Of a stretch of DNA of 64,000 nucleotides, positions 1-64,000 are shown one piece after another (within the stretch, counting starts at the first letter, position 1; each line of letters opens with the position of its first letter). Both the position numbers and the translations under genes were made by a program. The stretch is from the NCBI GenBank assembly GCA_951406725.2, contig OX597827.1:31558001-31622000 (forward strand), given 5' to 3'. Origin of the DNA: Octopus vulgaris. Taxonomy: Eukaryota. Under the pieces are notes generated by a model. The model ran no database searches, was not told where the DNA came from, and saw only the letters and a list, made by a program, of their open reading frames with translations.

Positions 1-100
1 AATAATAATAATAATAATAATATTAATAATAATAATAACAACAACAACAACATTGAAAAATACCTTAGGAATGAGAACCCAGGTTCGAAATTTCCTCAAG

Positions 101-144
101 ACACCTGATGAAGGCTGGAGGATATATCAGCCGAAACGTTGTGT
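101..144 (+). ncRNA. Minimal type-I hammerhead ribozyme in a short PLE-like 3' fragment
   Basis: acac-CTGATGA-a-GGCTG..CAGCC-GAA-ACGT-T-gtgt: stem I acac/gtgt, stem II ggctg/cagcc, palindromic ACGT in place of stem III; follows an (AAT)n tract. Confidence 0.75.
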
Positions 145-287
145 TAACAACAAGATAAATATCCCTCAAATGAAAATAATGTAAATTAAGTACCAGTTGC
201 ATACTGGGGTCAATCTAATCGACTGGCCCCACACCCTAAAATTTCAGGCCTTGTGCCTAGAATAGAAAAGTGCATAGGCAAAAGGAA

Positions 288-507
288 GGCAGCAAGCTGG
301 CTGAAACATTAGCACACCAGGCAAAATACTGATGGGTATTTCATCTGTCTTTACGTTCTGAGTTCAAATTCCGCTGATGTTGACTTTGCCTTTCATCCTT
401 TCGAAGCCAATAAATTAAGTACCAGTTGTGTACTGTGGTTGATCTAATCGACTGCCCCCCCCCCCCCCCAAAAAAAAATTCCGGGTCTTGCGCCTATAGT
501 AGAAAAG
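288..507 (+). mobile_element. tRNA-derived SINE family A (ggcggcgagctggcagaa... head); further copies at about 186-272(+), 520-941(-), 6765-6975(-), 9219-9431(+), 10993-11410(-), 19932-20140(+), 22771-22980(+), 35333-35943(-)
   Basis: A-box-like tggcagaaacgttagc and B-box gagttcaaattcc, shared body gactttgcctttcatcctttcggggtcgataaattaagtaccag recurring many times. Confidence 0.8.
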
Positions 508-952
508 AATCCTGTCTGCAAAAGGCACAATCCTGAAATCTGGTGGGAGGGGGTAGTCAATTATATTGACCTCAGTACGTAACTGGTACTTATTTTATTG
601 ATCCAGAAAGGATGAAAGGCAAGGCTGAACTTTAAGGAATTTGAACAGAGAATGTAAGGATGGAGGAAGTATTACCAAGCCTTTTGCCAGGCGTGCTAAT
701 GATTCTCAAAGCTCACTGCCTTAATAATAATGATGGTTTAACAATTTGTCACAAAGACAGTAGTTTTGGGGGAGGGGATGAGTTGATTACATTGCCCCTT
801 CCCCCAGTGTATAACTGGTACTTATTTTATTAATAAAAGGCAAAGTTGACTTCAGTGGTGTTTGAACTCAGAACATAGCAGTGGGTGAAATACCACTAAG
901 CATTTCATCCAGCCCACTAATAATTCTGCCAGTTCACTGCCTTAATAATAAT

Positions 953-1505
953 GATCTCTGGAACTTCGCCATTCAAACTGACAGAAAGATAGATGCGAAT
1001 AGGCCAGATATCATATTGAAAGACTTCAGACAAAAATCATGCTTCCTCATTGATATGACTGTTCCTATCGATATATACATATCAGTCAAGACCTACCAAA
1101 AACTGAGCAAGTATAAAGATCTTGAAATAGAAATTAGCAAAATGTGGAACCTGAAAACTAAAACTATACCTGTTGTCGTAGGTGCCCTAGGAATGATAGC
1201 AAAAGGGGCTGATTGCTACCTAATTCTGATACCAGGAAACCCCTAAATGGCAGAAATTTAAAAGATAGTGCTCGTAGGACCTGCCCATATCCTACACAAA
1301 ATACTTTCTATGTGATCTCAAATTTTAAAACAAACTTATAATTTTCTTATGTTTTCTTAAATATTTTCTAGAACAATTCTATGTACAAAACCAAATTTAT
1401 GGCACCCTAGGCATAACGCCAACTTGAACTTCTAACTTGTTGTCTCTTGAGGTCTCTGGGTGAGACTTGAAGTCAACTTGTACAAATACAAAGCAAAAGT
1501 CAAAC

Positions 1506-1509
<4 letters not shown>
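953..1509 (+). mobile_element. 5'-truncated R4/Dong-like non-LTR retrotransposon (RLE endonuclease + 3' UTR)
   Basis: Encodes LWNF..TDRKIDANRPDII...IDMTVP...KLSKYKDL...PVVVGALG (PD-D/ExK restriction-like endonuclease); ends in (AAT)n. Confidence 0.85.
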
Positions 1510-1549
<40 letters not shown>

Positions 1550-1550
<1 letters not shown>

Positions 1551-1773
1551 GGCATGATAAAAAAATATTCAGACAAATACATAACAAAAACACCAGGACT
1601 TACAAATACATATAACATACAGAAAATTGCACTACTAGGCACTGCACACATCCTACGCAGAACACTTTCCATACAATAACCATCAGAGCATCACAATAAA
1701 TCACAGCACATACCCAAGGCACACAGAGCTGTGCTCGGTAGTGAAGTGAAAGCACGCTATAAAAATAAAACAA

Positions 1774-1777
<4 letters not shown>
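1550..1777 (+). mobile_element. 3' end of a second R4/Dong-like family; related fragment on the minus strand at about 19750-19885
   Basis: Encodes GMIKKYSDKYI...IQKIALLGTAHILRRTL*, then a 3' UTR; flanked by (AAT)n on both sides. Confidence 0.75.
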
Positions 1778-1803
<26 letters not shown>

Positions 1804-1807
<4 letters not shown>

Positions 1808-2372
1808 TGCCCTGATGTAGTACCAGGCAGTGGCTCTCATGGCTTCTGATCTTAACTGATTGGAAGTGTTATCATGTACATTGTTTTGTCTTGGTATAAA
1901 AGATGGGCTACAGCAAATATTCTGCTCAATACCACAGATTTGCTTGTCAGTTGTTTGACTTTAACCAGTTGAGCATGTCCCTTAGTGGCTGACGATATGT
2001 GCATCTCTGATCACGAGCAGAAGTAGTGGGGGAGCATCATAGCCATGTGTTGAGAGGGATTCTTTGGGGTTTGAATAATTCACCTCTGGAAACATGGGTG
2101 TTTTGTTCAACATCCTTAAACAACCCTTATTCAGGGAACTTTCGAGTGGGATGGGTTACTCGACCTGAAGAAAATTCTAACTGGGCCCCACCTGCAAGGT
2201 CATGTGCTGTTTATTTTGATATGAGATCACAATGTCGCGCACATATGGTTGTGATGCATGTGCCTAGTGCACCCTTATCAGACGGGTAGTCATGATGGGT
2301 ATATTGGGCTTCGTATATTTTACCCCAGTGTCACTTTGATGGCATGCACTGCTCTCTCACTCAATAATAATG

Positions 2373-2405
<33 letters not shown>

Positions 2406-2436
2406 GCATGCACTGCTCTCTCACTCAATAATAATG

Positions 2437-2487
<51 letters not shown>

Positions 2488-3041
2488 TGCCCTGATGTAG
2501 TACCAGGCAGTGGCTCTCATGGCTTCTGATCTTAACTAATTGGAAGTGTTATCATGTACATTGTTTTGTCTTGGTATAAAAGATGGGCTACAGCAAATAT
2601 TCTGCTCAATACCACAGATTTGCTTGTCAGTTGTTTGACCTTAACCAGTTGAGCATGTCCCTTACTGGCTGACAATACGTGCATCTCTGATCACGAGCAG
2701 AAGTAGTGGGGGAGCATCATAGCCATGTGTTGAGAGGGATTCTTTGGAGTTTGAATAATTCACCTCTGGAAACATGGGTGTTTCGTTCAACATCCTAAAG
2801 CAACCTTATTCAGGGACCTTTTGAGCAGGATGGGCTACTCGACCTGAAGAAAATTCTAACTGGGCCCCACCTGCAAGGTCATGTGCTGTTTATCTTGATA
2901 CGAGATCACAATGTCGCGCACATATGGTTGTGATGCATGTGCCTGGTGTACCCTTATCAGACGGGTAGTCATGATGGGTATATTGGGCTTCGTATATTTT
3001 ACCCCAGTGTCACTTTGATGGCATGAACTGCTCTCTCACTC
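1804..3041. repeat. Two tandem copies (1804-2362, 2484-3041) of an unclassified ~558-bp element, each bounded by (AAT)n
   Basis: Same start (aaatgccctgatgtagtacc) and end (gctctctcactc), scattered substitutions, 680-bp period; short duplicate of the end at about 2404-2426. Confidence 0.9.
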
Positions 3042-3076
<35 letters not shown>

Positions 3077-3891
3077 TAATAATAATAATAAATGATTTCT
3101 TTTATTTGCTACCAAGATGAAAGTTGAGGTGGGATTGGACAGTACAAAGACAGACATAAAGTGTTAGGGTTTAGATATAATGAAATGATTAAAAAAAACA
3201 AATTTGAAAGTACACACGGTATATAATAAAACAAAAAAGGGAAGGATCTATAGTATACAACAGTTAAAGATAATAACGGTTTCAAATTTTGGCACAAGGC
3301 CAGCAATTTCTGGGAGGAGGTAAGTTGATTACATTGACCCCCAGTGTGAAGGTGGTACTTCTTTTAATAATGATAATAGTGATGGTCTCTCTCAGATCAA
3401 AGACGATATACAAATGTTCAGCTTTTGCCACATGACCTGCACAAATGATTTGTTTTTGGTGATCAAATGTTTGTGTTGCACGTTAGTTTACCCCATCAAA
3501 TTGACACTGTCTGAACAGGTGCATGGTGTACCATGTGCCAGGTGTCAAAGTGATTGCGGAACAGTATGAGATGGAGTGCTTTTTTTTTTATGGCCAGATG
3601 CCCTTCCTAATGCCAACGACTTTACAGTGTGTACAGAGTGCTTCTTTTCATGCCACCAGCACTAGTGAGGTGGCCAAATATAATACAAGACAGAAAAAAC
3701 AGGAAAGGCAAAAGCCCCTATGACTAAGTGGTGGATGTTGGAGGGGGGACGTGAAAAGTGAATGAGCAATATAAATAATGTATGCCCTTGTCTTTTTTCC
3801 CCTAGAATTCTGGAATTCTGTTAGAATGCAGTGAGCTTCATGGTCAAAACATTTGAGAAAAATATTCAAGACAACTAGTTTTGTCTCTCTT

Positions 3892-4275
3892 TACTCTCTC
3901 TTTTACTTGTTTCAGTCATTTGACTATGGCCATGCTGGAGCACTGCCTTTAGTCGAGGAAATCGACCCCAGGACTTATTCTTTGTAAGCTTATCATTCTC
4001 TTTTACTGAACCACTAAGTTAAAGGGAACATAAACACACTAGCATAGATTGTCAAGCGATGCTGGGGGAGACAAACACAGACACACAAACATACACACAC
4101 ACATACATATATGATGGGCTTCTTTCAGTTTCTGTCTACCAAATCCACTCACAAGGCTTTGGTCGGCCCGAGGCTATAGTAGAAGACACTTGCCCAAGGT
4201 GCCATGCAGTGGGACTGAACCCGGAACCATGTGGTTGGTAAGCAAGCTACTTACCACACAGCCACTCCTGCACCT
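3892..4275 (-). mobile_element. tRNA-derived CORE-like SINE family B
   Basis: Reverse complement of the 11545-11978 element, including the ccttgggcaagt motif and the internal (TG)n tract. Confidence 0.8.
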
Positions 4276-4873
4276 ACTGTGTCTGTCAGTAAACGTTTGT
4301 AAACTGCCCAATTCTGCACTGATAACTTATCTTTCTTTTCACTGATTGATTGATTGGTCTATATTTAGTCTGACTGGATTTCAACATGGAGTTTGCCAAT
4401 TCCTGCTATATTGGGAATTTGGCAAAGCACCAAGTCTGGAATTCATGACAAACGAGCAATATTGCTTGAATGGGTTAAAATACTGTTGATAAGGATTTGT
4501 TAGTTAGCAACGTTCAGTTGATGTCCCTTAAGGGTGGTGCTATACTGGTTAGGGTAGAAATGCCAATGTTACAGGAAGGAAGTGGTGTGAAGAGTAGGGG
4601 TTATCTTTCAATTGTTTCATTACTAAATAATTTAGCTCAATGGTACACAGCGCTCAGCCGGAATTTGAGAGGTGCAAAGTTCAATTCGCTGACTACATTT
4701 TTAGGCAGATATGTGGCTGTGTGGTAAGCAGTTTCTTTCTAGGTTCAGTCCCACTGCATGGCACATTGTGTTGGTGTGTTTATGTCCCAATAACATAGCA
4801 GTTCAGCAAAGAGACTGATAGAATAAGTACAAAGTTTATAAAGCAAAAAACGTACTGGAGTTGATTTGTTTAA

Positions 4874-5931
4874 CCCTTTCGTTACCATACCGCCCAAAGC
4901 TGCCTGAAAAAAATTTTGGTTAATGTGACCAAACCGCCCAAAGCCGCCCATATTTACCTATTCATATTTAAATGAGAATATCAGAGCAAATCTCTTTAGT
5001 ACATTCGTGAAAATACGTGATTATACTTCGTAAACAGTTCATCTACAGTTTTGTACAATGAACTTTGGGAGATTTTTTCCACATTTTTTTCGGCATCGAT
5101 TTTTCTTCAACTTTGAAAATGGATAGGAGATTCATGTTATCAAGCATTGATTCCGAATTAGAAAATTTGTGAAGCAAATACTGGGTACTGTTGTGGATTT
5201 AGTTTTTATACAGGGAAACTAATGTTAGTCAGTATGGCTTAGGGTATGATGTGGTCTGGAAGTTATTGTTTGAAGCGATCAATGCGGAAACAAACTCACG
5301 CAGAATGTAAACAAACACAAAATGGGGGTTCAAATTTCGGAAAATTTGTGAAGCAAATACTGGGTACTGCGTGGATTTAGTTTTTATACAGGGAAAATAA
5401 TGTTAGTCAGCATGGCCTAGGGAACGATGTGGTCTGGAATTTATCACTTCCATACCATAACCAGGGCTGTATATTATTTTTTGACCGATTTCTTTAATTC
5501 AGTCAAACTTGCGGTGGATTCCAGTATTTCAGTTTATTCCACCTTTATGGTACACTTGTTGTGCATTAAATTCAACTGATGATATAGTGATGTGCACAAT
5601 TCTTCTTTATTAAAATTTTGTTATATACCCATTTGAATATTAGCTGATGATTCATTTTCTATGGTGATGTTTAAACAAAATTTTAATATTTTTACCTTTT
5701 GCTCAATTTACCTGGATTTACCTGTAATTAAAGTCACTTTGAGACAAAAATTATGCAATAGAATTGATTGAGAACCCTTTCTTTAATTATGTTCCAAATA
5801 TCACATTAATATGTTGATAAGTAAAAAAGTTACAGTTATTTAATGAAACAAGCCTAGATTCATGATTATTTTAGAAATTAATTGAAACTCATGAGGGGTG
5901 TATTTTCGTCAGAAATATAGTAACGAAAGGG
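4874..5931. mobile_element. Non-autonomous piggyBac-type element inserted into a family-B SINE
   Basis: TTAA|CCCTTTCGTTAC...GTAACGAAAGGG|TTAA; internal ~100-bp direct repeat (about 5160-5262 and 5340-5440); SINE sequence stops at 4869 and resumes at about 5936. Confidence 0.85.
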
Positions 5932-8276
5932 TTAATAACAATCCTACTAAGTGGTGCCCCATTATGGCCACAATCTAATGACTGAAACAAGTAGAAGATA
6001 AAAGATAAAATAAGGCTTAACCCCCTTTGATACAAATCCACTGCGACTTCCCCTTGTTCAATGATACAAATTTCCTTGCTTTAAACCTTTTCATTTCAGG
6101 TTTTCATCCATCAACAACATTCTTCACTTCCAATATCCTCTTCAATTATGAAATATATCATGTGATCACATGACCAAACAGACAATCAGAAGTTGTTACA
6201 CATCATTGGTCACGATGCACTTTGCATCATTTTAGCCTTCAAATGGCACCATTCTGCTGGTTAGGCAGGCCAACATTCTCCCCTGATTGAAAGAGAGACT
6301 GGAGCAACGTAAAATGAAGTGTTTTGCACAAGAGTTCAACATGCCATCCAGTCTGAGAATTGAACTCATAATCTAGTTATCAGCATTCTTCACTTCCAAC
6401 ATATTCAGATTGCTGCATGAAATGATATTAGAATTTCTTCTCTTTCTAGCTATTTGTCCTATTATTCTTCTTTCTGTTCTTGAACTCTCCAACCATTTCA
6501 GTAATTCTTTGGAGATTTCTAACTGCAGATAATATTCTTTGTTCGTTACATTCAGTGTAGTTTTTTTTTCAGGCAAACCGCCAGGAATCTTGGTCCCTCT
6601 GTCACCCCTCTGTGAGGCCCAAGATCTGAAGATCCTTTCTCACCTGGTCATTATTTAAAAGTATGAAATTACAAAAACTAATGCTGTCTTCTGCGTTTCA
6701 CAATTCTCTGGTTCCTTCTATTCTGGGTAGGTTCAGCCTCTCACTATTACTAGTGAATAATGCTTCAAATTTTGGCACAAGGCCAGCAATTTTGGGATTG
6801 GTGGGTGATTCGGCTAGATTGACCCCAGCTCCTCAGTGTATAACTGGTACTTATTTTATTGACATGAAAAGGGTGGCAGACAAAGATGACTTCAGTGAAA
6901 TTTGAACTCAAAACATAAAGATGGAGAGAGCTAAGCATTTCGCCTGGCATGCTCATGATTCTGTCAGCTCGTTGCATGTTGTGCATTGTGAACAGCTTTC
7001 TGGTTCTTCTGTCCAGTTCTGGACAATCTGGTTTTGTCCATTTTAGAAACAGAGCAAACCATCATCATCATCATTTCTTTTATTTCTTTTACTTGTTTCA
7101 TCCATTTGACTGTGGCCATGCTAGAGCACCGCCTTTAGTCGAACAAATCACCCCCAAGACTTACTCTTTGTAAACTTAGTACTTATTCTATCGCTCTTAT
7201 TTGCCGCACCACTGAGTTATGGGGATGTAAACATGTCAACTTTGGTTGTCAAGCAATGGGGGGGTGAGGCAAATACATACACATATACATACAATGGGCT
7301 TCTTTCAGTTTCCGTCTACCAAATCCACTCACAAGGCTTTGGTCAGTCTGAGGCTATAGTAGAAGACATTTGCCCAAGGTGCCATGCAGTAGGACTGAAC
7401 TTGGAATGATGTGATTGGGAAACAAGCTTCTTACCACACAATCACTCCTGTGCCTATCGTCATCATCATCATCATTTAAAGTCTGTTTCCATGCTGGTAT
7501 GGGCTGGACGGTTTGACAGGGGCTAGCCAGCCAAAGAGCTGCTCTAGCCCTATGTCTTTTTAGGCATGGTTTCCACGGCTGGATGCCTTCCCTAACACCA
7601 ACCACTTTACAGAGTGTAATTGGTGCTTTTACGCAGTACCAGAATGGGTGCTTTTTATGTGGTACCAGCACCCATGAGCCTGCAAGATTAGGAATGTAGA
7701 GCAGAAAAGGGATGCAGGGGACATGTCTGTATGCAAGGACAACCACGATTTTACTTAACTTGGAGTATCTCCTCAAGCACAGCAAACCGCCAGGAATCTT
7801 GGTCTCCCTGTCACCCTCTCTGTGAGGCCCAAGATCTGCAGATCCTTTCTCACCTGGTTATTATTTACAGGTACAAATTACAAAACCTTTTCCTGTCTGG
7901 ACATATCCCCATCTCTTTTTCTATTTCTATTAAAAATAAAATTTAAGTCGCCCAGTCTACTGTCCATATGAACAAATTTGCTGTTTACACCAATTTCTTT
8001 GTGGTTTCATATTCTTTGAGGGAACATTTATTAAGAAAAATAACAAAACAAAAACAAACAATAAAGCAAAAATAAATAATAAAACAAAACTATTTGTACT
8101 TCTAAATTTTTCCAATTTCAAATCATCTACATTTTTTAGTTTTTTCTTTTGGTTTCAAAAATCGTTATCAAAACCCGACAAAATTAGATATTTTAAAAGC
8201 CAATTGTTGATATTACATACCTATTTTAACTCTTCTTTTGTTTTCCTTTTCATTTATTATTTTATTTCATATTATA

Positions 8277-8326
<50 letters not shown>

Positions 8327-11300
8327 TATATATATGCATATATACACACATATATACATGTGTGTATGGTTGTCAAATTAATCTAATGTGTTTTGAAGTA
8401 GATCATCAATACAGTCTTTAATGAATGATTACAAGTTGATTTTGAAGCAATACGTCAACTTTGATGAGATTTGAACTCTGAAGCCAGACATAACCAATTA
8501 AATATTTTAACGGACAAAAGCATACTTGCATGGCTAAGAAATTCACTTTACAACCATGTGGTTACAAGTTTGATAACACTTCCTGGTACCTTGGGCAAGT
8601 ATTTTCTCCTACAACCTCTGGGGCTGATGTGTAACTTATGTGTAGAATTTTCTTAATAGAATGTATGGGGTAGCCCAGGTGTGGCTGTATGGTAAGAAGC
8701 TTGGTTCCAGGTTCAGTCCCAACCACATGGTTCCAGCTGTTAAATGATGATGTTGATGATGATGATGTCTGTGTGTGTATATGTTTATATGTCTGTGTTC
8801 ATCTTGACAACTGATGCTGGTGTGTTTATGTCCCTGTAACTTAACGGTTCAACAAAAGCGACTGGTAGAATATGTACAAGGCTTACAAAGAATATGATCT
8901 GGTGTCGATTTGTTCGACTACAGGCGGTACTCCAGCATGGCTGCAGTCAAATGACTGAAACAAATAAAGGAGTAAAGGTGTAGGTATTTGGCAGAGTGTG
9001 TGAACAATCCTGCCAACTCATTACCTTAAAAGATTTAGAATGTTTTGCCAGATATTAACCCATTCGTGCCCAAATTTTTTTATTTAATTTATTGCCAAAA
9101 ATCTTTTTTTATACAATTTTATTTGGTACTAAATCATCATCATCATCATTTAACGTCCACTTTCCATGCTGGCATATATATAAAAAGCTTTTTATTACAA
9201 TATTTGAAAGACACTTTAAGGCAGCGAGCTTGCAGAAGTGTTAGCACAGCAGTCAAAATGCTTAGCGGTATCTCATCTGTCTTTATGTTATGAGTTCAAA
9301 TTCCACTGAGGTTGACATTGCCTTTCATCCTTTCGGGGTCAATACATTAGGTACCAGTTGCATACTAGGGTCAATCTAATCGACTGGCCTCCTTCCCAAA
9401 AATTTCAGGCTTTGTGCCTAGAGTAGAAAAGAATTTTTGAAAGACACTTTCACCACAACTTTGTCTCACTCTTTCTTCCTGTTTCTGTTGTACCTGTAAT
9501 TTCAAAGGGCCAGCCTTGTCACACTCTGCATCACACTGAAACTCCCCAAGAACTACATTAAGGGTACATGTGTCTGTCGAGTGCTCAGCTACTTGCATGT
9601 TAAAAATCCCTGTATAAAACTGTGCACTTCACAGTTCCAGCAATGCAGTTTTGGCTGTTGTGTGCATGCTCACATGTCCAAGATAGGAAGCTACACATTA
9701 GGGAGACAGAACACTGGTTCATGCAGTGCCGACCCTGGTGTGCTGGTGAAAGTTACTGTTTCTCTTTGCCTCTAAGTGTGTTGTGCTTAAAAACATGTCG
9801 ATATTCTTGAATGTGATAAAGTGTAGAATTAAATTATTATCCTGCTTCCAGCTACAGTGTTGCTGTCAGGATTTGAAAAATAGGGCAGATTCCTTCCCTG
9901 CCCCCCTTATTTAGTGATTTAGTGGGTACTTTTGAAAAACAAGGGGGAATTTGTGGTGGTGTTCAGTGAACAAATTGAACACACAACCCGGCAGTGGCTA
10001 AAATGCCAACTGATCAAGTTTATGTATAAATTTTCTTTTTATATGTTTGTTTCCTTTTACACGATATTAAAACAACGGTTGAAAATTTCCTGAAGCAGCA
10101 CCCCCCACTTATTTTATCTACGAGTCACCACTGAATATAACTGACTTACTCCTTCCCCAAAATTGCTGGCATTATGCCAAAATTTGAAATGAATATTATT
10201 TATATCCAATTTAACACGGATGTCTTTGCAAAACACCGAATACTGACTCACTAGCCTTGAGAGACCCTCTCATATAGGTGCTAGGTGCATAACAACATCC
10301 ACTCATAGCAGATGAAATCCAACTGTTATGGCTGCCGGAATTGCTATATCATGCGATTTTACCATCAATGGAAAGCACCAGGTGACCCACATGTCAGTCA
10401 AATCTCACTGCTTTTGACATATAGAACTTCAGCATCTTTTCAGATGCTGATGTTACAAATAGCCAGCAGGCTTATAAAAAAATTATTATTAGCAATAGAA
10501 GGAGTATATTATTAATACCAAAAGGTAATCTTTACCTCCAAATGAACATGGATGTCTTGTTCCAACACCGGAAACTGCACTGTTAGCCTTGAGAGATCCT
10601 TGGCAGAATTTGAACTCAGAATGCAAAGATGGATGAAATTGTGCTAAGCATTTTGCCCAGCATGCTACTGATTCTGCCAGCTTGCCACCTTAAAACCAAA
10701 TTAAAAATATCATCATCATCATTGTTTAATGTGTGCTTTCCATGCTGGTATGGGTTGGAGGGTTTGACTGAAGACTGGCAGACCAGGAGGCTGCACCAGG
10801 CTCCAATCTGATCTGGAAGAGTTTCTACAGCTGGAAGCACTTCCTAACGGCAACCACTCCGAGAGTGCAGTGGGTGCGTTTTATGTGCCACCAGCATGGG
10901 GACCAGTCAGGTGGCACTGGCATCGAATACGATCGGATGGTGCTTTTTACATGCTACCAGCACTGGCATGGGTCATGCTCAAATATATTCTTTTCTATTC
11001 TAGGCACAAGGCCTGAAATTTTGGTCGGAGGGGGCCAGTTGATTAGATCGACTCCAGTATGCAACTGGTACTCAATTTATCAACCCCGAAAGGATGAAAG
11101 GCAAAGTCGACCTCAGCAGAATTTGAACTCAGAACATAAGGACAGATGAAATACCGCTAAGCATTTTGCCTGGCATGCTAACGTTTCTTATTTCTTCGTT
11201 GACCACAAGGGGCTAAACATAGAGGGGACAGACAAGGACAGACAAAGGGATTAAGTCGATTACATCGACTCCAGTGCGTAACTGGTACTTAATTTATCGA

Positions 11301-11544
11301 CCCCGAAAGAATGAAAGACAAAGTCAACCTTGGTGGCATTTGAACTCAGAATGTAAAGACAGACAAAATACCGCTAAGCATGGCATGCTAACGTTTCTGC
11401 TAGCTCACCTCCTTCATGCTTGAATATATTGCCAGATATTAATATAGGAGGCACTAGGTGCATAAATGCATACACAGAGATCATTGGATAATGTAGTTGT
11501 TGATATGTTATAATTAAAAATACAGTAAAAAAGAAAAATATTTA

Positions 11545-11713
11545 GGCGTAGGAGTGGCTGTGTGGTAAGTAGCTTGCTTACCAACCACATGGTTCCAGGT
11601 TCAGTCCCACTGCGTGGCACCTTGGGCAAGTGTCTTCTACTATAGCTTCGGGCCGACCAAAGCCTTGTGAGTGGATTTGGTGGATGGAAACTGAAAGAAG
11701 CCCATCGTATATA

Positions 11714-11752
<39 letters not shown>

Positions 11753-11978
11753 TTGTGTGTGTGGGTATGTTTGTGTGTCTGTGTTTGTCCCCTCAACATC
11801 GCCTGACAACCGATGCTGGTGTGTTTACGTCCCTGTAACTTAGCGGTTCGCCAAAAGAGACCAATAGAATAAGTACTAGGCTTACAAAGAATAAGTCCTG
11901 AGGGTCGATTTGCTGAACTAAAAAAGGCGGTGCTCCAGCATGGCCACAGTCAAATGACTGTAACAAGTAAAAGAGTAA
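11545..11978 (+). mobile_element. tRNA-derived CORE-like SINE family B, well-preserved copy; others at about 7085-7456(-), 8680-8975(+), 13895-14220(-), 25953-26428(-), 28023-28400(-), 30195-30720(+), 45300-45726(+), 50032-50389(+), 60527-61000(-), 62955-63115(+)
   Basis: A-box tggctgtgtggt, B-box ggttcagtccc, CORE-like gcaccttgggcaagtg, internal variable microsatellite, tail aagtaaaagagtaaa. Confidence 0.85.
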
Positions 11979-12289
11979 ACAGAAAAGAAGTGTCATTGGA
12001 GATTTGAACCCCATTGAACATAAGAGTAAACAAGGCCTTGAACAACAACAATGCCGACCCACAAGGACAACAAGAACATTGACAGAAAGGACAAACCAAC
12101 AACAACAACAACAACAAACATCTCCAACCAAGAAAGAATCCAGACAGTAGGGGTGAAAGGTGATGGATGGGGGTAGAGGGCTTCCTCATTTTTTTTTTAT
12201 TTATTTATCTATTTTGCTCTCTTGAAAGTCACTCTGCCATTTACCTAACTTACTAAACCGCCCCTCCCCCTACCACCACCGACAACAGC

Positions 12290-12408
12290 AACAACAACAG
12301 CAACAAGGGTGGCTTTTTTTCTTAGTGTTCAAAAATTACCTCTGCCACCTTGTCTCTATCATGAGGAAGAGGAGGAGAAGAAAGAGGGAAGAAAAGGAGG
12401 GGCAGAAC

Positions 12409-12440
<32 letters not shown>

Positions 12441-12458
12441 ATGGTGGTGGTGGTAGTT

Positions 12459-12499
<41 letters not shown>

Positions 12500-12992
12500 C
12501 TCTTCTTATCTTGAGTAAGTAGTTTGTCCTTTATAAAAAACCACAGACAATAACATCAAGTGTCCCACATGGCTGTCAGCATTCGGAATATAAAACTTAT
12601 TTAAATGCTGAATTTCTTAATAAAATATTCTGTGTATTTGGCTAGCTGGCCACCACTATTACCACTGGAGCCACCATAATCCCCCATCATCACCACACTC
12701 ACCACCAACACTACCAGCATAACCAATACCATCACCATTACTATCACCACCATCAACCACACCCACCACCAACACCAACATGGCCACCACCATAACCACT
12801 ACCATCATCATCATCATCATCATCACCACTATTTCCACCAACATCACCACTACTAGTGCCGGCACCACCACCATGAGACAATGACTAATTTCTATTGTCT
12901 GGTAAGAAATCTCAACTTGACATTTAAAAAATTTTTTGAGATCTACTTCATGTCCTCCTCCTCTTCCTTCTCCTCCACATCATCATCATTAC

Positions 12993-13025
<33 letters not shown>

Positions 13026-13028
13026 TAC

Positions 13029-13066
<38 letters not shown>

Positions 13067-13070
13067 CCAA
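12290..13070. repeat. Trinucleotide low-complexity cluster: (CAA)n, (TAG)n, (CAC)n, (CAT)n
   Basis: Directly visible; explains the poly-V, poly-M and poly-S ORFs. Confidence 0.9.
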
Positions 13071-14927
13071 CATGCCAACGTCACTAATTCTATCATTGCC
13101 TTAGGTTGATGCTGCTTAGTCTAAGGCCACCTTGATCATGCAGACCTGTGATCAGAGACAGTCCTACCAGGACCTTCAAAATGATGGCAATGAAGAAGAT
13201 ATTGATAGTGACACAGAGAGCCTCTACATAGTCTTTTGCTATGCTAGAAATAGCAACTAAATATTTCCATCAAGTCACATTCTACCCTCTGTAAGACTGA
13301 AGGTCACATTGGATAATGTGGTCCTAGATACATGATGAAAAAGGAGATGAGACGATCAAGATGATGATGATGATGACTGAAGGAACCTCTTCGTAGTCTC
13401 TTGCTTTGCCAGAAATAGTAGCTAAATGTCTCATCAAGTTGCAGTCTACCATCTTTAAAAATGAAGGTTATGTCAGATAATGTAGTCCTAGATGCACAAA
13501 GGAAAATGAGATGAGATGGTCATGGATGGAATGCCTTTCAACACAGACCTGTAGACTCAGAGTTGATCTGAACAGAGCAAATTACAAATAACAACAATAA
13601 CAAGAACATTGGGGTGATGAAGGACAAAGTTGAACCCAACAAATTTTCAACTGAGAATCTAAAAGCCATGGTGAGGAACCCCTTTGGCCTCAGGCAAACT
13701 ATCAACCACGGTCAAAATGAAAAACATCCGGTGACACATAAAAGCACCCATTACACTCTCAGAGTGGTTGGTGTTAGGAAGGGTATCCAGCTGTAGAAAA
13801 CCATGCCAAATCAGACTGGAGTCTGGTGCAGCCTTCCAGCATGCCAGCCTGGTCAAACTATCCAACCCATGCTAGCATGGACAACGGACGTTATCTTTTA
13901 CTTGTTTCAGTCATTGGAATGCGGCCATGCCTTGAAGAACTTTTCATTGACTGAATCGACCCCAGTGCTTGTTTTCATTTTAAAGCTTGGTACTCATTCA
14001 TTCTATTGGTCATTTTTGCTGACTGCTAAGTTATAGGGATGTAAACACACCAACACCAGTTGTCAAGTGACAGACACAAAGACACACACATACACACTCA
14101 CACACACATACATGATAGGCTTCTTACAGTCTCAATCTAACAAATCCACTCACAAAGCTTTGATCAGTTCAAGGCTTACTAAAAGACACTTACCAACCAT
14201 GTGGTTGGGAAGCAAGCTTATAATATATCTATACATATAAATTTGTCATATATATAAATTTCTTGTCTTGAGATTCACAGTCAAATGGCTGGGTGGAATT
14301 GGGCAAAAAATTACACAGATGTGTAGAATGATCCAGTGGTGATGCTGGGCTTTCTATTTTTTTCATAGCTCCCATGGTTACCGAGATAATCTACTATAAT
14401 AATACTCTCATGTTTATGAATGAGAAAGGAAGGGGTGATATCATACTTGGTAGTGGGATGAAAATTGTAGGCCAAAAAAATAATAAATCAAACAGCTTTT
14501 CAACTCTGTGTGAATATATGTGTGTGTATGTAAAAGGGAGATATGTGAATGTGTGTGTATGCGTGTGTGTGTGTGTGTGTGTGTGTTTGTGCCTGTGCAT
14601 GCACAATGGAAGTGGGGTGGTTCATCTTTGTTCGCTTAGTATTTGGATTTATTTTTTTGATTTGGTTGAATCTTGGTTCGTTTTTGTTTCTTTTTTGGTC
14701 AGTCATTTTTAGCGTTTTGACTGAAAAAAATTGTTCTAATATTGTTTTTAATGTAAGCGTGCCCAAACAAGTTGAATGCTTACACAGAGCAGGTTTTACA
14801 CCAACGTCATCCAAACCGACTGAGTGAAACCGGGCTTAGCTGCTAGTGTGTATATATATATATATATATATAGCAATAATAATTCTCTACATATATATAT
14901 ACATACACACATAAATACATTCATACA

Positions 14928-15665
14928 TACAGGAATTGGACAAAATAATACAAACACACTATTTTAACTAATTTATTCTATTGACAATGTGACAAATTTA
15001 AACTTGTTCTTGTCTGTAGATATGTGGTCATATGCATTGTATGCCTCGTACTTTATGATAAAGTCCTCTGTTTTTCCTCTTCATTTTTTTTTTTTTTGGT
15101 GGGGTGGAGAGGGAGTGATATCTATATTCAAATAAGTTAAAATGCGTGACCTATCTGGTTTTGAAAGAGGTCAAATCCCTGGAGTGCAGAGAGCCTAGAG
15201 TTTCGGTCACTAAAACACCTGAATTGTTTAATGTTTCAAAAAGTACAGTCTCTAAAATTGTGTTGGTATTCCAAAACCAAAGTAAAACTAACTCTGGCAG
15301 TCATAAGTCAGGATGGAAGACAAAATTCACAGAAAGGAACCACAAAATGGTGAAATGCTATGTTTTAAAAATCATCAAACTATGACAGCAAAAGGGGGCA
15401 ACACCAATTTGCCAATCCTGTTTCAACCCAAACCATTCCCATAAAGCTGGATATCATGAGAGGGCTGCAATTGCTAATCCTCTCCTGTCCCCCATCGATT
15501 TTGTGTGAAAAAATGGTGTCTAGACTATCAGAAGAGGTCCATGGTTCAACGAAACAATGCCATCTTCTTTGATGAATCATCATTCACCCTTTTTCTCTAC
15601 TTCAGGCAAGTTTATGTCTGGAGATGTCTCAAATAAACCATCAACTCTGACTACTTGGCGGCCCC
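14928..15665 (+). mobile_element. Degenerate Tc1-like transposon, left end plus N-terminal transposase
   Basis: TA|CAGGAATTGGACAAAATAAT TIR-like start; translates to DLSGFERGQI...VSVTKTPELFNVSKSTVSKI (paired HTH) and IFFDESSF (first catalytic D). Confidence 0.7.
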
Positions 15666-15689
15666 TACAGGTCTCCAATCCTTTTTATA

Positions 15690-16440
15690 CAGACTTATCT
15701 CACTCACTTTCTCTCTCTCTCACCATCCACCTATTGAAAGATAAACTCATCTGCAACTTTTGAATTCTACTTTCTGACCCCACAACCATTCTAATTTTCC
15801 TTGCACCTCTCCCTCCTCACCTTCAAAATAGATAAGAACCTCAGAAACCTCCTAATAAGAAGCTCCATAGTGCTCAGCCCCACACAGCCAGACACTTTTA
15901 AACCCATTTTCCAATGATGCAACAACTGCCCTTATATTAACAACACTACAACCCTCGCCTGGCCTAAGTCACAATGTCCCACTGCACATCACCCAGCCTT
16001 ATGTAATGTATCATTTGCTAACTTTACAGCACTCTCCATATTGGGAAAACAGGTTGATGCCTTGCCAAATGCTTTTAGGAGAAACATTCAAAGCATACAA
16101 CTGTGTCTGCCAGGCAAAGCCGTCACCACCCACTTCAATACAACAGGCCATTCCATTGCTCAATCACCAGTGGCTGGCATCTCCATACACCACAGACCCA
16201 CATGCTCAAGAAATCAGAGAGAACAATGTTTCAGATTTAAACTTGCCATCATATTACCAATAAGTTTAAATGAACATTTTGTCCTTCTAGTCCTCCACCT
16301 CAACTTAATTCAATAACCTTTCACACCCCTTCTTACCTCATCTTTCCCCTTTCACCTCACACTCGATACCACACACTTTCCTTCCTCATTTCATCCCTCT
16401 TTCTTCTTACCTCTTTCCTCAACTTTCTCAGTCTTGCCAT
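15690..16440 (+). mobile_element. Old Neptune-type PLE remnant (GIY-YIG region + pyrimidine-rich tail)
   Basis: LHIGKTG*CLAKCF...AVTTHFNTTGHSIAQ..VAGIS aligns by eye to LYIGQTGRRLADRF...PVSRHFHSIGHSLQDLSVFGLS of the 56-59 kb element. Confidence 0.7.
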
Positions 16441-16445
16441 TCTAA

Positions 16446-16908
16446 CCCTTTACCCTGCAAAGACGAGTTAACTTGTCTTCACCTAATTTGTCTTTTTCAG
16501 AGTGCAACAAGTAAACTTGTCCAAAACAATATAGTTCAAAAACAGCCACAGACGACCTTATACATCAATTCTTAGCATTTCTCAGGTTTTTTTTTGGTTT
16601 TTTTTTTACAAATTCCGCCCAGATGTTGAGCTCAGAAGTTGACAATGAGTATGAACCTTTTATTAGAAATTTAAACATATCAGACGAGAGTGCAAGCTCG
16701 TCTGATAAAACAAATTTGCCTGAAAATGAAATGTTTTCTCAAAAAAAAGTCGCTGGGGGAGGAATTAAATTATTGGCAGTAGAAGGCAAGTATGGAGGCA
16801 GGCGTAGATGCAATGGAATAATTTTTAAAAAAAATTTTATGAAGATCAAAAGCAGTTTGTTCATTTGAAACACGCAGTCGGCTGCATGACCCTGCAAAAA
16901 GTAATGGG
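16446..16908 (+). mobile_element. Possible degenerate piggyBac-type deletion derivative
   Basis: ctaa|CCCTTTAC...GTAATGGG|ttga termini and an acidic Ser-rich N-terminal-like ORF; interrupts the PLE tail. Confidence 0.4.
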
Positions 16909-18180
16909 TTGAGCCTCTCCTTCCTACCTTAACTATTCTTGTCTTTCCACTCTTGATTAATGCAGAAACAAAACAAATACATGCATGACTCCATGCTTTT
17001 CTGCAACAATAAATCTTTCCTTAAAATTCTTCAAAATTATTGAGAAAAGCCGAAAACATTTAGAAAAGTAAAAAAGTTGGTCTCTGAAGACATTTTGTAA
17101 CATTTTGGCTGTTTACATAAATACCAATCAAGACATTTTAGATTTATTCTGTCTGTTTATTTGAGCAAATGAAAAGAATTGCAATAAAATTTTATCCCCA
17201 CATCATTCTGTGGTTATTGCTTAACTCCATGTCAGAATTTTCCAACAGACCATTCCAGCATTTTCTGCCATCATAGCGTATGTGTTTTAAGAGCATCCAG
17301 CTGTAGAAAACCATGCCAAATCAAATTGGATCCTGGCACAGTCTTCCAGTGTGCCAGTCCAGTCAAAATGTCTGACCCATACCAGCATGGACAATGGACA
17401 TTAAATGATGATGATGATGATGATGATGATGGTGATGGTGATAATGATGATGATGATGATGTATTCTTTTCATTCAGATCCCTCTGGGATTAACTTTATC
17501 TTACATCCCTGGTCCGAAAGAAACAAATAAACTGTACTGGCACAGTTGGTTACAACAACAAGAATCCCAGTTGATCCTATAAATGGAAAAGCCTTCTCAT
17601 AAAATTAACATGCAAGTGGCTGAGTACTCCACAGACACACATATCCTTAACGTTGTTCTCAGGGAGATTAGCCATGATATGAAATGTGACAAGGCTGGCC
17701 CTTTGAATTACAGGCACCACACATTTTTGCCAGCTGAAGGGGTCTGCAGCAACGTGAAACAAAGTGTCTTGCTCAAGGACACACCACACCACCAGGAACT
17801 GAACTCATAACCTTACGATCATGAGCCAAACACTCTAACCACGAAGTCACATGCCTTCACAGAGACAGATATTTATAAAACAATAAGTTTTCACTAAATC
17901 AATGTTACTACATCACAGCTACATCACTTGACCTTGTTTGTTTCAACAAATCAATACGTTTCTCAAACTAAACACCAGCAGACGGCTGAAGTTTGAGATG
18001 ATCCATGAGAGTTAATTAACTTACTATGTACTATTTATTAGACTGATGCAAACAACAAACTATTTTGCACATACAAAACATGAGACCTGGCTTTCAGTCA
18101 GTCTCTCTTGCTACTATCATCATCATTATTAATAGTCCACCTCATCCTTCGCCCTTGTGGCAAATAAATGAAATCATTAC

Positions 18181-18229
<49 letters not shown>

Positions 18230-18233
<4 letters not shown>

Positions 18234-19161
18234 GTTTGACTTTTGCTTTACATTTGTACAAGTTGGCTCTCCAAGTCTCACCCAGAGACCTCAAGAGACA
18301 ACAATTTGGAAGTTCATGTTGGTGTTATGCCCAGGGTGCCATAAATTTGGTTTTGTACATAGAATTGTTCTAGAAAATATTTAAGAAAACATAAGAAAAT
18401 CATAAGTTTGTTTTAAAATTTGAGGTTACATAGAAAGTATTTTGCAGAGGATATGGACAGTTCCCACGAGCACTATCTTTTGAATTTCTGCCATTTAGGG
18501 GTTTCCTGGTATCAGAGTTAGGTAGCATCAGCCCCTTTTGCTATCATTCCTAGGACACCTATAACAACAGGTATAGTTTTAGTTTTCAGGTTCCACCATT
18601 TGCCAATTTCTATTTCAAGATCTTTATACTTGCTCAGGTTTTGGTAGGTCTTGACAGATACGTTTATATCGATTGGGACAGTCATATCAATGAAGAGGCA
18701 TGTTTTTTGTCTGAAGTCTTTCAATATGATGTCTGTCCTATCTGCATCTATCTTTCTGTCAGTTTGAATGGTGAAGTTCCAGAGGAGTGAGATGTTGCCA
18801 TTTTCAAGCACTGAGGTGGTTTGTGTTCCCACCAGTTTTTTTCATGTGGCAAATCCAGGTTCTTGCAGATTACCCAGTGAATATATTGTGCAGCTCTATC
18901 ATGCTTGTTGAGATATTCTGTAAGCGCTAGAAGACTGCACTTGGAGACAACATGACATATATGACATGTTGGGCTACTGCCATTCTTTAATATGTTGGCC
19001 TGGTAGTTCCTTGTAAGTAGGCATTGATCTTGGGCTACTATGATAAACCCTTCTGTTTCAGATTTTAAGCCAGAGGCCATTAACCATTGATGGGTAAGGG
19101 CTTTGTCAACATTGGCATTATTTGCTCTCTTTGGGTAATTGCCATAGAGAAGTTTTTCTTG

Positions 19162-19163
<2 letters not shown>
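18230..19163 (-). mobile_element. 5'-truncated R4/Dong-like LINE (zinc knuckle + RLE + 3' UTR)
   Basis: LKSETEGFIIVAQDQ..TRNY, CHIC..HVVSKC, HDRAA..IHW, LWNF..TDRKI...KYKDL; same family as 953-1509; bounded by (ATT)n. Confidence 0.9.
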
Positions 19164-19211
<48 letters not shown>

Positions 19212-19212
<1 letters not shown>

Positions 19213-19688
19213 TATGTTTGACTTTTGCTTTATATTTGTACAGGTTGGCTCCAAGTCTCACCCAGAGACCTCAAGAGACAACAGATCGGAAGTTTGTGAT
19301 GTTGTTATGCCTAGTGTGCCATATATTTGGTTTTGTATTTAATGTTGTACTAGTGAATGTCTTGTATGTCTAATTCACTTATATATTCCTTTGCCTGTTT
19401 TGTTACTGAGTATAATGCTTTCTTGTTTTCATGTTTTGAGAGAACTTTTAACATCCAGTCCTCAGAGTTTTTCAGGTAGGTGTCTAGGCCAATTGTAGCA
19501 ATCTTCATTGTTATTGCTAGTTGTAAAAGTCCACAGCCTCCCTCTTTTCTTGGTAGATAAAGTCGTTCTATATCTGCCTTAGGGAGGTGCATTCTATGCA
19601 TTGTCAACAGTTTTCGTATTTTTCAGTCAAGATTACATATTTCAGTAATTGACCAGTTATTGATATTGAAACTGTAAGTACGACTGGT
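19212..19688 (-). mobile_element. Internally deleted R4/Dong-like LINE (RT thumb fused to 3' UTR)
   Basis: MHLPKADIERLYLPRKEGGCGL motif joined directly to the family 3' UTR; (ATT)n on both sides. Confidence 0.85.
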
Positions 19689-20516
19689 ATATTATTATTA
19701 TTATTATCATTATTATTATTATCATCATTACTATTATTATCCAGTAGACTTATTTTTATCACAGGTTTTCACTACCAAGCACAGCTCTGTCTGCTTTGGG
19801 TGTGTGCTGTGGTTTGTTGTGGTACCCCTATTTTTCACTGTATTGAAAGTGCTTCATGTAGGATGTGTGTGATGCCTCACAGTGCTGGACGTCATCGTCG
19901 TCATCATCATCATCATCATCATTATTATTTAAGGTGGCGAACTGATAGAAACATTACCAGGCAAAACGCTTAGCAGTATTTTGTCTGTCTGTATGTTCTG
20001 TGTTCAAATTCCACCAAGGTCAACTTTGCCATTCATCCTTTTGGAGTCAATAAATTAAGTTCCAGCAGAGTACTGAGGTCAATGTAATCAACTAGTCCTC
20101 TCCCCACCAAATTTCAGGCCTGGTGCTTATAGTAGAAAGGATTATTATTTTCATTATTATTATTTCGAGCTTTTATTATGTATATATGTACATATGCATA
20201 CACATAGATAACACACATACATATACATTTATAAATGTATAAATACAAATACATACATATATATATATATACACACACATTTATTTGCATATATATATAT
20301 ATATATATGTAAAAAGCATGGTCATTGCCAGTGCCACCTGACTAGCTCCCGTACCAGTTGCACGTAAAAAGCACCCACTACACTCTCAGAGTGGTTGGTG
20401 TTAGGAAGGGCATCCATCTGTAGAAACCTTTCAATGTGTGTGTGTGTGCTTATGCATGCATGTATGTATGCATGTATGTATGTAAGTATGCATGTGTGTG
20501 TATGTATGTGTGTGTA

Positions 20517-20563
<47 letters not shown>

Positions 20564-20774
20564 TGAAATAGAAAGATGAATAATCTTGTTGCAGATTAAT
20601 CAAAAGTTTAACCGATTTCTTGGTAGCAAAAATCACAGCAGAAGACAGCACGGTTGGAGGTACAACCATATGGTGTTGCAACCATGCGTTGGTGCGGATA
20701 ATTGAATTTTAATATTATTAGTGAATTGAAGAAATGGAGTTGAACGAAGATTGAACAGAAATTGTTTTATTGCA

Positions 20775-20854
20775 TTCTACACGTGTTTCGAAAGCCACAA
20801 TTTACCAAATTCCGATTGAATAAGGAGACCATATTGTGTCTTTCTCTTCAGGAA
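20775..20854 (-). ncRNA. Type-I hammerhead ribozyme with long stem II, copy 1
   Basis: Minus strand ttc-CTGAAGA-GAAAG...CTTTC-GAAAC-ACGT-GT-A-gaa, then gcAATAAA; part of a 231-bp unit repeated 850 bp downstream. Confidence 0.75.
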
Positions 20855-21039
20855 GAAATAGGAAATCCATTGGCAAAAACAAAAACAGAACAGAGGCGCA
20901 GCAAAACAAATCGAACGAGGCTCCTAAGAGCCCATGGCCAAACCAAGGCACATTATAAGGCACATGTAGGATGTGTGTGATGCCTCACAGTGCTGGATGT
21001 CATCGTCGTCATCATCATCATCATCATCATCATCCTACA

Positions 21040-21529
21040 TGTGCCTTATAATGTAACACACTCACCAGTAAAATTTCCAATTATTCCTTATTTTTATTTT
21101 CCTAAAATTTTCGTTGTGTCTTGCAACCTTTTCAATAGTCTTGACTCTGTCCGTTATTTACATTGCGTTCCCTTTTTGTTTGTTTGTGTGCATCTGTAAG
21201 TATATATTCATGTGCTTTCGTGTCCGTGTGTTTTTATGTATGTATGTGTGTGTGTGTGTGTTTATATATGTATGCATCCCTGTCTCCTTGTGTATGCATG
21301 TCTGAGTGTGTGTGTGTGGGTGAGTGGATGTAGGTATGTATGTGTATATGCACTTATATGCGAGCATATGGATATGAAAATAACCAAATCAACATACAGA
21401 CGGATAGGTACATAGGTTATATGAACAGACAGAGGTTCATACATATATAAACACACACACATACATAAAAAACACACAAACATGAGCATGCAAGCACATG
21501 AATATACAGATGCACACACATACATACAT

Positions 21530-21569
<40 letters not shown>

Positions 21570-21881
21570 AGTGAATTGAAGAAATGGAGTTGAACGAAGA
21601 TTGAACAGAAATCGTTTTATTGCATTCTACACGTGTTTCGAAAGCCACAATTTACCAAATTCCGATTGAATAAGGAGACCATATTGTGTCTTTCTCTTCA
21701 GGAAGAAATAGGAAATCCGTTAGCAAAAACAAAAACAGAACAGAGGCGCAGCAAAACAAATCGAACGAGGCTCCTAAGAGCCCATGGCCAAACCAAGAGT
21801 TTGTGGCTTTCGAAACACGTGTAGAATGCAATAAAACGATTTCTGTTCAATCTTCGTTCAACTCCATTTCTTCAATTCACT

Positions 21882-21925
<44 letters not shown>

Positions 21926-22403
21926 GTGTGTGCATCTGTATATTCATGTGCTTGCATGCTCATGTTTATGTGTTTTTTATGTATGTGTGTGTGTTTATAT
22001 ATGTATGAACCTCTGTCTGTTCATATAACCTATGTACCTATCCGTCTGTATGTTGCTTTGGTTATTTCCATATCCATATGCTCGCATATAAGTGCATATA
22101 CACATACATACCTACATCCACTCACCCACACACACACACTCAGACATGCATACACAAGGAGACAGGGATGCATACATATATAAACACACACACACACATA
22201 CATACATAAAAACACACGGACACGAAAGCACATGAATATATACATACAGATGCACACAAACAAACAAAAAGGGAACGCAATGTAAATAACGGACAGAGTC
22301 AAGACTATTGAAAAGGTTGCAAGACACAACGAAAATTTTAGGAAAATAAAAATAAGGAATAATTGGAAATTTTACCGGTGAGTGTGTTACATTATAAGGC
22401 ACA
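21040..22403. repeat. Large near-perfect inverted duplication (arms 21040-21650 and 21801-22403)
   Basis: Arms are reverse complements with only a few differences; mirrored ORFs appear in the six-frame track. Confidence 0.92.
21625..21704 (-). ncRNA. Type-I hammerhead ribozyme with long stem II, copy 2 (its 3' half recurs inverted from 21801)
   Basis: Identical to 20775-20854. Confidence 0.75.
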
Positions 22404-23596
22404 AAAAGAAAATGACTCTCCCCAGACACAACAGAATATGCTTCAACATACAAACTCACATAAAGAATCTTGCAAACCAAATCCCAAAACAAAATATATC
22501 ATCATTATCATCATTTTTCAACATCCATTTTCCATTCTGGCTTGGGTTGGACAGATTGACAGGTGTTGGCAAGCCAGGGGGTTGCACCTAGCTCCAGTAA
22601 CCTGTTTTGTAATGGTTCTATGGCTGGATGCCTTTCCTAACTTTATAGAGAGCACTGGGTACTTTTTTACAAGGTACCAGCATTAGTACTTGTTACCCCC
22701 CCCACACACACACACACACAGTGAGTTTCTTTTTGTTTCTGTTCACCAGATCCCCTCCTCCCATCACAAGGTGGCCAGCTGGCAGAATCGTTAGGATGGT
22801 GGGGAAAATGCTTAGCGGCATTTAGTTTGTCTGTACGTTCTGAGTTCAAATCCGGCCAAAGTCAACTTAGCCATTCATCCTTTTGGGGTCAATAAATTAA
22901 ATACCAGCTGTGTACTGGGGTCGATCTAATCGACTGGCCCCCTTCGCCAAAATTTCAGGCCTTGTGCCTATAATAGAAGGAAAGGATATGCTCAGCCCAG
23001 AGCTACAGAAGTAGACACGTACCCAAAGGGGTGCGCTGTGGAACTGAACCCAAAACCATGTGCTTCAGAAGCAGGCTTCTCAACTGCACATCCATAATTT
23101 ACTTGTGCTTATATGTGTGTGCGTATGTGTGTGTGTGTGCATGTGATTATGTGTGTGCTTGTGCATCTTTGTGTTTGTGTCAGTATCTCCACACCCATTG
23201 CTTGCCAACCAGTATTTGTTCATTTACATCCCCGTGACCTATCAGTTCAGCAAAGGAGACAGATGTAAATAAGTACCAGATTAAAAGTATAAGGATTGAG
23301 GGACAGGCGATTCATCTGACTAACCCTACAAAGCAGTGCTCCAGCATGGCCACAGTCAAATGACTGAAACAAGCAGAAGAGTGAACGAGTATGTGATAAG
23401 CAGCTGCTCCAAAAATTCCCTTGGAATTCTAAACAATCACTTTGCTAAAACAATATACAATAACACCATTTCTAGTTAGGATTGTCTTGAAACACACACA
23501 CACACACACACACACATACACACACACACACACATATATAAATACATATGTGTCTGAGTATATATACATGTATGTATGTATGTATGTATGTATGTA

Positions 23597-23643
<47 letters not shown>

Positions 23644-23675
23644 CTATAAATATATATATATGCATGCATATATAT

Positions 23676-24258
23676 CGTGACGCATATTTGCCATTTGAAT
23701 ATGGCTAACCCCTAAGGGTGGATGCTACTGTAGTTTGTAGCCCCAGGAAGATATCTCCTCCAGCTGGCTATAGACACACTATCTGTGTCCTCTCAGTATT
23801 TGTGAAGGGGAGTCATCCTCCCCGTCTTCAACTCATGATACAAATGGCAAATATGCGTCACGATGTGTTACCGCTACTGTTTATAACTTGCTCTGTGATT
23901 TATCATTGTTTGATTTCACTTTTTCAATATCAGTGTCAATCGACACTGGAAAAAGTATATGTATTTGTGAAGGGATCTGACTTCACGTCGACAACCATGA
24001 TTGTCACACGCTGATGAAAGGTAAACACCTTGAAACTCGGGTCCGTGTGTATCATGAGTTGAAGACGGGGAGGATGACTCCCCTTCACAAATACTGAGAG
24101 GACACAGATAGTGTGTCTATAGCCAGCTGGAGGAGATATCTTCCTGGGGCTACAAACTACAGTAGCATCCACCCTTAGGGGTTAGCCATATTCAAATGGC
24201 AAATATGCGTCACGATGTGTTACCACTACTGTTTATAACTCGCTCTGAAATTTATCAT
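23676..24258 (+). mobile_element. Non-coding HHR element: inverted arm + terminally redundant 352-nt unit, inserted in (TA)n
   Basis: 23676-23841 is the reverse complement of about 24048-24213; 23841-23907 repeats directly at 24193-24258. Confidence 0.85.
24005..24049 (+). ncRNA. Canonical type-I hammerhead ribozyme
   Basis: cacacg-CTGATGA-AAGGT aaac ACCTT-GAAAC-TCGG-GTC-cgtgtg: 6-bp stem I, 5-bp stem II, GUC cleavage triplet. Confidence 0.88.
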
Positions 24259-24385
24259 TATATATATGTATATATATATATATATATGTATATACATATA
24301 TATACACACATATATATATATATGTAAATATATATATATAAATACATATGTGTGTGTGTATATATACATGTATGTATGTATATAT

Positions 24386-24446
<61 letters not shown>

Positions 24447-24483
24447 GATGTATTTGTTTCAAGACAATCCTAAATATACATAT

Positions 24484-24540
<57 letters not shown>

Positions 24541-25029
24541 CACACACACACACACACACAAAGGAAATACTACACCAGATATTGAGTACATTGAGTTCAC
24601 CTCATATCTACAGACTATTGGAGCTATTCTCTGAAACCTACATTAAATCTAAACAACATGCCTCTCACAGTTGTCTGGAATATTTACAGAAGACTACTTC
24701 AAAACATAACAGTTTACCTTCACAAGATCATATGTTTAAAATTCTATGTATACCTAGGAGTACATTGGGTTATGTTTCAAAATGTTTGAGTAATATTCTA
24801 GGAAAGTTAGGTGGTTTTAGATTAAACTGAAAACAAACTAAAAACAACTACCTAACACACATTCTGCAAATTTAATCATTACAAAGGATGGCAGCTACAA
24901 AAATATTTTTCTTTAATTCAGTACATAACTCCTTACATACAGGAACAAAATTTGCTTAGTGAAGTGCAAATCCAGGTCCCAAATTTTTTGCAAATCCCCC
25001 TCCTCCTCATCATCCCCACCACCACCACA

Positions 25030-25520
25030 ACTATCGTTTAATGTCTGATTTCTCTGCTGGCATAGGTTGGACAGTTTGACTGAGGACTGGCAAGCCAAGA
25101 GGCCACACCAGGCTCCAATCTATTCTGGCAAGGTTTCTACAGCTGGGTGCCCTTCTTAACACCAACCACTCCGAGTGTAATGGGTGCTTTTTACGTGCCA
25201 CCAGCCTGGGAGCCAGTCAGGTAGCACTGGCATTGACCACACTCAAACGGTGCTTTTTATGTGCCACCGGCATGGGAGCCAGTCTGGCAGCACTGGCATC
25301 GACCACACTTGAATGGTGCTTTTTACGTGCCACTGGCACAGGAGCCAGTCTGGCAGCACTGGCATCGACCACACTTGAATGGTGCTTTTTACGTGCCACT
25401 GGCACAGGAGCCAGTCATGTGGAACTTTCATCAAACATATTCGAATGATGCTTTTTATGTGCCACTGGCACTGGAGCCAGTCAGGCGGAGCTACTGGCAT
25501 CGATCATGTTCAGATGTATT
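25030..25520 (-). mobile_element. RTE 3'-UTR-derived element with ~65-bp internal tandem modules; related copies at about 7460-7850, 10712-10975, 13730-13890, 20320-20425, 27005-27410, 32045-32390, 39090-39600, 61228-61680, 63712-63898
   Basis: Shares ggcgttaggaagggcatccagctgtagaaa...gacgttaaa(tga)n with the 3' UTR following the RTE ORF at 51860-52270. Confidence 0.8.
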
Positions 25521-26174
25521 TGTGCCTCCTAAACCTTGTCTATAAAAAAACTCGTAAAATTGTTGCAGGGATGCTCATGACCCCTGCACCCTATTACAAT
25601 CATTTGCTCTAACTCTGTACAGTTGTTGAGATTTATATTTGAATGACAGGCCCTTGCTTTTTGTTAAAGAACAAGACATATTTCACTCCCTAATAACCCC
25701 TTCCGCTCTTTTTCAGGCAAGGTGAACAAGGTTTAGTAAAAACGTGTAGTTTAGTGGTTAGAGTATTTGGCTCACTATCATAAGTTCAACTTCTAGCAGT
25801 GTGTTAAATCCTTGAGCAAGACATTTTATTACACATTGCCTCAGTTCACTCAACTGTATTTCAAAAAGTTAGCTTTATTACATTCTGTGTCACACTGAAT
25901 CTTCCAAAGAACAACGTTAAGGAGATGCATGCCACTTGCATTTTTCATTTTTTTTTTACTTGTCTCAGTCATTTGACTGTGGCCATGCTGGAGCATCACC
26001 TTAAAGGGTATTAGTTGAAGAAATCGACCACAAGACTTATTCTTTGTAAGTCTAATACATATTCTATCAGTCTCTTTTGTCAAACAACTATGTTATGAGG
26101 ACATAAACACACCAGCATTGGTTGTCAAGCAATAGCAGGGGGACAAACACAGACATGCACACATATACACACAA

Positions 26175-26239
<65 letters not shown>

Positions 26240-27971
26240 AATATATATACACACACACACACACAACAGGCTTCTTCTAGTTTCTGTCTGCCAAATCCAC
26301 TCACAAGGCTTTGGTCGGCCCAAAGCTGTATTAGAAGACAGATGGCCAAGGTGCCACAGAGTGGGACTGAACCCAGAACCATGTGGTTTGGAAGCAAGCT
26401 TCTTACCACACAGCCACTCCTCTGCCTATGTTAATTTCACCAGCAGGCTGTTCTGTTGATTGGATCAACTCATCATCATAACTGACAGAGGACCTCTAAA
26501 GCAACAGCTTTCTTATAAGAACCGTTCGCTTTTGCAAGATTGTAAGAAAGGATGATTAATTCACTGAAGTCCTATACCCCTGTATCACTTTATTGGCTAG
26601 ATTTTAAGAAGTGGTTATACATCACTGGTCACAATGTGTTTCCTTGCAATATCGTACCTTTCAAATGATGCCACATTGCCAATTAGGTGGACAAGTAAAG
26701 ATTCCCCCTAAATGGAAGCATAGTCGGTCTGGGAATCAAAATCAATAATCTTGTCATTGTTGGATCACCACCCTAACTATTTGGTCATGCACTTTCACTA
26801 AGATGCATATATGACGCTAAAGAGTCACCACACCTTGGCTTATTAAGGTAAGAGTTACTCATACAGCTACTTGACACAAACAATGAAGTCAAAACGCAAA
26901 ATTGAAGCATGATTTTCACCATACATAGCTACTGTGCTGACTGTCATATGACACATCTACTAGACTAAACCGTTGACTTGGCTTTCACCCATGGCTCATA
27001 TTGTAAAGTGGTTGGCATTTGGAGGGGCATCCAGTTGTAAAAACATTGCCTTGGTTGGTGCCATGTAAAAAACAGTCCTCTCTGTGGAGTGGTTGGTATT
27101 TGGAAGGGTACCCAGCTGTAAAAACCTTGCTTTGGCTGGTGCCATGTAAAAAACACTGTCCTCTCTGTGGGGTGGTTGGCATTTGGAAGCTGTAAAAACT
27201 ATGCCAAAACTGATCTTACCTGGGCTGGTGCCATGTAAAAAGCACTCAGTCCTCTCTGTGGGAAGGGCATCCAGTTGTTAAAAATCCTGCCAGAACAGGC
27301 ACAGAAGTCTAGTGTAGTCTTCTGCCTGGCCAGCTCCTGTTAAACTCTCCAACCCATGCCAACATGGAAAGCAAATGTTAAACAATGATGATGATGATGA
27401 TGATGATGATGAAGATACAGCTGAGAAATGAACCTGAATTCTTTGACCTCACCATTCTCCTCCAATCAATCAGCAATTTAATCCACATTGTTTCTATAAA
27501 ATGAATGGATTTTTTAAGAATGCCAGAAACAACACAGTTTACAACCTGTCTCCATGTCCTTCAAATCTCAGGCTGTTCAAGTCCCACAAACGTGAAACCA
27601 GTTAAGTGTGTTGATATTAGTATAAATAAATCTTCTTATAAACTCTCAGTGCATTTTCGACTACTTTTATTTCTTTTATACTACTACTGGTATAGATTAG
27701 TGGCTATATTTTATATATATACATGATCAAAACAGAATCGAAAGAAACTGGGGGGGGGGGGGGCTCTACATCAGCAAGACTTATATTCTGTAGTAAAATC
27801 AATGAAAAGAAATCAGTGAACTTGCCGTGAGGAGCGGAGCAACCAACACCACAGACAGAGTTTGTCTTCAGGGAAAAGTTGAAAGGAAAGAATTTAATGA
27901 AACACAGCAGACTTTTGCACTGCACTTTTTACCAATTTTCCTGTATGTATATGAATGTGTGTGTACATACA

Positions 27972-28007
<36 letters not shown>

Positions 28008-28403
28008 GTATAATGTATATACTCTTTTATTCTTTTACTTATTTCAGTCATTTGACAGCGGCCATGCTGGAGCACCGCCTTTAGTCAAGGAAATCGATCC
28101 CAGGACTTATTCATTGTAAGCCGAGTACTTATTCTATCAGTTTCTTTTGCCGAACCGCTAAGTTACAGGGATGTAAACACACCAGCATCGGTAGTCAAGC
28201 GATGTTGGGAGGGGTGGGGACAAATACAGACACTTATATATACACATGATGGGCTTCTTTCAGTTTCTGTCGACCAAATTCTCTGAAAAGGCTTTGGTCG
28301 GCCCAAGGCTATAGTAGAAGACACTTGCCCAAGGTGCCACACAGTGGGACTGAACCCCTGGTAAGCAAGTTTCTTACCACACAGCTACTCCTGTGCCTGT
28401 TTA

Positions 28404-28434
<31 letters not shown>

Positions 28435-29162
28435 GTAAATATATATATGTATACACACACATACATGCATATATGCATACATACATATATATATATATAT
28501 ATATGTATGTACACACACACACACACACACATATATATTATATGCATGGCCTAGTGGTTAGGCTGTTGTACTCACAACTGTTAAATTACAGGTTCGATTC
28601 CCAGACTGGAATTGCTCCAGTCCCCCTTCAATCAAGTGGGGTATTAGGCCTGCCCACCTGGCCAGTGGGGTGGCGTCATTTGAAGGCTAAAACAATGCAA
28701 AATCACATTGTGACTAGTGATGTGCAACAACATCTGATAGCCTGGTCGGTCGTGTGATCATGTGACATGTGATATATACATATATATATATAAATATACA
28801 TGGATAAAATCTTTATAAGAATTTATCAAGTAGTCAGCATGAAAAACCTCAAAAAGGAAAAAATTATAATTATTCCCTTTAAATATATTTTTTTATATTA
28901 AGGATATTAATACATATAAATGCCCCTAATATAAATAAAAAAATAAATATACATGTATATATATATACATGCAAACATGTACATACCTACATACATGCTT
29001 GCATACATACATCCATTCAGAAATACATACATATATGCATGCATACATACATCCATCCATCCATACATATATATAGCTTGATAGCTAGAAAGCTACATAC
29101 ATATATACATACACTCATGCATATAGACATGCACATACATATATACACATAGAGGAAACAAC

Positions 29163-29349
29163 AGGTCTGATAAGAGCTTCCAGGATAAAAGCCTACAATC
29201 TTACATAGTTGAAGATATCAGTCACCCTGTTGTATGAATCTTTTCTCAAAACTTCTGAGAGCAATGACCACAGTTAGAAAACAAAAGCTCTAGAATCCAC
29301 TATGGAATTTCAACAGCTTTTGTATCCTGGCTAGAAATTCTCATAATCT
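29163..29349 (+). ncRNA. Decayed hammerhead-like motif with very long stem II
   Basis: aggt-CTGATAA...ccaggataaaagc ... gcttttgtatcctgg..-GAAA-ttctca-TA-atct; downstream sequence resembles the 22.36-22.49 kb segment. Confidence 0.4.
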
Positions 29350-30333
29350 AACAAAGAATTTTCAAAGATTATTACTTAAATACTTCGTTTTCGTATCTGA
29401 TTTGCAAGATTCTTCATATTGAAGAAAAAATATATAAATAATTAACAAGTGGAAATTGAACCGGTGAGTGTGTTAGATGATAAAGCATTGAGACAGTTAT
29501 CCCCAGATAGAACAAAAATTACTTTAATACTTAGAAACATAGCCAAGTGTGCCATTAATTACAGGTACAAATTTAAGCATTTAATCTGGGTAAGTTGTTA
29601 TATTTTTCAGTTTTATATAAATGTTCCAGACAACTATGTCAGACATTTTGCACCGGACCTAAGAACTCTCATAATATACCAAACAATACACACTACGTAT
29701 TAACCTTTTAGCATTTAAACCACTCACATTCAACCCAAATATTCTAGCTGTATTATGTTGAAACTGGCCAGATCTGGCTTATCACACCAACCCTACAACG
29801 TCGTTCTAAAAATAAAGTCTCAGAATTGATATTCCAAAGATACATATATGATTCATTCAAAACAATTGGAAATAAATAAGCATCACATTTGATAGAATAA
29901 TCTGAAAGCTAACTTGACTACTAGCTTTTCATAGAGATGGTGAACCTGAGTAACACATTTCAGCATTATATTCTTCAAAATATGTTAATATTCACACTCA
30001 TTCATATTTACTTAATGAACCAAACATTTTTTATTTTGGTAAATTCCTGCAAGGAATCATGCTAGATACTCTAAAATTCCAGATCATTACCCTGGGCTCA
30101 TACTTAATTTATCAACCCAAACTCAATATGCAGAGTCAGAAATAACACCACAAAGCATTCTTAACAAAGCCCTAATGATGGCTAATTCAATGTCATGTGG
30201 CTCTGTGGTAAGAAGCTTGCTTCCCAACCACATGGTTCTGGGTTCAGTCTTGGGCAAGTGTCTTCTGCTATAGCCTCAGGCTGACCAAAGTCTTGTGAAT
30301 GGATTCGGTAGCCAGAAACGGAAAGAAGACTGC

Positions 30334-30375
<42 letters not shown>

Positions 30376-30723
30376 CGTGTGTGTGTGTGTTTGTGTCTGT
30401 GTGTGCCTGTGTGTGTATGTGTGTGTGTGCGTGCATGTATGTGTGTGTGTGTATGTATGTATGTATGTATGTATGTATGATTGTATGTATGTATGTATGT
30501 ATGTATGTATGTATGTATGTATGTATGTATGTATGAATGTATGTATATTTCTGTGTGTTGTGTCTTTAGGTTTGTGTTTGTCCTCCCATCTCTGCTTAAC
30601 AACCAGTGTTGATGTGTTTGTGTCCCTGTAGCTTAGAAATTCGGCAAAAGTAACCAATAAAAAAGTACTAAGCTTAAAAAAAGGTAAGTTCTGAGATTGA
30701 ACTGTTCAACTAAGACTTTTCAA

Positions 30724-31440
30724 GAGTTACTAATAGTTTCTTGCTATAGAGACACTGTGATTAGGCAGGTTTTATAATGTGCCTTGTGTCTCCAAGCAAT
30801 CTTCAAGCTCAGGGCACATGGTTTGTTTTATTTGAAAACCAAGAGGCTGGTAGATGAGAAACCATGAGAAAAAACAAGAAGGTTGATACAGAAAGTGGAA
30901 TAAGAAAACAAAAGGTAAATTTAAATAGAAAAAGAAAGGAAAGAAAGAAAATTGTGAGTTATGCCCTCTTTGACTGTAGAAACTATAATTCATCTAGCTG
31001 GAGTAGAATAATTCAATGGTAAGGAGTTTAAAAGCATACAAGACAGTGGCTCAATCTGGAGAGGGTAGTGTTCTCCAAAGACAAAAGAAATTTGCCTGTG
31101 TGCTTTGCATTTCCTGAAAATTTCACATCTGGAATAAAGTAGTGTGGTGGAACTCTCAGATTTAAAAATGTGTGCTCTTTCAGCTACACATAAGTTGCAT
31201 CTCTTTGATCCATTCACATATGGCATATACTTCTCCACGATACTCCTCTTGACTGTATGTGTGTTCAGTTTGTTTTTAGACCCCATACATGGCTAGCAAG
31301 CTTAGTGGTTTTATTTTTACTAATGTGTCAGAAAGAAGACTGATAGTTTGCATAATGTCTTTTAAAGTTGATTTTGCATGAACTGACATAATTTTTCTCT
31401 TTCATTATATTTTCTAGAAGTACTGCTGTGACTTTGACCT
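30724..31440 (-). mobile_element. PLE 3' remnant: GIY-YIG C-terminus followed by a decayed HHR (30724-30810)
   Basis: FKRHYANYQSSF...PYVNGSKRCNLCVAERAHI; downstream TTGAAGA-ttgct..gagacac...gtgtctc..agcaa-GAAAC-tatta-GTA. Confidence 0.65.
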
Positions 31441-32440
31441 CATAAAACACTGAGTCTATCAAACATGCCTGATCTAGTGGGCAAGCTTTAGGGTTTCAAT
31501 AGTTACAACGGAGAGTGGGCTCTTGGTGAGGCTTACGAGTGAGAATGTCCATATATTATGTGCATGTGTATGTGTGTGCATGCACATATATGTGTGTATG
31601 AAACCAATTGGTGAAGTGACTGTTATAAGAATATCAAATTGTGTTTTAATAATAACACGCCAGCTCTATTAACCAATATATCAATGATTGTTTTTTTTTC
31701 TGACTCATGGATCTTTACACAACTATATATAATGTGCCTTTCATTCACTTCTGCCCTCATCTCTACCCATCCTGTACCCCTTTAGGAATTTAGCCACCCT
31801 TCTTTCCACCCTGATCTTCTGTCCGTATTCTCTCTTATACTCACCTTCTTGTACCTTGAGAGTACACTAAGGCACTTTGTCACTGCTATCTTTATATCTC
31901 TTCTACAGCAAGAAACCTGTGCTCATTCCTCTACTGTAATTTAAGCTCTCAGCGTTTGGTGTAAAGCCATCTCCCCACTCTCAAACACATCTCCATGCAA
32001 CTGAGGGTTTTCTTTCTTTTTCTTTGTCATCTAAATTACTTGGGAACCTCACTAGCACTGGCTCCCATGGCACACAAAAAGCATCATTCATGCGTGGGTC
32101 ACTGCCAGTGCCACCTAACTAGCTCGCCATGCCAGTGGCACGTAAAAAGCACTATCCGAATGTGGCCGATGCTTGTGCTGGCTGACTGGCTCCTGTGCCA
32201 GTGGCATGTAAAAAGCACCCACTTCACTCCCAGAGTGGTTGGCATTAGGAAGGGCATCAACTGTAGAAACATTGCCAGATCAGATTGGAGCATGGTGCAG
32301 CCCCCTGGCTTGCCAATCCCCAGTCAAATCATCCAACCCATGCAGCATGGAAAACGGATGTTAAACAATGATGACAATGATGATGATGATGATATATGTG
32401 TGAGTATATATATATGTCTATATATATATATATATATATA

Positions 32441-32497
<57 letters not shown>

Positions 32498-32612
32498 ATA
32501 TATATATATATGTATTTATATACACACACATATATATAATAGTGTATAAACAACTTAAGTATTTATACATGAAAGAGGTGACCTTTGATAGGACACTTTA
32601 CATGCTAGAAAG

Positions 32613-32655
<43 letters not shown>

Positions 32656-32658
32656 ATA

Positions 32659-33734
32659 CAGGGTGCGTAAGATATTTGAGAACATACCTTTTTGGTGTCA
32701 TTGCTGCATTTTTTGCTAACTCTGTATAATCTTTATTTCAGAAAATAATAATTGTAGACCCTCAGCTTACTCAAGAAATAAAGAGGCATGCTATTACTGT
32801 AGTTATAAAGGCTGAGCATAGTGATTTAGAAATATCTTGATTCTTAAAAGTTGCCAGATCTTTTGTCTACAAAGTTTGTAAAGAGTTAGAGACTGAAGAT
32901 GGAAACATCAATGCATAAAAAGCATTCTAAATGCTCTGAAATCATCAGAACACTTGAATTTATCCAGCAAGTTCAACAGACCATTGATTACAATCTCAGA
33001 AAGTCCATGACGTCAATTGCAAAAGATCTCCATGTGTCTGAAGGAACAGTCAGAAATGTTGTACACGAAGACACTAGATATAAATCTTACATGATGAGGA
33101 AAGGTCAATTTGTCAGAAAAAGCAAAAGAAAATCACTACATCAGATCTAAAAGGTTCTTAAGCAAACTGAAAAATCCAGCAGAGGAAGATTTGATTTGGT
33201 TTTTCTCAAGATCAAAAAGTTAACTGAAGAAATGACAAATGGTTATGTGCAGACCCTTCTGAAGTTCCAAGTGTTATGCAAACAAAATTTCCTGCAACTA
33301 TCATGGTTTTAGGGGTTGTCAGCAATGAAGGACATGTGGTGCCTCCTTACTTCTTTCCACAAGAACTTAGTTAACTCTGCTCCTAACATTTGGCCTCCTA
33401 ATTCTCCAGATCTCAGTCCATTGGACTATTACCTGTAGATCATTGTTGAGAGGTCAATGAACACACCCATAACACCAAAGATTCTTTGAAAACTGCCATA
33501 GTCAGAGTAATGTCCAAAATGAACCAGGACCACTTGATTCGAGCATGCAGATGATTTAGATCTCATATAGAAACAGTTGTTGAAGCTGAAGGAGGCTTTA
33601 TTGAATAACATTGTGGAAAAGAAGGTTTATTTTTATCCTCATGGCATTTTTTTATAAATAAAGTTATTATCTATTATAATACATCTTTCTTTTTGATAAA
33701 CATAAATCGGTCCTCAAATATCTTACACACCCTC
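32659..33734 (+). mobile_element. Internally deleted Tc1/mariner-superfamily transposon (maT/DD37D-like motifs)
   Basis: TA|CAGGGTGCGTAAGATATTTGAG...CTCAAATATCTTACACACCCTC|TA; HTH SMTSIAKDLHVSEGTVRNVVHED, WFFS, WPPNSPDLSPLDYY. Confidence 0.88.
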
Positions 33735-33747
33735 TATATGTGTGTGC

Positions 33748-33792
<45 letters not shown>

Positions 33793-34111
33793 TATTTAAA
33801 AAATATTGATATAAAAAATATACATAAAATATACTACATGGAATATATAAAAATATATATAAAAATATATATATAATGAGCAAACTATAAAAATTAGTGA
33901 GAAAAAGGGAGATATACACATATTGGATGGCTGTTGACTCTCAAGAGCTCTTCTGCCCTTTGACGGGTTTTGTTTTTCATCCCACAGGGTGTCCAATAAA
34001 CACCCTCCTCACCAAGCAAACTTGGTGGGGTTGTTGGTTTAGTTGCCTATGGCCTAGCCATGTGACAAGTTATACTGGGTTACATGTTACCAGTAGCACT
34101 CGAAAGTGACC

Positions 34112-34943
34112 TTAAACAACTGGAACATTTCCATCAGATGTGTCACAGATAGATTTATGACATTAAGTGGGAGGACCACATCAGTGATATTGAAATATTG
34201 GAAGGCTCTCAGTGTGAAAAAATAGAAGCTCTTGTGTTAAAGCAAAGGCTCAGATGGAGTGGTCATCTGGTCAAGATAAAGGATTCAAGGATGTCAAAAT
34301 AACTCTTTTATGGAGAGTTAGCTAAAGGAGAACGACCTCCACATAAACCAAAAAAGAAGTATAAAGATTTGCTGAAAGCTTCCTTAAGAGATGCTAGCAT
34401 CTCTCCTGACACATGAGAAGGCATAGCTATTGACTGTAGCAGGTGGAGAAGGATTGTGTACAAGGGAACAGCTACTTTTGAGAAATCTCGAGTGGCACAT
34501 GAGAAAGCAAGGAGGGATGTCAGGAAGGGCACCACTGTTGCACTTCCAGACAGTAAGGGTTTTCCTATGATGCTGACATGCAGTGTTTGTGCAAGACCCT
34601 GCCTCAGTAAAGTTGGACTCAAGAGTCATCTTTGTAGTCATAAAGCGAGACCGATGAATGTTAACCAGGCTGCTGGTGTGGTGCTATACACCATACAATC
34701 ATATCTGTCAGGCATATGGAAGAGAGTGTAATTCAGCGGAAGGACTTAAACGACATGCAAAGGTACATGAAACCCAGTTACAACTACAGCCGGCTATTGC
34801 TGGTAAAGGTTTTAGCTGCCAATTCTGTACAAGACATTGCAGGTCTTTAGCTGGGCTAAAAAGTCACATTCGATCACAGCACCGTTAACAGTTAAGCCTC
34901 GTGCAATGGCCATACTCGATAACAAAGGGACAGCCATCATCAT
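34112..34943 (+). mobile_element. RTE-clade LINE 3' fragment with three C-terminal C2H2 fingers
   Basis: RLRWSGHLVKIKDSRMSK.LFYGEL..G.RP...KKKYKD, then CSVC..H...H, CQAY..H...H, CQFC..H....H; short (CAT)n tail. Confidence 0.85.
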
Positions 34944-34944
34944 T

Positions 34945-34979
<35 letters not shown>

Positions 34980-36531
34980 TTATACACACACACACACATA
35001 TCTATATACAAAAATATGTATATATATATGTGTGTGTGTGTCTTTGTGTTGGTGTGTTTACGTCTCCATAATGTAGCAGTTGGGCAAAAGAGAGCGACAG
35101 AATAAGTACCAAGCTTAAAAAAAGAAAATAAGTCCTTGGGTCGATCCATTTGACTAAAATTCTTCAAAGCAGTGCCCCAGCATGGCCACAGTCCAATGAA
35201 TGATACAAATAAAAGTAAAATAATTTCCTGGGACAATAAATCAAAAACAAAGATCCTTTCCTTTGACTTTCAACACTAATTTATAAGATTTGTGTTCTTT
35301 ACATCTGCAATCGCAAAGGTTCCTGTTCCTTCCTACTCTAGGCACAAGGCCCAAGACTTTTGGGGGAGAGGGGAGCCAGTCAATTAGATTGACTCCAATA
35401 CACAACTGGTACTTAATTTATCAAAATGGAATATATAAAAATATATATATAATGAGCAAACTATAAAAATTAGTGAGAAAAAGGGAGATAAACAGTAAAT
35501 ATAAAATTACATATTGGATGGCCGTTGACTACTGCTGTACCTGACTAACATCACATCCACTCACTGCTGTACCCAACTAACATCACAGCTACCACTAACA
35601 TCACAGCCATCCAATGATAGAAAGTCAACCTCGGCAGAATTTGAACTCAGGACATAAAGACAGACGAAATACTGCTAAGCATTTCGCCCAGCATGCTAAT
35701 GTTTTTGCCAGCTCACCGCCTTAGATATTCTTATCTACTCGAGGCACAAGGCCTGAAATTTTGGGGAGAGAGGGCTAGTTGATTAGACTGACCCCAGTAC
35801 ACAACTGGTACTTAATTTATCGACCCCAAAAGGATGAAAGGCAAAGTCAACCTCGGTGGAATTTGAACTCGGTACGTAAAGACAGATGAAATACTGCTAG
35901 GCATTTCACCTGATGTGCTAACATTTCTGCCAGTTCACCGCCTTCACAAGGGCTCCTATTAATAAACTAATCCTTTGAGAGTAAGGTGAAACTTTTGGCC
36001 GATTTCATTGCTTGTTCATTTAAGTGGATTTTGATGGTTTTAAATGTTAGGCAGAAACCAAAGGAGATAATACAAACAGCATAATCAATGTGCACCGAAA
36101 GTCGATTACAGAGTCTCAACAATAAAGATGTTGGTGATTGGATTGCCGTTGACAATGGTATTAAATGAACCTGAAATTCTTCAGATCAGATTATCGACAG
36201 TGAGGTTAATCCTGAAGATCGAGATGCAGTGCTTTGTTTCGATGACAATGATGATAAAAACAAAATAACTGCAATGCAGAAGTCTTGGACTAAAGCACCA
36301 AATATTTATAATGATTATTCTTTGTAATATAGGAAAGAATTCAAATTCTTATCAGCAACAAAACGATTTAAGCATAAGTCCCTAGACTGTGGCCATGCTG
36401 GGGCACCGTCTTGAAGCATTTTAGTCAGGTAACTCCACCTCAGTTCTGGTTATTTCTTTGTAAAGCCTGCTACTTATTTTGTCAGCCGCTTTAGCCGAAC
36501 TTCTATGTTACAGGGAGATAATCATACCAAA

Positions 36532-37935
36532 ACTAACATCACAGCTACCCAATGCTGCACCTGATTAACGTCACAGCTACCCACTGCTGTACCTGACTAA
36601 CATCACAGCCACCCACTGCTGTACCTGATTAACGTCACAGCTACCCACTGCTGTACCTGATTAACGTCACAGCTACCCAAAGCCATACCTGATTAACGTC
36701 ACAGCTACCCACTGCTGTACCTGATTATCATCACAGCTACACACTGCTGTACCTGACTAACGTCACATCTACCCACTGCTGTACCTGATTAACATTAGAG
36801 CCACCTGATGCCATACCTGATTAACATCACAGCTACCCACTGCTGTACCTGACTAACATCACAGCTACCCACTGCTGTACCTGATTAACATTACAGCTAC
36901 CCACTGCTGTACCTGACTAACATCACAGCTACCCAATGCTGTACCTGACTAACATCACAGCTACCCACTACTGTACCTGACTAATGTCACAGCTACCCAC
37001 TGCTGTACCTGACTAACATCACAGCCACCCAAAGCCATACCTGATTAACGTCACAGCTACTCACTGCTGTACCTAACATCGCAGCTACCCACTGCTGTAC
37101 CTGATCAACATCACAGCCACACAATGCCATACCTGATTAACATCACAGCTACCCACTGCTGTACCTAACAAACATCACAGCTACCCACTGCTGTACCTGA
37201 TTAACATCACAGCCACCAAAAGCCATACCTGATTAACGTCACAGCTACCCACTGCTGTACCTGACTAAAATAACAGCTACCCACTGCTTTACCTGACTAA
37301 CATCACAGCTACCAACTGCTGTACCTGATTAACATCATAGGCACACAATGCCATACCTGATTAATATCACAGCTACCTACTGCTGTACCTAACAAACATC
37401 ACAGCTACCCACTACTGTACCTGATTAACATCACAGCCACCCAATGCAAGACCTGCTTAACGTCACAGCTACCCACTGCTGGACCTGATTAACATCACAG
37501 CCACCCAAAGCCATACCTGATTAACGTCACAGCTACCCACAGCTGTACCTGACTAAAATAACAGCTACCCAATGTCACACCTGATTAACATCACAGCTAC
37601 CCACTGGTGTACCTGATTAACATCACAGCTACCAAATGCTGTACCTGACTAACATCACAGCCACCCGATGCCATACCTGACTAACATAACAGCTACCCAC
37701 TGCTGTACCTGATCAACATCACAGCCACACAATGCTATACCTGATTAACGTCACAGCTACCCACTGTTGTACCGGATTAACATCACAGCTACCCACTGCT
37801 GTACCTAACAAACATCACAGCTACCCACTGCCATACCTGATTAACATCACAGCTACCCAATGCAAAACCTGATTAACATCACAGCTACCCACTGCTGTAC
37901 CTGACCAACATCACAGCTACCCACTGCTATACTCG
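36532..37935. repeat. 32-bp minisatellite, about 44 copies (acctgattaacatcacagctacccactgctgt)
   Basis: Period read directly (catcacag at 36601, next at 36633); recurring variant units; orphan units at about 35531-35615. Confidence 0.95.
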
Positions 37936-38229
37936 ACCATCCATATCACACACTCCAATACCAACATTGCACCTTGTCTACCACGAATGTTGCATGTCAC
38001 AAGTACCATCACAGCCACCCACCCTGTCCACCACCTGACAGTGCATTCTACCACCCACATCACACCCTCCACCCCCACTCCATTGCACAACATCGGCCTT
38101 AGTCCCAGCCCCAGCTGCAGCCCCAGTCCCAGAAATTAGTCCCCACTCGAACGATAACAACATTTCACAGACCTCAATGAGTGAAGTGTAACGTTTCACA
38201 CTTGACTTTTTCTTCATGAGAAGATTTAA

Positions 38230-38660
38230 ATGATGACGATGATGATGATGATGATGATGGTGATGACAATGATGCCGGTGATAATGACAATGATGATTAT
38301 GATGGTGATGACAATAATGATGATGATGATGCTCGTGATGCCGCTGCCGATGCCGCCAAAAGTGATATGACGCCAACAGTGATACACGATGGCAGTGACA
38401 ATAACGATGACACGATAATAAGCAGCTCTTTGATGTTAATCAACCAATTCTGACAGTTGCTTTGCCCTTTCTAGAAAGTCAGATAACAGAACATCTTAAC
38501 ATTCTCAAGGACTTTGATAGCAGCAGTGGTGGTGGTGGCAGCAGGCAGTGGTGATGGTGGTTGCAGCGGCGGCGGTGGTGGCGGCGGTGGTGGCGGCGGT
38601 GGTGGCGGCGGTGGCAGTGGCGGTGGTGGTGGCAGTGGTGGCGGCGGCAGTGGTAGTTGT
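38230..38660. repeat. (GAT)n and (GGC/GGT)n low-complexity tracts
   Basis: Directly visible; source of the poly-H, poly-G and poly-P ORFs. Confidence 0.9.
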
Positions 38661-39768
38661 GGAAATGAAGGTGGGGAAGCAACACCAAGGAAACAAGCAC
38701 ATACACACACACACAAACACAGAAATAACACAACACAACTACATGATACTCAGTCTAGTCCAGAGCAAGAGCAGAGATTATCATTGCTCTTCGTGGAACC
38801 AACTGACCCTTAAAGTTAATCAAGATGTAAATATTCAGATGAATAACGAGTTTCTTTAATTTGCTCTTCAAGTCAAATTCTCTGCATATTCGTTATATCT
38901 ATCTCTTACTCGCTAACGATTAATATTTATGAACTACTCAGATATACACTTAATATATCCACGTAAAATTTTCTGAACTGCAGAGAGCAATTTTATATGG
39001 CAATCTATTGTTGTTAGTTGTGGAAAGTCATCATCATCATCACCACCACCACCACCACCACCACCACCACCACCACCACCACCACCACCACCATCATCAT
39101 CATTTAACATCTGTTGTCCATGCTAGCATGGGTTGGAAGGTTTGACCAGGGCTGGTAAGCTGGAAGGCTGCACCAGGCACCAGTCTGATTTTGGCATGGT
39201 TTTCTACAGCTGGATGCCCTTCCTAATGCCAACCACTCCGAGAGTGTAATGGGTGCTTTTACGTGCCACCAGCTCGGGTGCTATTTGTGTGACACTGGTA
39301 TTTGGTATCTGCCATGACTGTGATTTTGCTCAGCTTGGAGGGTCTTCTTCTCAAGTACAACATAATTCCAAAGGTCTCAGTCATTGCCTCCCTGAGGCCC
39401 AACACTTGAAAGGAACTCACCTCCATGAGGCCCAACGCTCGAAAGGCATACAGCCACTTTTCCTCCATGAGGCCCAATGCTCGAAAGGTGCCCTTTACGC
39501 GCTACTGGCATGGGTACCAGTTATGTGACACCAGCATCAGCCATGACTACAATTTCACTTGGCTTCACAAGTCTTCTCAAGCATAGCATATCACCAAGGA
39601 TCTCGGTTGCCAATCATTGCCTCTGGAAGGCTCGAAAACTATTTTCTGCTGAGCCATGTTCACTTTATTGAGGCAATATGACTTGCAGAAAATATTAACA
39701 TTTAATATTATTACTGGAATAACTATGAAATTTAGTTGTGTCTTGGGAGTGCCATTATACCAATAAGG

Positions 39769-40090
39769 TGGAGGTGCAATGGTCCAGTGGTTAGGACAGT
39801 GGACTTGCAATCGTAGGATCACAGTTTCGATTCCCAGACCGGGTGTTGTGAGTGTTTATTGAGTGAAAACACCTAAAGCTCCATGTGGTTCTTGCAGTGG
39901 GTGGTGGCAAACCCTGCTGTACTCTTTCACCACAACTTTCTCTCACTCTTTCTTCCTGTTTCTGTTGTACCTGTATTTCAAAGGGGCCAGCCTTGTCACA
40001 CTCTGTGTCACACTGAATCTCCCCAAGAACTACATTAAGGGTACACATGTCTGTAGAGTGCCCAACCACTTGCACATTAATTTCACAAGC
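39769..40090 (+). mobile_element. tRNA-derived SINE family C; partial relatives at about 9443-9600, 17560-17860(-), 25745-25940, 44900-45040(-)
   Basis: tRNA-like head tggtccagtggttagg...gtttcgattccc; shared body gggccagccttgtcacactctgtgtcacactgaatctcccc. Confidence 0.7.
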
Positions 40091-42090
40091 ATCATCATCA
40101 TCATCATCATCATCATCATTTAACGTCCGCTTTCCATGCTAGCATGGGTTGGACGGTTCAACTGGGGTCTGGGGAGCCCGAAAGTTGCACCAGTCCAGTC
40201 AGATCTGGCAGTGTTTCTACAGCTGGATGCCCTTCCTAACGCCAACCACTCCGAGAGTGTAGTGGGTGATTTTATGTGCCACCGACACAGGTGCCAGACG
40301 AGGCTGGCAAACGGCCACGCTCGGATGGTGTTTTTTATGTGCCACCGACACAGGTGCCAGACGAGGCTGGCAGACGGCCACGCTCGGATGGTGTTTTTAT
40401 GTGCCACCGACACAGGTGCCAGATGAGGCTGGCAAACGGCCACGATCGGATGGTGCTTGTTACATGCCCACAGCACGGAGGCCAGTCGATGCAGTACTGG
40501 CTACGGCCACGTTCGGATGGTTTTCTTGTGTGCCACGTGCCACCGGCACTGGTACCACAAAGATACAAATTCCATTGATGTTCATCTATTTTGATTTGTT
40601 TTGATTTGATTTTCACTTGCCTCAACAGGTCTTCACAAGTGTCACAAGAAGGAAGGTATGCACAGGTGGACTGACTACGTCCCAGGTAGGGGCCATGGGT
40701 TATGGCCTGACTAGTCTTGCCGGGTCTTCGGATGGTGTTTTTATGTGCCACCGACACAGGTGCTAGATGAGGCTGGCAAACGGCCACGATCGGATGGTGT
40801 TTGTCATGTGCCCACCGCACTGACTACAGCACTGATGGATTTCTTGTGTGCCACAGGCACTGGTACCACAAGATACAAATTCCATTGATGTTCATCTATT
40901 TTGTCTATTTTGATTTGATTTGATTTGATTTTTTGATTTTCACTTGCCTCAACCGGTCTTCACAAGTGTCACAAGAAGGAAGGTATGCACAGGTGGACTG
41001 ACTAGTCTTGCCGGGTCTTCGGAAGGTGTTTTTATGTGCCACCGAAACAGGTGCCAGATGATGCTGGCGAACGGCCATGATCGGATGGTGTTTGTTACGT
41101 GCCCACAGCACGGAGGCCGGTCGATGCGGAACTGGCTACGGCCATGTTCGGATGGTTCTCTTGTGTGCCACCGGCACTGGTACCACAAAGTGTGTGCCAC
41201 CGGCACTGGTACCACAAAGATACAGATTCCATTGATGTTCATCTATTTTGATTTGTTTTGATTTTGATTTTGATTTTCACTTGCCTCAACAGGTCTTCAC
41301 AAGTGTCACAAGAAGGAAGGTATGCACAGGTGGACTGACTACGTCCCAGGTAGGGGCCATGGGTTATGGCCTGACTAGTCTTGCCGGGTCTTCGGATGGT
41401 GTTTTTATGTGCCACCGACACAGGTGCTAGATGAGGCTGGCGAACGGCCACGATCGGATGGTGTTTGTCATGTACCCACAGCACGGAGGCCAGTCGATGC
41501 GGTACTGGCTACGGCCACTTTCGGATGGTTTTCTCTTGTGTGCCACCGGCACTGGTACCACAAAGATACAAATTCCATTGATGTTCATCTATTTTGATTT
41601 GTTTTGATTTGATTTTGATTTTGATTTTCACTTGCCTCAACAGGCCTTCACAAGTATCACAAGGAGGAAGGTATGGACAGGTGGACTGACTACGTCCCAG
41701 GTAGGGGCCATGGTTTATGGCCTGACTAGTCTTGCCGGGTCTTCGGATGGTGTTTTTATGTGCCACCGACACAGGTGCTAGATGAGGCTGGCGAACGGCC
41801 ACGACCGGATGGTGTTTGTTATGTGCCCACAGCACGATGGCCAGTGATGCGGTACTGACTACGGCTACGTTCGGATGGATTCTTGTGTGCCACCGGCATT
41901 GGTACCACAAGCGGTACTGACTACGGCCACGTTCGGATGGATTCTTGTGTGCCACCGGCACTGGTACCACAAAGATACAAATTCCATTGATGTTCATCTA
42001 TTTTGATTTGTTTTGATTTTCACTTGCCTCAACAGGTCTTCACAAGTGTCGCAAGAAGGAAGGTATGTACAGGTGGACTGACTACGTCCC
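40090..42090 (-). mobile_element. Multimerised RTE 3' UTR (five tandem blocks of roughly 310-410 bp) ending in a (GAT)n tail
   Basis: Block ggtaccacaaagatacaaattccattgatg...caggtggactgact recurs at about 40550, 40860, 41205, 41550 and 41960; homologous to 51860-52270. Confidence 0.85.
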
Positions 42091-42365
42091 GGCTGTGCAA
42101 AATGCTTTGTGGTATTTCGTCCATCTTTACATTCTAAATTCAGTTTCCACCGAGGTCAACTTTGCTTTGCTTTCAGGATTGATGGAACAAGTATCAGTTG
42201 ATCACTGGGGTTGATATATTTTATTTGCCCACTCCCACGAAATTGCTGGCCTTGTGCCAATATTTGAAACCAATTTATCTATCAAGTACCAGGTAAATAA
42301 TGGCAGAGTTATTTTTACTAAATTCTTCATTGCTTTTAAAATTGATTGAAACAAAGGCAGAGTAT

Positions 42366-42689
42366 GGAGTAAAGATTATTTGCCAACATAACATGGCAGT
42401 CCTGGTTTAGGACGAATGTTGCTGCAATTTAGCCCCAGGAAATATTGCCTCCAGCTGGCTATACAACATGATCTATGTCCTTATATTTTCAAACAAGGAC
42501 ATCTAGCACCCCCGCTCAGCTCAAAACAATATCTGTTGGGGTGCTAGATTCCCTTGTTCGAAAATATAAGGACACAGATTGTGTCATATAGCCAGCTGGA
42601 GAAGATGTCTCCTGGGGCTAAGTTACAGCAACATTCATCTTAAACCAGAACTGCCATGTTATGTTGGCAAACAATCTTTACTTTACTCC
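42366..42689. repeat. Inverted repeat (arms ~150 bp) related to the tail of the 352-nt HHR element
   Basis: 42366-42513 is the reverse complement of about 42538-42689; contains tagccccaggaa...ctccagctggcta...tgtcc. Confidence 0.85.
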
Positions 42690-43422
42690 AAAGTGCTGTT
42701 GCTGAATATCTCTCGTTGTGAGATTTACAAATAGTAATTTTCTAAAGGCAGGGTATTTTAACAGAATTATGGCAACAAAAAGGATAAAAGAATAGAGAGA
42801 ATGTTGGGTAGAGAAGACTCTTTAACTCATACCAAGGAGAAAGGAGCCACCTTGGTGCCACTGCAATAGGGAATTGGACCCAATACTCTGTAAAATGGTT
42901 GGTGAACAGAGGCAATGAAGAATAGAGAAAATTCTTTAGTATAGTTGAGAATATGGTCACTTCTCTAATGTTCTTCCGTAACATGCAGCCAGAGTGAAAA
43001 GGTTGACAATAAGAAAGACATCCAGCCATAGAAACCATGTGTTGTACGAGTAAGATTAGTTCCATAATCTTTCCAAGACGGCAGGAACTTCAAATAAGCT
43101 TGGACCAAGCAAACCTCTCCAACTGATCTTCCATCTTTTACTTGTTTTAGTCATGAGACTGTGGCCATACTGGAGCACTGCTTTGAAGAATTTTAGTCGA
43201 ATGAATCAACCCCGGTTTATGTTTATCTTCAGCCAGGTACTTATCCTCTTTTACTAAACTGCCAAGTTACAGGGATGTAAACACATAAACAACAATTGTC
43301 AGTAAGTGGTGAGGGACAAACACAGACACATGTACATACATACATACATACACATACACACACATATATATATATAAATAAATATATATATATATATATG
43401 AATATGTATGTATATATATCTA

Positions 43423-43468
<46 letters not shown>

Positions 43469-43540
43469 CTATCTATCTATATATATATATTTTTTATTTT
43501 ATCTAGTTTCAGCTCACGAGCTGTGGCCATGCTGGGGCAC

Positions 43541-43579
<39 letters not shown>

Positions 43580-43582
<3 letters not shown>

Positions 43583-43960
43583 CTACAGGAGAAATAAAAA
43601 CCAAGGCAGAACGAGTATCTCAAGACATTTAGAATATAATTTGATTAGGGTAAGGTGAATTTGAAGTTGTACAGCTGCTTCTAGTATAACCCAAGTGTTT
43701 GGTTAGCATATCCGTGCACTGGGTATTCCGTCATTAGAGACAAGGTAGGGATATTTTACACAAGGAAAATTTACAGTTTACAAGGAATAAAATTCACAGT
43801 TTATAAGGAATAAATAAGAAGAATAAAGTAGTATTCCTTTCTGTTGAAGAGCATATACGAAACGTAAAAGACTTCCTCACTTTCCCAAGCATCAAACTAA
43901 TACACCTGCTTGTTGTTCATACATCTGTCTCCATCTTTGTTTTCCTGTAAATTTCAGCTA
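43580..43960. mobile_element. (TA)n-flanked pair of PLE-like tails with decayed HHRs (about 43665-43742 minus; 43837-43872 plus)
   Basis: Minus: CTAATGA...GAAGC-agct-GTA. Plus: cttt-CTGTTGA-agagc..-GAAACGT-A-aaag. Confidence 0.6.
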
Positions 43961-46236
43961 TATATATAAATAGACATACATATATGACGGGCTTCTTTCA
44001 GTTTCTGTCAACCAAATCCACTCGCAAAGTTTTGGTTGGCCTGAGGCTACAGGAGAAGAAACTTGTCAAAGATTCCAAGCAGTGGAACTGAACCCAGTTC
44101 CATGCAGTTGGGAAGCAAACTTCTTACCACACAGCCATGCCCGCACCTATGTCATCAACCTACATTTCATTAAATGGCTCCACATAAAACAAAAATAAGA
44201 CGCTTTATAAACAAGTACTTCTAATGCATGTTTGTGTGTGTGTCTGTGTGTGTATGCATGTGTGTGTGTGCATGTTAGATTGTGTTGCAAGTCTCAGCAT
44301 GAATAAACAAATATATAATTAAATAAATAAACAAACAAAAGAATACTTATTAAAATTTACTTAATAACATGCAACAAAGTTGATTAAATAACGGGTCTGA
44401 CCTTAATCTAATTATGTCTCTGTAATGTAATATGGACATATTTATGGCCTCGTAATCCTTCGCTCATATGAAATAAAGGGTTGTTTGCATACAAGTGCCA
44501 TAAAATATAGAGAGAGACTAACTTACTATCTTTTACATTCAACTGGTGAAATATCTTGAATTTGACTATTGTTAACTTTATGGTCTTTATGGCCTTCCAT
44601 ATTTAACTGGTGACACAGAATATCTTGAATATAACTAGTGGTGACTTTGTGGTCGTCCATATTCAATTGGTAACAGAAAATATTTTGAGCCCAATTATTT
44701 GGCACCTCCGAGACCCCCTTCGGTCATGAATGACCATGGGATTGCACCTAGAAAGTTACCCTCCAAGGCACAAGTCTGGGCAAGGTTGTTTATAGAAGAC
44801 CAGCAGTCGCCCATGCATACTGGCCTCCCCTCTCCATGCCACCAATGTTATCCAAGGGAAAGGCAAAGGCCGATACAACATGGCATCAGTGACGTTACGA
44901 CTCATTTCTACAGCTGAGTGAACTGGAGCAACGGGAAATAAAGTTTCTTGCTCAAGAACACAACATGCATCGGTTGGGATTCGAACTCACAACCTCGCGG
45001 TCGTAAGATTGTTGCTCTAGCCACTGAACCAGGTGCCTTCACTTTGGCACCTATAAACTCCCATATACTATGGTAACCAGTTGTAACATAAAATATGTTT
45101 AAATCCAGTAAATGGTGAAAAGGGTCCTCCATACTTAATTGGAGATACAGTCTAGATTTAATCTGTGGTGAGTTTTATGGTCATCCATATTCAACAGGTG
45201 GCATACAAGATTGTAAATCCATAAAACAGTATGTTAAGTCTCCCATATTTAACTGATTACATAAAATAATGCCTATGGTCTCTCATATTTAATTAATGAT
45301 GAGTGGCTGTGTGGTAAGTAGCTTGCTCACCAACCACATGGTTCCAGGTTCAATCCCACTGCGTGGCACCTTGGGCAAGTGTCTTCTACTACAGCCTCAG
45401 GCCAACCAAAGCCTTGTGAGTGGATTTGGTAGACGGAAACTGAAAGAAGCCTGCCGTATATATATGTGTGTATATGTGTGTGTGTATGCGTACGCGTGCG
45501 CATATGTATATGTTTCTGTGTCTGTCTTTGTCCCCCCCCCCCACCATCGCTTGACAACTGATGCTGGTGAGTTTACGTCCCCATTACTTAGCGGCTCAGC
45601 AAAAGAGACTGATAGAGTAAATACTAGGCTTACAAAGATTAAGTCCTGAGTATGATTTGCTCAGCTAAAGGTGGTGCTCCAGCATGGCCGCAGTCAAATG
45701 ACTGAAACAAGTAAAAGAATAAAGAATCCAATCAGTCTCCCTTAATTAATTAATTAATTAATTAATTAATGACATAAATGATCTTAAATCCAAACAGAGG
45801 TAAATTTATGATCCTTTATATTTAATTGGAGGATCATAAAATTGTTTAATTTGTGAATTAAATTGGTGACTAAGAATGTCTGAAATGAAATTGAGAGTAA
45901 CTTGAGAGTAGGGGTTCCCAACCACATGGATTTTAGTTCAGTACCATTGTGTGGTACATAGAACAAGTGATTGCCCCAGCATGGCCGCAGACACATGACT
46001 AAAACAAGTAAAAGAATAAAAAAATATATATTTTTTTCATTTACTTGCTTCAGTTATTTGACTGCAGCCATGCTGGAGCATCACCTTTAGTCGAATAAAT
46101 TGACTCCATGACTTCTTCTTTGTGAGCCTAGTACTTATTCTATCAGTCTCTTTTGCCAAACCGCTAAGTTATGGGGACGTAAACACACCAACATTGACTG
46201 TCAAGTGATGAAGGGGGGACAAACACAGACACACAA

Positions 46237-46299
<63 letters not shown>

Positions 46300-46319
46300 T
46301 ACATATATATATATATCAC

Positions 46320-46478
46320 CAGGATAGATTGGTAGCCACTACACATCCTTTATTTTCTCTCCTTGTTTCTTTCTGTGTCCCTTTCTGTAGAAGAGTGTAG
46401 GCTTGAAACATAAAAGACTTTTTCAATTCCTGAGCGTTATACTAATACATCTGTTTGTTTTGTACACCACCTGTCTTG
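46320..46478 (+). mobile_element. Solo 3' tail of the Neptune PLE family with variant HHR (46381-46418)
   Basis: Homologous to the reverse complement of about 56060-56220; cttt-CTGTAGA-a-gagt gtag gctt-GAAACAT-A-aaag; begins next to (TA)n. Confidence 0.7.
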
Positions 46479-47276
46479 TGTGTGAAGCTTCTTTCAGTTT
46501 CTGTCTACCAAATCCACTCACAAGGCTTTGGTCAGCCTGAGGCTATAGTAGAAGATACTGAACCCAGGACCATGTGGCTTGGAAGCAAGTTTCTTACCAC
46601 ACAATCACTCCTGTGCCATATATATCAAATCATTGCTATCATATTTTTTAATGTTTCTCTTCCATGCTGGCATTGGTTGGATGGTTTGACAGGAGCTGAT
46701 GAGGTAGAGGGCTTTGTTGTGCTCCAATGACTGTACTGAGTGCATTGTTTTTACTGCCCAACCACTCACACGTGTATGTGTGTGTGTGTGTGTGTCTGTG
46801 TCTCTGTGTGTGCGCATATGCATGTATGTATGTAATCCTCATTTTTATGCCCATTTTACCATGCCTGCCTCAGGTTGGAGAGAATTATATTGAGGCCTCT
46901 TCTCTCCAGACAAATGCCCTTCCTGTCACCAACCCTCATCTGTTTCCAAATAAAGTGATATTTCCCCATGACCAGACAAATTTTCAGGGAACATTACGAA
47001 AAGACGACACTGCTTGCATGTCAGTGACACAACTTTACAACTATCATACTATATCAAAGCAAGGAGAAAGTGCCACCTGCCTCTCATATATACATATAAA
47101 ACAGGCTTCTTTCAGTTTCTGTCTACCAAATTCACTCAAGGATTTTGTTGGCCTGCAGCTATAGTAGAAGACACTAGCCCAAGGTACCACACAGTGGGAA
47201 TGATCCTGGAACCATGTGGTTGGAAAGCAAACGTTTTACCGTACAACCATGCCTGCACCTATTAGGCCACACCTGC

Positions 47277-47334
<58 letters not shown>

Positions 47335-47798
47335 GTATATACACACATATTCATACACATACATTATAAACACATCTATTTATCTATCTATCTATCTGTC
47401 TATCTGTCAATCAATTTATCTACCTATCTATATACACACACAGATATTTGCGTAGATATATATATATATAGAAGCATTCAAGAACACATACACATATGAT
47501 GGTAATGACGACGACGACGACAGCATCTTTACAAATGATTGCAGTCTTGTTTCTCCATTGTCATCCTCTCCGCATCCATGACTTCATAAATGAGGTTTTA
47601 GATAAGCTACAGATCTGCAGTTTGTAGCACAAGTGTTGCATGACAGTTGTGCATATATATACATACATAAATTAAATATGTATGTATGTACGTATGTATG
47701 TGTGTGTATGTATGTATGTATGCATGTATGTATGTATGTGTATATATATATATATATACACACATACATACATATATATACACATACATACATATATT

Positions 47799-47840
<42 letters not shown>

Positions 47841-47879
47841 TACATACACATATATACACATACATACATATATATATAC

Positions 47880-47930
<51 letters not shown>

Positions 47931-48074
47931 AAGTATGGGGGTTTAGTTCACAGGTGATCTAAACAATTAGGTATACTAGGTAAGTACTGTAATGGATTAC
48001 TGGGGCTGCAAGGTTATAGCTGAGACAGTAGTTATGGAGCCATTGCAAATTTCCAATGCAGTGGATAGTTAAAC

Positions 48075-48592
48075 AAGACGTCAAACATTAAGGCAAGGCT
48101 AACATCTCAATTCATATACAATATTATTATAGGAAGAAATTCAAAATCTTACAGCTGTTTCTGGGATATCCTCGAGTATGGGCTATTCCATCATCAGAGA
48201 CAAATTGGGGAGAAAATATATGGAAAATTAGAATAGAATATATCAATAAGATGACAACATAGAGGAAGGGAGTAAAAGAATAAGGAGATGGAAAGAGAAA
48301 AAAAAAATGAGGCATAAAAGTTCATAGTTCAACTTTCCGAAGTTATATACCATTCTTTTACTTCCATCTCCTTATTCTTTTACTCCTTTTCTCTATGCTG
48401 TCATCTTATTGATATATTCCATTCTCATTTTCCATATTTTTTCTCCCCAATTTGTCTTCTGATGACGGGAGTATGGGAATATCTCATACTCGAGGATATT
48501 CCAGAAACAGTTGTAAGATTTTGAATTTCTTCCTATAATAATATTGTATATGACTTGAGATGTTTCCCTTGCCTTAATGTTTGACATCCTGT
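48075..48592. mobile_element. Inverted-repeat element with two outward-facing HHRs (48146-48201 minus; 48454-48519 plus)
   Basis: Arms about 48075-48295 and 48360-48592; gtct-CTGATGA-tggaata..tatccca-GAAAC-AGCT-GTA-agat. Confidence 0.8.
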
Positions 48593-49547
48593 TTATCAAT
48601 TTTATATACATATATATATATATACATATATATATATTTCATGGTAGCATGGAAAACATTGGATGTAATAACAAATGAATTATCTCCTAACGACTTCTTA
48701 AAAGTAAATTCCTCCTCAAGTGTTTTGTTCAATGTTCCAGTTTCCATTTCTACCATAATAAAATTAGCAAGAAAAAGGAAATTTAAAATACTGTTTTCAT
48801 CACATTATCCTTATTACAAGTTTCAATAACAATAAAAAGAAGAGAGAGTTAGCAGTGAAGTCAAATGGTAGAAATGGCAGACAGAGTTTATATAACTAAT
48901 CTTTAGCACACAGTAGATGCATCATGTCACCATATGAGTTTTCTCCTCTGTAGCAACAGGCAGTTGCAAGGGAAACAATTCTAGAAAAAATGCAGTTACT
49001 AAAGGTTAACAAGGTAATAGTGAATGCTCAAAGTTGAAGATCAAGGCGTCAGTGAAGGAAGTCATTAATATATTCCAAAATAATATTTCTAATGAATAAA
49101 TTAGATTATCCATGTAATCTTTAAGTCTATTTGGTTGTTTGCCTCTTTGACAATAGACAGAATTGTCTTGCTAGAATCCATATTACTACAATTTTTTTTT
49201 TCTTTTTGTGTTATTAGCAAAAAGAAAAAAAAACATGGTTTTTTTTATATACACATTTGATTAAATTTTCTCTCTTTTAATTTTTCTTTTAATCAAAGAC
49301 TCCTTAATATTCATACATATCTACCATTTCAATCTAGTTGGATCTCTTCAGTACAAAGTAGTTTGGAAATAGAAATCTCGATTAAATTATTATCATTTTT
49401 ACAGGAAGAGGAGAAAGTACCAGAAGGTTTGTACCAGGAGTACTTCCTTAGGATAAAAACACCACTATTCTCAGTACATTTGCAGTATAAGGGAGAGATA
49501 AATAGGTAGACAGATATGAAGAAATAATGAAGTAGTAGTAGTAGTAT

Positions 49548-49598
<51 letters not shown>

Positions 49599-50419
49599 CA
49601 GTAGCAGCAGCAGCAGCAGTAGTAGTAGCAGAAGTAGTAGCAGCAGCAGCAGTAGTAGTAGCAGCAGTAGCAGTAGTAAACTCAACATGGAATTTAGATA
49701 CATGTGCAGATGTTACCAGAACAATGCAGTTATCTATGTGCTTCAGTGGAAAGGGTTAAACTCCATGGCAGTCACTGTGCCACCAAAGGCACTTAGTCCC
49801 TTCAGATAAAATGTCAACTACAGAGACAGAACCTGTTTGATGATCAAAGACAACAATATGCAACACATTTTAAAGGTTATATTTAGTGACATTACGATAA
49901 GCCAATGTGTGTGTACTTAACTCTTTCTGTCTGTATATATGTGTGCGTGTAAGTATGTGCATGCAAATATACATTTAAAAGTTAATGCACACACACACAC
50001 ATGTATATATCAATATATATATATATATATAGGCACAGGAGTGGCTGTGTGGTAAGTAGCTTGCTTACCAACAACATGGTTCTGGGTTCAGTTCTACTGC
50101 ATGGCACCATGGGCAAGTGTTTTCTACTATACCCTCAGGCTGATCAAACCCCATTGTATATATATGTGAGTGTGTGTGTTTGGGTGTCTGTGTTTATCCT
50201 CCCACCATCGCTTGACAACTGATGGTGGCGTGTCAAAGTATTCGTAATCTAGTGGGTCAGCAAAAGTGACCGATAGAATAAGTGATAGGCTTGCAAAGAA
50301 TAAGTCCTGGGATCGATTTGCTCAACTAAAGGCGATGCTCCAGCATGGCCACAGTGAAATGGCTGAAACAAGTAAAAGAATAAAAGAATATACATAAATA
50401 TATATATAAACAATTACAT

Positions 50420-50590
50420 CATGGAAAGTGTTTATAAGCCATTTAAAAGCACACAAAAACCGTTAGATTCACTTCAACCTTTAAATTTAAAAAGCGATGG
50501 AAATAATTTGACAAATTAAATTTAAATGTTGAAGTGAATCTAACAGTTTTTTGTGTGTTCTTAAATGGCTTATAAACACCTTCTACGCTG
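50420..50590. repeat. Short foldback (arms ~65-80 bp) between (TA)n tracts
   Basis: gtgtttataagccattta...ttaaatttaa mirrored by ttaaatttaa...taaatggcttataaacac. Confidence 0.8.
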
Positions 50591-50665
50591 CAATTGTTTT
50601 TATTTCAGTACATGATCTAGGTCAGGTCAAGTGCATCACTGTAATGTGTATATATATATATATGT

Positions 50666-51262
50666 ATCAGAGATATTAAATTTCTAAATATCTCATAGAG
50701 ATATGTACGGTGGTGGGGCAATAGAATAGTTGTATACTGTCAATTTAACGTGACAGTAGGGGATTACACCACCACTGTTTAGCCCTAGGAAGCATCGACA
50801 CTTCCTGTCGGCTTCAACACATTTCCTGTGTCCTTATATATTTACAAAGGGGAGACAAATATCCCCAACAGCTAGGCTTGCATCTACAGACACGCATGTT
50901 TCAGGATCTTTGCCCATCATTGGTCTAGAGTAGCAGAAGCCTGCTAGGTGCAGATATCTGTCTCGACTTTGTAAATATATATATCTAATTTTCAGTGAAG
51001 TTTATTCACTGATCACCAAAATCAGAAATATTAAATTTCTAAATATCTCATAGAGATATGTACGGTGGTGGGGCGATAGAATGATTGTATACTGTCAATG
51101 TAACATGACAGTAGGGGATTACACCACCGCTGTTTAGCCCTAGGAAGCATCGACGCTTCCTGTCGGCTTCGACACATTTCCGACAGGAAGCGTCGATGCT
51201 TCCTAGGGCTAAACAGCGGTGGTGTAATCCCCTACTGTCATGTTACATTGACAGTATACAAC
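50666..51262 (-). mobile_element. Terminally redundant 355-nt unit + inverted arm, decayed HHR at about 50884-50930, in (TA)n
   Basis: 50666-50825 repeats at 51021-51180; 51181-51262 is an inverted copy of about 51083-51165; minus strand aga-CCAATGA...GAAAC-atgc-GT-G-tct. Confidence 0.8.
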
Positions 51263-51439
51263 AATTCTATATATATGTATATATATATATTTTTTTTTTA
51301 TTCTATGTAAGCCTACTACTTATTCTATCAGTTTCTTTTGCCGAAACGCTAAGTTACGGGGATGTAAACACACCAGCATCAATTGTCAAGGGATGTTGTG
51401 AGGGACAAACACAGACACACATACATACATATACAACCA

Positions 51440-52270
51440 TGTAGCATGTACAAACTGCCATGCTACATGGTAGTGAAACATGGGCTGTGACTGCTGAGGA
51501 TATGCGTAAGCTCGCAAGAAATGAAGCCATGATGCTCCGATGGATGTATAATGTTAGTGTTCATACTCGACAGAGTGTAAGTACCTTGAGAGAAAAGCTG
51601 GACCTAAGAAGCATCAGTTGTGGTGAGCAAGAGAGACGTTTGCGCTGGTATGGTCATGTGGCGAGAATGGATGATGATAAGTGTGTGAAAAAGTGCCACA
51701 CCCAAGCGGTTGAGGGAACCTGCGGAAGAGGTAGACCCAGGAAGACCTGGGACGAGGTGGTGAAGCACAACCTTCTAACATTAGGTCTCACCGAGGCAAT
51801 GACTAGTGACCGAGACCTTTGAAAATATGCTGTGTGTGAGAAGACCCAGCAGGACAAGTGAGACCATAACCCGTGGCCTTTACCTGGGATGTAGCCAGTC
51901 CACTTATGCATACCTTTCCTCCTTGGGACACAAAACTCTGCTTGCGAAGACCTGTTGAGGCAAGCGAAATCGAAATCGATCAAAGAATCAATAGAAATTG
52001 TAGTTGTGATGCCAGTGCTGGTGGCACGTAAAAAAGATCCATCTGAACGTGGCCGTTGCCAATGCCGCATCAACTGGCCTCCATGTCAGTGGCACATAAA
52101 AAGCACCAACCAATCGTGGCTGTCACCAGCCTCGCCCAGTACCTGTGCCACTGGCACATAAAAAGCACCCACTACACTCATGGAGTGGTTGGCGTTAGGA
52201 AGGGCATCTGGCTGTAGAAACACTGGCAGTATGGAAAACGGATGTTAAATGATTATGATGATGATGATGA
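51440..52270 (+). mobile_element. RTE-clade LINE 3' fragment (ORF end + 3' UTR + (GAT)n tail)
   Basis: HGSETW...MLRW...RRLRWYGHVARM...GRGRPRKTW. Confidence 0.92.
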
Positions 52271-52474
52271 TATATACATATAATGGGCTTCTTTCAATTT
52301 CCATCTACCAAATCCACTCACAAGGTTTTGGTTGGCCCGAGGCTACTTACCACACAGCCACTCCCGTGCCTATATATATATACACACACACACATACAAA
52401 CATACATATATACATACATACATTCATATATATATATATATGTGTGTATATATATACATATATATATGTATATA

Positions 52475-52524
<50 letters not shown>

Positions 52525-52531
52525 GCAAAAA

Positions 52532-52569
52532 CTGTTTGATGAATGGCAACGAGAAACTCAGAGTAACAG
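52532..52569 (+). ncRNA. Decayed hammerhead-like motif in an ~80-bp insert within (TA)n
   Basis: ctgt-TTGATGA-(no stem II)-GAAAC-TCAGA-GT-A-acag, followed by AATAAA. Confidence 0.4.
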
Positions 52570-52601
52570 ATTTTGTTGAATTTTCTGCTGCTTAAAATAA
52601 A

Positions 52602-52654
<53 letters not shown>

Positions 52655-52688
52655 ATCAAAAATAAGCAACAAGAATGACTCCGGTACT

Positions 52689-52774
52689 TTGGTACAATTG
52701 TTTCGCACTACAACATTTTATTAAAAGTTGTAAGTATTACAGCAGATTTAAGATGTTGAGTGCTCTTCAGCCAA
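52689..52774 (-). ncRNA. Type-I hammerhead ribozyme with extended stem II in an ~145-bp insert within (TA)n
   Basis: ttgg-CTGAAGA-GCACT caacat...atgttg t AGTGC-GAAAC-AATT-GT-A-ccaa. Confidence 0.85.
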
Positions 52775-52816
52775 TTATATAGGTAATTGTAACCTATATA
52801 TATTTATATATATACA

Positions 52817-52857
<41 letters not shown>

Positions 52858-52858
<1 letters not shown>

Positions 52859-54644
52859 ATCATCATCATCATCATCATCATCGTTTAACGTCCGCTTTCC
52901 ATGCTAGCATGGGTTGGACAGTTCGACTGGGGTCTGTGCCACCAGCACAGGTGCCAGACGAGGCTGGCAAACGGCCACGATCGGATGGTGCTTTTTACAT
53001 GCCACCAGCACGGGGGCCAGGCGAGTCTGGCAATAGCCACGATCGGAGGGTGCTTTTTACATGCCACCGGCACGGGGGCCAGGCAAGTCTGGGTGGTTTG
53101 CTTACATGCAACCGGCACTGGTATCACAGTTACAATTTCCATTGATGTTGATCGATTTTGATTTTGATTTTGATTCTGATTCTCACTTGCCTTAACATGT
53201 CTTCACATGTAGAGTTTTGAGTCTCAAGAAGGAAAGGTATGCATAAGTGGACTGGTTACATCCCAGGCCACGGGTTATGGTCTCACTTGTCTTGCCAAGT
53301 CTTCTCACGCACAGCATACTTCGATAGGTCTCGGTCTCTAGTCATTTCCTCGGTGAGACCTAAGGTTCGAAGGTCGTGCTTCACCACCTCGTCCCAGTTT
53401 TCCTGGGTCTACCTCTTCCACAGGTTCCCTCAACCGCTAGGGTGTGGCACTTTTTCACACAACTATCTTCATCCATTCTCACCAGCGCAAACGTTTCTCT
53501 TGCACACCACAACTGATTCTTCTTAGGTCCAACTTTTCTCTCAAGGTACTTACACTCTGTCGAGTATGAACACTGACATTACACATCCATCGGAGCATCA
53601 TGGCTTCATTTTTTGTGAGCTTACGCATATCTTCAGCAGTCATGGCCCATGTTTCACTACCATGTAGCATGGCTGTTTGTACACATGCGTCATACAGTCT
53701 GTCTTTTACTCTGGGCGAGAGGCCTTTTGTCACCAGCAGAGGTAAGAGCTCTCTGAACTTTGCCCAAGCTATTCTTACTCTAGCAGTTACACTTTCAGCA
53801 CACCCACCCCTGCTACTGACTTGGTCACCTAGGTAATGGAAGCTATCAACTATTTCTAGTTTTTCTCCCTGGAATGTGGCGGAAGTTGGTCTCTGCGCAT
53901 TTTCAGTGTTTATTGCTCCTGAGCATCTGCCACATACAAAAACTATTTTCCTAGTTAGCCTTCCTTTGACATTGCTGCACCTCTTATGTGTCCATAGCTG
54001 ACACTTGTTGCATCTTATAGAGTTTCTACCTATGCCTTTTCTACAGATTGAGCAGGGCCATCTACCTGAAGGCGTTTGTGATTTGTCTACCTTCCTACTT
54101 ATTGGGACTTTGGTTTTAGCTAGGTTGACTCTAAAGGCCCTTCGATTCTAATCCTTGCTTCCACACCTGAAACCTCTCCAGTTCTGATAGTGACTCAGCA
54201 ATTAGAGCAAGGTCATCAGCATAGAGGAGCTCCCAGAGGTATCCTGTCTTGAATTCCTCCGTTATTGCCTGGAGGACTATGATAAATAGGAGGGGGCTGA
54301 GGACTGAACCTTGGTGGACCCCTACCTCTACCCGGAATTCTTCACCGTACTCGTTGCCAACTCTCACCTTACTAGCAGCATCCCTGTACATGGCTCGCAC
54401 AGCTCTCACTAACCATTCATCTATCTCTAGTTTCCTCATTGACCACCAGATAAGTGATCGGGGGACCCTGTCGAAGGTTTTCTCCATGTCAACAAAAGCC
54501 AGGTACAGGGGCTTATTTTTGGCTAGGTATTTCTCCTGCAGCTATCTTACCAAGAATATAGCATCAGTGGTACTTTTCCCTGGCACGAACCCAAACTGCA
54601 TCTCATCTAAACTAACTCTCTCTCTAATTAGTTGGGCTATGACC

Positions 54645-54645
<1 letters not shown>
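52858..54645 (-). mobile_element. 5'-truncated RTE-clade LINE (RT domain to 3' tail), frameshifted
   Basis: QFGFVPGKSTTDAI, FVDMEKTFDRVPR, GVHQGSVLSPLLF, LYADDL, HGSETW; same family as 51440-52270. Confidence 0.93.
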
Positions 54646-54687
<42 letters not shown>

Positions 54688-54691
<4 letters not shown>

Positions 54692-54969
54692 AAACTTAAG
54701 GAATGGAATAGATAAGAGATATGGGCTACATGTTTTGTAGTAAACAGAACCTCAGAAGTGGTAAATATCTAAGTAAGGTGTATACCACAGGTTACTTGTC
54801 AGGCCAAGGGTATCTTGATTAAATAAAAGTTTACATTTAATCAAGATACCCTTGGCCTGATGAGTAGACTGCAGTATACACCTTGCTTGGATATTTAACA
54901 TTTCTGAGGCTCCATTCACTACAAATCATGCAGCCCAGATCTCATCTTCTCCATTCCTTAATTCTTGTA
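54688..54969. mobile_element. Older inverted-repeat element with two decayed outward-facing HHRs (54724-54805 minus; 54854-54935 plus)
   Basis: Arms 54688-54824 and 54835-54969; inferred consensus ggc-CTGAYGA-gtag...ctac-(G)AAAC-AT-GT-A-gcc with CpG-type decay. Confidence 0.65.
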
Positions 54970-56125
54970 TTCTTATTCTTGTACTCAGCAACCCTGGTTG
55001 CCTACCGTGAAATATAAAAGGAATTCTTTTCAGCTTATTGTAATTTGATACAAAAAAATCCACAACCTTCCATGTCAATAAACCACAATATTCCTGAAAG
55101 TTTTGTTTTTTATATTTATAATGGATTGCTTGAAGCTGACTTTCTTCTTACACCTCGATCCTTGAATCTTACATTTATGCGTGTGTGTGTGTGTGTGTGC
55201 ATGCACACACATATATTTATCCATTTACGTATAAGTACCAAATCCAATAAACCATAGATCTGACCCAGGATTGGGCTCTTCTTTTATATACATATTGAGA
55301 GAGAGAAAGAGAGAGAGAGGGAGAAAGAGAGAAATGAGGAGAGTGAAATGAGAGTTTATGTAGAAATGGTACACGGCTAATTGGTTAAGGAGTCCAGCTC
55401 ACGAAAATAATGTCATGAGTTCAATTCTGGGACAAGCCAGTATATCATCTCCTGTACATATGTATGCATTTCTCAATATTCTGCTGACATTTCAGCTTGT
55501 AAACACCATACATCTGAGTTACCTCAAAACAAATTCAAATCGCTGATTTGAATTTTATATATGCAGACAGCACAAAAATCTATCTACTGATGTGAAAAAA
55601 TGCTGCACAAGTGAAATAAAATTAAATTTTGAATTAGAAGCAGTTCTAATAATGTAAACATTACCAATATCACATATTTTGTGAATGTGGTTGGTTTATA
55701 CACTTATTGGCTGTGGAATTCATTGAATGTAAAAAAGCATTGAGTGTAAAAAAACAAAAAAACACTGAATACCTCATATTAGATTAAATGAATTGCCCTA
55801 CAGGTAAATTAGAACGGTGGATATCAATATTTCACTGTTATTTCAGCTCATCAGCATCATATACCTGAGTCACCTCAAACATGAATCCTGCACCGTCAGG
55901 CTTTTATGATCCATAGAGTTCTTTTTAGCCCAATACTTATACATTATTATTCATAGCTGTATCTCCTTCGAGAAAAGAATTATATATCTTTCTATTTTTT
56001 AATGTGCATATATATATATATATATATATCGGGAAGCTTTATGAAAATAAACAAAAGACGAAGGCAGGTGGAGTACAAACAAACAATTGTATTAGTATGG
56101 CACTCAGGAATATAAATAAAACAAG

Positions 56126-56163
56126 TCTTTTACGTTTCGAGCCTACGCTCTTCAACAGAAAGA
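56126..56163 (-). ncRNA. Minimal hammerhead-like motif with variant core CUGUUGA in the PLE 3' end
   Basis: tcttt-CTGTTGA-a-GAGC gtag GCTC-GAA-ACGT-A-aaaga. Confidence 0.65.
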
Positions 56164-56383
56164 TACACAGAAAAGAAACATGGAGAGAAACAAGGAGAGA
56201 AAAAAATGCGTGCAGAAGCTAGCGATTCAACATGGTGATTCTGGCCAGAAGTCAGAGATCAAACGTGAGACGCAAGAGCGAAAATAGGGGAGATAACAGG
56301 GTCAAATGACTTCGCCCCAACATAAGGGTGTGTGTGTGTATGAGAGAGTATGTGGTGCGTATGAAAGGTCTGGACGTGTGTAT

Positions 56384-56613
56384 GGCGGCGAGCTGGCAGA
56401 ATCATTAGCACGCCGGGCGAAATGCGTAGCCGTATTTTGTCTGCCGTTACGCTGTGAGTTCAAATTCCGCCGAGGTCGGCTTTGCCTTTCATCCTTTCGG
56501 GGTCGATAAATTAAGCACCAGTTACGAACAGGGGTCGATATAATCGACTTTATCCCTTTGTCTGTCCTTGTTTGTCCCCTCTATGTTTAGCCCCTTGTGG
56601 GCAATAAAGAAAT
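56384..56613 (+). mobile_element. Young family-A SINE inserted in the PLE 3' UTR
   Basis: CpG-rich intact copy ggcggcgagctggcagaatc...gagttcaaattccgccgaggtcg. Confidence 0.85.
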
Positions 56614-56661
56614 ATATGTATGTATGTATGATGTGATGTGTAATGTCGTATGGTGTAGTGT

Positions 56662-57170
56662 AGAGAGGGGAGATGAGGGGGAGAGTGAGAGAGAGAGGAG
56701 GAGGGATGGGAGGGGGAGGCGGAGGAAGGAGAGGAGGGGTGATGAGGGAGGTGATGGGGGAGAGGGGAAGAGGGGGAAGAAGGAGAGAGGAGGGAGGAGG
56801 GAGAAGAGGAGGGAGGAGGGAGAAGAGGAGGGAGGAGGGAGAAGAGGAGGGAGGAGGGAGAAGAGGAGGGAGAAGAGGAGGGAGAGGGAGAAGAGGAAAG
56901 GTGAGAGTGAGGGGGAGGAAAGAAGGAGGGGGTGAGGGTGAGATGAGATGAGGGGGGAGGAAAGAGAAGAGGGGGAGGGGGAGGAGGGAAGGGGAGAAGG
57001 AAGGAGAGGAGAAGAGGAGGGGGATGGAAAGGAGGGGAGAGGAGGAGGGGAGGATAGGGGGAGAGAGAGAAGGAGAGTGAGGGAGCAGAGAGAAAGAGAG
57101 AAGAGGAAGAAGAAAGAGGAGGGAAGAAGGGAAGGGAGGGAAAGAGAGTAGGAGTGAAAAGATGAAGGAC
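56662..57170. repeat. ~500-bp polypurine/polypyrimidine tract in the PLE 3' region
   Basis: Almost pure G/A on the + strand; source of the Pro/Ser/Leu and Arg/Glu/Gly ORFs. Confidence 0.92.
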
Positions 57171-59860
57171 CGAAGAGAAGCAGGAGTCGGGGGGAGAGTT
57201 GAGACCAAATGGCATAAAAGAGCGAAGAGAGAAGATTAATCCCTGTTCATGGCGCAAACGGGAATCCGGATGGCCTCTGCGCAAGGACAAACCGAACACA
57301 GACAGGTCTTGCAAGGAGTGACCGATGGAGTGGAAATGGCGTGAGACCGGTGTGATGTTGGCAAGGCGGATGTCTTGGAGGTGTTCCGCGAACCGGTCAG
57401 CCAAGCGGCGTCCCGTTTGTCCGATGTACAGGGAATGGCAGAGAGAGCAAGAGATGCAGTAGATGATATTGCTGGAGGTGCAGGTGAAGGAGTTGATGAT
57501 GCGATAGGGCCGATGATGGGTGCCAGTGAGGAGGGTGGTGTTGGAGAGGTAAGGGCAAGTGTGGCAACGTGGGTGGGAGCAGAGGAACGAGCCAGGTTGG
57601 AAGGTAGGGTCAGGGAAGGAGCTGTGGACCAAAAGGTCTCGTAGGTTATGGGCTCGTTTGAAGGAGGGGAGGGGTCGGTTAGGGAAGAGGTGTGAAGTGG
57701 ACGGGTCGGACTGGAGATGCCAGAAAGCTCAAAGAATGGTGCGTTGGAGAGGTAGGGTCGTGGGGTGGTAAGTGAGGGGAAAAGGGAGGCGGGAGACTAC
57801 AGGGCAGGTTCGGGGGGAGAGAGCAGATGCACGGTCTACGGAACGTGCTCTAGCAAGGGCGGTGTGGATAATGGTGAGGGGGTATCCACGTAGGATGAAG
57901 TGGCGAGCCATGCGTAGAGGCTGAGTCTCAAAGTCATGGTCGTCACTACAGAGCCTATGTAGACGGAGGAATTGGGAATAGGGGATGGAAAGCTTGGTGT
58001 GTTTTGGGTGGGAGGAAGAGAAGTTTAGGTATGAGTGTGAGTCTGTGTGTTTGTAGTGAATGGAGGTGGTAAGAGTGGAGTGATGAATGCTGACCGAAAT
58101 ATCAAGGAAGGAGACAGAGGTGTTGGAGATAGTGGAGGTGAAGTGAAGGGCATGATGGAAGGATTGAACGAAGGAGAGGAAGGAATCTAGAGAGTGAGGT
58201 GGCACCGATAATGTCGTCAGTGTAACGACCATATAGTTCGGGAGTGGGACCAGTGAAATTAGAGAATATTTGGGCCTCAACATAGCCAACGAACAGGTTC
58301 GCATAGTTGGGGCCCATTCGCATTGCCATGGCCACTCCCGAGACCTGTTGGTAGAACTCGCCCGCAAACGAGAAGCAGTTAAGAGAAAGGACAAGTTCAG
58401 CCAGACGAATGAGTGTGGAGGTGTCGGGTTCGGGGTTGAAGTGGAGGTCGAGAAAGTGTTGAAGTGCCCGCAGTCCTTCGTGGTGAGGGATGATGGTATA
58501 GAGACTCTAGATGTTCATTGTAAAAAGTATTTTGGAGGAGCCGGGAGGAAAAGAGAAAGAGTTGAACAGTCGGAGAGCATGGTTGGTGTCGTGGATGTTG
58601 GAGGGAAGAGACGCCACTAGGGGGGCAAGGACACGGTTGAGATATTTTGAGATGAGCTCCGTGGGGCAGTTGCAGGCGGAGACAATGGGGCGGCCAGGGT
58701 TGTTGGGTTTGTGGATTTTGGGGAGGAAGTAAATGGTGGGGGTGCGTGGGGTTTGCACAATTAGGTTGGATGCGGTGTGGGGGAGACGGGAGGACGAGAT
58801 GAGGTCGTGGACAGTAGAGGATACCGTCTGTTGGTAGCTACGTGTGGGGTTAGAGGACAGAGGGGAGTAGAAGGAGGTGTCATTGAGTTGGCGGAGAGCC
58901 TCGGCCCTGTAGAGGTCCGCGTGCCACACCACCACAGCTCCACTCTTGTCAGCCAGTTTGATGATAATGTCAGCGCGCCGTTGGAGGGAACGAAGAGCCA
59001 AGGGCTCGGCCGGGGAGATGTTGAGACGGCGGTGGCGCCTGGAGAAGTTGAACTGCTCCAATGCACGCTGACAGGCGCCCGCGTAAAGATCAACCACTAG
59101 GAACTGGCCGGGGGCAGGCGTCCACGGGGATGGTCGGCGGCCCAGGTCAGTGAAGCAGTCCTCATCGTTGGATGCGGGTGGTGAGTCGTGGAAAAATGCA
59201 CCCAACCGGACGCAGTGCACAAAGCTGTGGACATCAGCTCGTGTCTGGAATTCCTTACAGGATGGAGTGAGGGGGATGAAACGCAGACCCCTACCAAGGA
59301 CGGAGTGTTCCGCCGCAGAGAGGGGGCAATGGTAACAACAGACGGAAGTGGAGAAGGGGTGGGTGGAATAGAAGTACGAGGGGTGGATGGAATGGGAGTA
59401 GGAGTAGGAGGGGTGGTAGGGCTGGTGGAGGTCTGAGGGGGAGGGATTGGGGAGGTTTGTGGGGGTTGTTGGGAGGGACAGTGGGGTTAGGTGTGGGTGG
59501 GTGGAGCCTATCAGGAGGGGAGAAGGGTAGTGGCGTCGGGTGTGGTGGAATAGAGGAGTGATTGGAGTTTACGAAGTTTGGTATTGGAAAGAAATTGATG
59601 GAAGAGGTGATTCAAATGGATAATGAAGCATAGCGTGTTTGGAGCATGGAAAGGCGGCAGAGAGGAGAAAAATGTGGAAAAAGCAGGAGGGAGGAGGCAG
59701 TCGATGGTATGTAGTTTAGAGAGATTGGAGCGAATGGTGGCACACATAAGGCGGTAAGATGTGGTGCGGAGTATGGGTAAGATGGATATATATATATATA
59801 TATATATCATCATCATCATCAATTAATGTCCGCCTTACATGCTAGCATGAGTATGTATAT

Positions 59861-60464
59861 ATATTAAAAGTCAGGGTATACTATGCACCTTTTTGTTAGA
59901 AAGAAGAGTTAAAACTCTCCAAAGTCACGCATCTCTCAGACACGTTCATATTGTACCCTGATTTCTAATATATATTTTTTGCCTATTTCGTTATGTTTGC
60001 TGGCCACTTTATCATTATTTTATTTAAAGATAATGATAACTTATTTGAATTTTGAACTTTTACATGCTTGCTAATGTTTGTTTGGAAGTCGTGGGGCCTT
60101 CAGTTGAACAGACATGCACGGAATGGTAAATGTATGTTAAAAACAGTTTACATAGTAAGCCAAGCTGGTGAGCTTTAAGTGTCAGTTTGGCACAGAAAGT
60201 GAAATCAATTGATACTGGGATATCCTCTCTCCCCTTATAAATGGGGACAACCGTGTTTTTTAATGTATTTGTTACATTCTCCAAGTCTGTTTACATATAG
60301 AAAGAGATGCATGGTTTTGGAGAGTTTTAACTCTTCATTCTAGCAAACAGGTACATATTGTACCCTGACTTTTAATATATATTTTTTGCTTATTTCGTTT
60401 ATGTTTGCTGGCCACTTTGTCATTATTTTTTTTAAAGATAATGATAACTTATTTGAATTTTGAA
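59861..60464 (+). mobile_element. Terminally redundant 407-nt unit + inverted arm with HHR (60160-60219), in TA-rich flanks
   Basis: 59947-60055 repeats at 60354-60464; 59861-59937 is an inverted copy of about 60304-60378; ccaag-CTGGTGA-gcttt..aaagt-GAA-ATCAATTGAT-A-ctggg. Confidence 0.78.
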
Positions 60465-60999
60465 TATATGCGTGTATATATATATATAAATAAATATATA
60501 CACTCACACACACACAAACATCATTTATCTTTTGCTTGCTTCAGCCATTAGACTGTGGTCATGCTGGGGCACCACCTTCAATAATCTTTTTGTTGAATGA
60601 ATCAACCCTGGTATTTATATTTTTTCATTAAGCCTGGTCTCTTTTGCTGAACCACTAAATGACAGGGACATAAACACACCAATACCAATTGTTAAGCAGT
60701 GGTTGGAGACAAACACTGGCACAAAGGCACACAACATACACACACATATATATATGATAATAATGTCCTGTTCTGTGACAGAAATTTCAACAAAAAAAGT
60801 ACTCCATTTGTTTTCTATGATATATGCTCACACACACATGATGGGTTTCTTTGTTTCTGTCTGCCAAATCCACTCACAAGGTTTTGATCAACCCAAGGCT
60901 ATAGTAGAAGACACCAGCCCAAGGTTCCACACAGTGGGACTGAACCTAGAACCATTTGGTTGGGAAGCAAATTTCTTACCACACAGCCACACCTGTGCC

Positions 61000-61200
61000 A
61001 TGTGACCGTGTGTGTATCGTTGGCGATTTTCTTTCTCCGTCTTCCCTTCTTTGAACTTTTTCTATATTTCTGACGAAGAGCTCTGCTCAAAACGTGAAAT
61101 CCTCTTTCTTTTCTTTCCTTTCCTGAGCATCCAATAACACTGTACTTATTCCACGTCCTTGCGTTGTTGGTTTTTCTTGCTTGTTCATGTATGGATTGAG
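61000..61200 (+). mobile_element. PLE-like 3' tail with decayed minimal HHR (61066-61100)
   Basis: attt-CTGACGA-a-GAGC tct GCTC-AAAACGT-G-aaat; ends at (TA)n. Confidence 0.55.
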
Positions 61201-61702
61201 TATATATATATATATATACATATATTGGCATCCATGCTAGTGGAGCGCTAAGAGCACCATCCGAGTGTGATCGTTGCCAGTGCAGCAAACTGGCTTCGTG
61301 CCAGTGGCACATAAGCACCATTCAAGCGTGATTGTCACCAGCATCACCTTACTGGCACTTGTGCCAGTGGCACGTGAAAAAAAAAACATTCCAGCGAGGT
61401 CGTTGCCAGTGCTACTGGACTGGCTCCTGTGCAGGTGGCATGTAAAAAACACCATTTGAGCGTGGCCGTTACCAGTATCACCTGACTGGCCCTTGTGCCG
61501 GTGGCACATGAAAGCACCCACTACACTTCCGGAGTGGTTGGCATCAGGAAGGGCATCCAGCTGTAGAATGCTAGATCAAGATTGAAGCCTAGTGCAGCCA
61601 TCTGGTTCGCCAGTCCTCAGTCAAACTGTCCAACCCATGCTAGTATGGAATGCGGACGTTAAATGATGATGATCATCATGATGATATATATATATATATA
61701 TA

Positions 61703-61817
<115 letters not shown>

Positions 61818-61874
61818 TATATACATACTTTATATATATATATATCAAAATAAAAACATGATGCCAAGGATTCA

Positions 61875-61952
61875 GCGGTACATATGTTTCGGGCCTTTAT
61901 TAGACGGATTTATAACAATGCATAATGTGTGTCTATGGCCTTCTTCAGCCGC
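61875..61952 (-). ncRNA. Type-I hammerhead ribozyme (left arm)
   Basis: gcgg-CTGAAGA-aggcc...ggccc-GAAAC-ATAT-GT-A-ccgc. Confidence 0.8.
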
Positions 61953-62254
61953 GCACAATTACTACTTCAAGGACATGTATTACATCAAAAATTCTACGTT
62001 GGGGATGCAAATCCTCTCAGTCGCGTACGACACAATGCGGCACCAGCACAAAAATGAAGCGTCCATCCCGTCTTTCTCTCAATGTAGAATGTGCCACCAG
62101 CACGAGGGCCAGTGAGGTGATACATTGAGAGAAAGACGGGATGGACGCTTCATTTTTGTGCTGGTGTCGCATTGTGTCGTACGCGACTGAGAGGATTTGC
62201 ATCCCCAACGTAGAATTTTTGATGTAATACATGTCCTTGAAGTAGTGATTGTGC

Positions 62255-62332
62255 GCGGCTGAAGAAGGCCATAGACACACATTATGCATTGTTATAAATC
62301 CGTCTAACAATGGCCTGAAACATATGTACCGC
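62255..62332 (+). ncRNA. Type-I hammerhead ribozyme (right arm)
   Basis: gcgg-CTGAAGA-AGGCCAT agac...gtct aaca ATGGCCT-GAAAC-ATAT-GT-A-ccgc. Confidence 0.87.
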
Positions 62333-62438
62333 TGAATCCTTGGCATCATGTTTTTATTTTGATTAATTTACTCCACCACCTACACCACCAAACGGTATAT
62401 ACAGGTGCTTACAATTATCAAGTACTCACCCTGAATTT

Positions 62439-62469
<31 letters not shown>

Positions 62470-63119
62470 TAGAGAGAGAGAGAGAGAAAATTTTTAATGT
62501 GTGTGTGTTTTTGTTTTTGTTGTTGTGTCCTTCCCTCATAAGTATGCAAACTTATGTGTGGGGACTTGTCGAAGTCGAGTCGAGTCAAGTCAAGTTTTAC
62601 CAGCAGTCATAAACCATACTAATTATAGTTATAATGAGTTAACGCAGGATGATTAAAGGTTGAAGAGCTGAGGGTTGGAAAGGAGGTAATAATACATCTT
62701 GGACTTGTAGTACACTGTTGTTGTTGTTATTATTGTTATTAATATTACCGTCGTCGTTGTCATCATCATCATTGTTGTTGTTGTTATTGCTGTTGTTATC
62801 ATTATTATTATTGTTGTTGTTGCTATTGTTGTGTTATGAAAAATATCACAAATGTCAACTGCTTTGGCAGAAACAATTCAAAATTTTCCTAAAGAAATTT
62901 CTCAACATGTAAAACTATTTCAGTTCATGTAGACATTGTATATATGTATGTAATAGGTGAACATGTGGGTGTGCGATAAGAAGGTTGCTTCCCAACCGCA
63001 TGGTTGTGGGTTCAGTCCCACCATGCAGCATATTGTGCAAGTGTTTTCAACTTATGTCATGGGCTGACCAAAGCTTTCTGAGTAGATATGGTAGATGGAG
63101 ACTGAAAGAAGCCTGTCTC

Positions 63120-63660
63120 TCCTGGACTAGATATGCTTAATGAAAAATAACTTAATTAACTAAATTTTAACATCAAATCCTCCGAAATAATCACCTTGCC
63201 AAGCAATACACCAATCCTGGCATCTCTGCCACTTTTGGAATCCGGTCTGGAAGTCGTTTTCCATAAGAGCGTCAAAGACCTTCTGCAATCTGCTCTGGAT
63301 CTCAACAAAAGTGTTAAAATGGCGACCTTTGAGCTACATTTTGATCTTGGGTAAGAGATGGAAGTTCACAGGTGCTAAATTGCTGTAAGCTTTCTGGAGA
63401 ATGCTCAATCTCACTGTAGTGGACTTCCTAAGTTTAACGCAAAATTTCAAGTTATCTCTTTGTTCCAAATTCCTGTCCATGACAAAAACTGCAGACTACA
63501 ACGTATATGTGATCACACAAATTTCATAACTTCTGAAGTAAACACAGTATTGTCACTTGGCACACTGCCTCATGAAGGTTACTGCTAGCTCTCACAACCA
63601 TGTGCTACCATCTGTTGGTGTGCTACAGAACTAGTCCAAAAACACTTTGATCCTACCTTA
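63120..63660 (-). mobile_element. Internally deleted mariner transposon
   Basis: N-terminal MDRNLEQRDNLKFCVKLRKSTT fused to C-terminal LAPVNFHLLPKIK.LKGRHF...WCIAWQGDYF; residual TIR ggactag/ctagtcc. Confidence 0.8.
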
Positions 63661-64000
63661 TAGATATATATTTTTTTTAAATGTCTTGCAAGTACTTGGT
63701 GACCTTGTCAGTGCAGGTGCCACGTAAAAAGCATCCAGTCCACACTGTAAAGTGATTGGCCTTTGGAAGGGCATCCAGCTGTAAAAATCCTGCCAAAACA
63801 GAAGTCTGGTGTGGGCGTCTGCCTGGCTGGTTCTTGTGGTACCATCCCACCCATGCCAACATGCAAGACAAATGTTAAACAATGATGATGATGATGATAT
63901 GAATATGTCTATCTATGTGTATCTTTATGTCTGTATTTGCTCCTGAACACTGCTTGACAACTGGTGTTGCTGTGTTTATGTGGCATAACTTAGTGGTTCG

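Follow-up and report, generated by a model that had tools for sequence, protein, structure and literature searches.

Penelope-like elements (PLEs) and the non-LTR retrozymes of animals are the described systems closest to the elements analysed here. The hallmarks of PLE insertions include a partial tandem arrangement, a 5′ inverted truncated copy, a tail at one end and (TA)n flanks; insertion into (TA)n is described for the Neptune, Naiad and Hydra clades, and in Hydra PLEs a canonical hammerhead with a short symmetric stem III lies close to the 3′ end (PMC8557442). For the anole PLE (PAc, Poseidon of Anolis, EN+), the text available from PMC11167929 reports two internal RT starts in vitro that match the genomic ends and tail, and a requirement for RNA spanning ORF positions +20 to +172, a numbering in which the hammerhead cuts at +26; it defines no conserved RNA fold. 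Animal non-LTR retrozymes have been proposed to be non-autonomous PLE derivatives, and the available text of the same reports describes neither a conserved downstream motif nor a start-bracketing helix (PMC7229834; bioRxiv 10.64898/2026.07.22.740005).

The window, a 64,000-nucleotide stretch of the Octopus vulgaris genome, contains three diverged ~350-nt hammerhead elements with PLE anatomy, representing subfamilies A, B and C (Table 1). The pseudo-LTR hallmark is seen as a partial tandem with a period of 352 in A and 355 in C, and the 5′ inverted truncated copy is present in all three insertions. Each insertion (3/3) consists of one tailed arm and one short, tail-less inverted arm, the tail occurring on one arm only (3/3) and measuring 44 nt in A and 55 nt in C, the end of B being approximate, compared with 30–40 nt in the literature. 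A and C are flanked by (TA)n, as in the Hydra, Neptune and Naiad clades (PMC8557442), and the flanks of B are not (TA)n. The type I hammerhead has an intact core in A and a decayed one in C, with CCAATGA in place of CTGATGA, and is absent from B.

Table 1. Positions of the three elements and their parts in the window
Feature	Position	Strand	Description
Element A	23674..24260	+	inverted short arm and 1.2 direct units of the 352-nt monomer; flanked left and right by TA-rich microsatellite
A inverted arm	23674..23842	-	copy of 24048-24216; starts ~5 nt past the hammerhead cut, stops at the short end
H2+H3 motif, A inverted arm	23738..23790	-	
A partial upstream unit	23838..23907	+	93% identity to 24190-24259; period 352
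D1 hairpin CAGTG..CACTG, A	23931..23948	+	also in C
A predicted long rod (extended stem I)	23961..24094	+	23961-24010 with 24044-24094; hammerhead cap; ends just before GGACAC
A type I hammerhead core	24011..24043	+	predicted cut after 24043
H2+H3 motif, A	24100..24152	+	H2 24100-24118; H3 24120-24152, 4x3 internal loop
A P4 5′ strand	24159..24167	+	
A H5 hairpin GCCA-N8-TGGC	24185..24200	+	GTCA-N8-TGAC in C
A short 3′ end	24213..24216	+	+170 to +173 from cut; contigs of three runs pass into (TA)n
A tail, 44 nt	24217..24260	+	contains P4 3′ strand 24224-24232
Element B	42368..42735	.	fold-back lacking a hammerhead; short minus arm and tailed plus arm; position of right end approximate
H2+H3 motif, B short arm	42430..42480	-	H2 decayed
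H2+H3 motif, B tailed arm	42570..42620	+	
P4 of B	42626..42704	+	42626-42633 with 42697-42704, 8/8 Watson-Crick; encloses H4/H5 and short end
Element C	50666..51270	-	1.45 units of the 355-nt monomer and short inverted arm; TA-rich flanks
C tail, 55 nt	50666..50720	-	P4 3′ strand 50715-50708
H2+H3 motif, C	50780..50833	-	
C predicted rod	50835..50981	-	decayed hammerhead, core ~50923-50889, predicted cut after 50889
D1 hairpin, C	50992..51012	-	
C upstream partial unit	51021..51181	-	begins inside H2; P4 51129-51122 with 51070-51063, 8/8 Watson-Crick
C inverted short arm	51180..51270	+	begins inside H3; ends 18 nt past H5, in TA repeats

The ORF-less monomers of A and C (352 and 355 nt, GC 0.42 and 0.40) share with animal non-LTR retrozymes the type I hammerhead and a highly self-paired predicted circle, and fall within the length of mussel retrozymes (350–390 nt) and the retrozyme GC limit of under 45%, as given in the accessible text of PMC7229834 and bioRxiv 10.64898/2026.07.22.740005. 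Retrozymes are described there as dimers or arrays, whereas the window copies comprise 1.2 (A) and 1.45 (C) units with one hammerhead core each, and bear PLE-type inverted arms and tails. An open reading frame with RT and GIY-YIG, as in autonomous PLEs, was found in none of A, B and C; the Pfam matches to these domains lie elsewhere in the window. A tRNA-derived SINE head was likewise not seen, ARAGORN reporting 0 tRNA genes in the window, a search that could miss decayed heads. No autonomous partner carrying the motif described below was found, a decayed PLE at 56.6–59.8 kb giving no covariance-model match, and the motif is absent from the three other hammerhead-like loci of the window (4 cores). 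A, B and C are best read as non-autonomous elements of PLE/retrozyme type.

An earlier note on this DNA had pointed to a conserved double hairpin, H2+H3, downstream of the hammerhead in three elements. The positions it gave for five full copies are exact (Table 1), and the partial repeats it placed near 51.1–51.2 kb were found at 51135–51145 (minus strand) and 51201–51211 (plus strand). Of the hammerheads it placed upstream, B has none and the core of C is decayed; the distance from cleavage site to motif, put at about 50 nt, is 57 nt in A and 56 nt in C. TGTC, given as part of the motif, is literal in three of the five full copies and is replaced by TGTGTT in C and by GGACATAG in the decayed minus arm of B. 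A search pattern built from the copies (GGACAYAG N11-14 AGCC N4 GGA N7-14 TCCTRGGGCTA) matches all five full copies and gave 0 matches in 100 shuffles, a control that is partly circular because the pattern derives from the same copies. A covariance model recovers these five and the two partial copies, and ranks next the partial repeat upstream in A (E 0.015), with two further matches at E near 1. The proposal that the motif is the part copied into the inverted arm needs correcting, as the two do not coincide: the arm of A spans ~+5 to +173 of the cut and that of C starts inside H3, and all seven arm segments contain at least H3.

H2+H3 is the most sequence-conserved part of the three elements. 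Its identity is 0.89 between A and B, 0.71 between A and C and 0.68 between B and C, against 0.46 for shuffled sequence, 0.44–0.56 for four flank segments and 0.66 for the hammerhead core of A and C; the motif thus exceeds its flanks, and the opposite outcome, which the earlier note would have taken as refutation, was not seen. That loops and inner stems differ while pairing is kept is borne out in the inner H3 stem, the only place within the motif with two-sided changes, and not in H2 and the outer H3 stem, which are paired by invariance and show no covariation.

The motif, which the earlier note did not recognise as a known RNA family, has no match in Rfam: the window has 0 matches at gathering thresholds, and targeted scans to E=10 returned no ribozyme family and 3 and 2 weak unrelated matches. 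The matches listed by E-value for the whole window (150 of 267) are microsatellite and palindrome noise. Known small self-cleaving ribozymes and Rfam families also include small hairpins with invariant blocks, without an Rfam match here. K-turn and kissing-loop readings were rejected by inspection against the consensus. A motif scan of viral contigs gave 0 matches, and 31 metagenome loci that matched the motif, mostly GC-rich, are treated as chance because 0/31 score with the covariance model. In the available supplement of PMC8557442, none of the six novel Hydra consensus 3′ ends carries the motif, nor do those of Naiad_Obim, Ovul and Omin; for Naiad_Adux and Naiad-3_Chem the resemblance is limited to CCTRGGGCTAA, set in another 5′ hairpin context, and they were rejected, and Naiad_Esco lacks CCTRGGGCTAA at the same place. 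The literature covered yielded no description of motif or family; Repbase, Dfam, subscription papers and retrozyme supplements fall outside that scope and may hold the family.

The conserved structure is predicted to be larger than the double hairpin, with a long hammerhead-capped rod, H2+H3 at the foot of the rod, and then P4, an 8-bp long-range helix whose 3′ strand lies in the tail and which encloses the short 3′ end. Rod, H2, H3, P4 and H5 are folding predictions with compensatory changes in support. The monomers of A and C are predicted to adopt the same folded architecture (circular z −6.8 and −7.1 against 40 shuffles), and their identity is near background outside the motif and the hammerhead core. 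The spacings from motif to cut, P4 and H5 are maintained across subfamilies, and the short ends fall 16 (A), 14 (B) and 18 (C) nt after H5. Six of the eight P4 pairs are changed on both sides between subfamilies, and RNAalifold recovers the helix unprompted from a sequence-only alignment. Paired cells make up 91% of the P4 alignment compared with 31–49% for slid-partner controls, and the chance of a P4 partner in a shuffled tail is, per family, 0.01–0.02 for 7/8 and 0.0002–0.0009 for 8/8 pairs; B and C form 8 pairs; in A the tailed unit forms 6, and pairing with the upstream repeat gives 7. The count of seven pairs changed on both sides is matched by 51 of 500 shuffles and, with just three independent subfamilies alignable, such covariation counts are without statistical power. 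In the cut RNA of A the outer H3 stem (p 0.03–0.43) and P4 (0.36) are both predicted to be weak because of a competing helix, and in the full unit of C P4 slips by 3 nt in the predicted fold.

Logan contigs bear on the ends of A and on variation within it. Among the loose ends listed (24 of 582), contigs leave A at 24213/24216 into (TA)n in three of four runs, with 29 and 24 in X1, 30 and 25 in X4, and 19 and 12 in X15, and none cluster inside H2+H3. Among the variants listed (40 of 80), five fall within H2+H3, of which three are in loops and two keep the pair. Three double changes outside it also keep pairs (23934/23945, 23996/24056 and 24018/24031), the first lying in D1 (T>C at 23934, A>G at 23945); their members have an identical single-contig depth of 44.9 in X14. 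Eight of the 40 listed variants break a predicted pair (five mid-rod, one in D1, one in a tail helix, and one at 24040), the break at 24040 being an artefact of the core folded non-catalytically. This 24040 G>A change is carried by most of the Logan depth and makes stem/loop III of the A hammerhead palindromic, so that the majority variant has the short palindromic helix III. Summed contig depth is several-fold higher over 24095–24206 than over the hammerhead part; depth is not copy number, and this is a hint only. None of the sequencing runs with the sequence is recorded as RNA, and X14 (42 contigs), whose RNA origin is a guess, was excluded as expression evidence.

We consider H2+H3 a likely binding site, at a probability of about 0.58, for a Penelope-type RT/GIY-YIG protein supplied in trans, located ahead of the RT start just downstream. 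Of the functions suggested earlier, RT recognition or priming is best matched by position and end geometry, by analogy with the anole PLE, in which a post-hammerhead RNA zone is needed for activity, two internal starts are used and targets are AT-rich. The PAc zone is coding (the first 172 nt of the ORF), whereas that of A, B and C is non-coding with a covarying fold, and the first PAc starts lie ~85–92 nt past the cut compared with ends at ~+170 and ~+220 here (available text of PMC11167929). We infer that the PLE protein would bind H2+H3 and nick (TA)n DNA. Priming within the RNA could then take place either inside the P4-closed loop, +168 to +173 relative to the cut, giving the short end, or 44–55 nt beyond it, giving the tail end. 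From the tail site, a cDNA could extend back across the hammerhead where the RNA is uncut, multimeric or circular, as in A and C; another cDNA, primed at the short site from the opposite strand, would become the inverted arm, and the two would be joined via a few bases of microhomology. A more speculative extension, to which we give limited credence, is a template-defining RNA module for a telomerase-related RT, in which H2+H3 anchors the protein, P4, with the tail as its 3′ strand, presents the first start loop and sets the two starts, and a PLE dimer uses one start per DNA strand to give a tailed arm and a tail-less inverted arm.

Several of these observations can be accommodated differently. 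The invariance of H2 and the outer H3 stem carries no information on RNA structure and fits equally well a signal acting as DNA, either a pseudo-LTR internal promoter or a GIY-YIG endonuclease recognition site with the hairpins incidental to invariant letters; the available text of PMC8557442 mentions that the 5′ region of Penelope contains an internal promoter, and the D. virilis endonuclease required a tail fragment as DNA (cited in PMC11167929). We regard this as improbable, although the leading alternative to protein binding, since the inner H3 stem shows two-sided pair changes among subfamilies, the loops vary, 0/5 listed Logan variants break an H2/H3 pair, and the motif is embedded within a covarying RNA fold. 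Slightly less probable is module swapping between subfamilies mobilised together, through template switching or gene conversion, the segment having no special function beyond general RNA folding. The rise of A–B identity to 0.89 in H2+H3 from 0.44–0.55 on either side, and the position of both junction breakpoints of C inside the motif, are what swapping would leave; set against this, identity is raised in all three pairs including those with C, the spacings to cut, P4 and H5 are kept, and the differences fall in loops and the inner stem.

Recognition by a host factor that handles cut or circular RNA in ligation, stability or transport, in place of the PLE protein, is a shade less probable again: the motif lies at the open end of the rod holding both cut ends and a host ligase is thought to close retrozyme circles (available text of PMC7229834), but it is 56–57 nt from the ligation junction and its spacing is fixed relative to the genomic 3′ ends, which RT starts set. 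The related proposal of a circularisation signal is less favoured, as the long rod holding the cut ends together suits that role better than the motif does. Two further readings, an additional self-cleaving ribozyme belonging to a class not yet described and a coding remnant, are both unlikely. The former, also raised in the earlier note, could account for invariant short blocks flanking an asymmetric internal loop and for identity comparable to that of the hammerhead core; we think it very improbable, given internal-loop letters that differ between A/B and C, the Rfam scans to E=10, the lack on inspection of an HDV-type nested double pseudoknot or any pseudoknot of conserved complementarity, and the absence of end clusters inside the motif among the loose ends listed. 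A coding origin, which the earlier note would have taken as refutation, would mean descent from the part of a PLE ORF that encodes the N terminus; it is suggested by the anole PLE ORF, which starts inside the hammerhead, and by an ATG inside the hammerhead core of A and C. All nine frames tested are closed by 2–8 stops, and anchor spacings vary by 1–2 nt between subfamilies (GGACAC to AGCC 21/20/20 nt), so that this origin is the least credible of all and is already largely refuted.

Should the motif be no more than a well-preserved segment in a single abundant family of repeats, the finding would be an ordinary one. The tail and inverted-arm signatures on ORF-less monomers support classing animal retrozymes as non-autonomous PLEs. 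The speculative template-defining module, if real, would explain through RNA structure why Penelope-like elements have a tail and an inverted pLTR; how PLE RNA is recognized, how internal starts are chosen, and the tails and inverted repeats are named as the next task in the available text of PMC8557442. In PAc and similar elements such a fold is obscured by the constraints of coding, and a non-coding 350-nt family with saturated sequence and covarying helices would offer a minimal substrate with named pairs to mutate.

The motif, a conserved double hairpin (H2 and H3) downstream of the hammerhead, lies in three diverged hammerhead-type insertions, A, B and C, and occupies 24100-24152 (+) in A. 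Scanning of the window bore out the five full and two partial copies reported in the earlier note, and a covariance model built from the three tailed copies (A, B and C) recovers all seven, its next matches being A's upstream partial repeat (E 0.015) and then two with E near 1. The TGTC originally written into the motif is present in three of the five full copies and absent from the other two, and the hammerhead said to precede it in all three elements is found in A, while B has none and the core in C is decayed. The motif starts 57 nt (A) and 56 nt (C) past the predicted cut. Identity across H2+H3 is 0.89 for A-B, 0.71 for A-C and 0.68 for B-C, compared with 0.46 in shuffles, 0.44-0.56 in the four flanking segments, all of which it exceeds, and 0.66 in the hammerhead core; the sequence constraint on the motif is therefore at least equal to that on the ribozyme core.

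In every insertion a direct arm extends into a 3′ tail, and an inverted arm ends 14-18 nt past hairpin H5. The monomer is 352 nt long in A, which comprises 1.2 units, and 355 nt long in C, which comprises 1.45. TA repeats flank A and C on either side; B has no such flanks. PMC8557442 gives partial tandems, an inverted 5′-truncated copy, a tail at one end and (TA)n bias as hallmarks of Penelope-like elements (PLEs); the inverted truncated copy and the single tailed end are found in A, B and C, the partial tandem and the (TA)n flanks in A and C. The hammerhead of A is type I, and the variant 24040 G>A, which carries most of the Logan depth there, makes helix III palindromic, as described for PLE and retrozyme hammerheads in PMC4209133. 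Because these hallmarks and this type of hammerhead are joined by the absence of an open frame in A, B or C, the insertions are non-autonomous elements of PLE/retrozyme type, although retrozymes under the strict criterion have at least two hammerhead units and the window copies do not. The flanks of A (23477-23590 and 24331-24476) have in common a mixed-microsatellite direct repeat of about 50 nt, as well as an inverted TTTCAAGACAATCCTAA, present nowhere else in the window, which suggests a rearranged, duplicated target.

Folding of whole units gives A and C one domain order (circular z -6.8 and -7.1, respectively; 40 shuffles): a D1 hairpin (CAGTG..CACTG), a long hammerhead-capped rod predicted to end immediately before GGACAC, H2, H3, and finally P4, an 8-bp long-range helix that closes around H5, together with a variable hairpin, H4, in A and B. 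P4 was predicted by RNAalifold from a sequence-only alignment. Its pairs are in register at 8/8 positions in B, 8/8 in the upstream unit of C and 6-7/8 in A, which gains one pair through the majority variant 24225 A>G; in the folded full unit of C the register slips by 3 nt. The paired fraction is 91% versus 31-49% in slid controls, and two-sided changes among A, B and C affect six of the eight pairs. In the alignment behind these controls, which includes the two short arms having no P4 partner, the number of covarying pairs is not significant (51/500 shuffles). The proposal that pairing persists despite sequence change holds for inner H3, which like H5 shows a few two-sided changes; the H2 and outer H3 stems are invariant. 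Once the RNA of A is cut, the predicted outer H3 and P4 are weakened by a helix that competes with them. A further hairpin, H1 (GGGGAG..CTCCCC, 24067-24083), is predicted only after cleavage (p 0.97-1.0) and excludes the rod. Both states accommodate 24070 G>A and 24080 C>T, variants of this hairpin, and the modeled alternation of H1 and rod could be a cleavage-dependent switch.

Near-identical sequence is present in sequencing runs under four organism labels, and 4458, 4045, 1674 and 42 contigs of four Logan runs were placed on 23843-24262. In the three large runs, contigs among the best 24 of 582 rows leave at 24213/24216 into (TA)n (29/24 in X1, 30/25 in X4 and 19/12 in X15), and these loose ends coincide with the short end of the inverted arm of A. 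Loose ends behind 24167/24169 continue into a different H4 hairpin and then the start of a GCCA.. hairpin, resembling the minus arm of B. Among 40 of 80 variant rows, 22 changes are unpaired, 10 keep pairing (three double changes account for six of them) and 8 disrupt it; none of the five listed within H2+H3 is pair-breaking.

PMC11167929 reports that the protein of PAc, the Poseidon PLE of anole, nicks AT-rich DNA on both strands in vitro and is predicted to dimerize, that it requires the RNA segment spanning ORF positions +20 to +172, with the hammerhead cut at +26, and that its RT initiates at two internal sites corresponding to the genomic ends plus the tail. By analogy, both end classes of A, B and C would be RT starts, the short start would sit in a loop closed by P4, the 3′ strand of which is contained in the tail, and the invariant H2+H3 motif, which precedes the short start by about 60 nt, may anchor the PLE protein. 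The hammerhead is crossed by the tailed arm in A and C and by the short arm in 0/3, and the short arm of A ends some 5 nt short of the cut, as though cut RNA had been its template; from three elements, this is a hint.

Invariance of the motif would also fit a promoter or endonuclease site acting on DNA, an unlikely explanation that is ill-suited to the covarying context. Slightly less probable is module swapping, which could account for the jump in identity between A and B. Weaker than either is a host-factor site on circular RNA, which we consider improbable. The motif matches no Rfam family, in line with the earlier note, which did not recognise it as a known RNA family; the second catalytic motif also suggested there finds no Rfam support, and a second ribozyme is very improbable. 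An origin as a coding remnant, the least credible, is rejected by anchor spacings that vary by 1-2 nt among subfamilies and by stops in all 9 frames tested. The motif is a real, conserved cis-RNA module in a known element class, and the module is probably functional.

The surrounding window (GC mostly 33-46%) is repeat-rich animal DNA, with many microsatellites and fold-backs, and its repeat features suggest an octopus-like source; five of the fold-backs in the table, those whose arm end adjoins (TA)n or another microsatellite, may be truncated PLE pairs belonging to other families.

Coordinates of the motif-bearing insertions and of other features in the window
Feature	Position (strand)	Remarks
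Element A	23674-24260	Insertion carrying the motif
Element B	about 42368-42735	Insertion carrying the motif
Element C	50666-51270	Insertion carrying the motif
Decayed PLE	56650-59780 (-)	RT-side frames; C-terminal GIY-YIG (PF01541, E 0.0035, below cut-off) following a CxxxxCxxC finger, an arrangement described for Neptune/Nematis; 5′ side with (TA)n, 3′ side with a long polypyrimidine stretch
Fold-back	48070-48595	Two outward-facing hammerhead-like cores without the motif, 48150-48197 (-) and 48459-48512 (+); stem III of ACAG/CTGT type, resembling Hydra-clade hammerheads; plus arm ends in TA repeats about 100 nt past cut
Hammerhead-like core	105-140 (+)	Other repeat family
Hammerhead-like core	61070-61104 (+)	Other repeat family; (TA)n begins about 95 nt after it
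Hammerhead-like core	about 56150-56120 (-)	Other repeat family; decayed
Fold-back	61844-62363	Arm end adjoins (TA)n/other microsatellite
Fold-back	54688-54969	Arm end adjoins (TA)n/other microsatellite
Fold-back	50404-50603	Arm end adjoins (TA)n/other microsatellite
Fold-back	59857-60382	Arm end adjoins (TA)n/other microsatellite
Fold-back	20712-22403	Arm end adjoins (TA)n/other microsatellite
Fold-back	286-722	
LINE RT fragment	53479-54541 (-)	PF00078, then PHD-like finger (PF00628)
LINE 3′ end	866-1320 (+)	Beside (AAT)n; from a probable restriction-like-endonuclease LINE
CRAL_TRIO_2 match	15918-16313 (+)	Weak (E 0.0008, below cut-off); could be a host exon
Tandem array	36531-37932	Short-period C-rich minisatellite, offsets multiples of about 32 nt
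Tandem array	40321-42090	Period roughly 340 nt

The element type itself is already known (PMC7229834 and bioRxiv 10.64898/2026.07.22.740005). Three further hammerhead-like loci of the window, with 4 cores between them, lack the motif, the covariance model finds no match to it in the decayed PLE at 56.6-59.8 kb, and scans of viral contigs and metagenomes gave no genuine match. Nor is it present at the ends of Hydra elements and octopus Naiads examined in the PMC8557442 supplement, where the 3′ ends of Naiad_Obim and Naiad_Ovul carry hammerhead half-cores in swapped order, GAAAC then CTGATGA, which from sequence could be a circularly permuted hammerhead. No published description of the motif was found in a search that stopped short of repeat databases and two supplement sets. 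In sum, the motif appears to be restricted to its family, not a signal common to all PLEs. Of the new points, the predicted P4 is the most useful: it links the tail of PLEs with an RNA helix and lends itself to direct testing.

Follow-up and report, generated by a model that had tools for sequence, protein, structure and literature searches.

Non-LTR retrozymes of Metazoa are described as non-coding units of 150-450 bp that carry a type I hammerhead, have low GC content, occur in tandem copies and form a strongly folded monomer (Cervera and de la Pena 2020, PMC7229834); those of mussels measure 350-390 bp, with a helix III of two pairs and a tetraloop (PMC7229834). The same paper proposed Penelope-like elements (PLEs) as the mobiliser of metazoan retrozymes, and Li, Clavereau and Pollet (2026, bioRxiv 10.64898/2026.07.22.740005) concluded from co-occurrence and pLTR similarity in frogs that animal retrozymes are non-autonomous PLE derivatives. 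The enzyme that moves animal retrozymes and the RNA circle as its template have both been proposed before and not shown (PMC7229834; bioRxiv 10.64898/2026.07.22.740005). A hallmark of PLEs is a tail of 30-40 bp at one end only, accompanied by inverted 5'-truncated copies (PMC8557442), and in vitro work by Frangieh et al. placed this tail between two internal RT start sites (PMC11167929). Target-specific LINEs of the Tx1 clade include Tx1, which enters Tx1D, Tx1-Mar, which enters Mariner-N4, and Keno, which enters U2, while dependence on flanking transcription has been discussed for R2 and SINEU (Kojima 2015, PMC4494074). Recently active L1-Tx1 and Penelope families have been reported in cephalopods (PMC13282606).

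PMC7229834, PMC8557442, PMC4494074 and PMC13282606 are cited here and below from parts of their text. Within those parts, PMC7229834 describes neither fixed dual 3' ends nor a LINE target ('inverted' and 'Octopus' have 0 occurrences each), and the main text of PMC13282606 has 0 occurrences of 'ribozyme' or 'retrozyme'; 'tail' occurs 0 times in the main text of Li et al. 2026 (bioRxiv 10.64898/2026.07.22.740005). Among the papers listed by our literature search there was no report of a LINE targeting a retrozyme or of octopus retrozymes, and supplements or Repbase may already hold these families.

The element described here lies in a window of 64,000 nt of Octopus vulgaris DNA, the whole stretch that was analysed. 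We consider it probable that the element is a non-coding 352-nt non-LTR retrozyme inserted in trans by a PLE into (TA)n, probably from a circle, and that its family hosts a LINE that inserts beside the ribozyme.

The window copy and its hammerhead

A repeat search of the window returned a direct repeat at 23838-23907 and 24190-24259 (70 nt, 93% identity, spacing 352), in agreement with the 352-nt period, starting at 23841 and again at 24193, that a sequence-only reading of this DNA had proposed. The true overlap of the direct copies is 23841-23907 with 24193-24259, which makes it 67 nt with four differences and not the roughly 66 nt first given. The direct arm (23841-24259, plus strand) holds 1.19 units of the 352-nt monomer, with monomer position 1 at 23841 and a 'long' 3' end, position 67, adjoining (TA)n. 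The same search found inverted arms at 23674-23847 and 24043-24216 (174 nt, 99%). The inverted arm proper (23674-23842, minus strand) comprises monomer 208-352 plus 1-24, ends at a 'short' 3' end, position 24, that also adjoins (TA)n, and matches 24048-24216 at 169 of 169 positions, so that the near-identical left arm of the sequence-only reading is fully borne out. The two arms meet through a 2-nt overlap (CA, 23841-23842). The (TA)n-rich target tracts, read from the sequence, lie at 23600-23675 on the left and 24260-24330 on the right, as the sequence-only reading had noted for both sides. The element itself was correctly recognised, and its ends move from 23676 and 24258 to 23674/23676 on the left and 24259 on the right.

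No ORF inside the element exceeds 101 codons, and the longer ones there are flanking microsatellite, consistent with the earlier statement that the element lacks coding capacity; an ORF with RT and GIY-YIG, as in an autonomous PLE, is absent from the unit. At 352 nt the unit is short, non-coding and low in GC, within the 150-450 bp of non-LTR retrozymes, and the predicted fold of the monomer has a z-score of -7.6. By structure, then, the window unit is classed as a putative non-LTR retrozyme. With its single hammerhead the window copy would not count as 'active' for Li et al., whose criterion is two HHRs.

The type I hammerhead motif with its distal stem I helix spans 23996-24056 on the plus strand, with cleavage predicted after 24043, matching the one clean GUC hammerhead of the sequence-only reading. 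Read directly from the sequence, stem I pairs CACACG (24005-24010) with CGTGTG (24044-24049), CTGATGA follows at 24011-24017, stem II is AAGGT-AAAC-ACCTT followed by GAAA, stem III has 2 bp with a TCGG loop, the cleavage triplet is GTC at 24041-24043, and the distal helix joins 23996-24001 to 24051-24056. Rfam gave nothing at gathering score in the window, and none of its 36 weak matches within 23600-24350 was a hammerhead; recognition of the ribozyme is therefore based on the motif and covariation. Across 14 family variants, which were hand-picked and are related, 92% of the cells of the named structure pair and 6 of 19 pairs have changed on both sides; 0 of 500 shuffles reach 92%, and structures slid along the sequence fall to 21-53%. 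Mismatches are frequent among variants in the base pair at the foot of stem II. Older retrozyme families (L156, L276, L321 and L332), 70-80% identical to the window copy, carry compensatory stem changes, and a type I hammerhead belongs to each unit, as the motif in the window and as variants in the family. At monomer 203 (24043 in the window) a common subfamily reads GTA rather than GTC, in 19 versus 24 contexts.

Several other repeats surround the element. Its microsatellite flanks contain a 17-nt inverted repeat (23476-23493 and 24455-24472) and a direct repeat of about 50 nt (23535-23590 and 24333-24385), each with one copy on either side of the insertion, and a tandem repeat with a period of 66 nt lies at 25183-25512. 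At 42370-42670 there is a palindromic element in which a 54-nt arm segment is 85-89% identical to retrozyme positions 259-312; it may be a related inverted retroelement or possibly a shared hairpin module.

Fixed 3' ends and probable mobilisation by Penelope-like machinery

Searching the genome with the monomer gave 2,659 candidates, full copies being 95-99% identical among 40 scored. Exact patterns matched 1,051 times (a 26-mer near the 3' end), 886 times (positions 219-243) and 49 times (this hammerhead variant), far beyond chance against 0 matches for each reversed-pattern control. Arms were sampled from the first matches among those listed for the 26-mer and for positions 219-243, all on contigs C1 and C2, and the sample from the second pattern is biased to longer arms. 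After duplicate loci were removed, 177 unique arms in 114 loci remained.

The 3' ends of these arms are bimodal: 101 are short, 82 of them exactly at monomer 24, and 76 are long, 67 of them at 66-70. The two ends are fixed, 43-46 nt apart, and ATAT or TATA directly follows 153 of the 177; the 5' ends vary. The sequence-only reading had proposed, as a check, to look for circular permutations or tandem multimers of the 352-mer. Tandems were indeed found, from dimers to multimers as in other retrozymes, with 51 of the 177 arms longer than 352 nt, running on into more monomer, and a maximum of about 9 units (L123), but free permutations were not, since only the 5' ends vary. The 67-nt overlap in the window therefore records the distance covered by reverse transcription. 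At position 22, terminal short ends frequently have TAT in place of GAT (16 cases), which suggests a start at 21-24 with target-derived bases. The overlap copies of the window element differ at 4 of 67 positions while its inverted arm differs at 0 of 169; the copy is young, as had been suggested, yet not unusually so for its family.

The 114 loci include 54 tail-out inverted pairs, and 53 of these join one short and one long end, so that the tail stands at one end only. In the window the corresponding 3'-terminal segment of the direct arm is 24217-24259 (plus strand), delimited from the family survey of 3' ends and with reference to PMC8557442 and PMC11167929. The 54 pairs supply the inverted 5'-truncated arm of PLE insertions, and the (TA)n target recurs at the 153 ends given above. 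As a control in the same genome we used a PLE with RT and GIY-YIG domains (775 aa, about 140 near-identical matches), in which 8 of 9 inverted pairs have one short and one long end, separated by about 30 nt. We conclude with high confidence that PLE-type machinery inserts the element, and the earlier proposal of more than one round of reading followed by PLE-type integration is supported for the family, with its two fixed ends and their pairing observed directly.

All of these PLE hallmarks (tail, inverted arm, TA target) would also be present if the 352-mer were an ordinary pLTR belonging to a coding PLE, every copy being an extreme 5' truncation, a reading that gains from the relation of frog retrozymes to pLTRs (bioRxiv 10.64898/2026.07.22.740005). 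Fixed ends attached to a coding PLE were part of the outcome that the sequence-only reading had named as contradicting it, and the 3' ends are in fact fixed. However, no common PLE ORF is joined to the arm in 62 free 5' flanks, drawn from the loci of the monomer search and the three exact patterns and hence from part of the family. Four of these flanks adjoin an inserted LINE, the only coding flank common to several loci, and two hold single PLE ORF fragments (L105, L088), which are unrelated single cases: in one a (TA)n tract intervenes, and the other has 45% identity. Together with the 51 arms that exceed one unit by continuing into more monomer, these flanks make an ordinary pLTR scarcely credible, and insertion of a non-coding unit by PLE machinery is the reading we retain.

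One candidate for an autonomous PLE, three loci with common sequence upstream of position 146, was set aside when the ORFs there proved to be those of a LINE. Two PLE families (842 aa and 775 aa) have no sequence in common with the retrozyme, so neither is shown as its partner; the tail in the control PLE measures about 30 nt, where that of the retrozyme measures 43-46 nt. The PLE family at locus L283 (G000:C17:8039800-8049700), with two ORFs of 454 and 775 codons in a 4,271-nt unit, is very young, and its tandem copies are 100% identical over 2,895 nt, with about 140 matches of equal score; by eye, a hammerhead-like motif with a CCGAAGA core stands about 140 nt before the short end. A PLE-like family at L271 (G000:C4:50166500-50172500), with 19,395 candidates and intact 842-codon frames, has by eye a hammerhead-like motif near its 3' end with a long insertion in stem II. 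Its proteins gave no Pfam match, and we label the family provisionally as Hydra clade.

The template of reverse transcription

A cleaved linear monomer was considered as the template and rejected as unlikely. Position 215 is reached by 104 arms; 93 of them are seen to run on across the cut site, leaving 11 stops against 7.9 expected (p=0.16), and the exact spacing across the cut site is kept in 142 of 143 copies.

From the anatomy of the copies we favour a circular RNA as the probable template. In 34 loci that have both kinds of arm, including loci from the monomer search and from the hammerhead-variant pattern, tandem units differ at 106 of 7558 positions (1.4%) and inverted arms at 107 of 6612 (1.6%; Wilcoxon p=0.89); between loci the figure is 6.6%. 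That tandem and inverted arms have diverged equally indicates that the units were near-identical at insertion and carried the haplotype of their locus, as re-reading of one circle would give. The window copy is reversed in this respect, 4 of 67 in the overlap against 0 of 169 in the inverted arm (uncorrected p=0.006 for this one locus among the 34), and its own divergence points in the wrong direction for a circle. Contigs of four sequencing runs, presumably of RNA, cover most of the element and are uninformative on circles, ends or level.

A read-through transcript of a young tandem array, long and left uncleaved, could instead have been the template, with PLE-type insertion, an incidental hammerhead and no circle; this is a real option because the anole PLE does not need hammerhead cleavage and uses uncleaved RNA as its main substrate (PMC11167929). 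HHR mutants leave PLE insertion in vitro unaffected (PMC11167929), and 8 of 9 predicted frog retrozymes failed to cleave in vitro (bioRxiv 10.64898/2026.07.22.740005). Arrays of the required length exist, as in L123, the window overlap is the more diverged of its two comparisons, and donors with less than about 0.3% divergence between units would be indistinguishable in the tandem and inverted comparison. Against this, if multimers were copied into multimers under heavy 5' truncation (in the least biased set the median arm is 164 nt), arrays could become shorter but never longer and their units should diverge; within loci, however, units agree as closely as inverted arms, against 6.6% between loci. 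The hammerhead, moreover, has persisted, with compensatory changes, in families that are 70-80% identical. We regard the uncleaved multimer as unlikely and continue with the circle.

In the mechanism that we propose, tandem copies would be transcribed, their hammerheads would release monomers, and ligation would close these into circles. A PLE protein would then nick both strands in (TA)n, and cDNA would start at monomer 21-24 and 66-70. Each cDNA would run a variable distance round the template, after which two could join head to head or one could be fixed alone; the window copy would represent 1.19 rounds from the long site and 0.48 round from the short site. The family thus offers tests from the genome alone, namely the two-start-site PLE signature of 53 in 54 inverted insertions and the equal divergence of tandem and inverted arms, and start sites and intact candidate PLE ORFs are now named for an in vitro assay.

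A LINE at the ribozyme and comparison with known systems

The LINE was first met as common sequence upstream of position 146-148 in three loci. It is 5.3 kb long, with a CCHC ORF1 and an ORF2 of APE-RT-zinc layout, and its Pfam domains (zf-CCHC, Exo_endo_phos, RVT_1 and zf-RVT) are those of the L1/Tx1 group. The best solved relative of its protein is human L1 ORF2 (E 4e-64), the best named relative is from Argonauta, and one copy (L172) has an intact ORF2 of 1,146 codons. We use the label Tx1 as an assumption from domain layout and habit. No LINE sequence occurs in the window, where the target site (23986-24004, plus strand; monomer 146-164) is empty and abuts hammerhead stem I; in occupied copies this site is duplicated on both sides of the LINE.

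A pattern for the 3' end of the LINE gave 47 matches, 23 of one type and 24 of another. The homologous retrozyme site follows 22 of the 23 (for 20 the retrozyme belongs to a close subfamily, for the other 2 to families 73-80% identical), and the remaining copy is off target with its own 13-nt duplication; among 17 inspected of the 24 copies of the other type, 0 lie in a retrozyme. One copy outside the pattern (L156) sits within a 71% retrozyme family. Thirteen full-length copies have retrozyme up to position 162-164 upstream, with duplications of 17-19 nt, and in two loci (L132 and L178) private variants are present in both copies of the duplication. Most copies thus share one target and have target duplications, as in target-specific L1/Tx1 LINEs. 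Three truncated LINEs (L179, L332 and L152) still have retrozyme upstream, and the first is a tandem in which the target was regenerated. Position and duplications are observed directly, and from them the LINE is very probably site-specific for the retrozyme, beside the ribozyme.

The duplicated site contains the 5' strand of the distal helix, and because the duplication spans that strand the downstream hammerhead remains whole. We propose that a LINE of L1/Tx1 type would nick at monomer 145/146 and duplicate 146-164, and that in a LINE transcript reading through, the hammerhead would cut 58 nt beyond the LINE end. Variable poly(A) was not seen at the LINE 3' junctions. None of the listed contigs from runs presumed to be RNA bridges the LINE-retrozyme junction, which carries no weight for or against expression. 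Dependence of the LINE on the hammerhead is a tentative suggestion. An equally tentative extension is a parasite system of three tiers, in which a Penelope RT would roll round a ribozyme-made RNA circle from two fixed starts, while a LINE specialised on the ribozyme would be transcribed by the retrozyme, have its poly(A) replaced by the hammerhead cut 58 nt past its end, and be guided to new copies by the retrozyme flanks in its RNA.

A different history would have one or two chance LINE insertions into a retrozyme, followed by amplification of the composite as a giant retrozyme. Haplotypes of LINE and host agree in part (Mantel rho 0.35, p=0.0002), and three copies (L167, L169 and L174) are truncated within the LINE without retrozyme directly upstream, L167 and L169 having no retrozyme remainder further upstream; some composites may therefore have moved as units. 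Among LINE-bearing loci, 15 have retrozyme directly upstream, and in every one it is at least 164 nt long, where 42-56% would be expected, an excess that could come from homology-assisted targeting, a preference for transcribed multi-unit copies, or composite movement. But the LINE has entered this one site in retrozyme families that are 70-98% identical to the window copy, and the duplicated sequence is peculiar to each family; truncated and tandem LINEs (L179, L332) retain the target. Arms stop at about 0.4% per nt, which makes 13 full passes of 5.3 kb unlikely. LINEs differ pairwise by 2.0% and host retrozymes by 8.7%. Finally, L176 mixes donor and target types: its LINE has a B-type haplotype, and positions 94-156 are B-type although the rest of the retrozyme is A-type. 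This mosaic points to a co-transcribed retrozyme leader from the donor, and at least one LINE copy probably brought upstream retrozyme sequence with it. We consider amplification of a giant composite highly improbable and repeated insertion at the ribozyme the better account.

At L165 an inverted pair has been rearranged, and both of its arms contain a LINE. More diverged LINE copies (91-93%) sit in the older retrozyme families (L156, L276, L321 and L332). A sister LINE subfamily (L155, L158-L163, L303-L310 and L323), 89-92% identical in the 3' UTR and clustered on contigs C27 and C2, has a different, looser target motif with duplications of 13-17 nt, and a target switch between close relatives is possible.

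Compared with the metazoan non-LTR retrozymes of PMC7229834, as far as the cited parts of that text describe them, the octopus family is alike in unit size, type I hammerhead, low GC, tandems, strong fold and a helix III of two pairs with a tetraloop. It differs in that most octopus copies are shorter than one unit and often inverted, and circles were demonstrated there by northern blot and RT-PCR whereas the circle here is deduced from genome copies. We share with Li et al. 2026 (bioRxiv 10.64898/2026.07.22.740005) the conclusion that PLE machinery mobilises such repeats, but our evidence is the insertion signature, and pLTR homology to the two PLE families is lacking. EN+ PLEs (Craig et al. 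2021, PMC8557442, in the parts cited; Frangieh et al. 2024, PMC11167929) likewise have partial tandems, an inverted 5'-truncated copy, a tail at one end, a (TA)n bias and a hammerhead upstream of the 3' ends, whereas the octopus unit is without an ORF and its tail measures 43-46 nt against 30-40. A LINE homing beside a hammerhead would be a new type of target for site-specific retrotransposons, possibly with a dependence on RNA processing as well. With the Tx1-clade LINEs in the cited parts of PMC4494074 it has in common an L1-group APE-RT organisation, target duplications and insertion into another repeat at a fixed position; it differs in a 3' junction free of variable poly(A) and in its target, which is a hammerhead retrozyme entered beside the ribozyme.
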